Part shown: positions 1 to 64,000 of the stretch, one piece after another
How positions within the stretch are numbered: the first letter of the stretch is position 1
Layout of the letters: every line of letters begins with the position of its first letter
Source of the DNA: a virus
Taxonomy: Duplodnaviria > Caudoviricetes
IMG/VR virus record: IMGVR_UViG_2867207765_000001
Span: 30,514-94,513 of that record
DNA length: 64,000 nt
Strand: one strand, 5' to 3'
Translations under genes and position numbers: made by a program
The notes under the pieces: generated by a model
Databases searched by the model: none
What the model was told of the DNA's origin: nothing
Seen by the model: the letters and a program-made list of their open reading frames with translations, nothing else

Positions 1-259
1 TCGTCCCGACGAGGGCGAGGCCGAGAAACGTCCCGGCGATACCCGCCGCGGCCCCGCGGACGATGAACGTCGCTGCGAGGAGCACCGCCATCACCAGCAG
101 GGGGATGAGGACGAACGCGTCCGCGGTGAACCATCGGGCGAAACCGTGGACCATCTGCGGCCCCCAGAAGATGGCGGGGATGCCGACACAGATTCCGACG
201 ATGACCACGGCGGTGACGAGCGCACCAACCGCTGTCGAGAACGTAGAAGAGCGACGCAT
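1..259 (-). CDS. membrane protein, runs off the left edge of the window
   Basis: ATG at 259 reads MRRSSTFSTAVGALVTAVVIVGICVGIPAIFWG..., two hydrophobic segments; CGCATAG motif at 302-311 upstream. Confidence 0.6.
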   Translation of the reverse strand, partial: MRRSSTFSTAVGALVTAVVIVGICVGIPAIFWGPQMVHGFARWFTADAFVLIPLLVMAVLLAATFIVRGAAAGIAGTFLGLALVGT

Positions 260-344
260 GGAAGAGATCCGTTCTGTCGGCGCGAGCCGCCGACATCATC
301 CCTATGCGCGGGACCACGTCGGGGCTGCCGCGCACATGCGGAGC

Positions 345-1262
345 GTGACCCATCAGTTCGTGCGTAAGTCCCAGACCGGAGAGCCCACCAGCAACGGAGG
401 CCACTTCGGCAGCCACAAGCGCAGCAACGACCAGGTCAACCTCGGTCAGCTCGCCGCACCAGCAGGGGTTGGCAAGGAAGCCACCGTCTGGTGGGTGGAG
501 GAGGTGCCACCGGTCGGCCGGCAGCGCAAGCCCCGCCGGGAACGGAAGTCGGGCACCATCTGCGTCACACTCCCCGTCATCGCGGCGGAGGACGCCCCGG
601 TGACGTTCCGGGTGCCGTCGGAGTTCACCGATGACGAATCGGAAGTCCGCGAGTTCCGTACGTACGACGGGGCCCTCTACTGGTCGACGCCGTTCCACGA
701 CACCCACGCCACCGCCGAACAACTTCTCGGGCAGGTTGCATCCCGTGTCGGCCAGGAGACGCATCCCAGCAAGGACCACGCCCAGCGGGAGGCGCAGGAG
801 CGGCTGCGGGACATTGTCGTCATCGACGGGATCGTCTGGGAGAGGACTGCGGAACCCGGCTACCAGATCCGCACCTACGGGGAACCCGGCGGGAAGGACA
901 GCAGAACCACCATCGGGTACGGCATCAAGGCCGCCGACAAGCACGGAGATCCGTGGTTCCCCGCCAGCCCGGCCGGATACGGCACCGCCGTTCACGCCGC
1001 CCTCGAACTCGCCGCACAACGCGGCGATACTGAGTCCATGGAACGTATCCCGCAGACGAAGCAGATCGGCACCGCACCGGAGACGCCGGTCGGGACGTTC
1101 TGGGATGAGCCGAAGTTCCAGCAAGGCCTCCTCGAGGACATCCGCACCGAGATTGCCGATCGGAAGTACGAAGGCCGCGACACACCCGACATCATGGAGA
1201 AGCTCTACGCGCAGCGCGGCGACCTCGTCCGGAAGCTCCGCGCAGCTGGCTACGACGCGTAA
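345..1262 (+). CDS. hypothetical protein, paralog 1 of tandem triplet, N-terminal G-x-F tag
   Basis: GTG 10 nt after the CGCA of CGCACATG; shares APxxF, RxxDGxLY, VIDGxxW..EPxY and FPA motifs with the next two ORFs. Confidence 0.75.
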   Translation: MTHQFVRKSQTGEPTSNGGHFGSHKRSNDQVNLGQLAAPAGVGKEATVWWVEEVPPVGRQRKPRRERKSGTICVTLPVIAAEDAPVTFRVPSEFTDDESEVREFRTYDGALYWSTPFHDTHATAEQLLGQVASRVGQETHPSKDHAQREAQERLRDIVVIDGIVWERTAEPGYQIRTYGEPGGKDSRTTIGYGIKAADKHGDPWFPASPAGYGTAVHAALELAAQRGDTESMERIPQTKQIGTAPETPVGTFWDEPKFQQGLLEDIRTEIADRKYEGRDTPDIMEKLYAQRGDLVRKLRAAGYDA

Positions 1263-1289
1263 TACGCCGCGGCCGCGCACATGCCGGTC

Positions 1290-2285
1290 ATGACCGCAGA
1301 CAGCATCATCCGCAAGAGCCACACCGGGGAAGCCGGGAACCGCGGTGAGTTCGGAACGCACCGCCACGACGACGACACCATCGACCTTGGCGTTGCTGGA
1401 AAGGGAGCATCCCTGCCCGCGTACGAGCAGGAGGTGGGCATCTCCTGGTACGAGATGGGGCTGCCGTCCTCTCGTCACCGTAAGTTTGTTCCAATCAAGC
1501 AGGAGGGGACCCACATCGTTCGGATCCCGCAGGTCTCCGCGGCCGATGCTCCGGAAGCGATGACCTACATCAGCAAGGACGTCTGGACAAAGGAGGAGAC
1601 GGAGCACCGTTTCCGAGCCATCGACGGTGAGCTGTACCGGCTCGTGCCAGGCGGTGCTGACGCGGTCACCGGCATCGCCCGGAGGGAGAGCTCCGGCTCC
1701 CAGTACCCCGACCGTTGGGGTGAGACGGTTGGCTCAGCGAAGGTACGTCAGCAAATGGACGAAGCGATCGAGGACTTCGTCCTCATCGACGGTGAAGCGT
1801 GGAGGCGAACGCCGGAGCCTGTGTATCAGGTGTCTAACCCTGGGATGGGCGGGAGCTACGCGTTCATCAATGTCGCTGGCGCACCGGACACCAGCGAGGA
1901 GGCAGCCAGCAGCGACTTCTTCCCCGCCGACCAGTACGAAGAAGCAGTCGCGTTCGCTGGGCGGTTCGGACACGAGGTCAGCGGACCGGACGAGGGGAAC
2001 CGCATCACACCCATGAACGGGTTCATCCCCGGGTCGACCTGGACTCCAGCGACCCGCATCTCGTTCCCCGACGAGCCGCTGTACACGCTCGACAGTACAC
2101 AGTTCGCGAGCGCGTTCGCTGAGGTGCGGAGCACGGTGGAGTCGGTGCCCGGTGCCGTCACAGTCGTCGATGACGGGCGAGGCGGCACCCGCCGAAAGGT
2201 CGACTGGACGAAATTCACCGCTCATCAAAAGTCGCAGTACGAGAACTACGTCACGCGCGCGGTCGAGGAGGGATACCTCCTCTAA
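1290..2285 (+). CDS. hypothetical protein, paralog 2 of tandem triplet, G-x-F tag
   Basis: ORF 1281..2285, ATG 1290 at 10-nt spacing from the motif; clear similarity to neighbours. Confidence 0.8.
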   Translation: MTADSIIRKSHTGEAGNRGEFGTHRHDDDTIDLGVAGKGASLPAYEQEVGISWYEMGLPSSRHRKFVPIKQEGTHIVRIPQVSAADAPEAMTYISKDVWTKEETEHRFRAIDGELYRLVPGGADAVTGIARRESSGSQYPDRWGETVGSAKVRQQMDEAIEDFVLIDGEAWRRTPEPVYQVSNPGMGGSYAFINVAGAPDTSEEAASSDFFPADQYEEAVAFAGRFGHEVSGPDEGNRITPMNGFIPGSTWTPATRISFPDEPLYTLDSTQFASAFAEVRSTVESVPGAVTVVDDGRGGTRRKVDWTKFTAHQKSQYENYVTRAVEEGYLL

Positions 2286-2366
2286 CCAGTGCCGCCACGA
2301 GCGCCGCTGCGCCGCCAGGTGTTGCGGCGCTTCGTTGGTTCAGCAGTCCCCGCGCACATGCTGGTC

Positions 2367-3383
2367 ATGAACATGTCCACACCAGCGCACAAGGGGCAGG
2401 TCGGCGAACCCGGCCACGCCGGGCACTTCGCTCACACCCGTCACGACCACGACGAATCGGTCACCCTCAGCCTCGGCGCCCAGCCCGGCCGCGTTGACCT
2501 CGCACCGCTCACCCGCGAGGTCGACGTCGCCTGGTACGACCAGGAGCTCCCCTCGAAGCGGCACCGGAAGACAGTTGCCGTGGAGAAGCGCGGTACGGTC
2601 ACGGTGAGCATCCGCCGGATCGCCGTCGAGGACGCTCCCGCAGCGTTCTCGCGCCCCCTCGGACCGGAGAGCGACGCCGCCGTCATCAACTACCGGGTCG
2701 TCGACGGCCAGCTGTACTCCGACGCGGACGACCGCCGCGGTGAGCCATGGTCTGCAGTCAATGACCTCATCGACGACTGGGCTAACCAGTCACAGGCCGA
2801 CCAGTGGCACCACAAGACGGAGTCGGAGGTGAAAGCAAGCATCGAAGAGCGCGCCGAACGCGTCGTCGTCATCGACGACAAGACATGGGGGAAGGCGAAG
2901 GAGCCCGTGTACGGGATCACCACCTTCGGTCCCGGCGGAGGCGGCACCAGCATCTTCATCGAGACGGCGCCAACCACACAGCACGAAGCCGCAGACCCCT
3001 CCTACTTCCCAGCAGACCAGTACGACGAGGCGGTCGCATACGCGGTCGAAACGGCGACCCGCCGGGGCGACACCCAGTCGCTGGGTCGTCTGCAAGCCGC
3101 ACCACGCATCGAAGTGACCGGGGCGTTCCAGCCGGGAACGACCTGGAACCCGGCACCACGGTTCGAGTTCCAGTACGCATGGGAGAACCACGCCCGCGGG
3201 TTCGCCGCGTCATTCGCACAGCTCCGAAACGGCATCGCCTCAGTTCCCGGGGCCGTCGTCGTCGAACCGGACGGGAACGGCGGAACCCAACGACGGGTGG
3301 ACTGGACGACGGTCACCGCCGAACACAAGTCGGCGTACAAGAGCTACCTCGACCGCGCCGCGGAAGAAGGCATCCTCCTCTAG
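2367..3383 (+). CDS. hypothetical protein, paralog 3 of tandem triplet, G-x-F tag
   Basis: ATG 2367 at 10-nt spacing; C-terminus RRVDWT...RAAEEGILL matches RKVDWT...RAVEEGYLL of paralog 2. Confidence 0.8.
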   Translation: MNMSTPAHKGQVGEPGHAGHFAHTRHDHDESVTLSLGAQPGRVDLAPLTREVDVAWYDQELPSKRHRKTVAVEKRGTVTVSIRRIAVEDAPAAFSRPLGPESDAAVINYRVVDGQLYSDADDRRGEPWSAVNDLIDDWANQSQADQWHHKTESEVKASIEERAERVVVIDDKTWGKAKEPVYGITTFGPGGGGTSIFIETAPTTQHEAADPSYFPADQYDEAVAYAVETATRRGDTQSLGRLQAAPRIEVTGAFQPGTTWNPAPRFEFQYAWENHARGFAASFAQLRNGIASVPGAVVVEPDGNGGTQRRVDWTTVTAEHKSAYKSYLDRAAEEGILL

Positions 3384-3442
3384 CCGGGAACGACGGAGCG
3401 CCGCGGTCCGCTGGGCGGGCCGTGGCGCTTCGATGTTCGGGG

Positions 3443-4048
3443 TCAGACGGCAGTAGCGGGAGAGGTGGGTGTGCCGCGCAGGGCCGTCAGGAGCTCCCGT
3501 CGCATCCGCAGGAGCCGGTCGTCCTGCTCGGTCAGCTCCTGCTGCAACGTGTCCGGGTGATCCAGTTCCAGCTGCTCCCAGAACGACATCTCGCCTGGCG
3601 CTTCCGCGCGAGCGGCGAGGAGCAGCAGCGTCGCAACGTACTGCGTCTGCGCGATGAGACGACGGACCGCGTTCCGCGTTCGACGCGGCTGCGGGCCGGC
3701 TTCCTGATACGCCTCGAGCACCCGCTGCAATTCAACGACATGGCCAGTCACCGCAGCCCGGTAGCCGGGCATCGTGGCGAACTCCGGCGACGACGGAGCG
3801 ATTCGAGGCTTCGGAAACAGCAGCAGCCGCACGATGACGTACACGCTGCAGGCAATGAGGACACAGAACCAGCCGGATCCGATGACATCCGATCCCGAAG
3901 CGTCCAGGCCGCGCAGGAACGCCACACCGAGCAGCGCCACCGGTGCGGCCATGACCATGCGGATGAGGACCGGTCGGATGGTGTGCACACCGACGACGAC
4001 GTAGTCGTCGATGGCGGAGTACACGATGCGGGTGCGGGAGCCGAGCAT
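3443..4048 (-). CDS. membrane protein
   Basis: ORF 3443..4195 with start moved to ATG 4048 because the upstream part overlaps a tRNA; two TM segments. Confidence 0.65.
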   Translation of the reverse strand: MLGSRTRIVYSAIDDYVVVGVHTIRPVLIRMVMAAPVALLGVAFLRGLDASGSDVIGSGWFCVLIACSVYVIVRLLLFPKPRIAPSSPEFATMPGYRAAVTGHVVELQRVLEAYQEAGPQPRRTRNAVRRLIAQTQYVATLLLLAARAEAPGEMSFWEQLELDHPDTLQQELTEQDDRLLRMRRELLTALRGTPTSPATAV

Positions 4049-4109
4049 GCTGCGTCCGTTCGTCACGTGAGGTGCGGTCGAACGGTCTATGCGCAGCCAC
4101 TCAAGGCAG

Positions 4110-4183
4110 TGCCCCCGCCGGGACTCGAACCCGGAGTCTGCCGGGTAGAAGCCGGCTGCCGTGTCCAGTTGGGCCACGGAGGC
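4110..4183 (-). tRNA. tRNA-Arg(TCT)
   Basis: Cloverleaf; anticodon arm GCCGG-CTTCTAC-CCGGC; GGTTCGAGTCC T-arm. Confidence 0.9.
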
Positions 4184-4216
4184 AGAGGAGCCCACAGCGC
4201 AAGACAGGGCCGCGGC

Positions 4217-4430
4217 TACGCGGCGCGAGCGACAATGTCGTCGAACTCGTCGTCGGTGACGTCGTTCAGCGTCTGGTAGCCAGACGTCTGAAGTCGGTCG
4301 GCGACCTGAGCGAGCCAGGACAGGTCGTCCGGGTCAGCGTCGTGACGCTCGAGCAGGTACGCGCGGATGTCCGCCGGGCTCTTCCGGCCATGGCATCACG
4401 GATGCGCGTTGAGGTGGTGAAAACAGCCAT
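4217..4430 (-). pseudogene. small acidic protein gene split by a 1-nt frameshift
   Basis: RBS GAAGGAG + ATG 4430 gives MAVFTTSTRIRDAM; adding one G continues GRKSPADIRAYLLERHD...DDEFDDIVARAA*. Confidence 0.45.
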
Positions 4431-4651
4431 GGGAGATGCTCCTTCCAGAAGCGAATGTTCGAAGTTGTTCATGTGCTGCCGACAAGGGGGCGAGTGCCGC
4501 TACCGTTCCGGCTGTGGCGTTGCGATGGAGTATGGGATTACCCGGGCCGTTCTACCTTTCCGGGCGAGTGTTCCCGCGAATGCCGCACGGGCGGCGAACC
4601 AGTCTCCGCGCCCTCAGCCGCGACCCCGCTGTTCGCGCCGGCGGTCGCTTC

Positions 4652-4834
4652 ATGCGGCTGCTGCTGGTCGGCACCTGGTGGCTCGGTGTTGGGATGCTGA
4701 TTGTCGGCTACTGGATGTACCTCGGGTTCATAGCCGGCGTCTGGTGGGTGATTGCGTCGATCGTCGAGCGGAGACTGCTGCCGTGGCCTGTTCCCGCTCA
4801 TGCATGGCGGTTCTGGCGTCACACGGGCGTTTGA
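4652..4834 (+). CDS. small membrane protein
   Basis: Hydrophobic, Trp-rich 3' part of ORF 4436..4834. Confidence 0.45.
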   Translation: MRLLLVGTWWLGVGMLIVGYWMYLGFIAGVWWVIASIVERRLLPWPVPAHAWRFWRHTGV

Positions 4835-4841
4835 ACCGGGA

Positions 4842-4916
4842 TGGAGCGGCAGGCGGGACTCGAACCCGCTCCTCCTCGTCGGCAACGAGGTGCTCTACCA
4901 GTTGAGCTACTGCCGC
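4842..4916 (-). tRNA. tRNA-Gly(GCC)
   Basis: CCTCG-TTGCCGA-CGAGG; CCA encoded. Confidence 0.95.
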
Positions 4917-4988
4917 ACGGTCGACGGCGAGCGCAGGCATCAGATACTGCGTTCACCGACGTGGTGCTGCCGGTGACCGCGGAGCGGC

Positions 4989-5459
4989 CTACTTCCGCAC
5001 CGACGGTGTGGGCGATGGTGCCTCGTCGGGCGCCGGCAGTGGTGCCGTCCCGCGCAGGGGCGAAGGAACCGGCTTCGGAGCGACGGCACCAGCAGGACTG
5101 GTCGCCGCGATCCCCGGAGCGATAGCCCCCACCGCAGGAGCAGCGGCACGCGGCGGCGTCCTGCCGCCAGCGCTAGCCCCAGCGGTCGTCGAGGAGCCCG
5201 ACACTGTCCCCGCAGTGGTGCTGCCCGTGCCTGAGGTGCTTCCGGCGCTCGAGGTGGCGCCGGGCGGCGCGGGCGGCGCCGTGGCGCCGCCCAGCTGTGT
5301 CGTCGTGGTGGTGACGTCAGGGATGACGTGCTGCACGCTGCCGCCTCCGGAGACGAACAGGGCAGTGAGGACGGCGGCCGCTACCGCGACAACTACGAGA
5401 GCGGTAACGAGGATGACCCGCGAACGCTTGGCGCGCACGACGAACTCGTTAGTCCGCAT
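4989..5459 (-). CDS. membrane-anchored Thr/Ser/Pro/Gly-rich protein
   Basis: RBS GAAGGAG, N-terminal TM, low-complexity tail. Confidence 0.7.
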   Translation of the reverse strand: MRTNEFVVRAKRSRVILVTALVVVAVAAAVLTALFVSGGGSVQHVIPDVTTTTTQLGGATAPPAPPGATSSAGSTSGTGSTTAGTVSGSSTTAGASAGGRTPPRAAAPAVGAIAPGIAATSPAGAVAPKPVPSPLRGTAPLPAPDEAPSPTPSVRK

Positions 5460-5602
5460 AACTCTCCTTCCCCTTCTGGTATTGTTGTTGTGAACGACAG
5501 GAATGGTTCAGTTCCTGTTTCCGATGGGTGCCCCCGGCAGGTATCGAGCCCGCGTCCCCCGATTAAAAGTCGGGTGCTATTTCCGTCTCAGCTACGGAGG
5601 CA

Positions 5603-5677
5603 TGGAGCCTGAACCGGGATTCGAACCCGGGACATTCCGCTTACGATGCGGTTGCTCTACCACTGAGCTATTCAGGC
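5603..5677 (-). tRNA. tRNA-Thr(CGT)
   Basis: Loop ATCGTAA; CCA encoded. Confidence 0.92.
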
Positions 5678-5758
5678 TTGGATTGTTCCCGCCGGGAGGG
5701 TGTACATCCCGGCGGGAACAACGCTTCTATGCGCGGGCAGTTCCGGCTGCTGCGGCGA

Positions 5759-6472
5759 TTAGTTGCGGCAGCCGTTCCGGTACCAGTCCAGCGACTCCTG
5801 CAGCTGCTCCGGCGTGCCGTACTCGAGGCGGATTTGCGCCGGTCCGGTGAGCTCCCGCATGAGCACCCGAGGGGGCTGGAACGGGAAGCCGGCGTTCTCC
5901 AACCGGTCGTCCGCCTGCACAGCGTTCTTCCACGGGGTGTCGCCGGCCGGGTCGTAGAACCGGACCTCGTTGAGGAGCGCGGACCTCGTAACCCCGCTCT
6001 CGTCGGCGGAATCGAACCGAAGCAGGCCAAGTTCCGCTCGGAACCGGTACGCCAGCTTCCCGTCCTCGTCTCGCGCCCACGGATGCACGCCCTTCAGCGC
6101 GGTGTAGCCCGCACGCTCCCGGAAGTCCGGGACGGCGTTCGCCACCACAAGAAGCGGCAGCGTGTACATCCAGCTCTGCCGGTCTGTCGGGGTGATGATG
6201 AGCAGCGACGTCAGCTGCACAGTGGCGTCACCGAGCACCATCGGCGTGTACGGGACCGGGTTCCGTGTGATCGTCACCGTGTCCGGCACCTTGCCCTCGA
6301 GACGGGACAGCGGAAACACCGCCGACTCCGGCTGCGCGTCGCGGTCCCCGGTCCCGAGGAGCTCCAGCGTCACGTCCTCACCATCGATGGCGGCCACCCG
6401 GCCGTACCGCGGGAGACCCCGCTCCTGAGCGGAGATGTACGCGTTGCCGCCGACGTAAAGGTTCCTGGTCAC
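5759..6472 (-). CDS. hypothetical protein
   Basis: ORF 5759..6616, GTG 6472 with GGAG RBS and upstream CGCATAG motif (6519-6528). Confidence 0.7.
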   Translation of the reverse strand: MTRNLYVGGNAYISAQERGLPRYGRVAAIDGEDVTLELLGTGDRDAQPESAVFPLSRLEGKVPDTVTITRNPVPYTPMVLGDATVQLTSLLIITPTDRQSWMYTLPLLVVANAVPDFRERAGYTALKGVHPWARDEDGKLAYRFRAELGLLRFDSADESGVTRSALLNEVRFYDPAGDTPWKNAVQADDRLENAGFPFQPPRVLMRELTGPAQIRLEYGTPEQLQESLDWYRNGCRN

Positions 6473-6548
6473 GAGCGCTGCTCCGTTCCGCGGCGCCGTC
6501 GCGGCGCCGTCACGACCTCTATGCGCGGAACGGTGACACTCCTGTGCG

Positions 6549-6622
6549 AGGCGACGACAGGAATCGAACCTGCGTGACCCGGGTTGCAGCCGGGCGCCTA
6601 CGTGCCACTCAGCCACGCCGCC
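6549..6622 (-). tRNA. tRNA-Cys(GCA)
   Basis: CCCGG-CTGCAAC-CCGGG, U73. Confidence 0.93.
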
Positions 6623-6923
6623 ATGATGTGCCCGCCGCGGGAGCGTGACTCCCCGCGGGCGACTCCCAGATGTTGCACCGGGAGGTGGTTCGCGGGCGGG
6701 AGAGGCCCGACCCAGAGTCGCCCCTGGCCGGCTTGCACCGCTCGATTCCCCGGACCTTGCCGGGCCTGCGCACCCCGACGCAGCCTGCTGCTTCGGAGAC
6801 GGCTTCGGACTCCGCCCCTGAAGGCGTCACCGCGTCGCGTGAAAGGCGCGCGCCCACCTGTGAAGGTGAGCACGATGAGTGTGCGACTGCTCCACCGCGT
6901 CGTACGCGGTGTGCGTGGACCTG

Positions 6924-7370
6924 CTACCCGTTGGACGGGCCAGCGGGCACGGTGGTGGCGGTCGGCATGGGTGTTCCGTGCGGGACCGGGGTGATGGAGC
7001 CGTTGTCGCCGACGACTGCGCCGGCGTCGGGGACGGCCGGTGTGAAGTCGCGGACGAACGGTGTCTCCGTGACCGCACCCCGAACGGACTCGCCGAGCGC
7101 GGGAACCGTCTGGCCGGCCCGGTAGTACACCCACGTGGTGGCGACCTCGTGTTCCGCGCAGTTTTCGTCCGGAAGCCGCTCCAACGTCTTCGTGTCGGAG
7201 CAGACCTTCGCGTACCAGTACGTCGTGTGTTGGGCGGACGAGCCATCGTCCGTCATCAGGCCCAAGGACCAGAAGATGCCGATCAGGAAGACGAACAGGG
7301 AGATGACCAAGCAGATGGGAAGGACTGCGTCCTCGATGTCACCGCGATCAGAGCGGAGGAAGTTCTTCAC
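6924..7370 (-). CDS. exported/membrane protein with two-Cys module, paralog of 15984..16511
   Basis: TM segment, then VCSDTKTLERLPDENC...WVYYRAGQTVPALG, similar to ACVAKTTHKRVADSNC...WYFYPYGATVPAVG. Confidence 0.7.
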   Translation of the reverse strand: MKNFLRSDRGDIEDAVLPICLVISLFVFLIGIFWSLGLMTDDGSSAQHTTYWYAKVCSDTKTLERLPDENCAEHEVATTWVYYRAGQTVPALGESVRGAVTETPFVRDFTPAVPDAGAVVGDNGSITPVPHGTPMPTATTVPAGPSNG

Positions 7371-7437
7371 GCCGTCCCCTATGCCTGCGACATCGGATGA
7401 GAAGGGCGGGCCGCCGCGCCCAACAACTGAGCGGCTT

Positions 7438-7510
7438 GGACCTGGTCAGACTCGAACCCGCGGTGCCCGGCATGCCCTGCAGGTGCGCCACCGGCTGCGC
7501 GACAGGCGTG
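7438..7510 (-). pseudogene. degenerate copy of tRNA-Ala(GGC)
   Basis: Aligns along its length with the tRNA at 7728-7800 but has broken anticodon and T stems. Confidence 0.7.
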
Positions 7511-7727
7511 CCCGGCCGTCGCGCGTGAGTGCGCGACGGCCGGATTGTCGCTTCCCCGCAACAGTGGCCGACGGTATTGCCGCAACTTGATACGGGTACT
7601 ACTTCGGGTTGCCCAGATGGATGGTCCGGAGTTACCGCTGCCGCCTCTACCGTCGCGGGGCGCCCGCCGGCGGGTGCTGGTGCGACGGCCTGTACGGCAA
7701 TGTCCGTGCGTCTCCCAACGCACGACG

Positions 7728-7800
7728 TGGACCTGGCCGGGCTCGAACCGGCGACCCCCTGCATGCCATGCAGGTGCGCTACCAACTGCGCCACAGGCCC
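7728..7800 (-). tRNA. tRNA-Ala(GGC)
   Basis: CCTGC-ATGGCAT-GCAGG; G3:U70. Confidence 0.95.
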
Positions 7801-7907
7801 ATGCTTCCGGCCGTCGGACAGGTTCTGCTGCCGACAGCCGGACCGTTCCACTGATCGGCTCAGTGGGAAGCCTCCCCACTCCTATGCAGGGTGGGGACGT
7901 TCAGCCG

Positions 7908-8969
7908 CTACGCGTCATTCTTCATCGCGTACTTGTTGCTGATGGCCTTCCAGGACGCGCGGATGACCTTCCCGTCCACGACGATCTTCGACGTTGTCTT
8001 CGCCCGCCAGACGACACCCTCGGCGTTGCGCTGCGGATTCACCAGCGACTTCAGACCGTCGACCTGCGCGAGCGCCTCGTCCGAGGTGTGCGGGTACGGC
8101 AGGTCGTAGACGGGAACGGCGATGTCGAGGACGAACTGCGGCCAGGAGTCGCGGGGGAGCTCCTGCCCGTCGACGATGAGGGTGAACGCGGCGAAGGTGA
8201 CGTCGCGGAGCTGCAGCGGGTTCTTCTGGATGCCGGGCCCGAACAGCTCACCCTGCAGGGCGATGGTGTTCGCGTCCGGGAACGCGCTGCGGAGCCGGTT
8301 GTGCAGGTCGAGTTCGAGGGCCTTCTTCCACATGGAGTGGTCCTCGTTCCGCTTGAACTCGTAGTTGCGGCCAGCGACACCGTCCTGGTCGCCGAGGATG
8401 AACACCGTCATCGACGTGCCGTCGACCTTCTCGGTGGCGACCCACTCGACGTCGCGGGCGCGCAGCGGCTCCGACACGTTCTGGATGCGCTCCTCGTCCG
8501 TCTTTGGGAACTGCGCGGGGAAGTTCCCAGCGACGTCACCGGCGATACCAGCAGGCAGCGGCGGGTCCCACTTGCGGACCCGGAGGACGTCGGTGACGTC
8601 GGTGCCGAAGTCGAGGCCGGCGACCTCGGGGAACTCGGACAGCGGGAACACGATGCCCTGCGAGTACTGGCCGCGGAGCTTCGCGGTCTTGAGGACATGG
8701 CCGGTGAACCCGGTCAGCGCGTCGGTGCGTACGCCACGCGGGGCGAGGAACGCGAACCGCGGGTCGGTGGTGTCCAGGTGGGAGTCCACCTCGATGTACA
8801 CGCACGGGTCGCCGATGGAGAACTCGCCCTTCTTCACCACGACGTCCCAGCCGCGGACGCGAACACGCTCGATGGCGTCGGCGTCAGGGATGGGCTGCAC
8901 GTCGAGGATGGTTTCAACGGTTGCGAGTGCACGTTCCGTCGTGGGCGGCTGAATGAGGATGTCGGTCAT
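7908..8969 (-). CDS. RNA ligase, Rnl2 / DRB0094 family
   Basis: N-terminal PIPDADAIE...LRGQYSQG domain; nucleotidyltransferase motifs TEKVDGTS, QGELFGPGIQKN, EGVV, KAISNKY. Confidence 0.92.
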   Translation of the reverse strand: MTDILIQPPTTERALATVETILDVQPIPDADAIERVRVRGWDVVVKKGEFSIGDPCVYIEVDSHLDTTDPRFAFLAPRGVRTDALTGFTGHVLKTAKLRGQYSQGIVFPLSEFPEVAGLDFGTDVTDVLRVRKWDPPLPAGIAGDVAGNFPAQFPKTDEERIQNVSEPLRARDVEWVATEKVDGTSMTVFILGDQDGVAGRNYEFKRNEDHSMWKKALELDLHNRLRSAFPDANTIALQGELFGPGIQKNPLQLRDVTFAAFTLIVDGQELPRDSWPQFVLDIAVPVYDLPYPHTSDEALAQVDGLKSLVNPQRNAEGVVWRAKTTSKIVVDGKVIRASWKAISNKYAMKNDA

Positions 8970-8976
8970 GGCTCTT

Positions 8977-8986
8977 CTATGCGCGG
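8977..8986 (-). promoter_or_regulatory. CCGCGCATAG element-specific promoter motif (example; leaderless start of the RNA ligase)
   Basis: CGCA lies exactly 10 nt before ATG 8969 with no SD; the motif and close variants recur more than 20 times. Confidence 0.65.
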
Positions 8987-9021
8987 AGTTCGGCGCTGCA
9001 ATGCAACAGCAGCTGGCGGGA

Positions 9022-9372
9022 TCACGCTATGGCGAATGCAGTGATCCGATGTCCGTTCTCGGTGAACCAGGTGCCGTGCTGACCTCCGATGAGGACGAGC
9101 TCATCGTCTTTCCCGTCGAGGCGGGCGATGGCGCACACCCCGTCGGTGTCGGCGATGAAGGTGCCGGTGTAGGCGAAGTGGTCGTCACCTCCGGCGCTGA
9201 TGCTGAACACTGCCCGGTCACCGTCCTGTGCGGCCGCGACGTTCACCGGGGTGAGCCCGTCGGTGCTGACCCCGTGCGCGGAGAGGTTGACGGCAGACGG
9301 GGTGAACGTCTTCTCGCTGAAGCGGCCGTCGGTGCTGCGGGGATGGTCGGAGGTCACAAACGTGGCGGTCAT
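9022..9372 (-). CDS. hypothetical protein with HPR...GRF tag
   Basis: MTATFVTSDHPRSTDGRFSEK; paralog of the N-terminal half of 9416..10195. Confidence 0.75.
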   Translation of the reverse strand: MTATFVTSDHPRSTDGRFSEKTFTPSAVNLSAHGVSTDGLTPVNVAAAQDGDRAVFSISAGGDDHFAYTGTFIADTDGVCAIARLDGKDDELVLIGGQHGTWFTENGHRITAFAIA

Positions 9373-9415
9373 AACCGATCTGTGTGCGGCAGCCAGCCGG
9401 CGGTGCCGATGGGGC

Positions 9416-10195
9416 CTACTTCTCCGGCCGGGTGAGGCGGTACAGGGTGCAGTCGCCGCGTCGGACGGTGACGGAGTCGCCGTCGAGGTCCTCCTCGAGA
9501 AGGCCGCGGCGGACCAGGGAGTCCACGGTCTCCTGGTTGTAGCAGTACGCGTCGTCGCCGATCATGGCGTGCCCGGACCGGTGCCCGTCGACGACGTATA
9601 CGCGGCCGCGGCCGTACTTGTCGGCGAACTCGAGTGCGTCCTTCGCGACGGCGGAGACGCCTGAGTCGCGCGGCTTCCACTTCGGCGGTGTGTAGAACTG
9701 CACGGCGGGGAAGGACGTGGCGAACCGCTGCCCGGCGAGCGGCCCGTCCTGGAACTCCCATGGCGTTGGGTCGTACGTCTCGCCCTTCCGGAGGTTGCGG
9801 GATGGAGCGTCGGCGGCTGGGTCGTTCCAGTCGGCCAGCGGCAGCTCGCGCTCAGTGAAGGCGCGGAGACGGTCGCCGTCCTCAGTGAACCACGTTCCGC
9901 TGGCGGTACGGGACGCGGTGATGCGGGCGCCGGTGCCGTCCGCGTCGATGGTGACGAACTCTCCGTCAGCGGCGTCAACAGTGCCGCGGAAGGTGCGCGT
10001 GTCATCGTAGGTGTGAACGCGGACGGTGACCCGCTGGCCCTCGTGCACTCGTTCCAGGGCGACGATCCCGTGCTTGTCCGTGTTCACCATGGTGGTGCCG
10101 GCGCGCTCGAGGGTGACGGCGTCACCCGTGAACGTCTTCTCGGCGAACTTCCCGGAACGGGCGCGGGGGTGGTCGGACTCAATGAAGGCGGTCAT
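9416..10195 (-). CDS. hypothetical protein with HPR...GKF tag
   Basis: MTAFIESDHPRARSGKFAEK; shared GTWFTE(N/D)G motif. Confidence 0.8.
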   Translation of the reverse strand: MTAFIESDHPRARSGKFAEKTFTGDAVTLERAGTTMVNTDKHGIVALERVHEGQRVTVRVHTYDDTRTFRGTVDAADGEFVTIDADGTGARITASRTASGTWFTEDGDRLRAFTERELPLADWNDPAADAPSRNLRKGETYDPTPWEFQDGPLAGQRFATSFPAVQFYTPPKWKPRDSGVSAVAKDALEFADKYGRGRVYVVDGHRSGHAMIGDDAYCYNQETVDSLVRRGLLEEDLDGDSVTVRRGDCTLYRLTRPEK

Positions 10196-10215
10196 GCTCG
10201 GGATGTGCGCGGCGG

Positions 10216-10288
10216 TGCCGTTGGCGGGACTCGAACCCGCGACCTTCCGCTCCGGAGGCGGACGCTCTATCCACTGAGCTACAACGGC
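10216..10288 (-). tRNA. tRNA-Arg(CCG)
   Basis: TCCGC-CTCCGGA-GCGGA; A20. Confidence 0.95.
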
Positions 10289-10301
10289 GGGTCCTCGCAG
10301 A

Positions 10302-10835
10302 TCATGCGAGGGAGGCGTAGAACTCCCTCATCAGTTCCACGTGGGCGGGGGTAAGCCCGAGACCCGGTACGGGGGCGATGAGCAGGCTTGGCGTCGGCGT
10401 GGTGAGCGTGCGAACCTCATCGCCGTACTCGGGCACCTCAGTGTCATCCACCCACACGAACGGCCGTTCGTCGCTGGCCTGGTCGCGGAGCAGTGCGTCA
10501 CGCTTCCACAAGCCGAGTTCCCCGTCCTCCCCGCACGGGTACGGGGTGACGCGGCCGCCGGTGAGAACGCCGCGGAACTTCGGAACCAGTTTCCGCGCGA
10601 CGAGGAGGTCCTCGCACCACGACGAATGCCATACCAGCTCAACGCCGAAATCCTGAACAACCTGGTTGAGGGCGTCCAGCAGCGCGTAGGAGAAAGTGGT
10701 GTGCCGCACCATGCCGAAACCTCCGCCGAGTTTCTGCGTGACGGTGAGCTTCACCGTTTCACCAGACCAAACCCGGCCGGCGTAGTCAGCGGCGAGGCAG
10801 TCATCGACATCAAGGTACAGAACCGGTTGCGGCAT
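10302..10835 (-). CDS. HAD-family phosphatase (Swiss-Army-knife RNA-repair type)
   Basis: LYLDVDDCL, LVWHSSW, WK, FVWVDD, GLT motifs. Confidence 0.8.
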   Translation of the reverse strand: MPQPVLYLDVDDCLAADYAGRVWSGETVKLTVTQKLGGGFGMVRHTTFSYALLDALNQVVQDFGVELVWHSSWCEDLLVARKLVPKFRGVLTGGRVTPYPCGEDGELGLWKRDALLRDQASDERPFVWVDDTEVPEYGDEVRTLTTPTPSLLIAPVPGLGLTPAHVELMREFYASLA

Positions 10836-10875
10836 TCGACACGCATCCTTCCCGTGATGAGGCTGACTTTCGTTG

Positions 10876-10949
10876 TCCGGATGACAGGATTTGAACCTGC
10901 GACCTCCCGCTCCCAAAGCGGGCGCTCTACCAAACTGAGCTACATCCGG
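10876..10949 (-). tRNA. tRNA-Pro(TGG)
   Basis: CCCGC-TTTGGGA-GCGGG. Confidence 0.95.
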
Positions 10950-10972
10950 ATAGTCCCGCCACAGCGGAACCG

Positions 10973-11045
10973 TGGACCTGATCGGATTCGAACCGACGAC
11001 ATCTGCCTTGCAAAAGCAGCGCTCTACCAACTGAGCTACAGGCCC
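10973..11045 (-). tRNA. tRNA-Ala(TGC)
   Basis: Loop TTTGCAA; G3:U70. Confidence 0.95.
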
Positions 11046-11427
11046 GTAACCTACCGAGGCAGGCTGATGGTCAGAAGTACACGGCGAACCGGTGGTGAAC
11101 ACGATGTCTCCTCGGTTGGCGTGCACCACCTCTATGCGCGGAAGAACCAGTCGGCGGGGCTCAGTCGCCGACGAGCGCTTGGAGCGCTGCGCCGCGCTCA
11201 GCGGCACGAGCCAACGCGTCCGCGCGGATCGCCGCCCACCGCCGCTTCCACACCATCCGATGAACTCCGTCCGCTCGCCGGTGCGGCTGCTTCGGCCAGA
11301 AGGCGATGGCCTCCGGGGAGCGCCGTGAGGCAAGGAGACGACGAGCAGACCGACGCATGCTCAGGAGGATGCGGCGACGTCGGCAGGGTCGGCGGTAAGT
11401 TCACAGGCTTCGCGCGTCGCGTTGGGA

Positions 11428-12135
11428 TTAGTGGCCGACCGTTTCAATCGCTTGGAGTTCCTTCTCGCAAAGCTCTAGGCTTCGCTGCGCAGCGGCGCAG
11501 ATGCCTTCAAATAGCACGGCGAACGCGACCGCGCCAGCGGTACTTAGTGGGTGGGATGCCTTGGCTTCTCGCATGGCAGATCCCCACTCGTCGTCGATAC
11601 GCAGGTTGCGATTGACGAAGCGATTCCCCACCGCTGCCAGAGTACCGTCCTCTGTCGCTAGTCCACGATCCGATATCGCCATCCCGAGATCTATGCCGGT
11701 GTCCAACATCGTGCGTGCTCTCTCGAACGCGTTTTGGAACCGAGTTAAAGCGTCCGATCTTCGGATGCTTTCGTCGTACTCGTCCCGGCGATCTAGGCGT
11801 TGAGCAGGCAGGTTGACTGGGGTTACGTCGCCCGCACTCGTGAATAGAAACAGCGCGACATCAGCATCAGCGGCGACTTTGAGAGCAGCCGAGGAGTAGC
11901 CGGAGCTGGAGTAGAAGATGGCATTCGCAACAGAGTGAGCGGCACCGCGTAGGCGCTGAATGTCAGGGGACCCGACGGGCTGCACCAAGTGCTTGACCTG
12001 AGCCACGGCGAGCTCCGCCCTGACGTCAATCCCACCATCCGCGCCTGACCCTGTCCGTCGAGCGTCAGTGAAGCCCAGAGCCCGCATGTGCGCCTCAGCA
12101 AGCTCCTCCGCCATCTGCCAGGTGAATATCCGCAC
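11428..12135 (-). CDS. Mrr-like restriction endonuclease domain protein
   Basis: AEELAEAHMRALGF...DGGIDV...VAQVK...SSSGYS; start uncertain; codon usage looks atypical. Confidence 0.85.
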   Translation of the reverse strand: MRIFTWQMAEELAEAHMRALGFTDARRTGSGADGGIDVRAELAVAQVKHLVQPVGSPDIQRLRGAAHSVANAIFYSSSGYSSAALKVAADADVALFLFTSAGDVTPVNLPAQRLDRRDEYDESIRRSDALTRFQNAFERARTMLDTGIDLGMAISDRGLATEDGTLAAVGNRFVNRNLRIDDEWGSAMREAKASHPLSTAGAVAFAVLFEGICAAAQRSLELCEKELQAIETVGH

Positions 12136-12277
12136 GAGGTCAACGTATCGAGTACCTCCGACCTTGTGGCCACGACAGGACTTGCGCCTGTTCCTCCGCA
12201 TTTTCTGGGCGGCGCTCTACTGCATGCGCTACGCGGCCTCAGCCGCAGATGACCGCCTGCGTGGCACGGAGGGGGTG

Positions 12278-12664
12278 TCAGTCCCAGTAGCCGCCGCCCC
12301 AGGGGCTGCGGCGGTGCCGACGGACGGGGACGGTGTCCTCGTCGATAGTGCCGGTGGCGCTCCAGCCGCCGCGCGCCCGGGCGAGGGTGACGCGGGTGTT
12401 GTGCCGGTCCGGCTTCCACCAACGCAGGTGGACGTCGTCCACGGTGCGGTGGCAGCGGTGGTGCTCCCACGCCTGGGCGACGGATCCGGCGGACCATGCC
12501 ATGGTGTGTCGGCAGTGGGGGAGGCCGCGGGATCCGGCGCGTGCGGGCCGGTCGATGTCGCACTCGGCGCGGTGGTGCTGCCACCGGGAGTGGTCCTCAC
12601 CACGCCAGTTGCGAGAATCGTTGAGAACGACCCACGTAGGGGTGTCCTTGCGTGTTCGAGACAT
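12278..12664 (-). CDS. small basic His/Cys/Trp-rich hypothetical protein
   Basis: MSRTRKDTP...; ORF lies between the nuclease and a tRNA. Confidence 0.6.
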   Translation of the reverse strand: MSRTRKDTPTWVVLNDSRNWRGEDHSRWQHHRAECDIDRPARAGSRGLPHCRHTMAWSAGSVAQAWEHHRCHRTVDDVHLRWWKPDRHNTRVTLARARGGWSATGTIDEDTVPVRRHRRSPWGGGYWD

Positions 12665-12820
12665 GAGGCGCCTGCTCTCGAACGTCACCTTCGGGTTGGG
12701 TCCCTCTGCGGGGTGACGTTCACTACAGGTCGGGGGTGCTCATAGTGTTGTCCTTTCCTTGATGAAGTAGCGGCGAGGGCGCCGCCATGGGTGGGCTGCT
12801 GGCCGGTGGGCCGGTGCATG

Positions 12821-12897
12821 TGGTTGCGGAGGCAGGATTCGAACCTGCGACCTCTGGGTTATGGGCCCAGCGAGCTACCGAACTGCTCTACTCCGCG
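12821..12897 (-). tRNA. initiator tRNA-fMet(CAT)
   Basis: C1:A72 mismatch, GGG/CCC anticodon stem, CCA encoded. Confidence 0.95.
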
Positions 12898-13088
12898 GTC
12901 TGTGGTGCCACTCGACGGTGAGTGGCGGGCCGCCGGCGCTTGGGGCGCGTGTAGGCGGCGAATGTCTTCTCGCAGACGGAGTCGGCCATTGCCTGCTCGT
13001 CTGGGATGTCGGATACGTTGCGGAGGTCATCAAGCAGATGCATGAGTTCCTCCGCCTCTTTCTCAGTGAGGCTGATGCTGACGCTCAC
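12888..13088 (-). CDS. small hypothetical protein
   Basis: GGAG RBS + GTG, SISLTEKEAEELMHLLDDL; stop overlaps the tRNA 5' end. Confidence 0.5.
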   Translation of the reverse strand: MSVSISLTEKEAEELMHLLDDLRNVSDIPDEQAMADSVCEKTFAAYTRPKRRRPATHRRVAPQTAE

Positions 13089-13110
13089 ATCGCTCCTGAC
13101 TCCGTGCCGG

Positions 13111-13183
13111 TACCCCCAACGGGATTCGAACCCGTGCGACCGCCTTGAAAGGGCGGCATCCTTGGCCGCTAAATGATGGGGGC
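13111..13183 (-). tRNA. tRNA-Glu(TTC)
   Basis: CCGCC-CTTTCAA-GGCGG. Confidence 0.95.
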
Positions 13184-13252
13184 GTAGGGGCCGGCGTTGC
13201 CGCCGGCCGTTGTCACCTCTATGCGCGGAGGTGGACGCGTGGTGTGCGAAAG

Positions 13253-13325
13253 CAGCCCGTACCGGATTCGAACCGGTGTTACCTGGCTGAGAACCAGGCG
13301 TGCTTGGCCACTGCACTAACGGGCC
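13253..13325 (-). tRNA. tRNA-Glu(CTC)
   Basis: CCTGG-TTCTCAG-CCAGG. Confidence 0.93.
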
Positions 13326-13335
13326 AGGGCGCCGT

Positions 13336-13695
13336 TCAGTAGGGCGCGTTCTCGGAGGACTTCACGATGCTGTGCACCGAGCTCGGGTCGGTGTGGAACG
13401 TCGGGCACTCCGACTTGGGGAGTGACAGGCGGAGCACCTTTCCGCACCTGCTGCACGCTTCCTCGTGGTAGCAGGTCCAGTCGCGGTCACGTCCGAACAG
13501 GTAGTCGAACGTTCCTGGACGGGGGAGCCCGCACGTGTAGACGCGGGTCCACCGGGTGTTGATGCGGATGATGGGGGTGTGCTCCCGGCCGACGTGGCCC
13601 TTGCACCACCGCTTCGTGTTCTTCCGCCGGTGCGGGGTGTGCTTCCACGCGTCGTCAGCGGGACGCTCCGTGGCGGTGGACTGCAGTGTCGTCAT
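13336..13695 (-). CDS. small basic Cys/His protein (possible Zn binder)
   Basis: RBS GAGGAGG; WCKGHVGREH...C...CYHEEACSRCGK. Confidence 0.7.
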   Translation of the reverse strand: MTTLQSTATERPADDAWKHTPHRRKNTKRWCKGHVGREHTPIIRINTRWTRVYTCGLPRPGTFDYLFGRDRDWTCYHEEACSRCGKVLRLSLPKSECPTFHTDPSSVHSIVKSSENAPY

Positions 13696-13731
13696 GACGG
13701 GCCTCCTCGGCGATGTTCGGATGAGTGGGGG

Positions 13732-13804
13732 CTCCCCGTCGAGGATTCGAACCTCGACCTACCGGCTCCAAAGGCCGACGTGCTGCCAGTTACACCAACG
13801 GGGA
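13732..13804 (-). tRNA. tRNA-Gln(TTG)
   Basis: U1:A72; loop CTTTGGA. Confidence 0.93.
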
Positions 13805-13840
13805 ATAGGCGCCACGGACGGCGCCAAGGTGATGTTGCGG

Positions 13841-13913
13841 CTCCCCGCCAAGGATTCGAACCTCGACTTACCTCGACCAGAACGAGGCGTGCTGCCAGTT
13901 ACACCAACGGGGA
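13841..13913 (-). tRNA. tRNA-Gln(CTG)
   Basis: CCTCG-TTCTGGT-CGAGG. Confidence 0.93.
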
Positions 13914-13992
13914 TCAGACAGATGCTTTACGTCGGCCGTCATTCCGACGTGGTACCGACGCTTCCGGCCGAGGATCCATGGCGTCGGCGTTG

Positions 13993-14045
13993 TGCCTCTC
14001 GGGGGACTCGAACCACCCGTGACCCTCCACGCCAACTAGCGAGGC
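13993..14045 (-). ncRNA. miniature or degenerate tRNA-like element (acceptor + T arm, single middle hairpin)
   Basis: GCCTCGC...GGTGG-TTCGAGT-CCCCC-GAGAGGC-A; ends resemble the neighbouring tRNA-Arg(ACG). Confidence 0.45.
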
Positions 14046-14175
14046 GTGCTTCCACACCACCGAAGCTCCTCGACGCCGTTCGCGGCCGACGCCGTCCGAG
14101 ATACCGGAGATCAGCCCGGCATCCGGTTGTGTCGCGCCGGGGCGCTGCATTGCGCTGCACGCCGGCATGACAGCG

Positions 14176-14248
14176 TGCCCCTCGAGGGATTCGAACCCCC
14201 GACTCCCGCATCCGTAGTGCGGTGCTCTATCCACTGAGCTAGAGAGGC
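14176..14248 (-). tRNA. tRNA-Arg(ACG)
   Basis: CCGCA-CTACGGA-TGCGG. Confidence 0.95.
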
Positions 14249-14366
14249 ATACGAGACGAACACCATGCGTCGGTCATCGCGGTGGTTGGACGACGGCAGC
14301 TGTTCCGTCCCAACCCGTGCAGATTCTGCTTCCACGCCGAATAGATACTGCCTAGATGACTCGTCG

Positions 14367-14423
14367 TGGCCGGTCCGGAATCGACCCGGAACCATCACGG
14401 TCAGCGTTGAACGCCATCCGGCC
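14367..14423 (-). ncRNA. 57-nt miniature cloverleaf
   Basis: GGCCGG/CCGGCC-A acceptor, GGCGT-TCA-ACGCT, ACC-GTGAT-GGT, TCCGG-GTCGATT-CCGGA. Confidence 0.45.
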
Positions 14424-14448
14424 TGCCCACCGACTGGTGGGCGTTGCG

Positions 14449-14533
14449 GGTGAATGAGGGGAATCGAACCCCCACGCCCTTCCGGGCACCGGACTCACAT
14501 TCCGGCGCGGCTACCAATTACGCCACATCCACC
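14449..14533 (-). tRNA. tRNA-His(GTG) with long variable arm
   Basis: G-1:C73, CCGGA-ATGTGAG-TCCGG, V-arm GCCC-GGAA-GGGC. Confidence 0.88.
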
Positions 14534-14556
14534 ATGGAGACGCTGCGCGTCTCTCG

Positions 14557-14628
14557 CTCCCCGACAAGGATTCGAACCTCGACTAACTGGACCAGAACCA
14601 GTCGTGCTGCCATTTACACCATCGGGGA
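14557..14628 (-). tRNA. tRNA-Gln(CTG), second copy
   Basis: ACTGG-TTCTGGT-CCAGT. Confidence 0.93.
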
Positions 14629-14889
14629 ATGTCTCCTCCGTCCGGGCACGGGCGGGGGAGAGGTGCCGTCTCAGCGTGTCGAGACGGCGGGTGTCTGGCA
14701 TGTCGGAACGCCCATGATGAGGGGCTTCCCGGCGTGGTCCGGACGTTCATGTTCAGCGGCCGGTGGCAACCGACCATCACGCTGCTGTGACCGGGTTGTA
14801 CGGGCTGTACCGGTCGGCAAACGCCCTTGCCAGGACGTCCCGTGTCCCGCCGACTGGCCGAGGTTCGGGCCTCGCGTCGTGCGGTGTTG

Positions 14890-14962
14890 TCGCGCCGGGA
14901 GGTATCGATCCTCCGACCTACGGGTTATGAGTCCGCCGCTCTACCATCTGAGCTACAGCGCG
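14890..14962 (-). tRNA. tRNA-Met/Ile2(CAT), elongator type
   Basis: Paired C1:G72, loop CTCATAA, atypical T-loop ATCGATA. Confidence 0.85.
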
Positions 14963-14974
14963 TCGTGTGTTGCG

Positions 14975-15060
14975 TGCCCGATGCCGGGGTCGAACCGGCA
15001 CGCCCGTTTCCGGGCACAGACCCCTCAAGCCTGCGTGTCTACCGGTTCCACCAACCGGGC
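14975..15060 (-). tRNA. tRNA-Leu(GAG)
   Basis: Loop TTGAGGG, long V-arm. Confidence 0.93.
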
Positions 15061-15066
15061 ATCGTG

Positions 15067-15149
15067 TACCCGCCGCGGGACTTGAACCCGCACGCCCTTT
15101 TGGGCACCGGCACCTAAGGCCGGCGCGTCTGTCATTTCGCCAGGCGGGC
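15067..15149 (-). tRNA. tRNA-Leu(TAG)
   Basis: CCGGC-CTTAGGT-GCCGG, long V-arm. Confidence 0.92.
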
Positions 15150-15182
15150 AAGAACACCGGCCCGGGTCGGGTCCGTGTTCGG

Positions 15183-15269
15183 TTAGACCGTGACGCCGAG
15201 GTTCTCGAGGAACTCCGCAACGTCGTTGGTCAGGATGTAGTCGTCCTGCGTGTCGTCGTCCACGGTCAC
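15183..15269 (-). CDS. 28-aa acidic microprotein
   Basis: GTGA overlap with the upstream stop; MTVDDDTQDDYILTNDVAEFLENLGVTV. Confidence 0.45.
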   Translation of the reverse strand: MTVDDDTQDDYILTNDVAEFLENLGVTV

Positions 15270-15493
15270 TCCGGCTTCATCAGCTGGTAGATCTCCGCGC
15301 ACTCCGGGCAGACGGGGAAGTTCTTCGGGTCCTTCGTTGGCAGCCACACCTTCCCGCAGAGGGCGGTGGCGGGCTTGCCTTCCAACCAGATGAGGTCGAA
15401 GTCGGTCTTCTTCACGTAGTGGGAGAACAGGTCGTGGTCACCGGTGTCGGTGGTCTGCTCGAGCTGCTGACGCTCGAGGAGGTCGCTGGCCAT
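15266..15493 (-). CDS. DUF3039-family Zn-binding protein
   Basis: GDHDLFSHYVKK...ALCGKVWLP...PVCPEC; RBS GAAAGGA. Confidence 0.88.
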   Translation of the reverse strand: MASDLLERQQLEQTTDTGDHDLFSHYVKKTDFDLIWLEGKPATALCGKVWLPTKDPKNFPVCPECAEIYQLMKPE

Positions 15494-15550
15494 TCGGGGT
15501 CCTTTCGTTGACGTGACTCCTATGCGCGGAACCGGTGATTCGGTGGTGTG

Positions 15551-15637
15551 TGCCCGCCGCGGGAGTCGAACCCGCACGCCCCTCCCGGGGGCGGCGCATT
15601 TTGAGTGCGCTGCGTCTACCTGTTCCGCCAGGCGGGC
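15551..15637 (-). tRNA. tRNA-Leu(CAA)
   Basis: GCGCA-CTCAAAA-TGCGC, long V-arm. Confidence 0.95.
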
Positions 15638-15644
15638 GAAGATG

Positions 15645-15733
15645 CGGGCACGGCAGGATTCGAACCTGCGGGACGTGTTGCCACGTCCGCCGGCTTAGCA
15701 AGCCGGAGCGATCAGCCTCTCCGCCACGTGCCC
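15645..15733 (-). tRNA. tRNA-Ser(GCT)
   Basis: CCGGC-TTGCTAA-GCCGG, long V-arm, G73. Confidence 0.93.
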
Positions 15734-15866
15734 GAGGTGCCCTGGCAGTTAGCGAGGTGCCGCTCGCCCTGACAGCATCCGGGTCCAGATGTCCGAGGCG
15801 GGTCGACCGTCGCTACTCGGCAGGGAGCCGACCGGAACACGTTCCGGTCTCACCCTGGTCTCACTG

Positions 15867-15955
15867 CGGGAAGGGAGGGATTCGAACCCTCGAGACGGCT
15901 TGCACCGTCTACCGCCTTTCCAAGGCGGCGCAATCGACCGCTATGCGACCTCCCC
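15867..15955 (-). tRNA. tRNA-Ser(GGA)
   Basis: CCGCC-TTGGAAA-GGCGG, long V-arm. Confidence 0.93.
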
Positions 15956-15983
15956 AAGGTGGCGAGCTGAAGCCCGCCACGAC

Positions 15984-16511
15984 CTACTCGTCGTCGTCGG
16001 AGACGGACGAGAAGGAGTTCTCCTCCTCATCCTCGTCGACGCTGCTGCCGCCGCCGGAGTTCTCGTCCTCATCGACGCTGCTGCCACCGCCGGAGTTCTC
16101 GTCCTCATCCGGGTCCGAGTACGTCGATGACTGCTCGTCGTCCTCCTCGTCCGCGGAGCCGACAGCACCGGACTTCGACACGGCGCCACCGGTGGACGGG
16201 ATGCCCGTCGTGACCGAGGAACCGGACGGGATGCTCTTCGTTCCCGACCCGTACGACGACCCGACAGCGGGAACGGTCGCACCGTACGGGTAGAAGTACC
16301 ACAGGAACGCGGCGTCGCCGCTTGTCGAGGGTGTCGCCGAGCAGTTCGAGTCAGCGACACGCTTGTGCGTCGTCTTCGCTACGCACGCTTCCGCGTACGA
16401 GTGAGGAGTGGTGGTGCTGCAGGCGGTGGTGCCGAGGAGGAGCAGCGCCGTGCCGGCGACGACGGTGAAGATGGTGCCGCCGCGGGTGGAGCGGAGCCGA
16501 TGTGTGTTCAT
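15984..16511 (-). CDS. lipoprotein with acidic repeat tail
   Basis: Lipobox TTAC; leaderless start 10 nt after CGCA; DEDENSGGGSSV twice. Confidence 0.8.
   Translation of the reverse strand: MNTHRLRSTRGGTIFTVVAGTALLLLGTTACSTTTPHSYAEACVAKTTHKRVADSNCSATPSTSGDAAFLWYFYPYGATVPAVGSSYGSGTKSIPSGSSVTTGIPSTGGAVSKSGAVGSADEEDDEQSSTYSDPDEDENSGGGSSVDEDENSGGGSSVDEDEEENSFSSVSDDDE
16036..16108. repeat. 36-bp tandem duplication in coding tail
   Basis: tcgacgctgctgcc(g/a)ccgccggagttctcgtcctca twice. Confidence 0.8.
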
Positions 16512-16550
16512 GCTGCCTCTATGCGCGGCAGGGGACCGCGGGTGAGCGGT

Positions 16551-16941
16551 TGGTGGACCCGGGGGGAGTTGAACCCCCGTCTTCCGTGACTGAACGAAGC
16601 CTTCTACGTGCGTAGTTCACCGTGGGCTGCTTTTCGACCTCGGCGTCTGCGGTGAACAGCGCGGCCGGCAGGTCTAGACACAATGGTGATGACGGTCCGG
16701 GGTGTGCCCAACCGGGTCGTCATGGTCGTCTGCTGCTGACCCCGACACCGCGGGCGAAACCGTTCCCGTTGCGGTGTGCGAGGGACTCGCCATGAGTCTC
16801 GCGCGCATCAAGCGGCGAGGGCGTAGTCGGTGCGAGAAGCGTTGGCATCTCTTGGTGGACGGTCTGATTGGCGAGGTGGCCGTCCAACCCTCGGCACGCT
16901 TCTCATCGAAGCAACCCACGGAATCGAAACCCGTCGAGCCC
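16551..16941 (-). ncRNA. ssrA: tmRNA
   Basis: 5' GGGCTCGACGGGTTTCGA, 3' GGGGGTTCAACTCCCCCCGGGTCCACCA with G3:U70; tag frame ANASRTDYALAA* at 16808-16846. Confidence 0.95.
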
Positions 16942-17034
16942 GGAGCTGGGCGACCGTAACGGCGTCGCCCGTGAACCCGCACTGCTGCGGGTACCGCAAC
17001 CCACCCTTGGCAAGCCCGGGTGGGGAAGAATTGT

Positions 17035-17260
17035 GGTGGCAGCCGATTCCCGTACGGCCGCTCGGCCGAGCGTCGATAGGCAGCAACGGTCATGCGGAGG
17101 CCACTCTCCGTCGCGCAGCTGCTCGGTGGGAAGCGTCGGTGCGCAGGTCGTCCGCTGCAGGGGTCGAGAGGGCCGGAAAGCAAGCGCTAGATTCCCCCAG
17201 TCCGCCTTCGCGAGCCGTTGCATTTGCTTCCCTTGCCCGCGTTGACGCACCGACACATTC
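17035..17260 (-). ncRNA. unidentified structured RNA between tRNA-Thr and tmRNA
   Basis: Nested long-range stems 17246-17254/17135-17143 and 17224-17232/17175-17183; ends in CCACCA. Confidence 0.45.
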
Positions 17261-17262
17261 CG

Positions 17263-17334
17263 AGCCCCGAGTCGGGATTGAACCGACGACCCCCGCCTTA
17301 CCATGGCGGTGCTCTACCACTGAGCTATCGGGGC
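17263..17334 (-). tRNA. tRNA-Thr(GGT)
   Basis: CCGCC-ATGGTAA-GGCGG. Confidence 0.95.
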
Positions 17335-17589
17335 ATGCGCCGGAGACCGAAGCCTCGGCGACTGGGATCCGGCCGACCACGGCCGCATGAGCCGTCGAAC
17401 CCGGATCAGACCGTTCGGCACGGGCCCTCCCGCGGCGGCGATGACCGCTTCCGGGAACAGGGGCGTGCCAGTCACGGCAAGGTGATGCGCCTGGGAGAGG
17501 TAGACGAGCGCGGTCAGCTTCTTCGGCTGCCGGCGGAGCGTCGGGTCGCGCAGCAGCAGGTACTCGGCGACCGTTTCGGACTTCGTCAT
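17314..17589 (-). pseudogene. truncated Panacea/SocA (DUF4065)-like antitoxin
   Basis: VAEYLL...KKLTALVYLSQAHHLAVTGTPLFPEAVIAAAGGPV resembles the family N-terminus; frame then runs into a tRNA. Confidence 0.6.
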
Positions 17590-17620
17590 CCGCTCGTTCC
17601 TCTCTCGTTGGCGGCTGGTG

Positions 17621-17688
17621 TGGTTCCCCAGGGGCTCGAACCCTGCAGAGCTGGTGTGTAAGACCTGCTTGCGCCCTGCGCGAGAACC
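17621..17688 (-). tRNA. atypical short tRNA-Val(TAC) with minimal D-arm
   Basis: GGTTCTC/GGGAACC-A, D hairpin GCGC-AGG-GCGC, loop CTTACAC, CAGGG-TTCGAGC-CCCTG. Confidence 0.7.
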
Positions 17689-17797
17689 AGGTGCCGAATC
17701 GCGGGAGGAGGCCGTCACGCCTCCGCCCGCGTTCACCGAGTTGCGCGGAGTGACGATAGCGCGCGGTCCGGCATCGGGATGTTCGACGCATCCCTCG

Positions 17798-17872
17798 AGC
17801 CGCCTGTCGGATTTGAACCGACGGCCCTCCGCTTACAAGGCGGACGCTCTGGCCAAACTGAGCTAAGGCGGC
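17798..17872 (-). tRNA. tRNA-Thr(TGT)
   Basis: TCCGC-CTTGTAA-GCGGA. Confidence 0.95.
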
Positions 17873-17875
17873 ATG

Positions 17876-18288
17876 TGGGCCAGGAGGTGGACTTGAACCA
17901 CCAACTACGTCGTCGTCGCGGGAGCGACCCGCGCCGGCACGTCGTAGCGCTCCGACTGTCTCTGTGATGATGAACCAGGGCTAGCGCCTGCATCACGGAG
18001 CAGAAGGACCAGGTGTACCGTTTACCGATCCTGGCAGAGCCCGTTTCGCGCAGCCGCGGGCATTCGGCTTGCCGGGACCTATCAACCCGGCTCCAGTGCG
18101 AGCGCTTGCAGGAGTTTCACGTCCGAGGGCGTGTGGAGCCTGCCACTCCAAGTAGGCGACTGCGAAGCCGTACCGGTTGCCCGGCACCCGGCCTTCCCGA
18201 CCGGGCCACCCTGTACGTGGGTGTAACTGCGCCGCGGGCCTAGAACTCCGCGGCGTCAGAAGGCAACCCGTCGGCGCCATCCTGATCG
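17876..18288 (-). ncRNA. large structured RNA, GOLLD-like
   Basis: ~410 nt of hairpins inside the tRNA array, ending in T-arm GGTGG-TTCAAGT-CCACC, closed by GATCAGGA/TCCTGGCC; family assignment from memory, not searched. Confidence 0.6.
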
Positions 18289-18297
18289 CAATCTCGG

Positions 18298-18372
18298 CTC
18301 CCCCGGGAGGGCTCGAACCTCCAAAACCTCCGAGTTAACAGCTCGGCGCTCTGCCAATTGAGCTACAGGGGA
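18298..18372 (-). tRNA. tRNA-Asn(GTT)
   Basis: U1:A72, CCGAG-CTGTTAA-CTCGG. Confidence 0.93.
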
Positions 18373-18560
18373 ATACTCCGCCCCAGCGCATCGGGACGGG
18401 AAGGTAGTGCAGGGTCTCCCACCCCACGTCGCGGACGCTGGGTTGGTCGTGATGCACATGGTTGACAGCGACCTGCGGTAACAGGTCGTGCGCTGCTGCG
18501 GCCGGACTGTACGGGGTGTACCGGCGCTGCGATCCGCCTTTTACCGAGGCGTCCCGTGAG

Positions 18561-18632
18561 TGGTCAGGGGAGGAGTTGAACCTCCGACTTCCGTCTTATC
18601 AGGACGGCACTCTTCCGCTGAGTTACCCGACC
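18561..18632 (-). tRNA. tRNA-Ile(GAT)
   Basis: CCGTC-CTGATAA-GACGG. Confidence 0.93.
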
Positions 18633-18640
18633 AAGGTGCG

Positions 18641-18713
18641 TGCCCCCACTTGGACTTGAACCAAGGACTCGCCGGGTAAGAGCCGGCTGCTCTACCAACT
18701 GAGCTATAGAGGC
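18641..18713 (-). tRNA. tRNA-Lys(CTT)
   Basis: GCCGG-CTCTTAC-CCGGC. Confidence 0.93.
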
Positions 18714-18821
18714 GAAGGTCGACAGGTCCGTGTGCGGTGTTCGGGCGGGTAGCCAACCGCCGTGCTTTCGAGTGCACGCTGACCACACGGTCCTGTCTGA
18801 CGGGATGTACGGTCCCGTTTG

Positions 18822-18894
18822 AGCGGTAAGCGGGGCTCGAACCCGCGACATCCACTTTGGAAGAGTGGCGCTCTACCAGCTGAGCTATTACCGC
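18822..18894 (-). tRNA. tRNA-Gly(TCC)
   Basis: CCACT-CTTCCAA-AGTGG, U73. Confidence 0.95.
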
Positions 18895-18914
18895 GAACAC
18901 GCCGTGGCGTGTGA

Positions 18915-19026
18915 GCTTGAACGTTCCGACCAGGATTCGAACCTGGGAATGCCAGCGCCGTGCACAGCGAACTGGTCGCCAACGCCACGCGTCGGCTCGT
19001 GCTCCTCTCGGCTTCGGAACGTCAAG
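18915..19026 (-). ncRNA. tRNA mimic: perfect T-arm and extended acceptor stem, no canonical anticodon arm
   Basis: CTTGA-CGTTCCGA ... CCAGG-TTCGAAT-CCTGG-TCGGAACG-T-TCAAG. Confidence 0.55.
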
Positions 19027-19056
19027 TGTGTGCGACGGCTGGTCGGGCCGTCGAAG

Positions 19057-19146
19057 TGGCGGGTGGTGAGGGATTTGAACCCCCGTCCCGTTCGCACGGG
19101 ATGCGGTTTTCAAGACCGTCGCATTCGGCCGCTCTGCCAACCACCC
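19057..19146 (-). tRNA. tRNA-Ser(TGA)
   Basis: Loop CTTGAAA, long V-arm, GCCA end. Confidence 0.93.
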
Positions 19147-19241
19147 AAGTCTGGCCGCCGAGTTCCTGCCTCGGCGGCGCACGGCTTTCGGGACCCGGAT
19201 GCCGTGCCCGGTGTGAACGCCCCAACTAGCGCGTCCCCGTG

Positions 19242-19333
19242 CGGAGGGCGTGGGAGTCGAACCCACACGCGGAGGTGGAACCCCGCAGTCCGATTTCGAA
19301 TCGGGTGCCGCCGACCAATCGGCTGGGCCCTCC
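19242..19333 (-). tRNA. tRNA-Ser(CGA) with Sec-like extended D-stem
   Basis: Loop TTCGAAA; D-arm GCCGA-TTGG-TCGGC; long V-arm. Confidence 0.88.
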
Positions 19334-19420
19334 AACACTCACCGTTGATCTTCCTCAGCCCCACACCGCGTCTGGACCCGCTGGGGGATGCGCTCACGGT
19401 GAGCACGTGGGGGAGTGCAG

Positions 19421-19494
19421 CGACCCTGACCGGACTTGAACCGGCGACCTCCGCCTTGACGGGGCGGCGCTCTCACCAGCTGAGCTACAGGGCC
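19421..19494 (-). tRNA. tRNA-Asp(GTC)
   Basis: CCGCC-CCGTCAA-GGCGG, G73. Confidence 0.92.
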
Positions 19495-19517
19495 GAGACC
19501 GCCGCGGACGCGACGGC

Positions 19518-19605
19518 TGGTGGGTGGTGAGAGATTCGAACTCCCGAGGGGGCGAACCCCGCCTGGTTTACAGCCAGGTGCCATCGGCCTCTAGGCGAAC
19601 CACCC
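19518..19605 (-). tRNA. tRNA-Tyr(GTA)
   Basis: CCTGG-CTGTAAA-CCAGG, V-arm, ACCA. Confidence 0.95.
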
Positions 19606-19973
19606 AGGACCGACGCCCTGGTGGACGCCGGTGTTGGTGGCTTCGAGCCGTGGCCTCGAGGTGATGGCAGGGGTGGCGGGGGTTGCGATGATGTGCGTCC
19701 CGGTCGCCGGTCGTGCCGTCGGTGAGGTCACGGCTCGAAGCCGTGTGTTGTGTCTTGCACTGTGGAGTTCCGAAGACCCGCGAGGGGTGCTGTGCCCGTG
19801 GCGGCGGTGAGCGTGGTGCTCGTTTCCGTTGCCGGCTCTACCTCTATGCGCGGAGGTTGGAGACGGCGGGAGGCAGGTTCCCTGGCGGCTTCGTACCTCG
19901 CACAGTGACACACGCCGGACCTGGTGAAGTCCGACGTTCCAGGGGCCGGTCGGTAAGGGCCGGCCCCTGTTGT

Positions 19974-20002
19974 TGTCTTGCGCTGTGGAGTTCTCAAAAT
20001 GC
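19974..20002 (-). promoter_or_regulatory. rrn-type boxA-like antitermination sequence
   Basis: GCATTTTGAGAACTCCACAGCG resembles the actinobacterial rrn leader TTTGAGAACTCAACAG; second copy at 19751-19775. Confidence 0.5.
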
Positions 20003-20024
20003 GTCGCCATCTGGTGGCGATAGG

Positions 20025-20097
20025 CAGGGGTGACAGGACTCGAACCTGCAACTCGCGGTTTTGGAGGCCGCTGCTCTTCCAGTTGAGCTACACCCCT
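20025..20097 (-). tRNA. tRNA-Trp(CCA)
   Basis: AGGGGTG acceptor, loop CTCCAAA. Confidence 0.94.
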
Positions 20098-20457
20098 ATG
20101 TCGTGATCTTCGCGTTGCTGCTGGAAACAACAAACGAGGCGGGGACTTCCAGTTCCGTGAAGCGTGTCGGCTTCGGTCCTGGAGGTCCCCGCCTCGTGGA
20201 AGAGTGCGGGCCGTCTGGGCTTACATGCCGTTCACCTGGAACTTCGCCTGGTAATCGGGGGTCGAGCAGTTCTGCCATTCGTTGCCGTTCGGCGTCATGG
20301 CAGCGCGCAGCACACGACCGGAGTCGTGTCGCTGGATCAAGAGCGCTGACATGAGATGCCTTTCGGACAGAGCGGGTGGACCGCAGGAATGCGAACGGTC
20401 GACAATGTAGCGTCGACGTCCGACTTCGCCAAACATTACGGCGTGTCGCGCGGGAAG

Positions 20458-21906
20458 TTAGGCTTCGGCGGGACCCTTGTACGCCTCGTCGGGGACGTTC
20501 AGCAGGTCGAAATGCTGGAACGTTTCCGGCTGCTGTTCCGCGGGTGCGATGACGTCATCGAACGCGGGAATGGGAGCGGCCGGGGGAACGGGAAGCGGCA
20601 GCGGCGACCCGTCGATAGCGGACGGAACCGTCGCCGAAGAAGGTGTCGCCGCTGGGAACGTCCACGCCTGCTCCGCGTCGGACACTGCCGCTGGGGCGGG
20701 GGATGCCTCCGGGAACGTCCACGTGGGCTCCGCGTCGGGTTCCGGCGCCGGAGAGGTCTCCTCCGTGGTGGGGGCCGGCACGTCGACAGGGGCTGCGGGA
20801 GCGGGTTCCGTCAGGTACGCGAGCGCTTCCTCCGCACGGGCCTGCAGCACCTCGTCGGACTCTGCCTCGGCAAGCCCTTCGACCGGAGCGTTCACGTCGT
20901 AGTTCAGCTCGATGAGCGGTGCGTTGTAGTCCTCGCCGGAGCTCTGACCCCCGAGGTCGTACGAACCGAACTGGAAGGTCTCGTCCGGCGGGGTGACACC
21001 GAGCCCTTCGAAGTCCGTGGCGGAGAACCCGAACTGCGCACCATCCCACGGAGCGGCCTCGGACGGCTGAACCAGCGGCGCGTCGACGTGGAACGGCTCC
21101 GCCACCACGGGGAAGTCCGGGATCGGGGCGGGAGCGACCGGGTCGAGGCTGACGGGGAACGCCGGACCGTGCTCATCCGGGAACTGCGGAACGTCGACGG
21201 GAGCCGAGCCGGTGAACGGGTCCTGTCTGTCGAACGGAGTCTGGCCCGGGAACGACGACGGGAACGGTTCGGCGTCAGCGAACGCCGACGGCTGCGGCGC
21301 TTCGGGCTGCTCCGGGGCGGACTTCCGCAGCACGTCCAGGTTCGCGTCGCCGAACAGCGCCGAAGCGGGCAGCGGCGTACCGAACGCCGGATGCGTGTAC
21401 GCGTCACCCGCGTCGATGAGGCCAAGCTCCACGGCAGCGCCAAGCAGCGTCCCGCGAAGCGGTTCGTCGACCTCCGGGCCCGGGGCGGCCAGCACCGTCC
21501 CCTCCTCGAGGAGAGACGGATGCTCCACGGCGACCGCCGCAGCGATGGGGGACTCCGCGGCGGCGGCAGACACCAGCGCCTTCGCCCGTGCCGTCACCTC
21601 CTCATCGAGAGCCCGGATCTGCTCGAGGACCGCTGACTCCTGCGACCAGTCGAGGACCACCTCGGCGATGTGCTGCGGAACGGCGGGGATCCCGAACCGG
21701 GCATCCACCTCCGTCCGGTACGCGTCAGCATCGACGCCGAGCAGCGCCGCTGCAAGCCGGGACACGGGAATGCGGACCGGCGGGTCGCTGAGCTTGTTCT
21801 CCAGCACCCATCCACGGCCGTGCAGGAGCAGATGCGCGAGGTTCGTGGCGAGCGGGTTGGAGCTCCGGAGCTCGTCGATCTTGTCGTGCTCGGGGGTGTT
21901 GGACAC
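20458..21906 (-). CDS. hypothetical protein with long acidic Pro/Ala/Phe-rich disordered C-terminus
   Basis: ORF 20458..22248, GTG 21906 with GAAAGG RBS and CGCATAG at ~21963. Confidence 0.75.
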   Translation of the reverse strand: MSNTPEHDKIDELRSSNPLATNLAHLLLHGRGWVLENKLSDPPVRIPVSRLAAALLGVDADAYRTEVDARFGIPAVPQHIAEVVLDWSQESAVLEQIRALDEEVTARAKALVSAAAAESPIAAAVAVEHPSLLEEGTVLAAPGPEVDEPLRGTLLGAAVELGLIDAGDAYTHPAFGTPLPASALFGDANLDVLRKSAPEQPEAPQPSAFADAEPFPSSFPGQTPFDRQDPFTGSAPVDVPQFPDEHGPAFPVSLDPVAPAPIPDFPVVAEPFHVDAPLVQPSEAAPWDGAQFGFSATDFEGLGVTPPDETFQFGSYDLGGQSSGEDYNAPLIELNYDVNAPVEGLAEAESDEVLQARAEEALAYLTEPAPAAPVDVPAPTTEETSPAPEPDAEPTWTFPEASPAPAAVSDAEQAWTFPAATPSSATVPSAIDGSPLPLPVPPAAPIPAFDDVIAPAEQQPETFQHFDLLNVPDEAYKGPAEA

Positions 21907-22081
21907 GTCGTGCCTTTCGGGGCGGTTGTGCGGCATGCGGCGCCGGTGGCGGTCAGAGGGTTCTATGCGGCGGAACCGGGCCCTGTCGCACCGCCCAGCT
22001 CCGCACGGAACCGCTTCCTGAGCAGCGGTCGCGTATGGCAGGATTCGGGGCACGCGTGAGGCCCGACCCGAACGGAAGCTC

Positions 22082-23692
22082 ATGAACGTCCGACGCATCA
22101 TCGCTGTCGTCATCGCTCTTGCTGTCGCTGCTGTCGCCGCTGGCTGCACGGCGCTCCCGCCTGGCACGAGCACCGTCCACGGTTCGACGATGGCCGTCAC
22201 CGCGAGCGCTGCGGCGAACCTGGTGGCACCGACGGTGACGGTGGACATCCCGAAAGGATCGGTGAAGGGCAGCGGTCATCTCGCGGTGGTTCCGGCGCTG
22301 ACCGACAGTGGAGTCGCCGTGTTCTCCATTCGGCTCACCGGTGCGACCCTGACCGGTCCCATGACGCTGACGTTCCCGCACGCCAGGACGAAGGACAGTG
22401 CGAAGCCGTTCATCGCTTATTCGGAAGCGCGGACCGGTGCGCTCACTCCCGTGTCGAACATCAAGGTCACCAGCGCCGGCGCCGTCGTCAGCACCACCCA
22501 CTTCTCCTTCTGGCTGGTGTCCTGGGCCTCCGACGTCATCAACGGCATCAAGCAGGTCATCCAGACCGTTCTTGCGAAGACGCAGGCGGCTGGGCCGCCG
22601 ACCTGTGCCAGCGAGGACAAGGCCCGAGCGGGCGGCCTCACGGTGACCAGTGGCTCCGGGAACAGCGTCTACTGGTGCGTCGGACTGAACGCCGCCGGGC
22701 AGACCGAGGTGAAAGTCACCAACCCGCGGAACTTCCCAGTCGTCATGGACTCCACACCCGGACTCACCCTCGAGAACCCAGACCCGGAGTGGGTTGCCGC
22801 CATCAAACGGTTCACCGGCGGCGCACCAGCACGTCACCCCGGCGACACCGTCTACGTCGTCAACGCGGGGGAAACCGAATCGTTCGTGCTGACGGGAACC
22901 ACCGCGCAGACCATCCACGTCGAACCCAGCGAGTTGGGGTTCTTCGTGCAAGGGCTCGTCCTCGCCGCGCAGATGGTCGTCCTCCTCGTGACGCACAAGC
23001 CTCTCGGCGTCGCGAAGGAGCTGCCGTCGAAGGCGCCGAACGCCGCGGTCGCGTTCTACCGGTACGTTGCCGCGAACGCAGAATGCGCAGTGCCAGAAGG
23101 GAAGCTGCTGCTGGGCTCGAAGCTCGACAACATCGCCGATGGGATGAAAGCCGTCGCGACCGGGCTGGAAGCGGCAGCGGAGTGCGTCGTCCCGTCGCTG
23201 AAGGTCAGCAACCTCATCGCGCAAGGAGCGAGCACCCTCACCACGCTGTTCAGCACGGTGGTCGACGCGGTGACACTCGTCCTCAACGCGCCCGTCGAAA
23301 TTGTGGAGAGCATCGCCGGCTACGACGTGACACTCACCCCGCCGCTGCCGCAGTGGCAGCAGTGCCGGAAGCCGACGGAGACACTCTCCGAGGCGTATCG
23401 GGCTGCTGACGCCACGCTGACAATCTGCACCAAGGGCGCTGGCGACAGCACGAGCGTCGCACCGCAACGCGCGTACTTCACCTCGTCCGTCTACGGCAAC
23501 CACACCATCGAAGACTGGGGCTACCAAGGCGACGGTGACTGCGGCAGCTGGGACAACAGCGACACCAACACCGTCTGCGTCGGCTACACCCAGCAGCCCG
23601 GATCCAACGCCATGGAGATGGAGGTGTTCACCCCGGCCACCACCGGCATCGTCAACATCCCCGTGCTGCAGACGTACCCGCCGATGCAGTGA
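22082..23692 (+). CDS. large lipoprotein
   Basis: Signal peptide with lipobox AAGC; 536 aa; several Cys. Confidence 0.8.
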   Translation: MNVRRIIAVVIALAVAAVAAGCTALPPGTSTVHGSTMAVTASAAANLVAPTVTVDIPKGSVKGSGHLAVVPALTDSGVAVFSIRLTGATLTGPMTLTFPHARTKDSAKPFIAYSEARTGALTPVSNIKVTSAGAVVSTTHFSFWLVSWASDVINGIKQVIQTVLAKTQAAGPPTCASEDKARAGGLTVTSGSGNSVYWCVGLNAAGQTEVKVTNPRNFPVVMDSTPGLTLENPDPEWVAAIKRFTGGAPARHPGDTVYVVNAGETESFVLTGTTAQTIHVEPSELGFFVQGLVLAAQMVVLLVTHKPLGVAKELPSKAPNAAVAFYRYVAANAECAVPEGKLLLGSKLDNIADGMKAVATGLEAAAECVVPSLKVSNLIAQGASTLTTLFSTVVDAVTLVLNAPVEIVESIAGYDVTLTPPLPQWQQCRKPTETLSEAYRAADATLTICTKGAGDSTSVAPQRAYFTSSVYGNHTIEDWGYQGDGDCGSWDNSDTNTVCVGYTQQPGSNAMEMEVFTPATTGIVNIPVLQTYPPMQ

Positions 23693-23695
23693 GAC

Positions 23696-24724
23696 CTACT
23701 TCGCCCGGTGGGTGATGAGGGCTTCCGCGTACGCCGGCCACCATGCGCCTGCGACGGGAGCGCCGTTGCAGGCGCCGTCGGATTCACCTGGCGTTTTCAC
23801 CCACAGCAGCGCGTCGAGGTGCGGGTCGCCGGTGATGACCTTCGGCGGCAGTCCGAGGCCGGCGCCGACCGGGTTGCACCAGGTGCCCTTCCAGCCCTGC
23901 CCGTTCCGGGATGTGTCGATGATGTAGTGGGCGCCGCCGGTGAGCGCGGACACCTTCTCCGCGTACGCGCGTTCGTTCGCCGTGGGGTAGAAGTTCGACA
24001 CGTTCGTGTAGAAGCCTCGTGCCCCAGCGATCCAGGCGGAGCGAAGCCGGTGCGCTTGCAGGTCAGCGGAGTTCCAGTTGCAGTTCCCGCCGTCGAGGTA
24101 CGCGGCGACGCCAGCGTCCGCGAACTGGTGCACGGCTTCCTTGAGGAGCGGGTACCGGGCGTCGGCGGCAGCCGGGCAGGAGGTCAGCAGCGACAGGGAG
24201 TCCGGTTCGATGAGGACGACGGAGCGGGTCCCGCGGAGGTGGCTGGCGATGACGCCGTTCCAGGTCTGGTACGCGCTGGGGGTGAGGCCGCCGGCGGACA
24301 GGTTTCCGCAGTCCCGTTCCGGGATGGCGTAGGTGACGAACACGGCGGTCTGCCCGAGCTTCTTCGCCGCGGCGGTGATGGTGTCCACCTTCTGCGCTGC
24401 CTGCGCCGGCGTGAACCAGTCACCGAGCCAGGTGGCGGTCGGATAGGCGGCCAGGGTGCGGGCGGCCGCGGCGCGGGCAGCGTCATGGCTGGCGGTGAGG
24501 GCGGCGGCCGCGCGTGCCGCTTCCGAGTTCGGGTCGTTGTAGATGCCGTTGCCGAACACCTGCGCAGCGGTCGCGGTGTGCTCCATCCCCTCAGTCAACG
24601 CTGGGGTAGGTGCCGGGGCTGCGTTCGCGGTACCGCTGGTGAGCGCGCAGCCGGCCAGGGACAGGAACGCTGCGACGGCCGCAACGCCGAAGGTGAGACG
24701 ACGGCGGACGGAGGCAGCGGACAT
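23696..24724 (-). CDS. glycoside hydrolase family 6 (endoglucanase-like), lipoprotein signal
   Basis: YAIPERDCG, IEPDSL, YLDGGN, TNVSNF, IIDTSRNG, WCNP, WVKTPGESDG. Confidence 0.92.
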   Translation of the reverse strand: MSAASVRRRLTFGVAAVAAFLSLAGCALTSGTANAAPAPTPALTEGMEHTATAAQVFGNGIYNDPNSEAARAAAALTASHDAARAAAARTLAAYPTATWLGDWFTPAQAAQKVDTITAAAKKLGQTAVFVTYAIPERDCGNLSAGGLTPSAYQTWNGVIASHLRGTRSVVLIEPDSLSLLTSCPAAADARYPLLKEAVHQFADAGVAAYLDGGNCNWNSADLQAHRLRSAWIAGARGFYTNVSNFYPTANERAYAEKVSALTGGAHYIIDTSRNGQGWKGTWCNPVGAGLGLPPKVITGDPHLDALLWVKTPGESDGACNGAPVAGAWWPAYAEALITHRAK

Positions 24725-24742
24725 GGCGGTGCGGCTTTCTTC

Positions 24743-25591
24743 TCAGATGGGCAGAGCGATGTTGAACCGCTCCTGCAGGACGGTGCGGGTGATGGTGCGA
24801 GCGGTTCCGAGGAGGTCGGATGCTTTGTCCTGACGGATGTGGAGGGTGCGGGCGATCTCGGTGACGGTGCCCATCGCCGGCGGTTCGCTGTACAGGTCGC
24901 CGAGCCACACCTCGGCGGTCTTGCCCAGTTCGCTGGAATGCTCGAAGCAGGTTTCGATGGCGAGTTCGACGAGCTCGCGACCTTCGATAGGGGAGATGAC
25001 GTAGTCGTCCTCTTCGACGGCGCGGTCGTGGTCGGCGATGTCGGCCACGGGGAGCACCCCGTCAAGGTCGGTCAGTTCGACGAGGACGCCCTGCTTCTCC
25101 GGGTTGGAGCGGCGGGCACGCATCTGCTCGTTCGCGGCGTCAACGATCTCGGTTCGCTCCGGCTCCCGGCCGAGCTTCTTCCGAAGGTCCTCCCGGACGC
25201 GGGCGATGTGGCGCTGCTTCCGCTGCAACGCGACCATGCCGCTTGCCGCGGTCACTTCGGAGCTGTTGAAGTACGCCAGCGCCGCGTACCGGCTGATGCC
25301 GTTCAGGTACGAGTACCAGGCTTCGACCTTGTCGTGCTTGCCGGGAAGCACCGCTTCGCGGAGCACCTCGAGGGTGCGTTCCGCGATGACGCTGATGACG
25401 TCGTCGCGGTGGCTGCCGTACACGTCGCCGGAGTGACGTCCGAGGGTGCGAGCCCACTGCTGGAAGTGGGGAAGCATGTACCGGAGGACCTTGTCCTCGA
25501 CGCGGCGTCGCGCGGTCTGGTTGGGAGCGGTTCGCAGCTCGTCGATCATGACGGCGAGTTCTGCGGAGTACCGCTTGCTGTCGGCGGTCAA
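24743..25591 (-). CDS. divergent sigma-70-family RNA polymerase sigma factor
   Basis: Region-2-like DDVISV...WYSYLNGISRYAALAYF, region-3-like LRKKLGREPERTEI, C-terminal HTH TVTEIARTLHI; TTG start overlaps the upstream stop. Confidence 0.7.
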   Translation of the reverse strand: MTADSKRYSAELAVMIDELRTAPNQTARRRVEDKVLRYMLPHFQQWARTLGRHSGDVYGSHRDDVISVIAERTLEVLREAVLPGKHDKVEAWYSYLNGISRYAALAYFNSSEVTAASGMVALQRKQRHIARVREDLRKKLGREPERTEIVDAANEQMRARRSNPEKQGVLVELTDLDGVLPVADIADHDRAVEEDDYVISPIEGRELVELAIETCFEHSSELGKTAEVWLGDLYSEPPAMGTVTEIARTLHIRQDKASDLLGTARTITRTVLQERFNIALPI

Positions 25592-26001
25592 CGGGTTCCC
25601 CCTGAGATGCGGGCTGGTCGAGGTGTGAACGGGAAGCCGGGCCATGGGGTGGCGGAGTTGTTCCCGAGGGCGTCGCAGAACGCCATGAACCGGCGGCCGC
25701 CGGCGCGGGCGTCGAGCAGCCAGGCGATGGTGAACTTCCGTGGAGCGACGTCGGAGCCGGTGAGATGCAGCACATGCCGGGTGATGCGGGCGACCGTTTC
25801 GTCGCCGACGCCGGGCTGGGCGAGCAGCAGCTGCTTGAGGGTGATGCGCAGCAGCGGCTTCCCGTTGGGCTTGCAGGCGAGGCGGATGACGTCGTGGACG
25901 CTCGCCCGGCCGGTGGCGACGTGCATCAGTGCGGTGGCGCGGAGGTGCCGGGCGGCGGCGCGGGCACTGTTCGCGTCAGCCAGCGGCGGGCGGACGTTCA
26001 T
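25588..26001 (-). CDS. mihF: actinobacterial integration host factor (mIHF)-like H2TH protein
   Basis: ARAAARHLRA...GRASVHDVI...LKQLLLAQPGVG matches the mIHF pattern. Confidence 0.65.
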   Translation of the reverse strand: MNVRPPLADANSARAAARHLRATALMHVATGRASVHDVIRLACKPNGKPLLRITLKQLLLAQPGVGDETVARITRHVLHLTGSDVAPRKFTIAWLLDARAGGRRFMAFCDALGNNSATPWPGFPFTPRPARISGGTR

Positions 26002-26978
26002 TCGTCCCCGCCCGCGTCTGGAGCTGCGGTGATCTCGTCGCGGTACAGCCGCTGCGTGGTGGCGATGTCGGGCCCTGCGGTCAGGGCTGCGAGGGCACGC
26101 TTCTTCGCGAGGGAGTCGTTCGGGTACAGGAGCTTGTACTCGGTGAGGAGCTCGTCGAGGGTGGACACCTGCGACTTCGCGAACACCCGCCGCACCTTCG
26201 GGCCGACCTTCGGGTCGCCGATCTGACGCCGGACCGCTTCCTCGGCGCGGGCACGGATACCGACGGTGAAAAAATGCATCGGGTCGACACGGTCGAAACG
26301 GTGCGGGTCGAGCGCGGTGTCGATCATCCGCTGGATGACGGAGGTGCCGTTCTGCCCGAACAGCATCGTGGATGCGAGGTCCTCGAGCGTGATCTCATCG
26401 ACGACGCCGGCGAGGGGGATGCCCTTGTGCTGGGCGATTTCCGCGGCGACGATGTTGTTCGCTGCGTGCAGGCGCTGCTTCGTGAAGTACTCGAATCCGC
26501 TCATCAGCTCCCAACGGGCGGTCTCCCCGGTGCGGACGATGCGTCGCAGCTCCCGGTCACGCTGCGCAGCGCTCAGCGAGGACCGCACGACGACCGGCAC
26601 CTGCAACGTGTCGTTGAGGTTCGCTGCGGTGGTGACCCGCAGTGGGGTGAACGGCACCTTCGCGGTCCCGTCGCTGTGGTTCCCGAGCCCGGTCAGCGTC
26701 CACGGCACGGTGGCGTCCTCCGCCATCAGGAGAACGGGGCCGTCCGGGTACGACAGCCGCGACGGCATCGTCTGCTTCACCCCGTCGACGACGCCCTTCC
26801 GGCCGACGTCGATTTGCGGGAGCACCCACACCCAGGACGGGAGCACAGCGATGACGCCAGGCACGAACGGGATGTTCTCGGCGCTCTTGATGAGCGCTTC
26901 GGCGTGGCGGCCCGCGATGATGCTGCCGAGGTTGTCGCACAGCTGCGCGAGGCGGGGGAGGTGAGGTTCTTCGTTCAT
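25998..26978 (-). CDS. hypothetical protein, C-terminal half weakly sigma region-2-like
   Basis: ATG 26978 overlaps the WhiB stop; GETARWELM...RFDRVDPMHFFTVGIRARAEEAVRR. Confidence 0.7.
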   Translation of the reverse strand: MNEEPHLPRLAQLCDNLGSIIAGRHAEALIKSAENIPFVPGVIAVLPSWVWVLPQIDVGRKGVVDGVKQTMPSRLSYPDGPVLLMAEDATVPWTLTGLGNHSDGTAKVPFTPLRVTTAANLNDTLQVPVVVRSSLSAAQRDRELRRIVRTGETARWELMSGFEYFTKQRLHAANNIVAAEIAQHKGIPLAGVVDEITLEDLASTMLFGQNGTSVIQRMIDTALDPHRFDRVDPMHFFTVGIRARAEEAVRRQIGDPKVGPKVRRVFAKSQVSTLDELLTEYKLLYPNDSLAKKRALAALTAGPDIATTQRLYRDEITAAPDAGGDE

Positions 26979-27351
26979 CACTGCGAGTGGTGCTTCCGGT
27001 CGGCAGGGTGGGCGAGTTCGGCCAGCGGGTCGGCGCTGGTGCGCGCCGCCCGTCGGTCTATGCGGGCGTACCGGGCGAAGCGGGAAGCGTCGGGTTCCGG
27101 GGCGAACGCCTGCGTTGACGCCGCTCGAGCGAAGCCGGGGAGCTCGGCGAGTTCCGCGGCGGTGTGACCGCCGTGCACGCCGAACTGCTCCCCGTTGCCG
27201 AGGGCGTACGCGAGGCACTGCTCCCGGACGGTGCAGACGGTGTTGCAGATCTCCTTCGCGACGTCCTCCGACGCCGTCTCGAACCACATGTCAGGGTCGA
27301 ACCGGCATTCCGCCTGCTCGCGCCAGTCCCGGTCGTTGGCGGTCCCGGCGG

Positions 27352-27355
<4 letters not shown>
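26978..27355 (-). CDS. whiB: WhiB-family Fe-S transcription regulator
   Basis: DWREQAEC...DMWF...AKEICNTVCTVREQCLAYAL...FGVHGG. Confidence 0.92.
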
Positions 27356-29697
<2,342 letters not shown>

Positions 29698-29854
29698 GCC
29701 CCACCTATGCGAACCGGCTGGTATCGGGCGCAGGAACGGCGCACACCTACCGAGGAGGGCAGAAGCAAGTCAGATGGCTTGCCGTGCTCACCCCGCTTAC
29801 CCGAAGGTCAAGTCAGCCAGAACCCAGTAGTTCAGCGGGCAGGAGACCCCATGG

Positions 29855-29965
29855 CCCCCTACTTACTTACCTACTTACTTCTGTAGATAGCTCTAAGAAG
29901 AAGAAGAAAGGGTACTTCCGGGGGTACATACACTCCATCTCCCTCTCTATACCTCTACCCTCCAG
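29855..29965. other. AT-rich intergenic tract, candidate replication origin
   Basis: tacttacttacctacttactt, aagaagaagaagaaa and a pyrimidine run between divergent ParA-like and primase genes. Confidence 0.4.
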
Positions 29966-30080
29966 ACGTAAGCAGCAAGCCTGGAACCAAAAAACCCAGG
30001 TCGGGGCTTGTTTGCTGGCTTTTTGGGGTGGAGGCCGCGGGGAGCGCGGCTGCCGAAACCGGTCCTGCATAGGGGTTGGC

Positions 30081-33000
30081 ATGACCGATCCGCAGACCAG
30101 CGACCTCGACTACCAGGCAGGCCTCCACAGCCTGCACTCCACCCTCGGCGACACCGTGCTCCGCAACCGGACGCCGTGGACCGCCTCCGACTATGCGCCG
30201 TCGATCACCGGACAGGGCGCGAAGAAGCTCGCCGCGTCCGGCATCGCCCCGCTCGTCGCCATCGCCCGCGGCTACGAGACTGTCGACCAGGCGAACGCGA
30301 AGGACTTCGCCGAGCGGCACAGCCTCGGCGACGGACGCAGCAAGCGCGGCAGCCAGTTCCGTTCCCTGTTCCACGAGGACAACAACGTCCTGTACATGCC
30401 GTGGAACCCCGTGTCCCGGACGAAGCAGCACCGCGACCTCCTCGCCCCAGAGCTCAGCCCCGTCGTCCAGCTCCGCCCGGCGATGCCCCGGTACGTGGAG
30501 AACAAGCCCCTGAAGTACGAGTTCCTCACCGGCACGGGCACCGTCCTCGACTTCCACCCGTCAGTCACCGCGGACTGGGTCGGCACGGTCGGCACGTACC
30601 TCATCGCGGAGGGCATGCTCAAGGGCGACGCCGCGCTCACCGCCCAGCTGCGCAAGCACGTCCCCGACGCGCTCCTCTTCATCGGCCCGATGGACATGTC
30701 CCGCGAAGCGGCGATGAAGCGTCTCGCCATGCTGCTCGACAGCGTCCCGGTCGAGCAGCGCGTCGCCATCGTCAACATCGCCGGCGTCGGCAACTGGCGG
30801 AACAACCCCGAGTGGGTGTCACTGCGGTTCAAGGAGCGCAAGGTCCTCGTCGCGTTCGACGGCGACATCGCCAGCAACTACAACGTGTGGAAGCAGGGCA
30901 AGGACCTCTTCGGCTACATCGAGACGTCCAAGGGCGGCGAGCCGGTGCTCCTGGACCTGTCCCTCGCCGCCGGAGGCGAGGAAGCGATCGAGGACGACTC
31001 CCACCTCGGCATCGACGACTACCTCGCCAAGGTCGGCGACTGGGACGACCTGATGAGCGCCGAGCAGACGGAGTTCCCGGACATGCCCGACGTGAAGGAG
31101 TCCACCCGCGACGGCGAGTGGCAGGTCCGCAACGGCGGCACCACCGTGGACCTGTACACGCAGGACAAGGACCCCAGCGGCAACGACCTCGGCACCGGAC
31201 GGTGGATCACCAAGTACCACCTCGGCGGCCGGGTCACCTTCTTCGAGACCCGACGCGCACCCTCCGAGGCGGAGCAGGAAGGCCAGCCGTTCAAGACCGG
31301 TGTGAAGGACGAGCACTACCCCTCGTTCTGCGCCGTCGAGATCGGATGGAAGGACGAGGCGACCAACGAGCGCACGTTCGTCGAGGTCACCGGACCGAAC
31401 ACCCTGCTGAACTACCAGCCGGTTGACTGGGTCCGACACGGCGCCGTCATCCCGAACGCACTCCTGGCCCACCCGGAGTGGCCGCCGGCGGACGGCCGGA
31501 ACTGGCTCGCCGCGGTGAAACGGAACGAGGCGGAGAGCCAGGCGAACCGTGTCCGATGGACCGTCATGGGCTGGGTGCCCGCAGCGGAGTCGAAGACGCA
31601 GGCGTTCATCGCCGGCGACACGATCATCGCCGCCAACGACGACATCCGAGAGAGCACCCTCATCGGCGTCGACGAGAACGCGCTGGCGAAGGCCAGCCGG
31701 TTCGGTGTCCACGACGTGTACACCGGCCCGAACTACACCGACCCGACCGGCCAGTACAACCTCGCCGACGACATCCGCACCGTCGTGAGCGCGTGGATCA
31801 CCAAGAGCCCGTGGCTGTCGCAGGAGATCGCGGTGACCATGCTCGCCCTCGCGCTGCGGCCCGCGGTACCGGTCCCCACGTCGGTGGCGTCGTACCTGGT
31901 CGGCCCGCCGCAGAAGGGAAAGTCGTGGTCCGCGAAGCAGATCATGACCTTCTGGCAGGCCACCCGTGGCAGCTGGACCGAGCTGCCCGGCAACGCCGGT
32001 GACACGTTCGCGTCCACCGAGAACGCCGTCGCATCCACCATGCTGTGGGTCGCCGACGACCTCGCCCCGACGCAGGACCGCCGGAAGGCGGACGCAATGG
32101 AGTCCAACATCGGTGACCTCATCCGTCAGGTGCACAACAAGCTCGGCAAGCGACGCATGAACCAGGACCTGTCCGCCAAGACGGTGCAGACCCCGCGAGC
32201 CGAGTTCATCGTCACCGCGGAGAACGAGCACTCCACGCAGTCCATCCGCGAGCGGTGCGTCATCGTCGAGTTCAAGGGCCTCAACTCGGAGCACATGGCC
32301 GAAGCGGAGCGCATCGGCACCGAGGAGACCACCGCGTCCCGCATCACCGCTGCGTACCTGCGGTGGTTCATCGCTCGTGGCGAGGAGCTCGGGTGGGCGG
32401 AGATGATCGACGAGATCAAGGACGACCGCCGCGAAGCCATCGTGAAGACCAAGGGCATCCTCGGCACGTTCGACATCAAGGTCGGAGACGTCACCCGTCC
32501 GTCGGAGATCGTCGGCGACCTGTCCGCCGGCCTGGTGTACTTCGCGCAGTTCTGCGAGGACCTCGGGCTGACCGACATCGCCGAGCAGATCACGTGGGCG
32601 GAGGACGGCTGGCTGTACGGGCTGGCCAAGCAGGTCTCCTACGCGCACCTCGACAAGGCTGACGCTGCCCCCGGCGCGGTCCTCCTCGACGCGATCCGGT
32701 CCCTCCTGGCCGCCGGCTCGGCGCACATCCAGAACATCGACGACCCGTCGCGGCCGCCGATCGTTGACGGTGAGGACCAGAAGCAGCTCAACGTGCTCCT
32801 CGGATGGCAGGCCGACTCGCAAGGCGACTTCCGCCCGCGGGGGAAGTCCATCGGGAACATGTCGAAGCGACGGGACCCGGCAACGGGCCAGGATGTCCCG
32901 GTCATCTACCTCGCCAACCACGACGCGTTCAACGAGGCGCAGCGGCAGTACTCGAAGCGGATCCCGCACGGTGCGTCCTCGACCACGTACTGGAAGAACG

Positions 33001-33161
33001 TGTGGGACCTCGACCTCATCCACCCGCTGTTCCGGGGCCGCCGACCCGCAAAGGGCGTGACGGTCCAGTACCGGATCGGCAAGACCGACAACCGTCCGTA
33101 CGGCATCCCCGTCGGGCTGGACGCCCTGTTCCCGGAGGACGCGACCCCCGAGGAGGACTGA
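30081..33161 (+). CDS. primase-helicase fusion (DUF3854-like TOPRIM + P-loop NTPase)
   Basis: IAEGMLKG, VAFDGD, GIDDYL; Walker A GPPQKGKS, Walker B WVADD; ATG 30081 after TGCATAG. Confidence 0.8.
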   Translation: MTDPQTSDLDYQAGLHSLHSTLGDTVLRNRTPWTASDYAPSITGQGAKKLAASGIAPLVAIARGYETVDQANAKDFAERHSLGDGRSKRGSQFRSLFHEDNNVLYMPWNPVSRTKQHRDLLAPELSPVVQLRPAMPRYVENKPLKYEFLTGTGTVLDFHPSVTADWVGTVGTYLIAEGMLKGDAALTAQLRKHVPDALLFIGPMDMSREAAMKRLAMLLDSVPVEQRVAIVNIAGVGNWRNNPEWVSLRFKERKVLVAFDGDIASNYNVWKQGKDLFGYIETSKGGEPVLLDLSLAAGGEEAIEDDSHLGIDDYLAKVGDWDDLMSAEQTEFPDMPDVKESTRDGEWQVRNGGTTVDLYTQDKDPSGNDLGTGRWITKYHLGGRVTFFETRRAPSEAEQEGQPFKTGVKDEHYPSFCAVEIGWKDEATNERTFVEVTGPNTLLNYQPVDWVRHGAVIPNALLAHPEWPPADGRNWLAAVKRNEAESQANRVRWTVMGWVPAAESKTQAFIAGDTIIAANDDIRESTLIGVDENALAKASRFGVHDVYTGPNYTDPTGQYNLADDIRTVVSAWITKSPWLSQEIAVTMLALALRPAVPVPTSVASYLVGPPQKGKSWSAKQIMTFWQATRGSWTELPGNAGDTFASTENAVASTMLWVADDLAPTQDRRKADAMESNIGDLIRQVHNKLGKRRMNQDLSAKTVQTPRAEFIVTAENEHSTQSIRERCVIVEFKGLNSEHMAEAERIGTEETTASRITAAYLRWFIARGEELGWAEMIDEIKDDRREAIVKTKGILGTFDIKVGDVTRPSEIVGDLSAGLVYFAQFCEDLGLTDIAEQITWAEDGWLYGLAKQVSYAHLDKADAAPGAVLLDAIRSLLAAGSAHIQNIDDPSRPPIVDGEDQKQLNVLLGWQADSQGDFRPRGKSIGNMSKRRDPATGQDVPVIYLANHDAFNEAQRQYSKRIPHGASSTTYWKNVWDLDLIHPLFRGRRPAKGVTVQYRIGKTDNRPYGIPVGLDALFPEDATPEED

Positions 33162-33180
33162 CACCACTCCGCACACCGCA

Positions 33181-33213
33181 CAGCGCGTCCCGTCCACCCG
33201 ACGGGACGCGCTG
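33181..33213 (+). terminator. GC-rich hairpin after the primase-helicase
   Basis: cagcgcgtcccgtc-caccc-gacgggacgcgctg. Confidence 0.55.
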
Positions 33214-33258
33214 CGCGGTTGCCGTTCCGCCGCATCCCCGGACGCGGAAGGGAACACG

Positions 33259-33795
33259 ATGACCAACTCGAGCAAGGACAAGGGCGACCGCGGGGAACGT
33301 GAAGCCGTCGAAGCGTTTCAGACACTGTGCCCAGACCTGCTGGTGTGGAACGCGCAGCGGCTCCTCGGCGCCGGCCGGAAGGAGGACGTCGGTGACCTCC
33401 TCGTCATCGACGACGTCGCCGTGCAGGTGAAAGCGTTCGCCGCGAAGTACCTCTCGAAGGGCGTCTACGAAGCGGCGAACGGCGCAGCCATCCAAGCCGG
33501 CCACGCCAGGAAGCCGCACGCCGTCGGCATGGTCCTCGTCCCTCGCGCCCGGAAGGACAAGGTCCGCTGGGTCATGGTCGCCCACACCTGGCCTGCCCCC
33601 ATCGACGAAATCGCGACCGCATCCTCCGCCACCGCTGCGTTCGACGCCGTCGTGAAAGCGGGCATCGACACCCCGTTCACGGTCCGGCTGGCGCGGAAGG
33701 ACAAACCCGAACTGGTCCTCGGAAGTTTGCCCACCTGGGTTGCTGCGTACCGTTCTGCGACTGGCCGACACCAGCGTGCACAGAAGACGGCATGA
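33259..33795 (+). CDS. PD-(D/E)xK nuclease, Holliday-junction-resolvase-like
   Basis: SKDKGDRGERE...DVGD...VQVK. Confidence 0.75.
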   Translation: MTNSSKDKGDRGEREAVEAFQTLCPDLLVWNAQRLLGAGRKEDVGDLLVIDDVAVQVKAFAAKYLSKGVYEAANGAAIQAGHARKPHAVGMVLVPRARKDKVRWVMVAHTWPAPIDEIATASSATAAFDAVVKAGIDTPFTVRLARKDKPELVLGSLPTWVAAYRSATGRHQRAQKTA

Positions 33796-34388
33796 ACCCG
33801 CAGCTCATCTACGCCTCCTACGACCCGCGCGCCATCACCTGGGCGCATCACGCCATCTACCACGGCACGGCCGTGAACGACGCGTGGACCCAGTTCACCG
33901 CCGACATCAACCAGGCGTTCCCGACACCGGACGGTCCCCGCGGCCTGGCGCTCATCAACAACCGCATCGCGGGGCTCCGTCTCGCGACCCCTGGAGAACG
34001 CATCATCGGGTGGGACTACGCCCCCGGCATCGACGCTCTCGTCCCGAACAACAGCGCGGAAGGCCGCCCGTGGCAGAAGCGGTTCGACACCCTCCCCGCC
34101 AACGAACCGCCCGCACAGCTCAGCGCCGTCGGGATGACCGACCGCGCCACCGTCACCTACCCCCACGGCAGCGTCGCCGTGCATTTCCCGCACGTGTACG
34201 TCCCCAACGAAGGCGGCATCGTGTTCGCGTTGTGGGCCGTTCGCGAGATCAAGAACGCCATCGACGCGCAGCTCAACCAACTCGGCACCGACACCGGAAT
34301 CCGCTGGCACGAAGTGCCACGCTCCGTCTGGTACGCCCGCGTGGAAGCAGAAGAAGCAGCCGCGGAGGCTGCGGCGGACGCAGGATGA
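33792..34388 (+). CDS. hypothetical protein
   Basis: ATGA-coupled ORF. Confidence 0.75.
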   Translation: MNPQLIYASYDPRAITWAHHAIYHGTAVNDAWTQFTADINQAFPTPDGPRGLALINNRIAGLRLATPGERIIGWDYAPGIDALVPNNSAEGRPWQKRFDTLPANEPPAQLSAVGMTDRATVTYPHGSVAVHFPHVYVPNEGGIVFALWAVREIKNAIDAQLNQLGTDTGIRWHEVPRSVWYARVEAEEAAAEAAADAG

Positions 34389-34443
34389 CCCGCACCGCAC
34401 CGTTCCCAACCTCGCCGCGCGCCTCACACGGCGCGACCGCTCC

Positions 34444-34644
34444 GTGACCGACCCGGCCTCGGACCGCCACGACGACATCGACGAGGTGGTGGGGGCGTTC
34501 GCCGCGGTGTGGCATCGAAATCCGCAGAAGTCGTTCCTGCAGGTGGTGGCCAGAGCGGTTCGCGATGCGGGGACGTTCACCCCGTTCGACGCGTCGGATG
34601 AGCAGGTGCTCCGCGGACTGCGCAGCATCGGTCAGCGACGATGA
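34444..34644 (+). CDS. small hypothetical protein
   Basis: WHRNPQKSFLQV...DEQVL; coupled to the next gene. Confidence 0.6.
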   Translation: MTDPASDRHDDIDEVVGAFAAVWHRNPQKSFLQVVARAVRDAGTFTPFDASDEQVLRGLRSIGQRR

Positions 34645-35549
34645 TGGCGGCGCTCGCCGCATGGTTGCGGAGCATGATGCGTCGTCGCCGGGACCGGGGG
34701 TCCGCGGATCCGTTGCTGGTTATCGCGGCGGTGTCCGTGTCACTGCTGATGCTGGTCGCTGGCACGTTCACCGTTGCGCAGATCTCCGCCAGCAGCCGCG
34801 TCAACGCGACCCGGGACGACCTGACCCGTCTCGCTGCGGCGGAGACGGCGTACTTCGCTGACCACGACGCGTACACGTTCTACGACTCCGTCACCAACAC
34901 GTCGCTGGCGACCACCTACGGCTACCAGCCGTCGGAGCGGGTCGCGGTCGCCGCCTGTGCGAGCGGCTGGGTTGCGGCGGTGCAAGCATCGTCGGGTGCG
35001 GTGATGACCCGCTCGAGCGTGAACAACACCATCGGCACGTCCACGGGTGCGGGTGTGACGTTGCCAAGCTGCGCGAACTCGCTGGCCTGGTACTCCGTCG
35101 TCGACGCCGTCACCGGCGTCTGGTCGGGAGCGCCGGCCTGCAACCTGACCGCGCCGACTCTCGTTGATGCGGGGAAACCCGTCGCGGTCGGCGCCCTCAG
35201 CGGTACCCAGAGCAGCACCGTCATCTCCGCGACGGGTCTCACCGCGCCGCAGACGAACCTGCCCGCGTTGTCGAGCGGAGTCGCCACCGACGACATGCTC
35301 GCCGTGAAGGTGTTCGCCGGCGGGCAGGAGTACTGCGTCAGCGACTCCACGAACCCGTCGTTCAAGGTCACTGCCGGCAGCAGCACCGGCACGTACAACG
35401 TCAGCGTCACCCTCGACATGTCGTTCCTCACCCCAACGCAGTACACGGCCTTCACCACCTCCGGCACCATCCAGTTCAACGCCACGACCGCCCCCACATA
35501 CGCCGCGTTCACGGGGACAACCGGCAACGCACTCCACGTCGGCTCCTGA
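34641..35549 (+). CDS. type IV pilin-like protein
   Basis: RRRRDRG then hydrophobic helix; DLTRLAAAETAYFADHDAY pilin-like segment. Confidence 0.6.
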   Translation: MMAALAAWLRSMMRRRRDRGSADPLLVIAAVSVSLLMLVAGTFTVAQISASSRVNATRDDLTRLAAAETAYFADHDAYTFYDSVTNTSLATTYGYQPSERVAVAACASGWVAAVQASSGAVMTRSSVNNTIGTSTGAGVTLPSCANSLAWYSVVDAVTGVWSGAPACNLTAPTLVDAGKPVAVGALSGTQSSTVISATGLTAPQTNLPALSSGVATDDMLAVKVFAGGQEYCVSDSTNPSFKVTAGSSTGTYNVSVTLDMSFLTPTQYTAFTTSGTIQFNATTAPTYAAFTGTTGNALHVGS

Positions 35550-35595
35550 CGCTGCCCGGTCGCGGCCGCCCCGCGGGTGGATGCATAGGTGTGGC

Positions 35596-38500
35596 ATGAC
35601 CTCCGACGCCCGCTGGACCCACCTGCACGTGCACTCCGAGCACTCCCCGCTCGACGGCATGGTGAAGTTCAAAGCAGCGGTTGAAAAGGTGAAGGCGGAG
35701 GGCGGCAACGCACTCGCCATCACCGACCACGGAAACACGTCCGGTGCGTGGAAGTTCGCCAAGGTCGCCCGCGATGCGGGCATCAAACCCATCATCGGCA
35801 TCGAGGCGTACCTCGCCCTCGCCAGCGACTGGCGTGACGAGCCGGACCGCCACGACCCCGGCACCGTGGAAACGGAACGGGACGACGAGACCAGCGCCGA
35901 GCTCGACGAGCAGGAGCGCGGCAAGGCGCAGAAGAAGACCACGAAGACGAAGCGGAACCAGCACATCACCCTGCTGGCGAAGAACCGTGAGGGCTGGCAC
36001 AACCTCGTCCGCATGCAGAACGCCGCGACGAACTCCTACGGCGGCCGGTTCCCGCTCATGGACTTCAAGCTCATCAAGCAGCACAGCGAAGGCATCATCG
36101 CGCTCACCGGCTGCCTCGGCGGCCCGGTGCTCGGACCGGTTTCCCGCGGGGAGATGGACGAAGCGGAACGGAACCTCGAACGCATCATCGACGCCGTCGG
36201 CCGGGAGAACGTCTACGTCGAGATCATGGAGCACGGCATCGCCGCGGAAACCGCTGCGCTGCCGGTGATGGCGGACCTCGCCGCGAAGCACGGGCTGCAG
36301 CTCGTCGCCACGAACGACGCCCACTACACCCGGGAGGGCGACACCCACGCACACGAAGCGTGGTGCGCCATCCAGTCCGACAGCACCCTCGACGACCCGA
36401 AGCGGTTCCGGTTCCACGGCACCGGATACTGGCTGCGGTCCGAGGAGGAGATGCGTGCCCTCCGTGACGAGGACTGGTGGCAGCAGGCGATCACCAACGC
36501 TGGCGTCGTCGCCGAACGCTGCGACGACGTCATCCCGCCCACGCAGATGCGGCTGCCCGCCTACGACGTGCCCGCGGAGTTCCCCACCGCACGCCGCTTC
36601 CTGGTCCACCTCGCGAAGGAGGGAGTGAAGGTCCGCTTCCCCGGGGAGAAGTACACGCAGGCGGTGAAGGACCGGCTGAACGAAGAGCTGACCATCGTCT
36701 CCGACATGGGGTTCATCGACTACTACCTCATCGTCTGGGACGTCATCAACTGGTGCCGCCGAAACGGCATCCGCGTCGGACCGGGTCGCGGTTCCGCCGC
36801 CGGGTCGCTCCTGTCGTACTGCCTGTTCCTCGTGCAGGTGGACCCGCTGGAGAATAACCTCCTGTTCGAACGGTTCCTCGAACCGGGCCGTGAAGGTATG
36901 CCGGACATGGACCTCGACTTCCAGCAGAACCGCCGCGGCGAAGTCCTCGAGTACCTCGCCCAGCGGTGGGGTCGCGACCGCGTCGCCCGCATCGGGTCTT
37001 TCTCCGCCCACAAGACCCGCCGCGCCCTCCGCGACGCCGGGAAGCTGCTCGGCCTGCCCAGCATCGGCGACAAGCTCTCCAAGGCGGTGCCCGTCGCCGG
37101 TGGGAAGCCGTACTCGTTCGACCAGCTCGCCGACACTGACGACATGGCCGGTGAACGGTTCCGACAGATCCAGGCGGAGTACGGCGACGACGGTGAGAAG
37201 GTCGTCGCGCTCGCCGCGGGGTTCGCGGACACCATCAACGGTGAGTCCATCCACGCGTGCGGGACCCTCATCTGCGACACGGACCTCACCGACCTCATCC
37301 CGCTGCGCCGCGACCGGAAGATGGCGACCAGTTCCGGGCTGGCGACCGTCACCCAGTGGGATGGTGTAGACATCGACGCGTTCGGGCTGCTCAAGCTCGA
37401 CGTCCTCGGCCTGCGGAACCTCGACGTCGTGTCGAAGGCAGTCGAGTACATCGAAGCGACCACCGGGGAGGTCATCGACACCGACAAGCTCCCGCACCCG
37501 AACGACCACTCCGACGCACGCGTTCGCGCGACCTGGGAGCTGCTGCGCTCCGGCCGCACCGCCGGCATCTTCCAGATGGAGTCCGACGGCATGGCAAAAC
37601 TCGCTCAGGCGGTGGAACCGGACTGCTTGACGGACCTGTCCGCCATCGTCGCCCTGTACCGGCCGGGCCCGATGGGCAACAACATGCACACGATGTACGC
37701 GGAGCGGAAAGCCGGCCGTCAGGCGGTGGACTACTCCATGTACTCACCCATCAAGGCGGAGCAGGAAGCGATCGCCACCGTCCTCGACGACACGTACGGC
37801 GTGTTCGTGTTCCAGGAGCAGCTGATGCGCCTCGGCACCGTCATCTCCGGGTTCACCGCCGCGCAGCGCTCCAAGCTCCGCAAGGCCGTGGGCAAGAAGA
37901 AGAAGGACGTGATGGAGCAGGTCGGCCAGGAGCTCGTCGCAGGAGCTCCCGTCGAGCTCCGCGACGACAACGGCGACATCATCTCCATCGCCTTCCGACC
38001 GGAGACCGCTACCCGCGTCTACGACTACATGAAGGCGTCCGCGGAGTACCTGTTCAACGCGTCCCACTCCGCCGCGTACGCCTACCTCGCGTACATCACC
38101 GCCTACCTCAAGGCGTCCTGGCCGGCGGAGTACGGAGCCGCGATCCTCGCCACCACCAGCGCCGACGACAAGCGGCAGGCAGCGCTGCGCGCACTCCGCG
38201 AGGAGGGCATCGAAGTTCTCGCGCCAGACGTGAACCGTTCCCGCGGTGAGACGTTCCCCATCGGACCGACGAGCATCATCCTCGGCCTGTCGGAGATCAA
38301 GGGCGTCGGACAGGCGGGCAGCGACATCGCCGCGAACCGTGAAGCGCACGGACCGTTCGCCAGCATCCACGAGATGATGAACCGCGTCACCGACGAGTTC
38401 GGGAAGTCCATCGCGAACACCCGCGTCGTCGAAGGGCTCGCCGAAGCCGGCGCCCTGGACGTGTTCGGGTCCCGGCTCGGAATCCTCCGCGTCCGCGACG

Positions 38501-39774
38501 GCCTGATGCGGTTCAACCTGCCCATCCCCGCCGATGAGTGGGGTGTCCTCGAACGCTCCCGCAGGCAGCGGGCACGCCTCGGCGTCATCATGGGAACCCA
38601 CCCGCTGGATGTCCCCTCCATCGCCGAGCAGGTCAGCCAGTGGCGCACCACCGACCTCGGCGGACGCAGCTTCGGGGAAGGTCGCCCCGCCGAGGACCTC
38701 CGGAACCTCCCCGACGAGAACCGGCAGTCCTTCCTCGCGTTCGGCGTCATCGCCAAGTGGGGAGAGCGGGCGTACAAGGGCGGGCAGATGGCGAACTTCA
38801 CCATCGAGAACTCCTCCATCGCACTCCGCGGCGTCATCTGGGACAAGACCCTCCGCGCAATCCGCGACAGCGACGGCGGGGTGCCAAGCTCCGGGCAGAT
38901 CATCGCCCTGTCCGGCCAGGTGCAGATCAACGAACGCGAAGTCACCGACGAGGACGACAACGTCGTCGAGGTGGTCACCACCAAGGAGGTCATGGGCTCC
39001 AAGGTGTGGCACATCGACGTTGACGACCCGGTCACCGCTGCTCCCGTCGCCGGTGAGGTCGGCTGGCGTGAGTTCCTGACCATCGCCGGGCAGGAGCCCG
39101 TCATCGAAATCCCGGAACTGCCGGCAGCCGCCCCCGCGGAACCGCAGCAGCCTGAGGAGACGGCCGCCACCGTCCTCCCCACCGACGACAGCGGCCTCAT
39201 CGTCGGCATCTCCTCGCCCGCGTCCGCACGCACCATCACCGCCCCGCAGACACTCAAGGCATTCCTCCGCCGGCACGGGAAGACGCTCGAGTTCACGCCG
39301 CCCCGCTCGGGATACCTCGACCCGGCGCCCGGCGTCGCCGTCGCGTCCCTCCGCGGGGAACCCCGCGCCGTCATCGCGTACATCCCGTCCGCGTACGCGA
39401 AGCGGACCCCGACCCTGCCGCCGGGACTCACCGCCGACGCACCCCTGCCGCCGTGGTGGGAGTTCGTCGGGTTCACCCGCAACCCCGACGACCCGGACGC
39501 GGAACCAGAAGCCGACACCGCCGACGGCGCGGCCGCGGACGGCGCTCAGTTGGACGGTGACGTCGCGGCCGCCGTGCACGACAAGCAGCAGACGCAGGAG
39601 CTGCGGCTGGACGGACAGTGGCCGGTCGCCGACGAGCCCTGGCAGGACCTCATGCCGTTCGACAACGACGAATGGGGCAATCCGAACCCGCCGGACGACG
39701 TCCTCCCCGAACCCGAGTACAGGCAGACCCTCACCCCGCAGCCCGGCTGGCTCGACAACCTCGACTTCGGATAG
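35596..39774 (+). CDS. dnaE: DNA polymerase III alpha subunit
   Basis: HLHVHSEHSPLDG PHP, GPGRGSAAGS, MPDMDLD, LLKLDVLGLRNL, FNASHSAAY; extra C-terminal extension. Confidence 0.96.
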   Translation: MTSDARWTHLHVHSEHSPLDGMVKFKAAVEKVKAEGGNALAITDHGNTSGAWKFAKVARDAGIKPIIGIEAYLALASDWRDEPDRHDPGTVETERDDETSAELDEQERGKAQKKTTKTKRNQHITLLAKNREGWHNLVRMQNAATNSYGGRFPLMDFKLIKQHSEGIIALTGCLGGPVLGPVSRGEMDEAERNLERIIDAVGRENVYVEIMEHGIAAETAALPVMADLAAKHGLQLVATNDAHYTREGDTHAHEAWCAIQSDSTLDDPKRFRFHGTGYWLRSEEEMRALRDEDWWQQAITNAGVVAERCDDVIPPTQMRLPAYDVPAEFPTARRFLVHLAKEGVKVRFPGEKYTQAVKDRLNEELTIVSDMGFIDYYLIVWDVINWCRRNGIRVGPGRGSAAGSLLSYCLFLVQVDPLENNLLFERFLEPGREGMPDMDLDFQQNRRGEVLEYLAQRWGRDRVARIGSFSAHKTRRALRDAGKLLGLPSIGDKLSKAVPVAGGKPYSFDQLADTDDMAGERFRQIQAEYGDDGEKVVALAAGFADTINGESIHACGTLICDTDLTDLIPLRRDRKMATSSGLATVTQWDGVDIDAFGLLKLDVLGLRNLDVVSKAVEYIEATTGEVIDTDKLPHPNDHSDARVRATWELLRSGRTAGIFQMESDGMAKLAQAVEPDCLTDLSAIVALYRPGPMGNNMHTMYAERKAGRQAVDYSMYSPIKAEQEAIATVLDDTYGVFVFQEQLMRLGTVISGFTAAQRSKLRKAVGKKKKDVMEQVGQELVAGAPVELRDDNGDIISIAFRPETATRVYDYMKASAEYLFNASHSAAYAYLAYITAYLKASWPAEYGAAILATTSADDKRQAALRALREEGIEVLAPDVNRSRGETFPIGPTSIILGLSEIKGVGQAGSDIAANREAHGPFASIHEMMNRVTDEFGKSIANTRVVEGLAEAGALDVFGSRLGILRVRDGLMRFNLPIPADEWGVLERSRRQRARLGVIMGTHPLDVPSIAEQVSQWRTTDLGGRSFGEGRPAEDLRNLPDENRQSFLAFGVIAKWGERAYKGGQMANFTIENSSIALRGVIWDKTLRAIRDSDGGVPSSGQIIALSGQVQINEREVTDEDDNVVEVVTTKEVMGSKVWHIDVDDPVTAAPVAGEVGWREFLTIAGQEPVIEIPELPAAAPAEPQQPEETAATVLPTDDSGLIVGISSPASARTITAPQTLKAFLRRHGKTLEFTPPRSGYLDPAPGVAVASLRGEPRAVIAYIPSAYAKRTPTLPPGLTADAPLPPWWEFVGFTRNPDDPDAEPEADTADGAAADGAQLDGDVAAAVHDKQQTQELRLDGQWPVADEPWQDLMPFDNDEWGNPNPPDDVLPEPEYRQTLTPQPGWLDNLDFG

Positions 39775-39863
39775 CCGCCGGCTGGCCTGCTGGATCGGCG
39801 GCTGCCCGAGTCTTGGCTTTGGCTGCTCCTGCCCGTGTCGGCGGTGGCTGAGACCATCGCCAT

Positions 39864-40841
39864 ATGGGAAGCGCCGCAGACTCCGTGAACTGGCTTCTTC
39901 GCGACGCGAAGAGGTCCGCCCTCCAAGGAGCATCTCTCTCCGGCAAGGAGGTGTTGAGGGATCTGGCCTTCGATGGCGCAGGCGTTGGCAGCTTTGCGCG
40001 CCAGCTGCTATCCGAGAACGCGGTCGACTTCGCGGGCTTCAAGCTCTCCGAAGCAGGCGCGCTCGGCCTGCAGGTCAACGCACTGTCGGAGAGCTTCCTT
40101 GCCCACTCCATCGCTACGCATCGCCGGCAGGAGTCGGCTTTCGCGGCCGCGTTCGCCGACGTCAAGGGCTTCAACGCGACCGCCCTGACCAATTCGATTG
40201 CATTCGACTTCGCAGAGTTCGCTTCTCTGTCTGCGCGCTTGAGCGAACCGTTTAGTGAGGGATTGAAGAATCCTGCGGGACTGCTCCTGGCCGAGATTAA
40301 TCGACAGCGTGGGCAGTTCGCTTGGGCCCTGGCTGGATCGCAGGAGATGTCAGCGAACTTCGTCGCGCAGGCCATGCGAGCGCAAAGCGCGACTCCGCTG
40401 GACGCTGTTGCCCCGCTCTGGGACGCCGTCAACGCGCACCGGAACGTACAAGACTCGCTCGACGACGTGCTGGATGCACTGCTGCAGCCCGGGCCGCTCG
40501 GAATCGACTATGCGGCCATTGAAGACCGCGCCGAGCGGCTGGCGCACAGCGTTGGAGAACTCGACGGCCGTGAACGCGAAGCGCTCGATGCCGCGGTCGC
40601 TCCGGCCGCACACGTCACACACACCGCCAGCTCGACGATTCGTGACCAGGTCGACGCTCTGGGCCTCGGAGCGTTCGCCCGGCACTACGGCCGAGAGGTG
40701 AGCATCTTCCTTGCGTTCAGCGTCGGCCTCACGTATGCCACGTTGCAAGCCGGAGCGGGGGACCTTCAGCCAGGCACATTCTTCGAGGCCGCGGGCTATG
40801 GGTCCGGGGTCTACAAGCTGGTGCGAGCTCGGCTTCGCTAG
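39864..40841 (+). CDS. hypothetical protein, atypical composition
   Basis: 325-aa ORF with visibly more A/T third positions. Confidence 0.65.
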   Translation: MGSAADSVNWLLRDAKRSALQGASLSGKEVLRDLAFDGAGVGSFARQLLSENAVDFAGFKLSEAGALGLQVNALSESFLAHSIATHRRQESAFAAAFADVKGFNATALTNSIAFDFAEFASLSARLSEPFSEGLKNPAGLLLAEINRQRGQFAWALAGSQEMSANFVAQAMRAQSATPLDAVAPLWDAVNAHRNVQDSLDDVLDALLQPGPLGIDYAAIEDRAERLAHSVGELDGREREALDAAVAPAAHVTHTASSTIRDQVDALGLGAFARHYGREVSIFLAFSVGLTYATLQAGAGDLQPGTFFEAAGYGSGVYKLVRARLR

Positions 40842-40928
40842 CTGCCACCACCTGGTTCCGTCTCGTCCCGCGCATAGAGGGTGCGGGCGCCTGCTGGCGT
40901 CGTTTCGTCACGTCAGAAGGAACCTCTC

Positions 40929-41290
40929 ATGGGCCGCGCGATCTTCGTCTGCGCTTTCATCGTTGTCGCTTTGAGTGCGGCGGTGTTCGGCGTGGTGAAC
41001 ACGCTCACTCCGACGAGCCCGACGCATCCGTGCTTGGTGACGGGGAAGGACCACTCGTACCAGGTGACCAGCAGGGGCGGGTCGCGGTCGGTGTACCGCG
41101 TCTACACAAAGGACTGCGGCACGTTTGAGGTGCAGGACTCCCCGTCCATCTGACGTTCCGGTCCGCTGACACGTACGGCAGCATCGTGCAGGGCCACACC
41201 TACCGGTTCACGACGTTCGGACGTCGGGTGGGGCTGCTCGGAACGGGCATGTTCCCCAACATCGTGAAGGCCGTCGAGGTCGGCAGCTGA
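40929..41290 (+). pseudogene. secreted/membrane protein of actinophage type, frameshifted near 41145
   Basis: MGRAIF...YRVYTKDCGTFEVQDS then, in the -1 frame, LTFRSADTYGSIVQGHTYRFTTFGRRVGLLGTGMFPNIV*. Confidence 0.7.
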
Positions 41291-41332
41291 CGCGGTTCCC
41301 GCTCCCGGAACCGACCAGGCATAGACGCGTCC

Positions 41333-41902
41333 ATGACCGAGTACCTGCTGCACACCGACCTCGAGACGACCGGCCTCGACCCGGCAACCTGCTCCATCGT
41401 TGAGGTGGGCGCCATCCTCACCGACGCGAACCTCAACACCCTCGCCACGATGAACATGCTCGTCCGCCCGGAGCAGTTCACCGCGGACGGCGACGTGATC
41501 TGGCAGCCGGGCGCGAAGGAGCTCGCCGACCTCAACGGGCTCGCGGACGACGTCGACGCCGGGCTGATGGACGACACCCTGGTGGATGTCGCTGCCGTCG
41601 AGCAGGGGCTCCTCGCCCTCATCGCGGCGCACGTGCCCGAGGGTGCAACGCTGCTGCTCGCCGGGTCCGGGGTGGCGAAGTTCGACTCCCGCTTCATCGA
41701 GCGGTACATGCCCACCCTCCACCGTCGCCTGGCGTACTACCCCGCCGACGTCGGCATCCTCCGCCGCGCGTACCGTCGCGCAACCGGCCGTGACCTCACC
41801 CCCGTCAACGAGGACAAGACGCACCGGGCGTTCGACGACGTGGAATGCCACCTCGAGGAGGCCCGCGCGTTCAACCAGTTCTTCCAGGAGCAGGCAGCAT
41901 GA
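41333..41902 (+). CDS. orn: oligoribonuclease-like DEDDh exonuclease
   Basis: DLETTGLD...IVEVGAILTDANL, LAGSGVAKFDSRFI, HRAFDDV. Confidence 0.88.
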   Translation: MTEYLLHTDLETTGLDPATCSIVEVGAILTDANLNTLATMNMLVRPEQFTADGDVIWQPGAKELADLNGLADDVDAGLMDDTLVDVAAVEQGLLALIAAHVPEGATLLLAGSGVAKFDSRFIERYMPTLHRRLAYYPADVGILRRAYRRATGRDLTPVNEDKTHRAFDDVECHLEEARAFNQFFQEQAA

Positions 41903-42106
41903 CCGACGACCAGACCGCTCAGATCCTCGCCGCGTGGGGCCGGTTCCTCGAGGAGCTCTACCCCGCGAACCCCGCCGCTCACCGACGGAGCATCGCCTGA
42001 TGGCCGCCCCGCACGAACCCGCCGCGGACCGCAACTGGTGGGAGCACCTCGGCGACACGCAGCGACCCACCCCGCAGCCCGCCGCAGCCGACTCGTCGAC
42101 GACCCG

Positions 42107-42790
42107 ATGAACGAGCCGACGTTCCTCACGAAGCGGGTCCGGCTGCGCACCGCGTACGATTACGAGGCGGCGTTCCGGTACGGCGGTGTGCACCTGTGGC
42201 CGCTGCCGAAGCGCCCGGTGCAGGGGCCGCTCATCGACCCGGAGCTCCGCGAGGGGTGGATGCGGGAGTGGCAGATCCGCGCCGCAACGGAGGAGAACGC
42301 CCGCCGCTGGTCGAAGCACACGCACGAGTCGATCGACCTGTACGTGATGAGCGATGACTGCGGGCACGGCAACCCGGAAAACGACGACGACGCGTACGAC
42401 TTCGACCTCATCGAACAGCTCGAGCACGCCGTCACCTCGCTTCGCGTTTGGACGCCTGGCGAAGGATTCGTCATCAACGACCAGACTGCGTACGACGCTG
42501 CAGTCACCGCCCGCGACAGCCACCCCGAGTACATCCGATGCGTGGCCGCGCAGGACGAGTACGACGACCTGCACGGCAGCGGCATCTGCCTCGCCAGCCC
42601 TCTCGGGTCCGTCTGCGTCGCCTGCGCCGAGTCGCACGGCACCGGCAGCGACGACTTCGGGTATGAGTCGCACGGTTGTCTTCTCGCCTCCGACGCGAGC
42701 GAGGCGTTCAACGAGTTCTGGGGAGCCAACGGCGACGAGGATGGCCGGCCATCCCGTTTCCGTCCCGCCGCGACCGCACCGACGACGTAG
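42107..42790 (+). CDS. hypothetical acidic Cys-containing protein
   Basis: ATG 42107 within ORF 42038..42790. Confidence 0.7.
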   Translation: MNEPTFLTKRVRLRTAYDYEAAFRYGGVHLWPLPKRPVQGPLIDPELREGWMREWQIRAATEENARRWSKHTHESIDLYVMSDDCGHGNPENDDDAYDFDLIEQLEHAVTSLRVWTPGEGFVINDQTAYDAAVTARDSHPEYIRCVAAQDEYDDLHGSGICLASPLGSVCVACAESHGTGSDDFGYESHGCLLASDASEAFNEFWGANGDEDGRPSRFRPAATAPTT

Positions 42791-42833
42791 CGCCCGCGCA
42801 TAGGAAGGGTGACCGCCAGCGAAAGGACGCTCC

Positions 42834-43136
42834 GTGCCCGCACCCACCATCGCTCCGCCCACCACCGCCGCCACTGCTGAGCGGCATCGGAAGCAGACCG
42901 CGCTCTACCTCACCGGAACCGGCGCCGCCATGTACCGCACCGAGGACGAGACCTACGCGTTCACCCGCGCGCTCCCGCAGTCGATGCCCACCCCGCAGCA
43001 CACCGACTTCGACCACCTGCTCATCGACGGTCTCATCGCCTTCGACGATCCGTGGGCGAGCGGGAACCTCCGCCTGCACCTGACTCCCGCCGGCCGCGTC
43101 GCCCTCGACGCTGGGTACGTCCCCGCTGCCGCATGA
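42834..43136 (+). CDS. small hypothetical protein (wHTH-like end)
   Basis: GAAAGGA RBS; LTPAGR. Confidence 0.65.
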   Translation: MPAPTIAPPTTAATAERHRKQTALYLTGTGAAMYRTEDETYAFTRALPQSMPTPQHTDFDHLLIDGLIAFDDPWASGNLRLHLTPAGRVALDAGYVPAAA

Positions 43137-43720
43137 CTGCCCTGTTCCTCGCCGAGCGTCAGGCGCTGCGCCTCACCGCCGACGGCAAGGTCATCTGGTT
43201 GAGCACCAGTGACACGTTCACCACCATCAACGCCAACCTGCCGCACCCTGACACCCAGATGCGGGCGTTGGAAGCCGCCGGCCTCGTCGTCGTGGACCGC
43301 AGCGTCCACAGCCGATGGCATCGGCTGGTGCAGGTGACCGACTCTGGTTGGGAGGCCCTCGGCGTCGACCCGACGTCGCCGCGCATCCTGCCTGTCGGCG
43401 CGGAGGTCATCTACACCGGCCTCGACGCGGACGACCTGACCCTGTTCGGCGGCGGCGTTGGCATCGTCGACGCTGACCACACCATCACCGTCAACGGGAC
43501 CGTCTTCCCTGGCCGCTTCGAACCGTTCGACCTGGCACTCGCCCCCGGACAGCAGGTCCAGGACCGTGCCGGCACCACCTATCTCACCATCAGCCCCCGA
43601 AGCGGCCCGTCCAGCGTCCACAGCACCTGGGTGAGCGACGACCGCGGTTCCGAGATCCGCACCATCCTCACCAAGACCATCACCGGCACCCGCCGCCCGA
43701 ACCAGGGAGCCTCCGCATGA
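43133..43720 (+). CDS. hypothetical protein with wHTH-like N-terminus
   Basis: ALEAAGLV...VTDSG. Confidence 0.65.
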   Translation: MTALFLAERQALRLTADGKVIWLSTSDTFTTINANLPHPDTQMRALEAAGLVVVDRSVHSRWHRLVQVTDSGWEALGVDPTSPRILPVGAEVIYTGLDADDLTLFGGGVGIVDADHTITVNGTVFPGRFEPFDLALAPGQQVQDRAGTTYLTISPRSGPSSVHSTWVSDDRGSEIRTILTKTITGTRRPNQGASA

Positions 43721-44523
43721 GCGACCAGCTGACTACCGTCGATGACCTCGACACCGAAGCGCTGTTCCGCGCGCTGACGAGGCGCATCGAGACGGAGACC
43801 GGCCGCCCCTTCTACCGGGAGCACAGCGAGCTGTACTTCTTCGAGCAGGGTGTCCGCGCCGGCCGCGGCCTCCCGTTCCGGATGCAGGAACACACCGACG
43901 CGGACGGGAACCCCATCGACCGGCAGTACTCGAAGCCCACGACGCCGGTGCCAGCGAAGCCGGACGCACCGGTCGTCCCCGGATCCGACATCGCCGAAGC
44001 GGTGACAGTCACGGAGGGGCAGCGGAAGGCGCTGCAGCTCGTCGCCGACGGAGAGGTGTTCGTCGCGAACTCCGGTACCACCCACCACTGCTACCCGTCG
44101 GATGGCCGCCGCTCCCCGCACACCAAGACGTTCCAGGCGCTCGAGGACGCCGGTCTCATCCGCGTCAGCAACCGCCGCCACCGCCTCGGCGGATGGGTGA
44201 CCGACCTGACCCCGCGCGGCCACGCCACCCTTACGGCCGCACCGAAGCCGGACCCCGTGGCATCCATGACGAAGGCGCAGCACCGGGCGTTGACCCTCGT
44301 CGCGACCGGCGCCATCTACTTCGACGAGGTCATCCCCAGCTACGAGAAGGACTGGACCAAGTTCTCCGGGTCGTTGCCGCTCTACCCGACGTTCTCCAAC
44401 CTCGAAAAGGTCGAGTTCACCACCCGCGACCACGCCGCACGAGAGGGCAAGCGGGTCCCCGTCATCCTCACCGACGCCGGACGCGCTGCACTCCATGAGA
44501 AAGGCCCGTACGTTGCGCGCTGA
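43717..44523 (+). CDS. protein with two wHTH-like repeats
   Basis: TEGQRKAL...ALEDAGLI...LTPRG and TKAQHRAL...LTDAGR. Confidence 0.7.
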   Translation: MSDQLTTVDDLDTEALFRALTRRIETETGRPFYREHSELYFFEQGVRAGRGLPFRMQEHTDADGNPIDRQYSKPTTPVPAKPDAPVVPGSDIAEAVTVTEGQRKALQLVADGEVFVANSGTTHHCYPSDGRRSPHTKTFQALEDAGLIRVSNRRHRLGGWVTDLTPRGHATLTAAPKPDPVASMTKAQHRALTLVATGAIYFDEVIPSYEKDWTKFSGSLPLYPTFSNLEKVEFTTRDHAAREGKRVPVILTDAGRAALHEKGPYVAR

Positions 44524-45220
44524 GCAGAACCAGAGCGACCAGGAGCTTGACGCCTCGGTTGACATCGCCGCAGCTGCCGCGGCCGCGCAGGAGGATGAGG
44601 AGCCAGCGACCAGCGAACCAGGCGACCTGTTCGACTCACACGGGTACCCGACCGACGAAGCGCTCGAACGGCTCGCCCGATTCGAGGGAACCCCGGCGGA
44701 GTACGTCGCCTACGCGGAGTCACTGTGGGTGAACGGCGCCGGTGTCACCATCGAGGACATCAGCGACCGATGGCAACGGACGTGGAAGCGGGTGACGTTC
44801 GTCACCGGCGGCTGGTCCGGCTGTGAGGACGTGATCAGCCAGGTCGAGCACTCGATGTTCTCGTTCCGGTTCAAGCGGGAGTGGAAGTCCGGCGGCTACT
44901 GGATGTACGAGATACCTACCGACCAGTGGGACAGTGCACCGTCGTTCCTCGGGAAACTGTGGGTCCTCGCCGAGCAGCAGTCGCCAACCCGCGGCATGCA
45001 CGTTTCCCGCATCCGCCCCATCGACACCGCGCTCCTCCGACACGTCATCGACCTCCTCGACAACGATCAGACGCTCGTCGCCCGGCAACGTCTCGTCGAA
45101 GCGAGCACCGCGGCGGAACGTGGCGTCGACCTCCTCGAACTCGCTGCTGACCTGACCGACAGCGACCAGACGCGCGCTTTCCGCGCTGCCCTGCACGCGC
45201 TCGCCGGTGACTCAGCGTGA
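44495..45220 (+). CDS. hypothetical protein
   Basis: GYPTDEALE...TGGWSGCEDVI...WKSGG, a phage-like pattern. Confidence 0.7.
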   Translation: MRKARTLRAEQNQSDQELDASVDIAAAAAAAQEDEEPATSEPGDLFDSHGYPTDEALERLARFEGTPAEYVAYAESLWVNGAGVTIEDISDRWQRTWKRVTFVTGGWSGCEDVISQVEHSMFSFRFKREWKSGGYWMYEIPTDQWDSAPSFLGKLWVLAEQQSPTRGMHVSRIRPIDTALLRHVIDLLDNDQTLVARQRLVEASTAAERGVDLLELAADLTDSDQTRAFRAALHALAGDSA

Positions 45221-45313
45221 CCGCGTGGGCGCGGGCGTGAGGCCGTGCCGACGCGTGAACTCGACCGAGAGCTCCAGAGCTTCACGGAGGGAGTTCGTTG
45301 CTGTGCTTCCGGA

Positions 45314-45838
45314 TCAACAGCCTTCCGAGGTGTTCGCGCTGAGGTTGAGGCGAAGCCGGATCCGTTGCGAAGCAGGGCCCGAGTCCGTGTCAGACGGGAA
45401 GACGACGGCGTTCGCTTCGTCCAGGTTCGGAGCAGTCGCGAGTTGGTTGATGGGCCCGAGAGCACTCAAGTAGTAGTTGCGGAGGCTCGTCACGTCCTTC
45501 TGATCGACCACCGAGGGCCACTCGAACGCGCCGTCATCCAAGCGCCGCGCCGTGTTCTGAGCCGGCGCGAGCAGCGCCTTTGCGGACGACTGGATAGCAG
45601 CGAGATTCTGCGCGGTGAGCGCGTCATTCAGAGTCGCCGAAGCCTTGTTCACCGGACACAACGTCGCAAGGAAGTACTTGCCCGCATCTGCGATGCTCGC
45701 GGCCGTTGGCGTCGGAGTCGGGCTGCTGGAGGCGACGGAACGTGCGTGCGCCGTCTCGGAATGCCCGCTACTCGAGCACCCCGTCAGCGAAGCGGCGAGG
45801 ACGAGGCTGAAAGCGGCTGCGGTGACGATTCTGTTCAC
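45314..45838 (-). CDS. lipoprotein
   Basis: Lipobox LTGC; YFLATLCPVN. Confidence 0.75.
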   Translation of the reverse strand: MNRIVTAAAFSLVLAASLTGCSSSGHSETAHARSVASSSPTPTPTAASIADAGKYFLATLCPVNKASATLNDALTAQNLAAIQSSAKALLAPAQNTARRLDDGAFEWPSVVDQKDVTSLRNYYLSALGPINQLATAPNLDEANAVVFPSDTDSGPASQRIRLRLNLSANTSEGC

Positions 45839-46065
45839 AGGCTGATCATAGGTGAGAATCTGACAGCCACTCATCCCTCGTCCAGGTGCGCCGAGATGCG
45901 GCGAGCGCCGCTGCAACTCCGCGAACGGACCGCTATCGCCATGACGGTACAGATGTCCCGCAACGCTGTCGCCGCCGTCGCCGTCGCCGTCGGGTGCCCT
46001 CCCAAACGCGCCCCTTCCGCGCATAGACGGTTCGACGACCTGTCCGAGAGCATGAGGAGAATCCA

Positions 46066-46368
46066 ATGTCCGCTGTGAACCCTTTCGCTGGAATGTCCGC
46101 CGACGAGATCCGTGCGGTGCAGAAGGTTCGGCACGAGGAGGAGAGCCGGCAGGCTGCTGCCGCCGTGCGCGACCAGGTCAGCGACGACGCGTTCATCAGC
46201 GACGCCGGCAAGTCCATGTTCACGGTCGAGCGAAACGTGTGGACGTTGACCGTCTCCACGTTCGAGTGGGGGCAGGTGGAGGGCGAGGTGACGTTCGGTC
46301 GAGAGGAGGCAGCGCGGCTTCGTGACTTCCTCACGGCGGCGCTCGTCGACGAAGGTACCGGCCAGTAG
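46066..46368 (+). CDS. hypothetical protein
   Basis: GAGGAG RBS, CGCATAG at 46017-46026. Confidence 0.7.
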   Translation: MSAVNPFAGMSADEIRAVQKVRHEEESRQAAAAVRDQVSDDAFISDAGKSMFTVERNVWTLTVSTFEWGQVEGEVTFGREEAARLRDFLTAALVDEGTGQ

Positions 46369-46471
46369 CAGCCCCGCCGAGAAGGCCGCTGCCGCACGAA
46401 GTGTCAGGGCATAGGACCGCTGTCCGAGCCGGCAGACACGTCGGCGCACCTCTCGTCAGGAAGAACCCTCG

Positions 46472-47005
46472 ATGCGTCTCCGCTTCGCCGCCGCCGCGGC
46501 CCTCATCGCAGCATCCTCTGCGCTCACCCTCACCGGCTGCGCCGGCACGAGCACCCCGAACGCGTGCCCGACGGACAGCCCGTCACCGAAGGCGCTCGCT
46601 GAAACGACGGTGTTCAGCAGTGGCAGCCACATCGGCAGTTTCAGTCACGGCAGCTTCGGCAGCATCCACTCGTACAGCGGCGGGTCGCACTCGTCGTTCG
46701 GTGGGTCCCACTCGTTCGGTGGGTCGCACACCAGCACCGGTACGGGAACCAAGACCGCCCCGAAGGTCGCCCCGAAGGTGCCGGCCGCGCCGAAGCTGAA
46801 CCTCACGAAGCCGAAGTCGACGACACCCCGCACCACCACCGGCGGTTCCAGCACGACCGGCGGCGGTCGGCCGAACACGACACAGCCGGGCACCACCACC
46901 CACTACCACCAGCACACGTACTACAACACCGGCGGCGGCTTCGGCAGCAGCATCTGGCCCTGGCTGTGGTTCAGCAACCACTCCAACCGGAACACCTGCC
47001 GGTGA
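46472..47005 (+). CDS. Ser/Gly/Thr-rich lipoprotein
   Basis: Lipobox LTGC; GGSHS repeats; C-terminal WPWLW. Confidence 0.7.
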   Translation: MRLRFAAAAALIAASSALTLTGCAGTSTPNACPTDSPSPKALAETTVFSSGSHIGSFSHGSFGSIHSYSGGSHSSFGGSHSFGGSHTSTGTGTKTAPKVAPKVPAAPKLNLTKPKSTTPRTTTGGSSTTGGGRPNTTQPGTTTHYHQHTYYNTGGGFGSSIWPWLWFSNHSNRNTCR

Positions 47006-47325
47006 CCGACACCATCACCCCAGGCCAGCTCCGCGCCGCCACCACCTGGTACGTCACCGCCCTCACCCACTGGCCGGACAGCATCAACGCCAGCCAGTGG
47101 CAGGCAACCATCGACGCTCTGAACGCCGCAGCCGCCACCATCGAACAGCTCACCGGCCCGAGCCATCTCGACCCCGCACCGTTCACGTTCGCGTACCCAT
47201 CCGGCGCACTCATCCGCCGAGCCACCCTCCCCGCCGGCCGCACCGGCTGGCGATTCAACCCCCGCCCCGGGTATCAGCAGAACCGCGACCGATACGACTG
47301 GCGAACACGCGCAGACGCGGCCTGA
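47002..47325 (+). CDS. hypothetical protein
   Basis: GTGA-coupled ORF. Confidence 0.6.
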   Translation: MTDTITPGQLRAATTWYVTALTHWPDSINASQWQATIDALNAAAATIEQLTGPSHLDPAPFTFAYPSGALIRRATLPAGRTGWRFNPRPGYQQNRDRYDWRTRADAA

Positions 47326-47447
47326 GTGGGAGATGGGCTGGGATCACGGCTGACCAACCACGACGCCACCCAGCTCGCCACAGCTCACCGCACCGCCGAG
47401 GTACAGCACGCGGTCGAGATGGTTCGCGAGCAGACCAGCGAGACGGG

Positions 47448-47969
47448 TCATGGACCCTCGCTGCCTGACTCGTCGGGGTCGTACTCAAAGAACCGAGACC
47501 GAATGGCGCGGACAGCAAGGAATACGAGCCGGGCAGCCCCAAGAAGCAGGTGCACCCCGGCCAGGACCGCAATAGTCCAAACGCAAAAGGCAAACCACGG
47601 AGTCGCCCCTGAAGGCGATACGTAGTAGGACACAAAAAGGCCCGCGAAGGCAATAAGACCGGCAAGATTGATCGGCCAAGTCCAATAAGCGACAGCAACG
47701 AAATAATCGTCAAATATGTGAAGCGCAGTCCGTAGACCCGAAACTTCGCTAGCCAAAGCGGCTGAGACGGCCCGATACGCGTCGGACTCCTCATCGTCGA
47801 TGAGCTTCAGCGTCTCCAAGGCCGTCTTGATCGCCGCAATGCGCTCCCTTGGCCGGTCTGCTTGTCCGAGCACCCAGAACGCTCGGACGGTCCCCGTGAG
47901 AAGCCCGACCGCGGCGGCGGACAGCAGGAACGTCGGCAGCAGCTTGTTCCAGTCGCCCCAGTCGAACAC
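47448..47969 (-). CDS. multi-pass membrane protein, lower-GC insert
   Basis: 3' part of ORF 47448..49328 with three TM segments; start uncertain. Confidence 0.6.
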   Translation of the reverse strand: MFDWGDWNKLLPTFLLSAAAVGLLTGTVRAFWVLGQADRPRERIAAIKTALETLKLIDDEESDAYRAVSAALASEVSGLRTALHIFDDYFVAVAYWTWPINLAGLIAFAGLFVSYYVSPSGATPWFAFCVWTIAVLAGVHLLLGAARLVFLAVRAIRSRFFEYDPDESGSEGP

Positions 47970-48059
47970 TCGCTCAGCATAGAGATTGAAGATTGCCGGG
48001 CCAACGTCGACGGTTAGAGCCGGCCCCGCCTCCTTCCGCCCGGGTCGCATAGGTGGGGT

Positions 48060-48482
48060 ATGCCCACCACGCTGCAGGACACCGTCAAGCTCGACGATAC
48101 GGTTCGCACCCCACTGGAACCGGCTCGCCCGACGGGTCTGACGGCGCTGCTGTTCAAGCCGTCGTGGCTGCATCGACCGACGACGGCGTGGCTGCAGCTC
48201 GACGACGCCGGTGTGGTTGTCCGCCGCAGCAAGCTGTTCCGGCTGGGTGACACCCCAACGCTCGGCGCTCGGGTGGTCGGGTTCACCGAGCCCGGCACGA
48301 ACTTCCCGCTGGTGGCGGCTGTGACCTTCCGCGCGTACCGGGATGGTGCGTCCGTCCTCGGCTTGCGGCCGCTGTGCACCAGCGGCACCGCCGTCCTTGA
48401 GCTCAACGACGTCGTCACCGCGACCGCCGGCCGTTCCTTCGGCCTCGTCCCGATTGACCGCGGCGACCGCACCCATCGGTGA
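48060..48482 (+). CDS. hypothetical protein
   Basis: Leaderless ATG 10 nt after CGCA. Confidence 0.65.
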   Translation: MPTTLQDTVKLDDTVRTPLEPARPTGLTALLFKPSWLHRPTTAWLQLDDAGVVVRRSKLFRLGDTPTLGARVVGFTEPGTNFPLVAAVTFRAYRDGASVLGLRPLCTSGTAVLELNDVVTATAGRSFGLVPIDRGDRTHR

Positions 48483-48545
48483 CCTCGCCGGGTGCCGGCG
48501 GCGCTCTGGCATAGGGGTTGGCGACCGCACCTCGAAGGAGCACCC

Positions 48546-49253
48546 GTGACCATTCTTCTGAACGCTGGCTTTCCCATTGGTGTCGCCGTTGTGCACCGCC
48601 ATCCGACCACCCCGGGCGGTATCGACTTCGGCCCGGCCCCGCGTGTTGTCTCGGGTGTCGGCGAGCGCACCACCGACGGCGTCACCACGCCGACGGTCAC
48701 CGTCGGCAGCGGCGCCACCGAACTCACCGTGCCCGCCGCCGACGTCGACTACGCCCCGCACACCCAGGTGCGCGACCCGCTCGGTCGGGAGGGTGTCGTC
48801 GTCCGCGAAGTGGAACCAGCACCCGAAGGTGTCCACACCCGTGTCGCGTTCGGCGGCAGCCGCGAGTGGGTGCCAACGGACCTGCTCACCGCGGTGGACG
48901 TTCGCGCTCCGGAGACAGTGTGGGCGTCCCGACACCCAGACGGCACCACCGTGTGGGGCGACGAAGCGACCGCCAGCGCGGACGCCCGCGCCGGCGCTGG
49001 CCGCAAGCTGATCCTCCTCACCGGCACCGCCGCCGTCATCGAGCAGACTCCCGCCGCCGGGAAGTTCGCGCTCATCGACCTCGAGCAGCTGCGCTCCGCA
49101 GCGGAGCGGGGCCCGGAAGCGGTCGCCGCCGTCATCGCCGCAGCGGAGAACCGTCCGGACTTCCTCACCGAGGTGGAGGAGTCGCTGCACACACCAGCCG
49201 GCACCTGGGGACTCATCGACGAGTACCGCCGCAAGCAGAGACCATCTGCCTGA
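48546..49253 (+). CDS. hypothetical protein
   Basis: GAAGGAG RBS + GTG. Confidence 0.7.
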   Translation: MTILLNAGFPIGVAVVHRHPTTPGGIDFGPAPRVVSGVGERTTDGVTTPTVTVGSGATELTVPAADVDYAPHTQVRDPLGREGVVVREVEPAPEGVHTRVAFGGSREWVPTDLLTAVDVRAPETVWASRHPDGTTVWGDEATASADARAGAGRKLILLTGTAAVIEQTPAAGKFALIDLEQLRSAAERGPEAVAAVIAAAENRPDFLTEVEESLHTPAGTWGLIDEYRRKQRPSA

Positions 49254-49351
49254 CCGGGGGAGCAGCCGCTCGCTGCAGGCGTCCCATGAGCGGCGCTGTC
49301 CGCGCACAGAGAGACCAGCAGCCGCCACAGTAGAAGGAGCGCCACCAACTC

Positions 49352-49651
49352 ATGCCGTCCACCACCTACGGGATCCGTTCCGCCGCCGGCCGGAAGGTCT
49401 GGTACGCCGGCACCGACGCGAAGCCCGGCAGCCTCCTCACCGGTGACCTCACCGTCACCGACCTGCTCGCCAACGGCAGCTACAGCGTGCAGGTCACCGG
49501 GAACACCCTCACCGTCCTCAGCGAGCAGCAGATGCTGCCCGCCGTGCACGACCCGCTCTGCACCCGGAAGGGTGAGACTCCCATCACCCGCATCCCTTGC
49601 GGCTGCCGCGACCGAGCCCTCGCCCGCCAGACCACCACGGCGCACGCATGA
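49352..49651 (+). CDS. hypothetical protein
   Basis: GAAGGAG RBS; HDPLC...CGC. Confidence 0.6.
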   Translation: MPSTTYGIRSAAGRKVWYAGTDAKPGSLLTGDLTVTDLLANGSYSVQVTGNTLTVLSEQQMLPAVHDPLCTRKGETPITRIPCGCRDRALARQTTTAHA

Positions 49652-50331
49652 CCATCTTCCAGACCGGCGACCCGGTCGTGTACGTCGGCGATGACCAGGC
49701 GCTCCGCAGTCTCGGAGTGACCGTCGGCACGGTCGTCACCGCCGGCCCGTCCTTCACCACCATCTGCGACGACGAGACCGGCCGCGTGTACCAGGCGCTC
49801 ACGTTCGAGTTGGCGTACCCGGAAGGGACGCCGTTGCATCATCTGCGGTCCGGAGCAATCGCGACAGCGCTGATCCCGCGGGTCGGCAGCCAGCTCGACA
49901 GTGGCGTGCACCGAGCGGACTTTGAACTGTTCGGACGGACCGCCCAAGGCCGCGCCGACGCCATCAATTACGCCGGCGCACGCCCCACCGCAATCGGCAA
50001 GCGTGTGTTCCCTGCCGACGCCGCCGTCGTCCACGTCGGTCGGGACGATGCGGCCGGGCAGTTCTCCGGCGTCGGCTACGTCGTCCGCTCCCACTTCGAC
50101 ATCACCACGGTGCGCCTCGAAGACGGAGAGCTCCGCGTCATCCCGACGTTCGACCTGTCGTTCCCCCGCGGCGTTCGCGTGAACACCGCCGCGGACCCCT
50201 GGCGCATCCACACCCTCAACCCGAAGCGCAGCGCGTACACGACGGCGCACTTCACTCACACGTACGGCGGATGGCTGCCTACCACCGACCTCATCGTCCG
50301 CGACACCAGCCGCATCGAGGACCCCCGCTGA
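49648..50331 (+). CDS. hypothetical protein (SH3-like repeats possible)
   Basis: FQTGDPVVY...; ATGA-coupled. Confidence 0.7.
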   Translation: MTIFQTGDPVVYVGDDQALRSLGVTVGTVVTAGPSFTTICDDETGRVYQALTFELAYPEGTPLHHLRSGAIATALIPRVGSQLDSGVHRADFELFGRTAQGRADAINYAGARPTAIGKRVFPADAAVVHVGRDDAAGQFSGVGYVVRSHFDITTVRLEDGELRVIPTFDLSFPRGVRVNTAADPWRIHTLNPKRSAYTTAHFTHTYGGWLPTTDLIVRDTSRIEDPR

Positions 50332-50663
50332 TGCCCACGCCCGTCACCCTCTGGATCGACGACGAACGGCCCATGCCGCCAGGATTCAATGCCGTCGCCC
50401 GCACCTCCGCTGAAGCGTTGAACCTCGTCCACGAAGCTCATGACCGGGGGTACCCACTGCAGGTGGTGTCCTTCGACCATGACCTCGGCGGCGACGACAC
50501 CACACGGCCGGTGATGCTGTGGATGGCGGAGCACGACATCTGGCCCGACGAAGTGCGCGTCCACACCGCGAACCCCGTCGGCCGCGACTGGCTGGAAGGC
50601 ATCGCAGCCCGCTACGCCCCGACCAGCACCCGAATCGTCGTCGCACCCGTCACCGGACGGTGA
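50331..50663 (+). CDS. cyclic-phosphate-processing receiver-domain protein
   Basis: LWIDDERPMP...ARTSAEA...VSFDHDLG...VHTANPVG. Confidence 0.85.
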   Translation: MPTPVTLWIDDERPMPPGFNAVARTSAEALNLVHEAHDRGYPLQVVSFDHDLGGDDTTRPVMLWMAEHDIWPDEVRVHTANPVGRDWLEGIAARYAPTSTRIVVAPVTGR

Positions 50664-50843
50664 CACCTTCCGGCCCGGAGCGCGGTGAACCGTTTCCTCC
50701 CGTCACGGTGACCGGCGGGACCGTTCGCTGAGGAGTCAAGCGTCGCATCGTCCGTGATCATCAGCCGGGCCCTCAGCGGCTGACCGCACTCCGCCGCATC
50801 CGTCCGCGCATAGCAGTTACGGAGCGCAGCGGACGGGAGCAGC

Positions 50844-51065
50844 ATGATCGACTTCACCATCGACGACGAGGTGTTCGTCGCACCGGGAACCGCCGGAGCG
50901 GCGGACCTGCAGGGGTCCCGTGGCCGGGTGGTCGCCGTGGAGCCGGGCAGCCGGTTCAGTGTCGTCGTCCGATTCCCCGGGCATCCGTCGGGACGCGGCG
51001 ACTGCGGCTGGCTGTTCGACCCCGCCACACTCACCCGGGCCACACTCGAACGTCAGGCCGTCTGA
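50844..51065 (+). CDS. small hypothetical protein
   Basis: CGCATAG at 50804-50813, GGAG RBS. Confidence 0.6.
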   Translation: MIDFTIDDEVFVAPGTAGAADLQGSRGRVVAVEPGSRFSVVVRFPGHPSGRGDCGWLFDPATLTRATLERQAV

Positions 51066-51337
51066 TGGCGCATCCCCGTTGGCCCGGCTTCGATGAGAAG
51101 ACCGGGAACGTCGAGTACGACAACCAGTCCCGGCGGCTGAACCGGAAGCTGTGGAAGGGCACGCAGCAGCGTCTCCGTGTCCGCACAGCCGGCGGCAGGA
51201 AGCGAAAGAAGCAGATCCTGCGTGTCGAAGGCGCGAACTACATCCAGCTGATCGTCTCCGTCGCCAACCAGCGGGTCCGCGATTGCGCGTCCGCCCGCCA
51301 CAATGAGCAGACCAGCATCGGAAGGACCACCCCGTGA
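51065..51337 (+). CDS. small basic protein
   Basis: TGATG coupling. Confidence 0.55.
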   Translation: MAHPRWPGFDEKTGNVEYDNQSRRLNRKLWKGTQQRLRVRTAGGRKRKKQILRVEGANYIQLIVSVANQRVRDCASARHNEQTSIGRTTP

Positions 51338-51693
51338 TCGACCGTGACCCCGCCCGCTACCGGAAAGCCGCCGACAAGCTCGCAGCCCTCCGCTCCGCCG
51401 CCGGGAACCCCACCCTCCGCCGCGACCGAACCACCGTCACGAGCGCCGACGCTGACGACACCACCACGACCAGGGTCACCGACGTTCCCGCTGAGCTCGG
51501 TGCGCTCATCACCGCCACCGCGGGGAACCGCACCCTCCTGACCTACGTCGAACAGCAGCTCCGACGCACCGCCGACCTCCTCGACCACTGGAACGGCCGC
51601 ATTGGCCAGGAAGCCATCGACTCCGACGGGGCGCTCCTCACCGTCGCGAACTCGTTCCTCCCCACCCGCCGCAGCAGCAAGTCCGCCGCGTGA
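51334..51693 (+). CDS. hypothetical protein
   Basis: GAAGGA RBS, coupled. Confidence 0.65.
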   Translation: MIDRDPARYRKAADKLAALRSAAGNPTLRRDRTTVTSADADDTTTTRVTDVPAELGALITATAGNRTLLTYVEQQLRRTADLLDHWNGRIGQEAIDSDGALLTVANSFLPTRRSSKSAA

Positions 51694-51758
51694 AGGTCGC
51701 CCGGACTGGGGGCACCAGCACGGGCGGGGACGTCCCCCACCACCGCTACCGTTTACGG

Positions 51759-52403
51759 GTGAACATCGCTCAGGGTCGGGGGACCCGCGCCTTCATCATC
51801 GGCAGCATCGTCGTCGCCGTACTCACCGGCTGCGCAACGACAGCCAGCCAGCTCTCAACCGGCTTCAAGCCGGTCACACCAACGCCGACCGTGTCCGCCG
51901 CGCCGCAGGTCACCGTCGCCACGGTCGCCTCGCTACCCATCGGTGCACCGCTGCCTGCCACGGTCGCCGTCGCCATCCGAAAGAACCCACCCGCCAACGG
52001 CGACTACGCCTACCAGCTCCCCGACAAGAGTTGGATCAAGATCAGCACCAAACAGCCACTACCCGCCAACGTCATCGCAGACCAGCAAGGCAAAGCGAAC
52101 GCAGTGCAGAAGCCGACCAACGGCATGGGATACCAGCAGGTATTCGCGGTGCGAGACTCTGCGGATGCGTTTCTCGGTGAGTACACGTTCGCCACCGGGC
52201 GTAACGCGGTCTATGTGTATCAAGGCACGTACGCTGTGGCTGGCCAGAACGTTCCCTGCTGGCAGGTCAGCGGCACGCCGGCTAATCAGCTGGGGGTCGG
52301 CATGAACCATTGGCCATCGTCCGCCGCGGCGGTCGCCGCCGCGAAGCAGCTCATCGCTTCTTCGAGCACCCCGAACGGGTTCGACATCGTCGTGGAGCAG
52401 TAG
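51759..52403 (+). CDS. lipoprotein
   Basis: Lipobox LTGC. Confidence 0.7.
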   Translation: MNIAQGRGTRAFIIGSIVVAVLTGCATTASQLSTGFKPVTPTPTVSAAPQVTVATVASLPIGAPLPATVAVAIRKNPPANGDYAYQLPDKSWIKISTKQPLPANVIADQQGKANAVQKPTNGMGYQQVFAVRDSADAFLGEYTFATGRNAVYVYQGTYAVAGQNVPCWQVSGTPANQLGVGMNHWPSSAAAVAAAKQLIASSSTPNGFDIVVEQ

Positions 52404-52492
52404 CAGTAGCAGTAGCCGTACACGTCGGCGGTGGTTCCGCGCATAGGAGAGATGACCCAACTGGCACGCCGTGGCGGTTGCCGGAGTGATCA

Positions 52493-52924
52493 TTGGAGGC
52501 GTCGCCCTCGCGGGCAACCGGCCTTGGACTGGCAGCAGACCTCGTCCTCGCCGGTGCAGAAGGCGGGCTCATCGCCAGCGAGGCCGTCACAGCGGGGCTA
52601 GAGACGACGAGCGCGCTCTCGGCTGGAGTGGCGACAGGTTCGGGCGCTGTCGGTGCCGGCCTCGACTGGATGACGTGCGGATACAAGCACGATAAGGGTG
52701 CTTGTGTCGCCGCCGCCCTCAACACGGTCGCCCTCGGGCTCGGCACCCTGGGAGGACCGCTGGAAGAGATGGAGGGGAAGCTGCCGAAGGCACTGGGCTG
52801 GGGCGTGACCGTCGGGTCCCTGCCCGCCGGAGTGGCAGGCTTCTACGAGGACTATAAGGGCGCCTTCGGCGATGACGACGGTGCTAGCGATAGCGACAGG
52901 GGCGGGTACGGTCCCTGTCGCTGA
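52493..52924 (+). CDS. Gly/Ala-rich hydrophobic fragment resembling a polymorphic-toxin C-terminus
   Basis: No clear start or RBS; GAGLDWMTC...ACVAAALNTVALGLG. Confidence 0.4.
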   Translation: MEASPSRATGLGLAADLVLAGAEGGLIASEAVTAGLETTSALSAGVATGSGAVGAGLDWMTCGYKHDKGACVAAALNTVALGLGTLGGPLEEMEGKLPKALGWGVTVGSLPAGVAGFYEDYKGAFGDDDGASDSDRGGYGPCR

Positions 52925-52937
52925 AAGGAGTTTCAAC

Positions 52938-53198
52938 ATGCCGCGAGCAGAGGGTCCAGACCGTGATAAGCGGGTCGGACGAACAATGTTCTTCAGCGGC
53001 CTCGTCGGTGTTGGGCTCGGAGTTCTAGTCGCACTGGCGGTCGTCGGTCTGGGCATACAGGGACTGATACGGGGAGACGACATCTCCCGAACGGAACTGG
53101 CCGGACTGTTTGTGGCGCTTGTCCTCATCGCGCTCGGAACCATCATTGCTCGCACAGGGATCTCGGTATTCAAGCGCGGCAATCGTGAGGGCGAATGA
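52938..53198 (+). CDS. small two-TM protein (immunity-like)
   Basis: GAAAGGAG RBS, two TM segments. Confidence 0.6.
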   Translation: MPRAEGPDRDKRVGRTMFFSGLVGVGLGVLVALAVVGLGIQGLIRGDDISRTELAGLFVALVLIALGTIIARTGISVFKRGNREGE

Positions 53199-53964
53199 CG
53201 ATCCCGGACGGCGGCAGCTGGTGCAAGCACGGCCGCGAGGTGGAAAGTGCGGGTCCCGCTCCGCCGTCCCCGTCCCCGTCCCGCATTGAGCGACTAGCGT
53301 GCCGACTTCTCACGCAGAGCGAGTCGTTGGAGTGTTCAGTTCGAAGGGGCAGCTTAGGCCGCGGCAGGTATGTCTGGCGGCAGTTGATGCGCGACGGCTG
53401 GCTCGCTACTTCGCCGAGTCGCGCTCGATGTAGACGTAAGGATGCGAGACGTCCGCGCCGTCGAAGCATCCGCGATGACCTTCGCGCCCGCGACAACGCG
53501 TACAACGACTTCGACTGGAGCGGCATCGGCTCGGAAGCGGAGCGGTTCGCGTTCCGCGCTGGCTGGAACCGCGCCGCCAACCTGGCCGACGAACGTGACG
53601 CACGCATCGCCGTCCTCGAGAACGCCCTCGCTGCGGTACAGGCGCTCCTTCCTGGGGAGCGGACGTTCGCGGAAAAGCTGCCTCGGGACGCTGCCGGGAA
53701 CTGATTCCCGCGCCTCGTCGATGCGGACCAGGTTGCAGCGGCGTTGCAGCCCGCGGGGGACCTTCTTGGGGACGCTCGTCGCGCCGGCGCGCACAACGCG
53801 CTCGAGCAGGCTGCGCGGCACCTCGACCAGCCAGGATTTGTTTGGCACGGCGACAACGGCGTTCAGGTAGACGCGACCCTCGGCGACGGGCAGATGGTTC
53901 CCATCAGCGTGTGGCTGCGGTCCCTCGCTGACCACGGCGTTCCGCTGGCGCCAGGACAGGTTCT

Positions 53965-54477
53965 GTGACAAGACGCGGATTCCGCTGCTGGCCGCGGTTC
54001 CTCATCCGCGCCCGCGCGAGTGTCGCCTACCCGGTCGCAGGCTGCCTCACCGGAGGGTTCCTCGGCGCAGCCGCCGGCGTCATCGTCATCCTGGTCGGTT
54101 ACGTCATCGACCTCACGGCGGCGACATTCGTCTACGACGTGGTCGCGTTCACCATGCTCGCCGCGGTGTTTGGCGGAGTTGCTGGTCTGTTGGTCGGGAC
54201 CCTCGCCGGGTTCACCGCGGTGGCTGCTCGCACCGTGGCCCGGCGAACCACGGCAACAGTTCGCGCCCGGACAGCGACCACTGCCGCAGCCACGGTCACC
54301 GGCGTCGCAGCGTTCGTCGGCGCACTCCTACTCGAAGCACCCCTGACGCAGTCAGCGCTCATCGCCGCGCCGACCGCCTTCACCACCGCGGTCGTCGTCT
54401 CGCACCTTCAGCACACGCGCCGCACCGCCGGAACGCCGGAGCTGACGTCAGAGGTCGCAGGAAGAATGACCAGGTGA
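53965..54477 (+). CDS. multi-pass membrane protein
   Basis: Four hydrophobic segments. Confidence 0.65.
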   Translation: MTRRGFRCWPRFLIRARASVAYPVAGCLTGGFLGAAAGVIVILVGYVIDLTAATFVYDVVAFTMLAAVFGGVAGLLVGTLAGFTAVAARTVARRTTATVRARTATTAAATVTGVAAFVGALLLEAPLTQSALIAAPTAFTTAVVVSHLQHTRRTAGTPELTSEVAGRMTR

Positions 54478-54779
54478 CCACCGTCAGAGGCGTCCTCCGC
54501 TCCACCATCACCCGCACCGGCCAAGGGCACGCCGACGACCAGCAGACGGCTCGCGCCGAAGCGATCGCCAACACCGGCGACCTGACCGGCTTCGAGGTGA
54601 CGCAGGTCAGCACCGTGTCGTCCAAAGCGTCCGGCGACATCACCATCGAAGCCACCGCACGCTCCACCGAAACCCGACCCCACGAAGCGTCCGGCGCCGA
54701 CTACCGGACCGCGAAGCAGCAGTACGACGCGACGATTCCCGACGGCTGGCAAAGCCAGCACATCATCATCGCGGAGTAA
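54474..54779 (+). CDS. hypothetical protein
   Basis: GTGA coupling; IPDGWQ end. Confidence 0.65.
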   Translation: MTTVRGVLRSTITRTGQGHADDQQTARAEAIANTGDLTGFEVTQVSTVSSKASGDITIEATARSTETRPHEASGADYRTAKQQYDATIPDGWQSQHIIIAE

Positions 54780-54794
54780 GCGGGACTGGTGCGG

Positions 54795-55277
54795 TCAGGC
54801 GCGATGACGCGGGCCGCGGTCGCTGCTGTCGTCTGTCGCGCGGGCCGGCTTGATGTCACGCGAGGCGACCTTTCCAAGCGGCCGTCCGTCCTCGTCGTAG
54901 ACGTCCAGGACGGTCCTCCGGCCTCTGCTCTGCTTCCCAATCCACTCCACGAGGAGCCCCGGGATGCGTGAGACGGCATCCGCGGCGTTCTCTCCGAGCC
55001 TCGTCCCAAACCCTTTCGCTGCAGCCGTTACGAACACGGCGGCCGCTGTTCCGCTCAGCGTGATGACGATGATGTCAACGAGCTGCGCTGTCTCCAGCGC
55101 GTACTGGTGTCGCCGCTCAACCTGTGCGGCGAACCCATCCTGCGGAGGTCGTTCCAACTCGGAAGCGACGCCCTCGTCGTGGAGGAACGCATGCAGATCC
55201 AGCGCTACGCGCATCGCTTCCGGGGACCACTGCTTCGGCGGTTGCGAGATCACGACGTCGGGCACGAGCATGAACAA
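54795..55277 (-). CDS. hypothetical protein with one TM segment
   Basis: 160-aa ORF, atypical codon use. Confidence 0.55.
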   Translation of the reverse strand: MFMLVPDVVISQPPKQWSPEAMRVALDLHAFLHDEGVASELERPPQDGFAAQVERRHQYALETAQLVDIIVITLSGTAAAVFVTAAAKGFGTRLGENAADAVSRIPGLLVEWIGKQSRGRRTVLDVYDEDGRPLGKVASRDIKPARATDDSSDRGPRHRA

Positions 55278-55349
55278 AGCTTACGGACCGCCGCGTCCCG
55301 GCACGCCGCACCGCCGCCTCAGGCCATCCTGACCGTCCCGCTCCTCGTG

Positions 55350-55778
55350 CTACTTGCGGACCGTTCGGCGGTCGGCGATGACCGCGGCGATATGGGCGAT
55401 GCAGCCAGTGACGAGCGCCCAGTGGGCGATTGCGCCGAGCGTGTGAGAGATCAGGTGCGGCGACGCCACCATCAATCCGAGCAGGGCATAGCCACCGGCG
55501 ATGGTCCACGCGCGAATCCAGGAAAGCGTGAGCAGCAGCGGCGTCTGCGGTGCGGCGCCGTCAGCGGACCAGCGTTCCTGGCACGCGAACGCTGCGCCGA
55601 GGAGGAGCGCCGGCAGGAGCAGCAACGCCCCGAGCAGCGTCGCCTCCGACGCAGTGCCGAAGGCGAGCCGTGCCGCGACCCATGAGAGCGCGTCGATGGC
55701 GAGGAAGAGCACGGCAGGAAGGAGCTCCACCTGAAGGAGCGTCGCACGGTGCAGGCGGTCGGAGGTGTTCGTCGTCAC
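55350..55778 (-). CDS. four-TM membrane protein
   Basis: GTG 10 nt after GGCA(TAG). Confidence 0.7.
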   Translation of the reverse strand: MTTNTSDRLHRATLLQVELLPAVLFLAIDALSWVAARLAFGTASEATLLGALLLLPALLLGAAFACQERWSADGAAPQTPLLLTLSWIRAWTIAGGYALLGLMVASPHLISHTLGAIAHWALVTGCIAHIAAVIADRRTVRK

Positions 55779-55890
55779 GCTTCACCTATGCCGTGAACTC
55801 CGCTAGGCCCGTCACCGCTGCTGAAGCTGCTGCCGGGCAGGCCGAGGGGCGAGCACGGCCGCGCAAGGCGAGCGGCTGCCGGACTGCTCG

Positions 55891-56315
55891 CCGCGCACAC
55901 GTCAGCTATGACCACCAGCGACAGCAACGGCAACCTCCACGCCCACGACGGGAGGTTTGCGGAGAAGCATCACAGTGAGGACAGCGCGGTCCGGCTCGAC
56001 GCACCGCGACCGTTGAACAGCCGGCGAAACCCGGTCCTCGCTCACGCTCGCACACTTCGCGACGACATCGACGCTCTCCGCGCCCTCCGCTACGACGTCG
56101 CCCCCGACTATCGGCACGACCCGGACATCGATGACGTGGCGAAGCAGGCCACCCAACAGGAGCTCGACCACGCAGACCGTGTTCTCGGGCGGCTCATCCG
56201 CACCCACCAGAGCTATCCTTTCGCCTAACCCGCCGCCGCACACACGTCAGCTATGACCACCAGCGACAGCAACGGCAACCTCCACGCCCGCGACGGGAAG
56301 TTCGCCGAGAAGCAT
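55891..56315 (+). repeat. ~80-bp direct repeat (55891-55970 and 56237-56315) covering promoter motif plus N-terminal tag
   Basis: cacacgtcagctatgaccaccagcgacagcaacggcaacctccacgccc...gagaagcatca twice. Confidence 0.85.
55908..56228 (+). CDS. hypothetical protein with G-x-F tag
   Basis: MTTSDSNGNLHAHDGRFAEKHH. Confidence 0.75.
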   Translation: MTTSDSNGNLHAHDGRFAEKHHSEDSAVRLDAPRPLNSRRNPVLAHARTLRDDIDALRALRYDVAPDYRHDPDIDDVAKQATQQELDHADRVLGRLIRTHQSYPFA

Positions 56316-56603
56316 CATGCAGCGGACGATGTGACCCTCACGCCGGCGCCGAGGACGGCGTCGGGCGTCTACGAGAACATGGCCCATGCCCGGCTCGACA
56401 GCATTGCTGCGAACCTCGAGCGCATCGCAGAGGAGGTTCGCAGGCAGCATGACCGTTTGGCGGAAAACCCGGTTGACGCCGCAACATCGGCCGTTCACAG
56501 CGTCATGTGGGGGATGGCGAACCTGAACCTGGACCAGCTGGTGAACCACGCGGGGCTCATCGCCTACCACCGTGCTGAGGAAGCCGGCCGCGCGAACGAC
56601 TGA
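56253..56603 (+). CDS. hypothetical protein with G-x-F tag
   Basis: MTTSDSNGNLHARDGKFAEKHH. Confidence 0.75.
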   Translation: MTTSDSNGNLHARDGKFAEKHHAADDVTLTPAPRTASGVYENMAHARLDSIAANLERIAEEVRRQHDRLAENPVDAATSAVHSVMWGMANLNLDQLVNHAGLIAYHRAEEAGRAND

Positions 56604-56812
56604 CCTTCATCCATCCAAAGCCGCGGCCCGAACCGTTGGGGCGCCGCTCCTCTCGTGCGTGCCGGGCGATCGCTGATGGCCTCAGATCCGCACAAGCATG
56701 CGAATTTGCGCTGGGTTGCACGAGACCGCGCGCCGTCCGAATCTTCCGCGCATAGAGGGGGTGTCGGTCACCGCAGTGGTGGTCGGCATCCTTCAACAGA
56801 AAGTAACTAGAA

Positions 56813-57325
56813 ATGACCGCTATCCCGAACATCACGACCATCATCGGCAACCTGACGGCGGACCCCGAGGTCCGTACCGTCGGTGGCGCGCAGGTGGCGA
56901 ACTTCTCGGTCGCGTCGACGGGTTCGAAGTTCAACCGGGACACGAACTCGTACGAGGACAAGGAGTCGGTGTTCTACCGTGTCGCCGCGTGGCGCAAGGA
57001 CGCGGAGAACGTCGCCGCGTCGCTGCACAAGGGGGACCGGGTCGTCGTCATCGCCGAGGCGCGTCCGAACTCGTACGAGAAGGACGGTGTGACGATCAAC
57101 GCCGTGCAGTACGAGGCCGTCGAGGTCGCCGCGTCGCTGTCGTTCGCGTCGGCGCAGCTCACCCGCAACGCCCGCGGCCAGGGTCAGGCGGCTCGTCCGG
57201 CCTCGGCGCCCGCGCCGACGTCGCCGGCCGTCGCCCCGCAGCCGGCCCCGGCCGCCCCGGCTCCGCAGCCGGTCGCCGCTGCCGCGCCCGTCGCGTCGGC
57301 GGGCTTCGACGACGACTTCAGCTGA
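56813..57325 (+). CDS. ssb: single-stranded DNA-binding protein
   Basis: IIGNLTADPEVR...VANFSVAST...AENVAASLHKGDRV; acidic tail FDDDFS. Confidence 0.93.
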   Translation: MTAIPNITTIIGNLTADPEVRTVGGAQVANFSVASTGSKFNRDTNSYEDKESVFYRVAAWRKDAENVAASLHKGDRVVVIAEARPNSYEKDGVTINAVQYEAVEVAASLSFASAQLTRNARGQGQAARPASAPAPTSPAVAPQPAPAAPAPQPVAAAAPVASAGFDDDFS

Positions 57326-57365
57326 GCTGAGCGTCACTGGACAGCCGGGAGGCTGACCGCCCCAT

Positions 57366-57407
57366 GAGAAACGCCCCGAGCACCGGAACCGTGCTCGGGG
57401 CGTTTCT
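57366..57407 (+). terminator. hairpin terminator after ssb
   Basis: agaaacgccccgagcac-cggaacc-gtgctcggggcgtttct. Confidence 0.7.
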
Positions 57408-57498
57408 GCGCACCCCCACAGTGCGCCCCCTTTGGAGACCAGCCCAGGATACCGAGTCGTAAGCGGGCCGCTCACGTTCCGCCGCATCTGCGGAGAGC

Positions 57499-57939
57499 AT
57501 GGCTGACGCTCTCGCACCACTCACGGCGTTCGTCGGCAGCCATCCCCTTGTCGCTGCTGGTGTCGCGCTGGCGCTGGTCGTCGTTGCCGTCGCCCGGAAG
57601 GGACGCGGGGACGGGAAGCCGCAAACGGACCAGCGGCGGATGTTCTCCGGCGCGCAGAAGCAGGAAGCGAAACGGCGCGCAGGAGGCCGTTGCGAGCACT
57701 CCTCCGCCGGGTTCCGCTGCAAGCAGCCGGGGCAGCACGCCGACCACATCTACCCCTGGTCCAAGGGCGGCGCGACCGAGATGTCGAACTGCCAGTCGCT
57801 GTGCGCCACCCACAACCTGCAGAAGTCGAACCACGTCCCCAGCCCGTTCTACATCCACCGTCTCCAGCGTCGTCGCGCCCGCTACTTCCCGACCGGGGTC
57901 AGCCCCCGCGTTGAGTGGCGCCTCGGCCGCGCGCGCTGA
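57499..57939 (+). CDS. membrane-anchored HNH endonuclease
   Basis: N-terminal TM; [24 protein letters not shown]. Confidence 0.88.
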
Positions 57940-57953
57940 ACGGCGGCGACGCG

Positions 57954-60077
57954 ATGGCCGACATGCAACGCCCGCAAGGGTTCGACGACACCGCCGACGG
58001 CGGGGCAGCGCAGCAGCAGTCGCCGGCGCAGCAGCATCAGCGTCAGCCGACAGCACCCGGCGGCGGGCCCCGCCGACCGGGACTGCTCGGTCAGGGAGCC
58101 AGCGCCGGTCTTGGCGCGGTTGGCCGCGCTGTCGGCGGTCGCACCCCTGGTCGCAGCCGCTTCGCCAGCATCCGCGACACCGCGTCCACCTTCGGCAGCA
58201 GCGCTCCGTCCACCTCTGCGCAGGCGGCGTCCGGCGCTGAGCAGGCGAAGGACTTCGCCAAGGACGCCGTCAAGGAAATCGCCAAGGGCGCGCTCACCGG
58301 CGGGTACGCCGGCGCCGCGAAGGGCGCGTTCAAGGCCATCATCCGCAACAAGTGGGCGATGACCACCATTGGGTTCATCGTCGTCGCCATCATCGCCGGA
58401 CCGGCGCTGCTCATCGGTGCGGTCGCGATGAGCGCCAGCACCGCGAAGAACGCCGCGAACGCGCACGCCAACGACGTCGCCGTCGCCACTGCCGTCGCCA
58501 GCGGCCAAACCGACGACGCGGTCGCGAAAGCTCAAGCGGACACCGCGCAGTCGAACATCCCCTGGCAGATCTGGCTGGCGTACACCGACAACGGCGGGCA
58601 GACGCAGGACACCGCAGGGAACTCCATGCTCGATGACCTGTCGTCCGCGCTGGCAAAGCAGGACGGACACACCTCCGACTGGGACCTGCTGAACGGCGCT
58701 GAACTAGTGGAGAACTCCTCCTCGGAGTACAAGCTCAGCACCGACAGCGACGACAAGCAGGCGCAAGCCACCACCGAGAAGCTCTACGACGCGGTGCTGC
58801 AGAACCCCGGAGCGCTGCCCGCAGCAACCGCAGACACGGTGTTCACCACCGCCCGCAGCTGGGCGCTCGGCCTCGTGTCCGCCTGCTCCTCCAACGGCTC
58901 CGCGTCCGCGTCCGGAGATGGCGCACCACAAGCAACCGGGGTACCAGCCGAACGGGCACCCGTCGACAAGAACCCAGGCGGCACGCTGACGACGCTCGCG
59001 CCCGGCCAGGTGAACAACGCCCGCGCCATCATCGGTATCGCCAAGACCATCTTCGCCAAGTCCAGCGAGGATGACCAGAAGCAGGCGGCGCTCATCGGTC
59101 TCATCACCGCGCTGGTGGAGTCGAACATTGAGAACCTGGACTTCGGCGACCGGGACTCCATTGGCGCGTTCCAGCAGCGAGACACCTGGGGCACCGAGAC
59201 GGAACGCACCAGCATCTACTACTCGTCGTCGGCGTTCTTCAACCGGCTCATTGCGAAGAAGACCTGGGCGACCGGAGAACCCGGCGCCGTCGCTCAGTCG
59301 GTGCAGATCTCCGGCTACCCGGACCGGTACGCGCAGAAGGAAGGCATCGGCCGGGAGATCCTCGCCGCGTACTGGGACGGCGTTGACCCCATCGCTGAGC
59401 CGAACCCGCCAGGACCGCCGGTGACCGTCACCGACGGGCACGGCCACGCCCTCGCCGGCAGCACCACCACCAGCAGCAGCAGCGGAACCAGTGGCAGCAG
59501 TGGTGGCGCGGACAGCGTCTCCAGCTGCACCGTCAGCAGCAGCTTCACTGGCGGTTCGGTGGGCACGAATGACCCGGGCCCCGACCATCCGGGACCCGGC
59601 GCAACCTCCTCCGGTGCCCAAGCGAACGGCGAAGAAGTCGCCGCGGCGCTCGCATTCGCAGGCCAGCAGCTCGGAAAGCCGTACCAGCTCGGCGGCGCCG
59701 GGCCCGACGTCTGGGACTGCTCTGGCCTGGTCATGGTGTCCTACGGCACCGCCGGGGTCGGCGTCGGCATGAAAGACGGCGTTCCGCAGCACGACTCCCA
59801 CAAGCAGTTCAGCCTCGCAAAGTCCGACCAGGTGTTCCCGTACTCGCAACGCGAACGCGGGGACCTGCTGTTCTGGGGACGCCCGAACACCAGCATCTAC
59901 CACGTCGGTTTCTACCTTGGGCAGGACGCGAAGGGGCAGGACTGGATGCTCGCCGCTCCGAAGGAAGGCGACGTCGTCAAGATTCAGCCTGTGTGGGGCG
60001 GCCCCGCCGGACAGGGCGACCTGATGGACAAGGTTGTCCGCCCCACCGTCGACCCGTTCAAGGCCGCCGGCAAGTAG
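57954..60077 (+). CDS. membrane-anchored peptidoglycan hydrolase (lysozyme-like + NlpC/P60), conjugation-type
   Basis: ALVESNIENL..GDRDSIGAFQQR...VQISGYPDRY; GKPYQLGG...DCSGLV...HVG. Confidence 0.88.
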   Translation: MADMQRPQGFDDTADGGAAQQQSPAQQHQRQPTAPGGGPRRPGLLGQGASAGLGAVGRAVGGRTPGRSRFASIRDTASTFGSSAPSTSAQAASGAEQAKDFAKDAVKEIAKGALTGGYAGAAKGAFKAIIRNKWAMTTIGFIVVAIIAGPALLIGAVAMSASTAKNAANAHANDVAVATAVASGQTDDAVAKAQADTAQSNIPWQIWLAYTDNGGQTQDTAGNSMLDDLSSALAKQDGHTSDWDLLNGAELVENSSSEYKLSTDSDDKQAQATTEKLYDAVLQNPGALPAATADTVFTTARSWALGLVSACSSNGSASASGDGAPQATGVPAERAPVDKNPGGTLTTLAPGQVNNARAIIGIAKTIFAKSSEDDQKQAALIGLITALVESNIENLDFGDRDSIGAFQQRDTWGTETERTSIYYSSSAFFNRLIAKKTWATGEPGAVAQSVQISGYPDRYAQKEGIGREILAAYWDGVDPIAEPNPPGPPVTVTDGHGHALAGSTTTSSSSGTSGSSGGADSVSSCTVSSSFTGGSVGTNDPGPDHPGPGATSSGAQANGEEVAAALAFAGQQLGKPYQLGGAGPDVWDCSGLVMVSYGTAGVGVGMKDGVPQHDSHKQFSLAKSDQVFPYSQRERGDLLFWGRPNTSIYHVGFYLGQDAKGQDWMLAAPKEGDVVKIQPVWGGPAGQGDLMDKVVRPTVDPFKAAGK

Positions 60078-60142
60078 CGGCCGCTGCTTGTCCGCGCATA
60101 CCCACTTCCAGCACCCCACCTCGCAACCGATAGGGACTCCTG

Positions 60143-60892
60143 ATGGACCGCCGCAGACTCCTCACCATCCTCGGAATCGTCGCCGCCGGCGTCATCCTCC
60201 TCGCCGTCATCGTCGTGAACTTCTCCGCCGCGCACCACCAGCAGCAGGCGAAGGAGGAAGGGACCTCCGGCGTTGCCAGACACAGCACCACCCCGGAGCG
60301 CACCCAAACGGCAGCCACGCCGACACCCACCGCGGTCGGCAGGGCCTACCCGGGGCAGAACATCGACACGTCGTTCACCCCATCGCCGACGTACGTCGGC
60401 ACACCGCAGCAGGAACGCGACGCGAACTCCAGCGCGCAGGGCGCAGCCCCGAACGCGCAGGACACCGCCGACCAGACCGCAGCGGAAGCAGCCGCGGAAG
60501 CGTTCGTCCGCACCTGGGTCGGCTACGACGACAGCACCGCCACCGCAGCGCAGTCCCGTGCGACCGCAATCAAGAGTTTGGAAGCACCCGGCGCGAACCT
60601 CGAAGCCAGCCACTCCCGCCTCGCCGACTCGTACCAGGACTCCGGCGCCACCAGCCACACCGTCACCATCGACGGCGTCACCAGCGTGTACCCGGACGGG
60701 CAGCGCAACGGCCACTGGGTGATGCTCGTCACCGGGTCGTGGACCAGTGACGCGAACATCGCTGGCCACATCAACGAACTCCACGGCGAAGGGTCCTGGA
60801 TCGTCGAACTGCCCGCCCACGCAGGGAACCCGCAGCCGGTGTACTCCATCGAGGAGTCCCTCGGCGACTACAACGCCGACGAGGACAACTGA
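60143..60892 (+). CDS. single-TM exported protein (possible conjugation component)
   Basis: N-terminal TM; AEAFVRTW helix; follows the hydrolase. Confidence 0.7.
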   Translation: MDRRRLLTILGIVAAGVILLAVIVVNFSAAHHQQQAKEEGTSGVARHSTTPERTQTAATPTPTAVGRAYPGQNIDTSFTPSPTYVGTPQQERDANSSAQGAAPNAQDTADQTAAEAAAEAFVRTWVGYDDSTATAAQSRATAIKSLEAPGANLEASHSRLADSYQDSGATSHTVTIDGVTSVYPDGQRNGHWVMLVTGSWTSDANIAGHINELHGEGSWIVELPAHAGNPQPVYSIEESLGDYNADEDN

Positions 60893-60935
60893 CCCCCTGC
60901 CGGACCGTTTCAGCGACGCCGCACACACGTAGGGC

Positions 60936-61532
60936 ATGACAGCAGGCAAGCACCAGGTCCGCGCCCGTGACGTCGGCGCTGCCGTCGCGACGGGCCACTC
61001 GTCCACCGAGTTCGCCGCCCACCGCCGGCCAGAAGCGACCACGGAACTCACGCACCCCGTAGCCGGATGGGACACCGCTGTCACGGAACCAACCCACGAC
61101 CAAGTCGCTCGTGCGCGCGGCGCCGCGCGGCGCACGCTGATGTTCCGCCCGGGCGCCACCGCCGCCGACCTCGAGGAACTCACCCGGCAGAAGGCGCTCG
61201 TTATCGCCGACCAGGAAGCGGCATACCACGCGTGGAAAAACGGTGAACCACACCCGGACGACCAGGCGTACGGCGACATCTGGGCCGGGAACGCTGCCGG
61301 GGTCAGCCGAGCCGACGTGGAACGCAAGCTCGCCGACGCGCTCGCCGCCCGAACCAGCAACCCCACCCCGGGCCCCGGCCGCGGCTACCGGAACACCCGG
61401 CTCGCGCAGGAGCACCTCGACGAACGCATCGCCCTGTACCGGGAGGCGCTGGAATGCGAGGGACGGAACCTGTCCGTCAACCAGGCCAACGTCCGCCAGC
61501 AGAAGCGGTGGGACGTCGGCATCCCCTTCTGA
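60936..61532 (+). CDS. hypothetical protein with variant tag (STEFAAH)
   Basis: CGCACACAC upstream; 198-aa ORF. Confidence 0.7.
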   Translation: MTAGKHQVRARDVGAAVATGHSSTEFAAHRRPEATTELTHPVAGWDTAVTEPTHDQVARARGAARRTLMFRPGATAADLEELTRQKALVIADQEAAYHAWKNGEPHPDDQAYGDIWAGNAAGVSRADVERKLADALAARTSNPTPGPGRGYRNTRLAQEHLDERIALYREALECEGRNLSVNQANVRQQKRWDVGIPF

Positions 61533-61571
61533 ACGAAGCAGCTGCGATAACCGCACGCGCATAGAAGGGGT

Positions 61572-63716
61572 GTGAGCACGGGAACAGCGGTCATCAGCGG
61601 CACGTACAACAAGCCGCAGCTGAAGCTGTACTTCCACCCGTCCACGCCGCACGCCGACTCCCCGCACCGCACCCTCAAGGAGTGGCTGGAAGAGGGCCTC
61701 ATCGGCGGGAAGGGCGGTCAAGCGTTCTGGAACCGCAGCCTCGGCTGCTGGGTCGTCTCCGCCACCGGCGATGACCCAGACCGCATGTTCTCCCGCGCCG
61801 GGTTCGAATTGGACTTCTCCGAAACCCCCGGCACGACCCTCGCCGACATCATCAACCTCAACGAGCTCGTCACCCCGATCAGCAGACTCACCGCCAACGG
61901 CGCGAACGCGATGGTGCTACCCCGCCTGTACGGCTTCGACAACACCAAGAAGATCCTCGGCGCCGGAGCCCGCTGGGACCGGGACTTCAAACGGTTCGTG
62001 TTCCCCGCCACCGACGCATTGCACCGCAACGCTCCACGGAAAGGCATCCGCTGGGATCCGGCCATCATCGCCGCCGCCATCGAACAACGCGGCCGGGTCA
62101 CCACCCGCGAGGACCTCATGGACGTCGCCCGGAAAGCAGGCTCCGCGAAGGACATCCTCGAGATGGACGCCGACGACGTTGCGAAGCTCATCACCGAGGT
62201 CGGCGACGTTCCCGACTGGTTCGGGTTGGACCTGTTCCCGTTTCAACGCATCGGTGCGATCGCCATCGCCGCCGGCCACAACGCGCTCTTCGACGAGCCT
62301 GGGCTTGGGAAAACCCGCCAGTCAATCGCCGCGGCCGCAATCCTCGGCGCGAAGCGAACCCTCATCACCTGCCTGCCCGTCGGACTCACTGGCTGGCGTC
62401 GCGAGGTGCTCGAGTCGAACCTGCACACTCTGGGCGGCCAGTACCCGAACGGCGATGTCGCCGTCATCCGCTCCGGGAAGAAGGAACCGGTCTTCCCCGA
62501 CACCGGTGTCATCATCACCTCCGACGGTCTCCTGTCCGCCCGCGACGACCTCCGACGGCGCCTCATGGCGTGGGGTCCGGAAGTGTTCGTCTACGACGAA
62601 GCGCATCGCGGGAAGTCCTACGACTCCAAACGCTCCCAAGCTGTCCTCGAAGTCGGTGTCGCCACCACGAAGACACCGCTACCCGTCACCGGCACGCCAC
62701 TGCTGGCGAACCCGTCCGAACTCGCCCCCATCCTGGAACTCTCCGGCCACCTCGGACCGGTGTTCGGCGGGAAAGCGGCGTTCCTCGAGCGGTACTGCCG
62801 GGAGGACGGCTTCGGCGGCTACCGAGTCCGCAAGGAACACCTCCCGGAACTCAGCGCGAAACTCGCCGACCATGTCTGGGTTCGCCGCCGGAAGCGGGAC
62901 GTCCTCCCCGACCTTCCGCAAACACAGCGGGTCCCGAAGTGGGTGGACGTGCCCCTGACCGAGTACCGGAAAGCGCACCGCGAAGTCATCGGGAAGCTCA
63001 CCGACTGGGTGAAGAAGTGGCGGAAGGAGAACCCCGGACAGATCCTCGACGAGGACACCATCCACGAATACGCCGCGTCGCAGGTCGGACTCGTGTCGCT
63101 GCTGCGCCGCGCCGCCGGCCTGGCGAAGGTGGACACCGTCGTCGAAGACATCCGCCGCCACGTCGAGGAAACCACCGAACTCGTCGGCGGGAAGAAGGTG
63201 TTCACTCGACCCCTCATCGTATGGACGCAGCACCGCGAAGTGTCCGACGCGATGGCGCAAGCCGTGCCCGCAGCAGTCGCCGAATCCGGCATCATCCGCG
63301 GCGGTGTCTCCCACGCCGAACGTGACCGCCTCGTCGCCGAGTTCCAAGCCGGCCGAATCCCCGTCCTCGTGTGCTCCATCGCCGCAGCCGGGGTCGCCAT
63401 CACCCTCACCGCCTCCTCCGACATGTTCTTCGCCGAATCCGACTGGACCCCCGCCCTCATCCGACAGGCAATGGACCGAGCGGAACGCATCGGCCAGACC
63501 GCGGACCGCATCATCGCCACCACCTACCTCGCCGAAGGAACCCTCGACGGCCGAATCCAGAAGGTCCTGAAAGAGAAGTCGAAAACCCTCGACATCATCT
63601 TCGGCGACGGCAACGACGTCTCCGTCATCGACGACGGAGACGACGCGCAGTCGTCCACCGAACTCGTCGAATCGCTGATCTACGACATCCTCAACGGCAC
63701 TGTTGAGAAACCGTGA
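61572..63716 (+). CDS. SNF2-like DEAH helicase
   Basis: LFDEPGLGKT, DEAH, TGTP..N, QAMDRAERIGQ; leaderless GTG 10 nt after CGCA. Confidence 0.92.
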   Translation: MSTGTAVISGTYNKPQLKLYFHPSTPHADSPHRTLKEWLEEGLIGGKGGQAFWNRSLGCWVVSATGDDPDRMFSRAGFELDFSETPGTTLADIINLNELVTPISRLTANGANAMVLPRLYGFDNTKKILGAGARWDRDFKRFVFPATDALHRNAPRKGIRWDPAIIAAAIEQRGRVTTREDLMDVARKAGSAKDILEMDADDVAKLITEVGDVPDWFGLDLFPFQRIGAIAIAAGHNALFDEPGLGKTRQSIAAAAILGAKRTLITCLPVGLTGWRREVLESNLHTLGGQYPNGDVAVIRSGKKEPVFPDTGVIITSDGLLSARDDLRRRLMAWGPEVFVYDEAHRGKSYDSKRSQAVLEVGVATTKTPLPVTGTPLLANPSELAPILELSGHLGPVFGGKAAFLERYCREDGFGGYRVRKEHLPELSAKLADHVWVRRRKRDVLPDLPQTQRVPKWVDVPLTEYRKAHREVIGKLTDWVKKWRKENPGQILDEDTIHEYAASQVGLVSLLRRAAGLAKVDTVVEDIRRHVEETTELVGGKKVFTRPLIVWTQHREVSDAMAQAVPAAVAESGIIRGGVSHAERDRLVAEFQAGRIPVLVCSIAAAGVAITLTASSDMFFAESDWTPALIRQAMDRAERIGQTADRIIATTYLAEGTLDGRIQKVLKEKSKTLDIIFGDGNDVSVIDDGDDAQSSTELVESLIYDILNGTVEKP

Positions 63717-63781
63717 AACGGGACGCCGCGCTTCCAATCCGAAAGCCGCTGCTGATACTGGACCGCCGCATCTGCCCGGGC

Positions 63782-64000
63782 ATGACCGCCTCGACTCCCG
63801 CTCCACCGCATCCCATCACCGTCGGCGACGACGTCACCTGGGGGATGCATCCCGGCATCATCGGCACCGTCACCGGCGACGCACCAGCAGCAGGTGAAGT
63901 TTGGGTCGCACTCCCGGGACGCGACCACGACGAGGCAGCGCACCGCATCTGGCTCCGCCGCCCTGACACGGCCCGGTCGCCGCATCTCACCGGAGCATGA
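63782..64000 (+). CDS. small hypothetical SH3-like protein
   Basis: ITVGDDVTW...GTVT; ATG 63782. Confidence 0.55.
   Translation: MTASTPAPPHPITVGDDVTWGMHPGIIGTVTGDAPAAGEVWVALPGRDHDEAAHRIWLRRPDTARSPHLTGA

What the first reader, a model, noticed from the sequence alone, without database searches (positions are those of the whole stretch)
329..61532. Portable N-terminal G-x-F tag on eight proteins, each paired with its own promoter variant
Seen: ORFs starting at 345, 1290, 2367, 9372(-), 10195(-), 55908, 56253 and (variant) 60936 begin with a ~30-aa segment G-[RKHE]-F-x-x-[KHT]-x(6-8)-[VI]-x-L. Examples are GGHFGSHK..VNL, GEFGTHR..IDL, HPRSTDGRFSEK..VNL and DGKFAEK..VTL. The bodies that follow belong to about five unrelated families. 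All eight are leaderless-style and sit 10 or 12 nt after CGCA-CA(C/T), whereas untagged genes use CGCA-TAG. At 55891/56237 the promoter plus tag is duplicated as an ~80-bp unit in front of different cargo. Inference: a co-regulated class of cargo proteins carrying a targeting signal (capsid packaging, conjugative co-transfer or scaffold docking), spread by cassette shuffling.
Basis: partly seen in the sequence, partly recalled or inferred. Interest (0 to 1): 0.85.

Follow-up and report, generated by a model that had tools for sequence, protein, structure and literature searches.

The report
Shared N-terminal tag on giant-plasmid proteins
A giant Curtobacterium plasmid-like element puts the same short head-piece and its own promoter variant on dozens of unrelated small proteins, and the head-piece resembles a motif that precedes injected effector modules in phages.

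Summary
All eight genes sit exactly 8 nt after CCGC(G/A)CACA. Three more such genes lie upstream in the same 94.5-kb contig. Their ~35-aa N-termini align, while the bodies form five groups by BLASTP inside the window.

The contig resembles the 567-kb Curtobacterium pusillum plasmid pCPAA3. There, 44 of 47 tag matches lie on the plasmid. Among genes with a start next to the motif, 31 of 56 CACA-type genes are tagged and 0 of 69 CATA-type genes are (Fisher p=2.6e-14). Both DNA motifs are absent from the host chromosome.

A profile of the tag finds 76 proteins among 1.84 billion. Sixty-eight of them are small proteins with the match at the N-terminus, on about 50 unrelated bodies.

The tag aligns with W-[DN]-E-x-x-HPR-x3-G-x-F (hhalign 82%, E 1e-5). 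That motif precedes effector modules in portal fusions and polyvalent proteins of phages.

Best reading (0.45): a handling signal for a co-regulated effector arsenal that travels with, or acts just after, DNA transfer. The function is inferred.

The parts
328..336 (+). CCGCGCACA promoter-like motif, 8 nt before GTG 345
345..1262 (+). Tagged gene, family A (305 aa). The tag is residues 1-35, of the R-K-x-Q-T-G-E-P...G-H-F...V-N-L type.
   Evidence: 63.3 bits against the tag profile
1273..1281 (+). CCGCGCACA motif, 8 nt before ATG 1290
1290..2285 (+). Tagged gene, family A (331 aa, = P0006). A relative lies on pCPAA3.
2350..2358 (+). CCGCGCACA motif, 8 nt before ATG 2367
2367..3383 (+). Tagged gene, family A (338 aa)
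9381..9389 (-). CCGCACACA motif, 8 nt before ATG 9372
9022..9372 (-). Tagged gene, family B (116 aa); tag of the D-H-P-R...G-R-F-S-E-K...V-N-L type
10204..10212 (-). CCGCGCACA motif, 8 nt before ATG 10195
9416..10195 (-). Tagged gene, family B (259 aa, = P0001). Homologues at 50-52% identity keep the tag.
55891..55899 (+). CCGCGCACA motif, 8 nt before ATG 55908; start of the ~84-bp duplicated unit
55908..56228 (+). Tagged gene (106 aa, = P0009), singleton body
56236..56244 (+). CCGCACACA motif, 8 nt before ATG 56253; second copy of the ~84-bp unit
56253..56603 (+). Tagged gene (116 aa, = P0008), singleton body
60919..60927 (+). CCGCACACA motif, 8 nt before ATG 60936
60936..61532 (+). Gene with a weak tag variant (198 aa). 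Its pCPAA3 orthologue (53% identity) keeps the same variant N-terminus and the same motif.
8977..8985 (-). Example of the other class: CGCGCATAG, with 8 nt from CATA to ATG 8969 (353-aa untagged ORF 7908-8969)
61556..61564 (+). Example of the other class: CGCGCATAG, with 8 nt from CATA to GTG 61572 (SNF2-type helicase, untagged)

Best explanation
SETTING. The window is part of a pCPAA3-like giant extrachromosomal element of Curtobacterium. The collection files it as a virus record, and an identical protein was seen on a 607,661-bp contig.

PROMOTER-LIKE SIGNAL. The element uses its own short signal with no -35 partner. It comes in two variants, tCCGCGCATAGAGG and CCGC(G/A/C)CACA. In about half of the sites the signal lies exactly 8 nt before a start codon, so those mRNAs would be leaderless.

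THE TAGGED SET. The CACA variant marks a set of small genes: at least 11 in this contig and about 46 on pCPAA3. Their products begin with a polar, cysteine-free module of about 35 aa. Its pattern is [FW]-N-E-x-D-H-P-R or R-K-x-x-T-G-E-P-G-N, then G-x-F-x2-K/H, then D-x-V-T-L, followed by an Ala/Pro/Gly/Thr-rich linker. Unrelated bodies follow, including DUF262/ParB-like nuclease, DprA, DUF7007 and GNAT.

RELATION TO A PHAGE MOTIF. The module appears to be a stand-alone, N-terminal form of the W-[DN]-E-x-x-H-P-R-x3-G-x-F motif. That motif precedes effector modules fused to phage portal proteins and inside polyvalent proteins.

INFERRED MECHANISM. The tag is a handling signal for 'passenger' effectors. 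It hands each module to the element's DNA-transfer or packaging machinery, possibly with later processing. The co-regulated arsenal would then enter, or act in, a newly invaded cell.

SHOWN VERSUS INFERRED. Shown: the tag, its portability, its conservation, its link to the DNA motif, its restriction to the element, and its likeness to the phage junction motif. Inferred: promoter function, leaderless transcripts, and any role in delivery.
For: 1. Fixed geometry. The spacing is 8 nt in 8 of 8 window genes and in 40 of 40 tagged genes of the contig plus pCPAA3.

2. Out-of-sample confirmation.
- The rest of the contig holds three more CACA-N8-start genes. Two carry a full tag and one a weak variant.
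- pCPAA3: CACA-class genes with a start split into 31 tagged, 14 weakly tagged and 11 untagged. CATA-class genes split 0, 1 and 68. Fisher p=2.6e-14.
- This contig: 9 tagged of 12 CACA against 0 of 11 CATA, p=3.4e-4.
- A third genome, G288: 6 of 8 tagged genes are preceded by GC[CG]CACAT and then 8 nt (9 nt after CACA); a seventh shows the motif with a start not resolved by the alignment, and one lacks it.

3. Restriction to the element.
- 44 of 47 tag matches lie on the plasmid; the 3 on the chromosome have E>0.5.
- CCGCGCATAGAGG is on the plasmid in 7 of 7 cases, and CCGCRCACA-N8-ATGAC in 30 of 30.
- The tag was found in 2 of 301 sampled genomes of the family and in 1 of 401 of the class, the one being pCPAA3's own genome.

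4. Portability.
- 76 profile hits among 1.84e9 proteins. 68 are proteins of 59-413 aa with the match starting at residue 1-15.
- 70 bodies fall into 50 BLASTP clusters.
- Only 6 Pfam families were found on them.
- Tag flavours are swapped between orthologous bodies, and an 84-bp unit is duplicated.

5. Selection at protein level.
- The tag is more conserved than the rest in three families: 82 vs 65%, 46 vs 35% and 70 vs 60%.
- Synonymous codons occur at the conserved Gly and Leu.

6. Likeness to the phage motif.
- Large hits carry repeated W.E..HPR...G.F..K between modules, with ART-PolyVal, TopoIB and NUDIX domains.
- A back-translated pattern found at least 109 IMG/VR stretches.
- Of 10 ORFs scanned with Pfam, 4 are Phage_portal_3 + motif + PBECR/LPD13, 3 are polyvalent-type, 1 is N-terminal motif + PBECR1, and 2 showed no informative architecture (a lone PI3_PI4_kinase hit; no hit).
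- The stand-alone motif + PBECR1 gene lies inside a virion gene module.
- 21 of 82 distinct viral occurrences lie within the first 60 aa of the ORF.
- hhalign of tag against viral motif: probability 82%, E 1e-5, 21 columns.

7. Promoter reading.
- CATA sites also lie 29-58 nt before tRNA genes.
- No sigma-70 consensus sites in window 1-11000.
- pCPAA3 encodes its own sigma-70 region-2 ORF.
Against: - No Phage_capsid, Terminase_6N or TerL_ATPase match on pCPAA3.
- MOB-suite types pCPAA3 as non-mobilizable.
- Only a VirB4-like AAA_10 ORF and FtsK-like ORFs hint at a transfer machine. No machine that the tag could address has been identified.
- In portal fusions a docking signal would be redundant, which favours a processing or other role.
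- Only 4 of the 11 tags in this contig keep H-P/L-R. The R-K-x-x-T-G-E flavour lacks it, and the likeness to the viral motif covers 21 columns at 82% probability.
- The viral set was picked with a pattern designed after that likeness was seen, so its conserved columns are conserved by construction.
- 11 of 56 CACA-class genes on pCPAA3 are untagged. 8 of 35 tag hits lack the strict motif, and 3 of those 8 have a CCGCATACA variant.
- No transcription start is known. RNA-library contigs cross two of the putative starts, which may be read-through or DNA.
- From general knowledge, type IV secretion signals are usually C-terminal.
Confidence: 0.45

Rival explanations
1. The module is a processing site or propeptide. 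A protease of the element or the host cuts at or after it (for instance after V-x-L). This would free modules from polyvalent or portal fusions and remove or activate the head-piece of stand-alone proteins.
For: The related motif sits at nearly every module junction of large proteins and between portal and nuclease domains, where release would make sense. It is followed by a flexible Gly/Ser- or Ala/Pro-rich stretch. Iyer et al. 2017 (PMC5512222, passages read) predict proteolytic processing of polyvalent proteins.
Against: In the plasmid proteins the motif starts at residue 4-10, so nothing useful lies upstream to be cut off. No protease was identified on the contig. No cleavage consensus is evident beyond small residues after V-x-L.
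Confidence: 0.15
2. The module docks every effector onto one conserved cellular hub, such as a chaperone, nucleoid protein or ribosome-associated factor, after the protein is made in or has entered the cell. It would not be a transport signal.
For: The related motif occurs in viral contigs of 34-71% G+C, that is, across many host groups, which fits a universally conserved partner. The module is polar, without a hydrophobic core, like a short linear binding motif.
Against: No partner is known and no solved structure holds the motif (best E 0.18). The plasmid-type tag is confined to one element family.
Confidence: 0.15
3. The module is a degron or timing device that gives all early proteins of the element the same short life.
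For: One promoter variant plus one N-terminus would give joint control of synthesis and decay. The head-piece is exposed, flexible and more conserved than the bodies.
Against: It does not explain the internal copies between modules of portal fusions and polyvalent proteins. No likeness to known degrons was found.
Confidence: 0.08
4. The shared N-terminus has no function as protein. It hitch-hikes with a mobile 5' cassette (promoter plus first codons) that captures new genes by recombination.
For: There is an 84-bp duplicated unit with sharp borders. Tags are swapped between orthologous bodies.
Against: Tags differ widely in DNA while keeping G-x-F and V-x-L, with synonymous codons at conserved residues. 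They are more conserved than the bodies. The related motif is internal in other proteins, far from any promoter.
Confidence: 0.05
5. This rival concerns the DNA motif only. CCGCGCATAGAGG / CCGCRCACA is not a promoter but a start-associated signal acting in translation, like the start-associated sequences of Cluster K mycobacteriophages (recalled, not checked here).
For: It lies at a fixed short distance from start codons. The CATA form carries GAGG, which could pair with 16S rRNA. RNA-library contigs run across two sites.
Against: The CACA form has no Shine-Dalgarno-like bases. CATA sites also precede tRNA genes by 29-58 nt. 59 of 131 CATA sites and 29 of 84 CACA sites have no start within 3-12 nt.
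Confidence: 0.2

Closest known systems
Junction motif of portal-/MuF-fused effectors and polyvalent proteins of phages and conjugative elements. The protein class is described by Iyer et al. 2017 (PMC5512222); the motif itself was not found in the passages I read.
   Same: The core is [FW]-[DN]-E-x-x-H-P-R...G-x-F-x-x-K followed by a flexible linker. It stands at the N-terminal side of an effector module and occurs on invasive elements. Bodies overlap in kind (ParB-like/DUF262, GNAT, nucleases). hhalign gives 82%, E 1e-5.
   Different: Here the module is always at the very N-terminus of small stand-alone proteins. It is extended by D-x-V-T-L. Most copies have replaced W-x-E-x-x-HPR by R-K-x-x-T-G-E-P-G-N. 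Each has its own promoter-like site. No portal or MuF was seen.
Capsid targeting sequence of phage T4 internal proteins and Alt (recalled from the literature, not read here)
   Same: A short conserved N-terminal peptide sits on hypervariable cargo. The 5' end is conserved together with its promoter, and cargo is replaced by recombination.
   Different: There is no sequence likeness. T4's peptide is about 10-19 aa and is cut by the prohead protease. No prohead, scaffold or protease is known here.
N-terminal trafficking domains of polymorphic toxins (Zhang et al. 2012, PMC3482391, passages read)
   Same: The architecture is a conserved N-terminal address plus variable C-terminal cargo, diversified by cassette exchange.
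   Different: Those addresses are whole domains tied to known secretion systems, with immunity genes next door. Here the address is a 35-aa peptide, with no known system and no immunity pairs noted.
-10-only late promoters of phage T4 (TATAAATA, read by a minimal sigma factor; recalled)
   Same: A short element-specific motif of 8-9 bp with no -35 partner, present in very many copies on the element and absent from the host chromosome.
   Different: The sequence is different and G+C-rich. It lies at a fixed 8 nt from start codons, implying leaderless mRNAs. No transcription data exist.
Start-associated sequences of Cluster K mycobacteriophages (recalled)
   Same: A conserved ~13-bp motif lies just upstream of the start codons of a subset of genes in an actinobacterial mobile element.
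   Different: Those motifs contain the ribosome-binding site. The CACA form here does not, and the CATA form also precedes tRNA genes.

Membership tests
W-[DN]-E-x-x-HPR-x3-G-x-F junction motif of portal-fused and polyvalent effectors | Aromatic-[DN]-E-x-x-H-P-R segment | tested here: inconclusive
   Present, with H-P-R or H-L-R, in 4 of the 11 tags of the contig (9372-, 10195-, contig 22941+, 27349-). It is degraded to N-L-H in 2 and replaced by R-K-x-x-T-G-E in 3.
W-[DN]-E-x-x-HPR-x3-G-x-F junction motif of portal-fused and polyvalent effectors | G-x-F followed by K/H and a flexible linker | tested here: met
   Phe is invariant in 34 of 34 aligned tags. The linker is 50% A/P/G/S/T against 36% in the bodies. 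The viral copies have 60% G/S/T/A/P in the next 20 aa.
W-[DN]-E-x-x-HPR-x3-G-x-F junction motif of portal-fused and polyvalent effectors | Profile-level similarity | tested here: met
   The tag profile retrieves P0012, P0013, P0016, P0059 and P0062 through 2-7 repeated stretches (E 7.7e-8 to 3.2e-4). hhalign gives 82%, E 1e-5 over 21 columns. The viral alignment was motif-selected, so this is a motif-level match.
W-[DN]-E-x-x-HPR-x3-G-x-F junction motif of portal-fused and polyvalent effectors | Stands before an effector module of an invasive element | tested here: met
   It stands N-terminal to DUF262, DprA, DUF7007, GNAT and unknown bodies on a giant plasmid family.
T4-type capsid targeting sequence | Cargo found inside capsids and the peptide cut by the prohead protease | not testable with these tools
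   No capsid or terminase match on pCPAA3. No proteomics available.
Sec/Tat signal peptide | Hydrophobic core of 10-20 residues near the N-terminus | tested here: not met
   0 of 60 tagged proteins have a 15-aa window of Kyte-Doolittle hydropathy of 1.6 or more in the first 60 aa; the maximum is 1.33.
Single-strand (Frpo-like) promoters of plasmid leading regions | Stable conserved hairpin in the single-stranded form | tested here: not met
   The eight upstream regions folded as DNA give z-scores from -2.26 to +0.84 and share no structure.
Sigma-70 consensus promoter | TTGACA-17-TATAAT-like pair | tested here: not met
   0 sites in window 1-11000 against 0.8 expected. No conserved -35 region in 25 + 11 aligned sites.
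pCPAA3-like giant Curtobacterium replicons | Shared gene content, tRNA/tmRNA array and both DNA motifs | tested here: met
   Family A and other tagged proteins have orthologues at 34-68% identity. There are 34 tRNA + tmRNA genes here and 35 + tmRNA there. Both motifs have the same 8-nt spacing. Named homologues come only from Curtobacterium contigs of 38-567 kb, three of them 546-567 kb.

The most novel reading that the evidence does not exclude
The ~35-aa head-piece is the stand-alone form of a general, so far unnamed 'passenger signal' of mobile DNA. The same W-x-E-x-x-HPR...G-x-F core would mark every protein module that phages load behind the portal and that conjugative or giant elements send along with their DNA. 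The Curtobacterium giant replicons would then have turned this into an arsenal of about 50 separately promoted, leaderless, exchangeable effectors. Those effectors would be switched on as one class by a one-base change in an element-specific -10-only promoter, read by the element's own sigma factor.
Probability: 0.3. Interest if true: 0.9.

Novelty: new variant of a known kind. Interest (0 to 1): 0.8.

Why it matters
If the head-piece is a delivery or handling signal, it gives a simple sequence rule for listing the proteins that an invading element sends or deploys first. That would include about 50 mostly unknown proteins here, and thousands of portal-fused or polyvalent modules in phages. 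It would also offer a portable peptide to test for loading foreign cargo.

The two-variant, element-only promoter with a fixed 8-nt distance to start codons would be a clean system for studying leaderless expression and the transcriptional autonomy of giant plasmids. pCPAA3-type replicons (0.55-0.6 Mb, with a near-full tRNA set and a tmRNA) are barely described. In the papers I read they are mentioned only for size, polymerase genes and the tmRNA (PMC8929003, PMC10832533; passages).

Tried and rejected
SEARCHES THAT FOUND NOTHING
- Close relatives: megablast and tblastn against GenBank phages found nothing. Single-protein scans of IMG/VR found nothing.
- Pfam and PHROGs gave no significant hit for the eight proteins. 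NCBIfam gave none for three tagged proteins or for four of five large motif carriers.
- No solved structure carries the tag (best E 0.18).
- The ESM Atlas search by features on residues 1-40 gave only unnamed clusters below 0.9.
- Literature strings: 19 spellings of the motif gave 0 papers. The word HPR is absent from PMC3482391 and appears only inside 'HHPRED' in PMC5512222. Supplementary files and figures could not be seen, so the motif may be visible in published alignments.
- A back-translated R-K-x-H-T-G-E-P-G-N pattern had 0 hits in IMG/VR. The search for related loci would not take the tag alignment.

TOOLS THAT WERE CLOSED OR FAILED
Whether the tag is disordered or packs on the body is therefore untested.
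- Complex prediction was not used, because no candidate partner could be justified.

RESULTS THAT DECIDE NOTHING
- RNA libraries: four runs (two samples, one study) hold contigs identical to parts of tagged genes at depth 3-6. Two contigs cross putative starts (2066-2450 and 9051-9419). Contigs cannot show starts, and DNA carry-over is possible.

IDEAS REJECTED
- Sec/Tat signal.
- Single-strand hairpin promoter.
- Canonical sigma-70 promoter.
- Three of the large profile hits (P0007, P0011, P0033) were judged to be unrelated repeat proteins.

NATURE OF THE ELEMENT
- Phage or plasmid remains unresolved. There were no capsid or terminase Pfam hits.
- There are a VirB4-like ORF and FtsK-like ORFs.
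- The window has a lysin-like 720-aa protein that matches both tail and hydrolase families.
- PLSDB holds no annotation for pCPAA3.

Full report
WHAT THE WINDOW IS

The window is bases 30514-94513 of a single 94,513-bp contig that the tools treat as a virus record. Its main features are:
- 67% G+C.
- 34 tRNA genes plus a tmRNA, all on the minus strand between 4109 and 20097.
- DnaE, an SNF2-type helicase, a ParA-like ATPase, a GH6 hydrolase and a 720-aa NlpC/P60 protein.
- Upstream of the window: NAPRTase, two TnpB genes, TerC/TerD/TelA, a DNA methylase, a dNMP kinase, a DNA ligase and RtcB.
- A protein identical to the product of 9416-10195(-) was seen on a contig of 607,661 bp.

No relative was found in GenBank phages or by single-protein scans of IMG/VR. 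An alignment of family A found one locus among species-representative genomes. It is Curtobacterium pusillum AA3 plasmid pCPAA3, 567,298 bp. Two papers mention this plasmid only for its size, polymerase III genes, a distant terminase-like gene and its tmRNA (PMC8929003 and PMC10832533; passages). All named homologues of tagged proteins come from Curtobacterium contigs of 38-567 kb, three of them 546-567 kb.

THE OBSERVATION

- All eight genes start 8 nt after CCGC(G/A)CACA. Eight of the nine copies of that 9-mer in the window are these sites.
- The N-termini align over about 35 residues, with an invariant Phe.
- The bodies form five BLASTP groups. None has a Pfam or PHROGs match.
- The unit at 55891/56237 is an ~84-bp near-identical block flanked by unrelated DNA.

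The rest of the contig was an out-of-sample test. It holds three further CACA-N8-start genes.
- Two begin M-T-T-W-N-x-x-D-H-P/L-R...G-x-F-x-G-K...D-D-V-T-L. This joins the two flavours seen in the window.
- The third carries a weak variant (1.0 bit). It is conserved in its pCPAA3 orthologue at 68% identity.

THE DNA MOTIF

The contig has 25 CGCGCATA sites (consensus tCCGCGCATAGAgG) and 11 CGCRCACA-N8-start sites. Neither class has a conserved -35 region.

On pCPAA3, with its terminal 20.4-kb assembly overlap trimmed:
- There are 131 CCGCGCATA sites, of which 52 have an open start exactly 8 nt on.
- There are 84 CCGC[GAC]CACA sites, of which 50 have such a start.
- Some CATA sites lie 29-45 nt before tRNA genes, as they do in the window.

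Both motifs are found only on the plasmid and never on the 3.9-Mb chromosome: 7 of 7 and 30 of 30. The window region with five tagged genes has no sigma-70 consensus site and no shared single-strand hairpin. pCPAA3 encodes a sigma-70 region-2 ORF of its own.

I read this as an element-specific, -10-only promoter family that yields many leaderless mRNAs. This is inference, because no transcription start is known. RNA-library contigs identical to the window exist but decide nothing.

LINK BETWEEN MOTIF VARIANT AND TAG

Counts are of sites with a start 5-10 nt on and an open frame of at least 60 codons.

| Replicon | CACA: tagged (>=15 bits) | CACA: weak | CACA: none | CATA: tagged | CATA: weak | CATA: none | Fisher p |
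|---|---|---|---|---|---|---|---|
| pCPAA3 | 31 | 14 | 11 | 0 | 1 | 68 | 2.6e-14 |
| This contig | 9 | 1 | 2 | 0 | 0 | 11 | 3.4e-4 |

- The spacing is 8 nt in 40 of 40 tagged genes.
- Read the other way, 9 of 9 six-frame tag hits in the contig and 27 of 35 on pCPAA3 have the motif. Three of the eight misses carry CCGCATACA.
- Paralogy inflates these counts somewhat, but the bodies are mostly unrelated.
- In a third genome of the same family, G288 (~62% G+C), 6 of 8 tagged genes are preceded by GC[CG]CACAT and then 8 nt (9 nt after CACA). A seventh shows the motif with an unresolved start, and one lacks it.

THE TAG AS A PORTABLE, SELECTED MODULE

- A profile of nine tags found 76 proteins with E of 1e-3 or better among 1.84 billion representatives. 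Six are the contig's own.
- 68 of the 76 are proteins of 59-413 aa with the match starting at residue 1-15.
- With two further homologues, 70 bodies fall into 50 BLASTP clusters. Only DprA, DUF7007, DUF2958, GNAT and LRV/HEAT appear among them. DUF262 and PF27633 appear in the second search.
- On pCPAA3, 44 of 47 matches are on the plasmid. There are 46 distinct tagged or weakly tagged genes, and 32 of them lie between 260 and 392 kb, next to the tRNA array.
- The tag was found in 2 of 301 sampled genomes of the family and in 1 of 401 of the class. That one is pCPAA3's own genome, and only the top candidates per genome were scored.
- Tags are more conserved than bodies in three families. They use synonymous codons at conserved residues. 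They lack Cys and any hydrophobic core, are rich in His, and are followed by an Ala/Pro/Gly/Ser/Thr-rich linker.
- Tags and bodies recombine. One body here is 52% identical to a pCPAA3 body that wears a different tag flavour, and several tag matches stop at residue ~30.

LIKENESS TO A PHAGE MOTIF

Five of the eight large profile hits carry repeated W-[DN]-E-x-x-H-P-R-x3-7-G-x-F-x-x-K segments between modules. Their domains include ART-PolyVal, TopoIB and NUDIX. The other three large hits look unrelated.

In the 80 loci examined there are 82 distinct occurrences in contigs of 34-71% G+C. Of these, 21 lie within the first 60 aa of the ORF, 55 are internal and 6 are of unknown position.

Ten ORFs were scanned with Pfam:
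- Four are Phage_portal_3, then the motif, then a PBECR nuclease or LPD13.
- One is Acb1-methyltransferase-motif-Zeta kinase.
- One is ART-PolyVal followed by the motif.
- One is TopoIB followed by the motif.
- One is a 234-aa protein with the motif at residue 24 and then PBECR1.
- Two gave nothing informative (a lone PI3_PI4_kinase hit; no hit).

The 234-aa gene lies among capsid, cement, connector and neck-terminator genes.

hhalign of the plasmid tags against the viral segments gives 82% probability and E 1e-5 over 21 columns. The viral set was motif-selected, so this is a motif-level match.

Iyer et al. 2017 describe these protein classes as virion-packaged or co-transferred early effectors (PMC5512222; passages). 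I found no mention of this motif there, in PMC3482391 or PMC12226406, or in three string searches of the library. Figures and supplements were not visible.

HOW IT MOST LIKELY WORKS

Shown:
- A conserved peptide stands at the N-terminal edge of effector-type modules.
- Here it is on dozens of stand-alone proteins.
- Each has the CACA form of an element-only DNA signal.

Inferred:
- The CACA form defines a temporal or conditional class of leaderless transcripts.
- The peptide is the handle by which these proteins are loaded, processed or passed on together with the element's DNA.

I give this reading 0.45. Rivals are a processing site (0.15), docking to a conserved cell factor (0.15), a degron (0.08) and hitch-hiking with a mobile 5' cassette (0.05). 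Separately, the DNA motif could act in translation rather than transcription (0.2).

The main weaknesses are these:
- No transfer or packaging machine was identified on pCPAA3. There are no capsid or terminase hits, and MOB-suite types it as non-mobilizable. It has only VirB4-like and FtsK-like ORFs.
- Both structure predictions failed.
- Most tags lack the HPR core.

VERDICT

The finding is real. It is specific to a poorly known family of giant Curtobacterium replicons, and it connects to a widespread motif of phage and plasmid effectors that I could not find described. The function remains to be tested.

Noticed in passing
window 4109-20097 (-): An array of 34 tRNA genes plus a tmRNA, all on one strand and interspersed with small ORFs and CGCGCATAG sites. 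pCPAA3 has a matching array of 35 tRNAs plus a tmRNA at 252-266 kb.
   Followed up: partly
L001:1857-3434 (+) and contig 20397-21998 (+) (= L002:5397-6998), upstream of the window: Two TnpB (IS605 OrfB / Cas12f-like) genes have near-identical N-termini. Each starts 8 nt after CGCGCATA, so a transposon-type gene uses the element's own start signal.
   Followed up: no
window 23699-24724 (-): A glycosyl hydrolase family 6 (cellulase-type) gene with E 1.7e-59, which is unusual cargo for a replicon of this kind.
   Followed up: no
window 57915-60077 (+): A 720-aa protein with a lysozyme-like middle part that matches tape-measure lysin domains, and a C-terminal NlpC/P60 domain. It would fit either a phage tail lysin or a conjugation cell-wall hydrolase.
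   Followed up: partly
contig 27349 (-) (= L002:11753-12349), compared with pCPAA3 around 273.6 kb: The two bodies are 52% identical over ~148 aa but carry different tag flavours. This is a direct case of tag exchange between orthologues.
   Followed up: yes
pCPAA3 record (loci L034 and L061-L062): The first ~20.4 kb of the record are repeated at its end (the first 60 bases recur at 546,887). This is probably an untrimmed overlap of a circular assembly, so the true size would be ~546.9 kb.
   Followed up: partly
window 5504-5532 and 7708-8074: In the RNA libraries, several contigs end at 5504 or 5532 with adapter letters, at or just beside tRNA-Lys. The bin holding tRNA-Ala reaches depth ~275 in 3 of 4 runs, against 3-20 elsewhere.
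   Followed up: no
L065-L068 (genome G288, contigs C5-C7): A smaller genome (2.2 Mb, ~62% G+C loci) of the same family carries at least 8 tagged genes of one flavour (M-S-T-F-D-P-T-Q-H-P-R-G-N...G-Q-F-A-T-K). One is broken by a TAG codon. The spacing is 9 nt after CACA instead of 8.
   Followed up: partly
window 49300-49308 (+): The one CCGCGCACA copy that has no start codon 8 nt on. It lies just after ORF 48483-49253 and about 26 nt before ORF 49334-49651.
   Followed up: no

Follow-up and report, generated by a model that had tools for sequence, protein, structure and literature searches.

A conserved structured RNA region with a tRNA-like 3' module in a Curtobacterium megaplasmid tRNA array

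Sequence comparison indicates that the 423-nt spacer between tRNA-Asn and tRNA-Thr(UGU) inside a tRNA/tmRNA array (17873-18295, minus strand) is a conserved, strand-specific and covarying structured RNA region. It is an unnamed RNA class of very narrow known distribution. It is also unrelated to GOLLD, and it resembles GOLLD and ROOL in setting, size and ornate structure alone. The explanation that we favour, and that we consider probable, is a lineage-specific two-module structured non-coding RNA locus that is matured by the tRNA-processing machinery.

Setting, coding status and distribution of the spacer

On the minus strand of the window (the whole stretch of DNA that was analyzed, 64,000 nt), 34 tRNA genes and a single tmRNA lie between positions 4109 and 20097, all in the same orientation. 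The spacer lies in this array, with tRNA-Asn and tRNA-Thr(UGU) flanking it on the same strand (Table 1). In IMG/VR the source record appears as a "provirus" of 94.5 kb, and its products include DnaE, RtcB, a Thg1-like protein, an RNA ligase, and NAMPT. Two stretches, the candidate and 599 nt next to it, were compared with plasmid D40 of Curtobacterium sp. MCBD17_040 (607,661 bp, circular), and both were 100% identical to it. The array is therefore part of a megaplasmid, or of a phage-like region within one. A tmRNA on the sister plasmid pCPAA3 is already in print (PMC10832533). ARAGORN called neither tRNA-Phe nor tRNA-Val in the window. Two aberrant tRNA-like elements were also observed in the array; the first (17620-17688) is the degenerate version of a tRNA-Val found intact on pCPAA3 and pS16, and the second is at 18922-19020.

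Table 1. Features of the spacer and of its surroundings (window coordinates)
Feature	Position	Strand	Description
tRNA-Asn(GUU)	18296-18372	-	Upstream boundary of the spacer; same neighbour on pCPAA3 and pS16
5' domain	18039-18293	-	255 nt, 13 helices, 79 base pairs, self-closed; RNAalifold, three homologues
Sub-domain 1	18158-18293	-	Closing helix GAYTGCGA/TCGCAGTC and inner helix around five hairpins; helices 1-7
Sub-domain 2	18039-18157	-	4-bp closing helix, long arm with a terminal covarying hairpin, two more hairpins; helices 8-13
tRNA-like module	17878-18035	-	158 nt; found by ARAGORN with introns allowed
Acceptor stem	18029-18035 / 17879-17885	-	GCCAGGA/TCCTGGC, perfect 7 bp
D region with GG	18011-18028	-	Contains invariant AAACGGTACACC spanning the GG
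Arm A	17948-18010	-	In place of the anticodon arm
Arm B	17905-17947	-	In place of the variable arm
T arm	17886-17902	-	GGTGG-TTCAAGT-CCACC
Discriminator C	17878	-	Part of the tRNA-like module
tRNA-Thr(UGU)	17797-17872	-	Starts 5 nt past the tRNA-like module; same neighbour on pCPAA3 and pS16
tmRNA	16551-16941	-	Bona fide, ~1 kb from the spacer

The spacer is non-coding. Its longest ORF (17993-18280, minus strand, 95 aa) had a GC content by codon position of 0.69/0.72/0.60, and this third-position value of 0.60 contrasts with the 0.81-0.92 found in the three real genes of the window that were compared. PGAP annotated no CDS over the candidate on D40 and none inside the pS16 spacer (L013 2999-3428), and most of the indels in the homologue alignment were not multiples of three. 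The three observations agree with the earlier note, which had seen no credible ORF.

Homologues were found only at the syntenic Asn-X-Thr(UGU) position of three Curtobacterium megaplasmids, and exactly three PLSDB records contain the element (D40, pS16, and pCPAA3). The C. pusillum plasmid pCPAA3 was reached through the neighbouring 492-aa protein. Its array has the order Trp, Tyr, Asp, Ser, Ser, Ile, Asn, 443-nt gap, Thr(UGU), Val, Thr(GGU), tmRNA, and by BLAST its homologue is 82% identical across query nt 2-293. The comparison set consists of three sequences that represent two lineages, pS16 and pCPAA3 being 0.86-0.89 identical over the spacer. Identity between the lineages was 0.74-0.81 for the 5' domain and its two sub-domains, 0.56-0.66 for ordinary spacers, and 0.87-0.88 for the tmRNA.

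Blastn against 70 Curtobacterium genomes revealed the element in one of them, the host of pCPAA3. Our own covariance model (R1) gave one strong match among 151 Microbacteriaceae genomes and, in the same genomes, three weak ones (17-24 bits) without nearby tRNAs; in five other actinobacterial tRNA-bearing plasmids it found nothing beyond one match of 14.7 bits. The neighbouring protein was present in 1 of 401 genomes of the order. When the candidate and a 3.8-kb array segment were compared by blastn with cultured phages, only tRNAs matched. DNA or protein-pattern scans of IMG/VR gave no homologues, and neither did a homologue search anchored on DnaE. A metagenome scan with an invariant 19-mer returned 32 stretches, all of them chance matches that extended just 20-30 nt and lay mostly in unrelated coding contexts. 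No description of this RNA was found in a text search of the literature.

Structure of the two modules

The 5' domain begins 3 nt past tRNA-Asn and stops 3 nt short of the tRNA-like module. Within it, 97.0% of 234 cells were paired and seven pairs had changed on both sides, counts that are biased towards the structure because it was derived from the same three sequences. In controls with slid partners, 33-39% of the cells were paired and 0-2 pairs had changed on both sides, and none of 500 shuffles equalled the observed values. Variable columns amounted to 28/158 at paired versus 36/114 at unpaired positions, and gapped columns to 3 versus 11, so that both kinds of change are concentrated at unpaired positions. 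G-U combinations outnumbered A-C ones (23 vs. 3), which indicates a fold specific to the minus (tRNA) strand. In the Trp-Tyr spacer, used as a control, many pairs were broken and the covariation term was positive (+5.35).

Compensatory changes in sub-domain 1 were located in helices 3, 4, and 5. This sub-domain includes an invariant tetraloop hairpin, CCGG-GCAA-CCGG, at 18172-18185, and an invariant block of 36 nt occupies alignment columns 110-145. In sub-domain 2, helix 11 had two compensatory pairs and helix 12 had one (G-C to A-U), and the hairpin GCCGGG-TTGATAGGT-CCCGGC at 18071-18091 has a 9-nt loop that is invariant. These two hairpins, together with CGCCGCGG/CCGCGGCG and GCTACG/CGTAGT, had been pointed out in the earlier note, and all four are kept in the homologues. 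One helix of the single-sequence MFE fold, GGGTTGCC/GGGCAACC, was rejected; its 5' strand becomes GGGCGTCC and GGGTGATT in the homologues, and the changes are uncompensated.

Single-sequence folds had z values of -1.6 (minus strand) and -2.3 (plus strand) over the whole stretch folded, -1.6 for the 5' domain, and -2.45 for the tRNA-like module. The folding energy is thus unremarkable, and the support for the structure comes from comparison and not from energy. Among 15 unpaired segments analyzed with RNAduplex, the sole pairing between the modules was GCUCC/GGAGC, whose invariance leaves no covariation to judge it by.

The tRNA-like module was missed by ARAGORN when the intron option was off. 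With introns allowed, the program called a "tRNA-Glu(ctc), 68-nt intron" over the final 159 nt (18035-17877). Its acceptor stem, GCCAGGA (18035-18029) with TCCTGGC, had 7/7 pairs, 100% paired, and one compensatory change from A-U to G-C, the homologues having GCCGGGA/TCCCGGC. The T stem changes from GGTGG/CCACC to GGCAG/CTGCC in the homologues. Taken together, the two stems had 12/12 pairs, 100% paired, and three compensatory changes across the three homologues. All three copies keep the order acceptor, D, arm A (61-63 nt), arm B (43-48 nt), UU, T arm, acceptor.

The sequences of the arms evolve fast and are almost unalignable between the lineages, while the architecture is kept. Pairing at the base of arm B (CUA/UAG vs. 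UCA/UGA) and at its apex is maintained through changes on both sides, as judged by eye and without a formal count. The apex of arm A is self-complementary, GCTAGC in D40 and ACTAGT in pS16 and pCPAA3. The three aligned copies have no conserved 7-nt anticodon loop. Since long irregular hairpins stand where a tRNA has its anticodon and variable arms, the mimic cannot decode.

In the window, 36 sites passed a strict scan for T arms; every one lies within the array on the minus strand, and the plus strand has none. Annotated genes (tRNAs or the tmRNA) accounted for 33 of them, and the three orphans included 17886-17902; the module's T arm is the sole orphan T arm at each homologous locus. The terminal T arm GGTGG-TTCAAGT-CCACC, which the earlier note had recognized, is therefore not a chance occurrence. 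The tRNA-like nature of the 3' part is also supported by the acceptor, the GG of the D loop, and the T arm.

Its extent had to be revised. The earlier note had described one RNA of ~410 nt closed by the acceptor stem, and the true partner of TCCTGGC proved to be GCCAGGA; as this partner lies at 18035-18029, the stem closes the last 158 nt alone and not 410 nt. The 5'/3' closure that had been drawn, GATCAGGA/TCCTGGCC, failed in the comparison: across the three homologues 70.8% of its cells were paired, with no compensatory change. In the homologues it reads GACCAGGT/TCCCGGCT, with unpaired cells at 3/8 pairs. The suggestion that the Ile-Asn spacer upstream (18374-18560) is the 5' part of the same RNA is not supported: a full tRNA-Asn intervenes, identity between lineages is low (0.56-0.62 overall), and the spacer has conserved hairpins of its own within its first ~100 nt. 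These hairpins suggest that structured spacers may be general to the array.

Expression, proposed maturation and rival explanations

The locus is present in RNA libraries, without sign of ROOL-like abundance. Contigs 100% identical to it were found in Logan for three RNA-seq runs of one study and cover 17941-18142, 18158-18398, and 18154-18311; they give neither RNA ends nor strand, and stretches without contig cover (e.g., 18143-18153) count as no evidence. Contig depth was 4.4-19.7 for the locus, 241-444 for the tmRNA, and 5.5-8.5 for a neighbouring small ORF, which places the locus at 1.5-8% of the neighbouring tmRNA. One contig bridges tRNA-Asn, so that precursor RNA or contaminating DNA may account for the signal.

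In a tRNA, RNase P and the CCA-adding enzyme recognize the half made up of the acceptor and of the T and D "elbow", which the mimic retains. In the two-module explanation that we consider probable, the locus would be transcribed within a polycistronic tRNA precursor. Two RNase P cuts are predicted, one at G1 (18035) of the mimic and one at tRNA-Thr, together with 3' trimming after tRNA-Asn. Cleavage would release a discrete RNA of ~255 nt and a long-armed tRNA-like RNA of ~158 nt, possibly as two products rather than one. A mascRNA-type element (the mascRNA case is eukaryotic) defines, by means of RNase P, the 3' terminus of the RNA that precedes it. By analogy, the release may be likened to that of some long RNAs whose 3' end is marked by a tRNA-like element. 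The mimic could provide a handle for processing and stability, could engage a factor with affinity for the acceptor or the elbow (as its decoy or its docking site), or could do both, and the 5' domain would be the effector.

We propose only tentatively, as an unlikely outcome, that the locus is a new class of mobile-element RNA, a functional analogue of GOLLD or ROOL with an independent origin in Curtobacterium megaplasmids, in which the ornate domain and the tRNA mimic act on the tRNA or translation machinery. In one version it might offer a decoy or a docking platform to nucleases that attack tRNAs in defence, or alternatively to the plasmid's own repair set of RtcB, Thg1-like protein, and RNA ligase. 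GOLLD is a homo-oligomeric nanocage (14-mer) with kissing loops and A-minor contacts. In the other version, the palindromic apex loops of arm A (GCUAGC or ACUAGU) might, by analogy with GOLLD and ROOL, mediate self-assembly.

The spacer was searched with the 4227 models of Rfam, including GOLLD (RF02032, 416 positions, cut-off 150 bits) and ROOL (RF03087, 574 positions, 99.1 bits). No model matched in the spacer at the gathering score, and at E<=10 the searches with 751 nt and 423 nt of the candidate gave sub-16-bit noise only. There was no match in the pCPAA3 copy at E<=10, or in the pS16 and pCPAA3 copies at E<=1. In particular, the models of GOLLD, ROOL, tmRNA, tRNA, and group I introns did not match the candidate or the pCPAA3 copy at E<=10, and GOLLD and ROOL gave no match with the laxest filters on 423-443 nt. 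Neither of these two matched anywhere in the source record or the three megaplasmids, and RF02032 had 0 candidates there even at the first-look stage. As a source of a positive control, RF02032 was found in 0 of 151 genomes of the class and 0 of 5 plasmids, so that the absence of GOLLD, like that of ROOL, is without a positive control. The annotation table of the mycobacteriophage Wildcat array shows no gap suited to GOLLD.

The earlier note had called the RNA GOLLD-like and had named an unnamed class as the other option. The setting in a tRNA array holds, and its premise that GOLLD resides in tRNA islands is in print (10.1101/2024.12.08.627333; PMC9569102). The kinship is not supported, as neither RF02032 nor RF03087 matched. 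The Rfam search that the note had suggested matches no named family, and the unnamed class stands.

The conserved spacer might instead contain no discrete functional RNA, but a decayed tRNA gene with hairpin expansions together with conserved hairpins that are mere processing or stability signals (RNase E/III/P sites) of the polycistronic tRNA precursor. We regard this as rather unlikely, although it carries some weight. The contig depth of the RNA is low and resembles that of an mRNA, one contig extends through tRNA-Asn, other spacers also have conserved hairpins, the arms of the mimic evolve fast, and the array has other aberrant tRNA-like elements (17620-17688, 18922-19020), all of which would fit. 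However, a 255-nt domain of 13 helices with seven compensated pairs and an invariant block of 36 nt far exceeds a processing hairpin, and the control Trp-Tyr spacer had many of its pairs broken (covariation term +5.35). A perfect acceptor and T stem, compensated in both lineages, would also be unexpected of a decaying pseudogene.

Other readings assign the spacer to a known class. The 158-nt module could be a pre-tRNA with a large intervening sequence that is spliced, for example by the plasmid RtcB, to a decoding tRNA, possibly Phe or Val. The intron call of ARAGORN ("tRNA-Glu(ctc), 68-nt intron"), the RtcB, Thg1-like protein, and RNA ligase of the source record, and the window without a called tRNA-Phe or tRNA-Val are consistent with it. 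Nevertheless, it is very unlikely: no Rfam group I intron or tRNA model matched at E<=10, a G-G mismatch in the putative anticodon stem is invariant, the supposed anticodon varies between lineages, a conserved 7-nt anticodon loop is lacking, the same ARAGORN mode calls an "intron tRNA" within the coding region 60246-60664, and the degenerate element 17620-17688 accounts for the Val slot. A compact or highly diverged member of GOLLD (or ROOL) is extremely unlikely. The tRNA-island setting (10.1101/2024.12.08.627333; PMC9569102) and the ~430 nt structured RNA reported in ~81% of Mycobacterium tRNA arrays (PMC5966550) agree with such a member, as do the 416 positions of RF02032 against a locus of ~420 nt and three plasmids without any other GOLLD or ROOL; against it, neither model matched in the three copies (an RF02032 positive control is lacking here), and the same Rfam model presumably detects the Mycobacterium copies. 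Finally, a second, degenerate tmRNA-like gene is scarcely credible. A bona fide tmRNA of similar size lies 1 kb away, and the 9-mer CGACGGGTT is near the 5' end of both the locus and the 16551-16941 tmRNA. But the Rfam tmRNA model did not match, ARAGORN found none by default and gave only a senseless permuted call at the 80% threshold, the 5' and 3' ends of the locus do not pair, position 3-70 of the acceptor is C-G and not G-U, and the sole frame that ends before the T arm is, by eye, without the usual ...LAA.

Comparison with known RNAs

Large structured RNAs beside phage or plasmid tRNA islands (GOLLD, ROOL, manA) recur, and the two-module locus is an unrelated and clearly modular example of them. 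Its ornate domain is coupled to a mimic that keeps the enzyme-recognition half of a tRNA, which gives a testable link to RNase P and tRNA-end biology. Because the host is culturable and the plasmids (D40, pS16, and pCPAA3) are complete and sequenced, deletion, Northern, and structural work would be straightforward. tRNA-derived genes in such arrays escape both Rfam and tRNA finders run at default settings. The ~430 nt structured RNA of Mycobacterium arrays has reportedly been equated with GOLLD by Morgado et al. in 2020.

Published reports place GOLLD and ROOL near tRNA islands of phages and prophages (10.1101/2024.12.08.627333), describe the co-localisation of GOLLD with large tRNA clusters of Mycobacterium (PMC9569102), and mention a "~430 nt structured RNA" in ~81% of the tRNA arrays of this genus (PMC5966550). 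ROOL is reported there to be as abundant as 16S rRNA (10.1101/2024.12.08.627333). Like GOLLD, the locus is a large multi-helix RNA by the tRNA islands of mobile elements, with GNRA and conserved loops and a similar length. Unlike GOLLD, it has a tRNA-like 3' module, occurs in three Curtobacterium megaplasmids only, has a low RNA depth, and gives no model match. With ROOL it shares the genomic setting by tRNA islands of phages and prophages; ROOL, however, is pseudoknotted, abundant and 574 positions long, whereas the locus is at 1.5-8% of tmRNA depth and does not match the model.

A manA-motif RNA lies in the tRNA region of the pMP7017 megaplasmid (PMC10832533). It is, like the locus, a structured RNA beside an actinobacterial plasmid tRNA array and a tmRNA (PMC10832533). 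It differs in being 178 nt long and without a tRNA-like module, and its Rfam family does not match the locus.

Like tmRNA (RF00023), the locus joins a tRNA-like part to a large structured body, and its array also has a true tmRNA. In contrast to tmRNA, the tRNA-like part of the locus is a self-contained 3' module that is not made by the two ends of the RNA, and the locus has no tag frame, no G3:U70 (3-70 is C-G), and no model match. MALAT1 mascRNA and the bacterial, Y-RNA-like YrlA mimic tRNAs without decoding and are recognised by the enzymes that process tRNAs, and the locus, from these descriptions, likewise holds a non-decoding tRNA mimic. YrlA ends in a Ro-binding stem, not in an acceptor stem, and usually has an rsr gene nearby. 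Unlike YrlA, the candidate RNA ends at an acceptor stem, and it has no Rfam match. The ORFs scanned, a subset of those of the 607-kb plasmid, contained no TROVE/Rsr domain.

The module differs from canonical tRNAs in the lack of a 5-bp anticodon stem with a 7-nt loop, in its oversized arms, and in the absence of an RF00005 match. Like a tRNA, it has an acceptor of 7 bp, U8, the GG of the D loop, a T stem of 5 bp with the loop TTCAAGT, and a discriminator, and as in class II tRNAs, whose long variable arm it recalls, arm B stands directly 5' of the T arm.

A contig joining sub-domain 1 and tRNA-Asn

A 188-nt contig with a depth of 19.7, assembled from the single RNA run X4, spanned the part of the structured non-coding candidate called sub-domain 1 and part of the neighboring tRNA-Asn. 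Its segments were ordered as 18258-18311 followed by 18154-18287, which corresponds to a 158-nt circle written with a 30-nt overlap. Read in the RNA sense, the junction connects position 18154, 4 nt beyond the end of sub-domain 1, with position 18311 in the T loop of tRNA-Asn. This junction was absent from the contigs of X2, of X3 (same sample), and of the DNA run. The contig could represent a circular or ligated RNA, a chimera generated in the library, or an assembly artefact.

Other elements and spacers of the tRNA array

The coordinates of the features are shown in the table. A second orphan tRNA-like element has a perfect acceptor stem of 7 bp (GTTCCGA/TCGGAAC) and the T arm CCAGG-TTCGAAT-CCTGG, and two hairpins replace its D and anticodon arms. 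The Curtobacterium megaplasmids pCPAA3 and pS16, which carry a syntenic array, had no orphan T arm at the matching place. A third orphan T arm belongs to a cloverleaf with a reduced D arm and the anticodon-loop sequence CTTACAC (UAC, Val), for which neither ARAGORN nor Rfam gave a call. The cloverleaf probably represents a tRNA-Val that is degenerate or non-canonical; both pCPAA3 and pS16 have a normal tRNA-Val(UAC) between Thr(UGU) and Thr(GGU).

Coordinates of array elements, repeat copies, and neighboring genes (G000, source IMG/VR record including DNA upstream of the window; L013, pS16 sequence)
Feature	Position	Strand	Detail
X4 contig	18154-18311
Second orphan tRNA-like element	18922-19020	-	99 nt
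Third orphan T arm, cloverleaf	17620-17688	-	69 nt
Trp-Tyr spacer	19606-20022	-
GAACTCCACAGYGCA, exact copies	19756-19770, 19979-19993		Trp-Tyr spacer
CCGCGCATAGRRG	19841-19853		Trp-Tyr spacer
RNA contig	19619-20018		400 nt
Ser(GGA)-Ser(GCU) spacer	15734-15865	-	132 nt
Ile-Asn spacer	18373-18559
Ile-Asn hairpins	18460-18535	-
CCGCGCATAGRRG	16516-16528	-	ORF 15984-16511
CCGCGCATAGRRG	8974-8986	-	ORF 7908-8969
CCGCGCATAGRRG	40868-40880	+	ORF 40881-41153
CCGCGCATAGRRG	61555-61567	+	ORF 61572-63716
tRNA-His(GUG)	14448-14532	-	85 nt
pS16 tmRNA	L013 4201-4591
WP_111025104.1	17314-17736	-	PGAP CDS
PHROG 506-type proteins	G000 1872-3434, 20433-21998		~520 aa each
RtcB	G000 25116-26318
Thg1-like protein	G000 15678-16598

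The motif CCGCGCATAGRRG occurs 16 times in the window (299-61567), against 0.37 copies expected by chance, and none of these lies in the candidate region. All 16 have the orientation of the genes around them, with start codons a few bases 3' of several copies (examples in the table). The motif resembles a promoter-plus-RBS or start-associated sequence.

One copy lies in the Trp-Tyr spacer, which also holds GAACTCCACAGYGCA twice. This spacer was covered almost entirely by a contig from one RNA run at a depth of 242, near the tmRNA level, and by none from the other two runs; it may hold a small gene or another RNA. The Ser-Ser spacer has an identity of 0.94-0.96 between D40, the megaplasmid that the window matches, and pCPAA3, versus ~0.6 in ordinary spacers, which suggests a recent exchange or another constrained element. 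In the Ile-Asn spacer, the first ~100 nt are well conserved across the three plasmids and the remainder poorly. The conserved part folds as two hairpins, GCGCCGG...CCGGC and GACCTGTT..CGCAGGTC.

tRNA-His, tmRNA tags, and neighboring genes

In the predicted fold of the window's tRNA-His(GUG), the anticodon and T arms are separated by an additional arm, CCCGGAAGGG; the copies of this gene on pCPAA3 and pS16 are 76 nt long. The source record also encodes a Thg1-like protein, RtcB, and NAMPT, and, upstream of the window, two proteins matching PHROG 506, an IS605-OrfB/TnpB-type transposase.

For the pS16 tmRNA, ARAGORN gave the odd tag DHDDPVGRIPGRHHHCA*, where the resume codon was probably misplaced in the call; the tags were ANASRTDYALAA* in D40 and ANASRNDFALAA* in pCPAA3.

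Between tRNA-Thr(UGU) and tRNA-Thr(GGU), the small conserved ORF WP_111025104.1 matches two PHROGs of unknown function and may resemble Panacea/SocA-type antitoxin domains.
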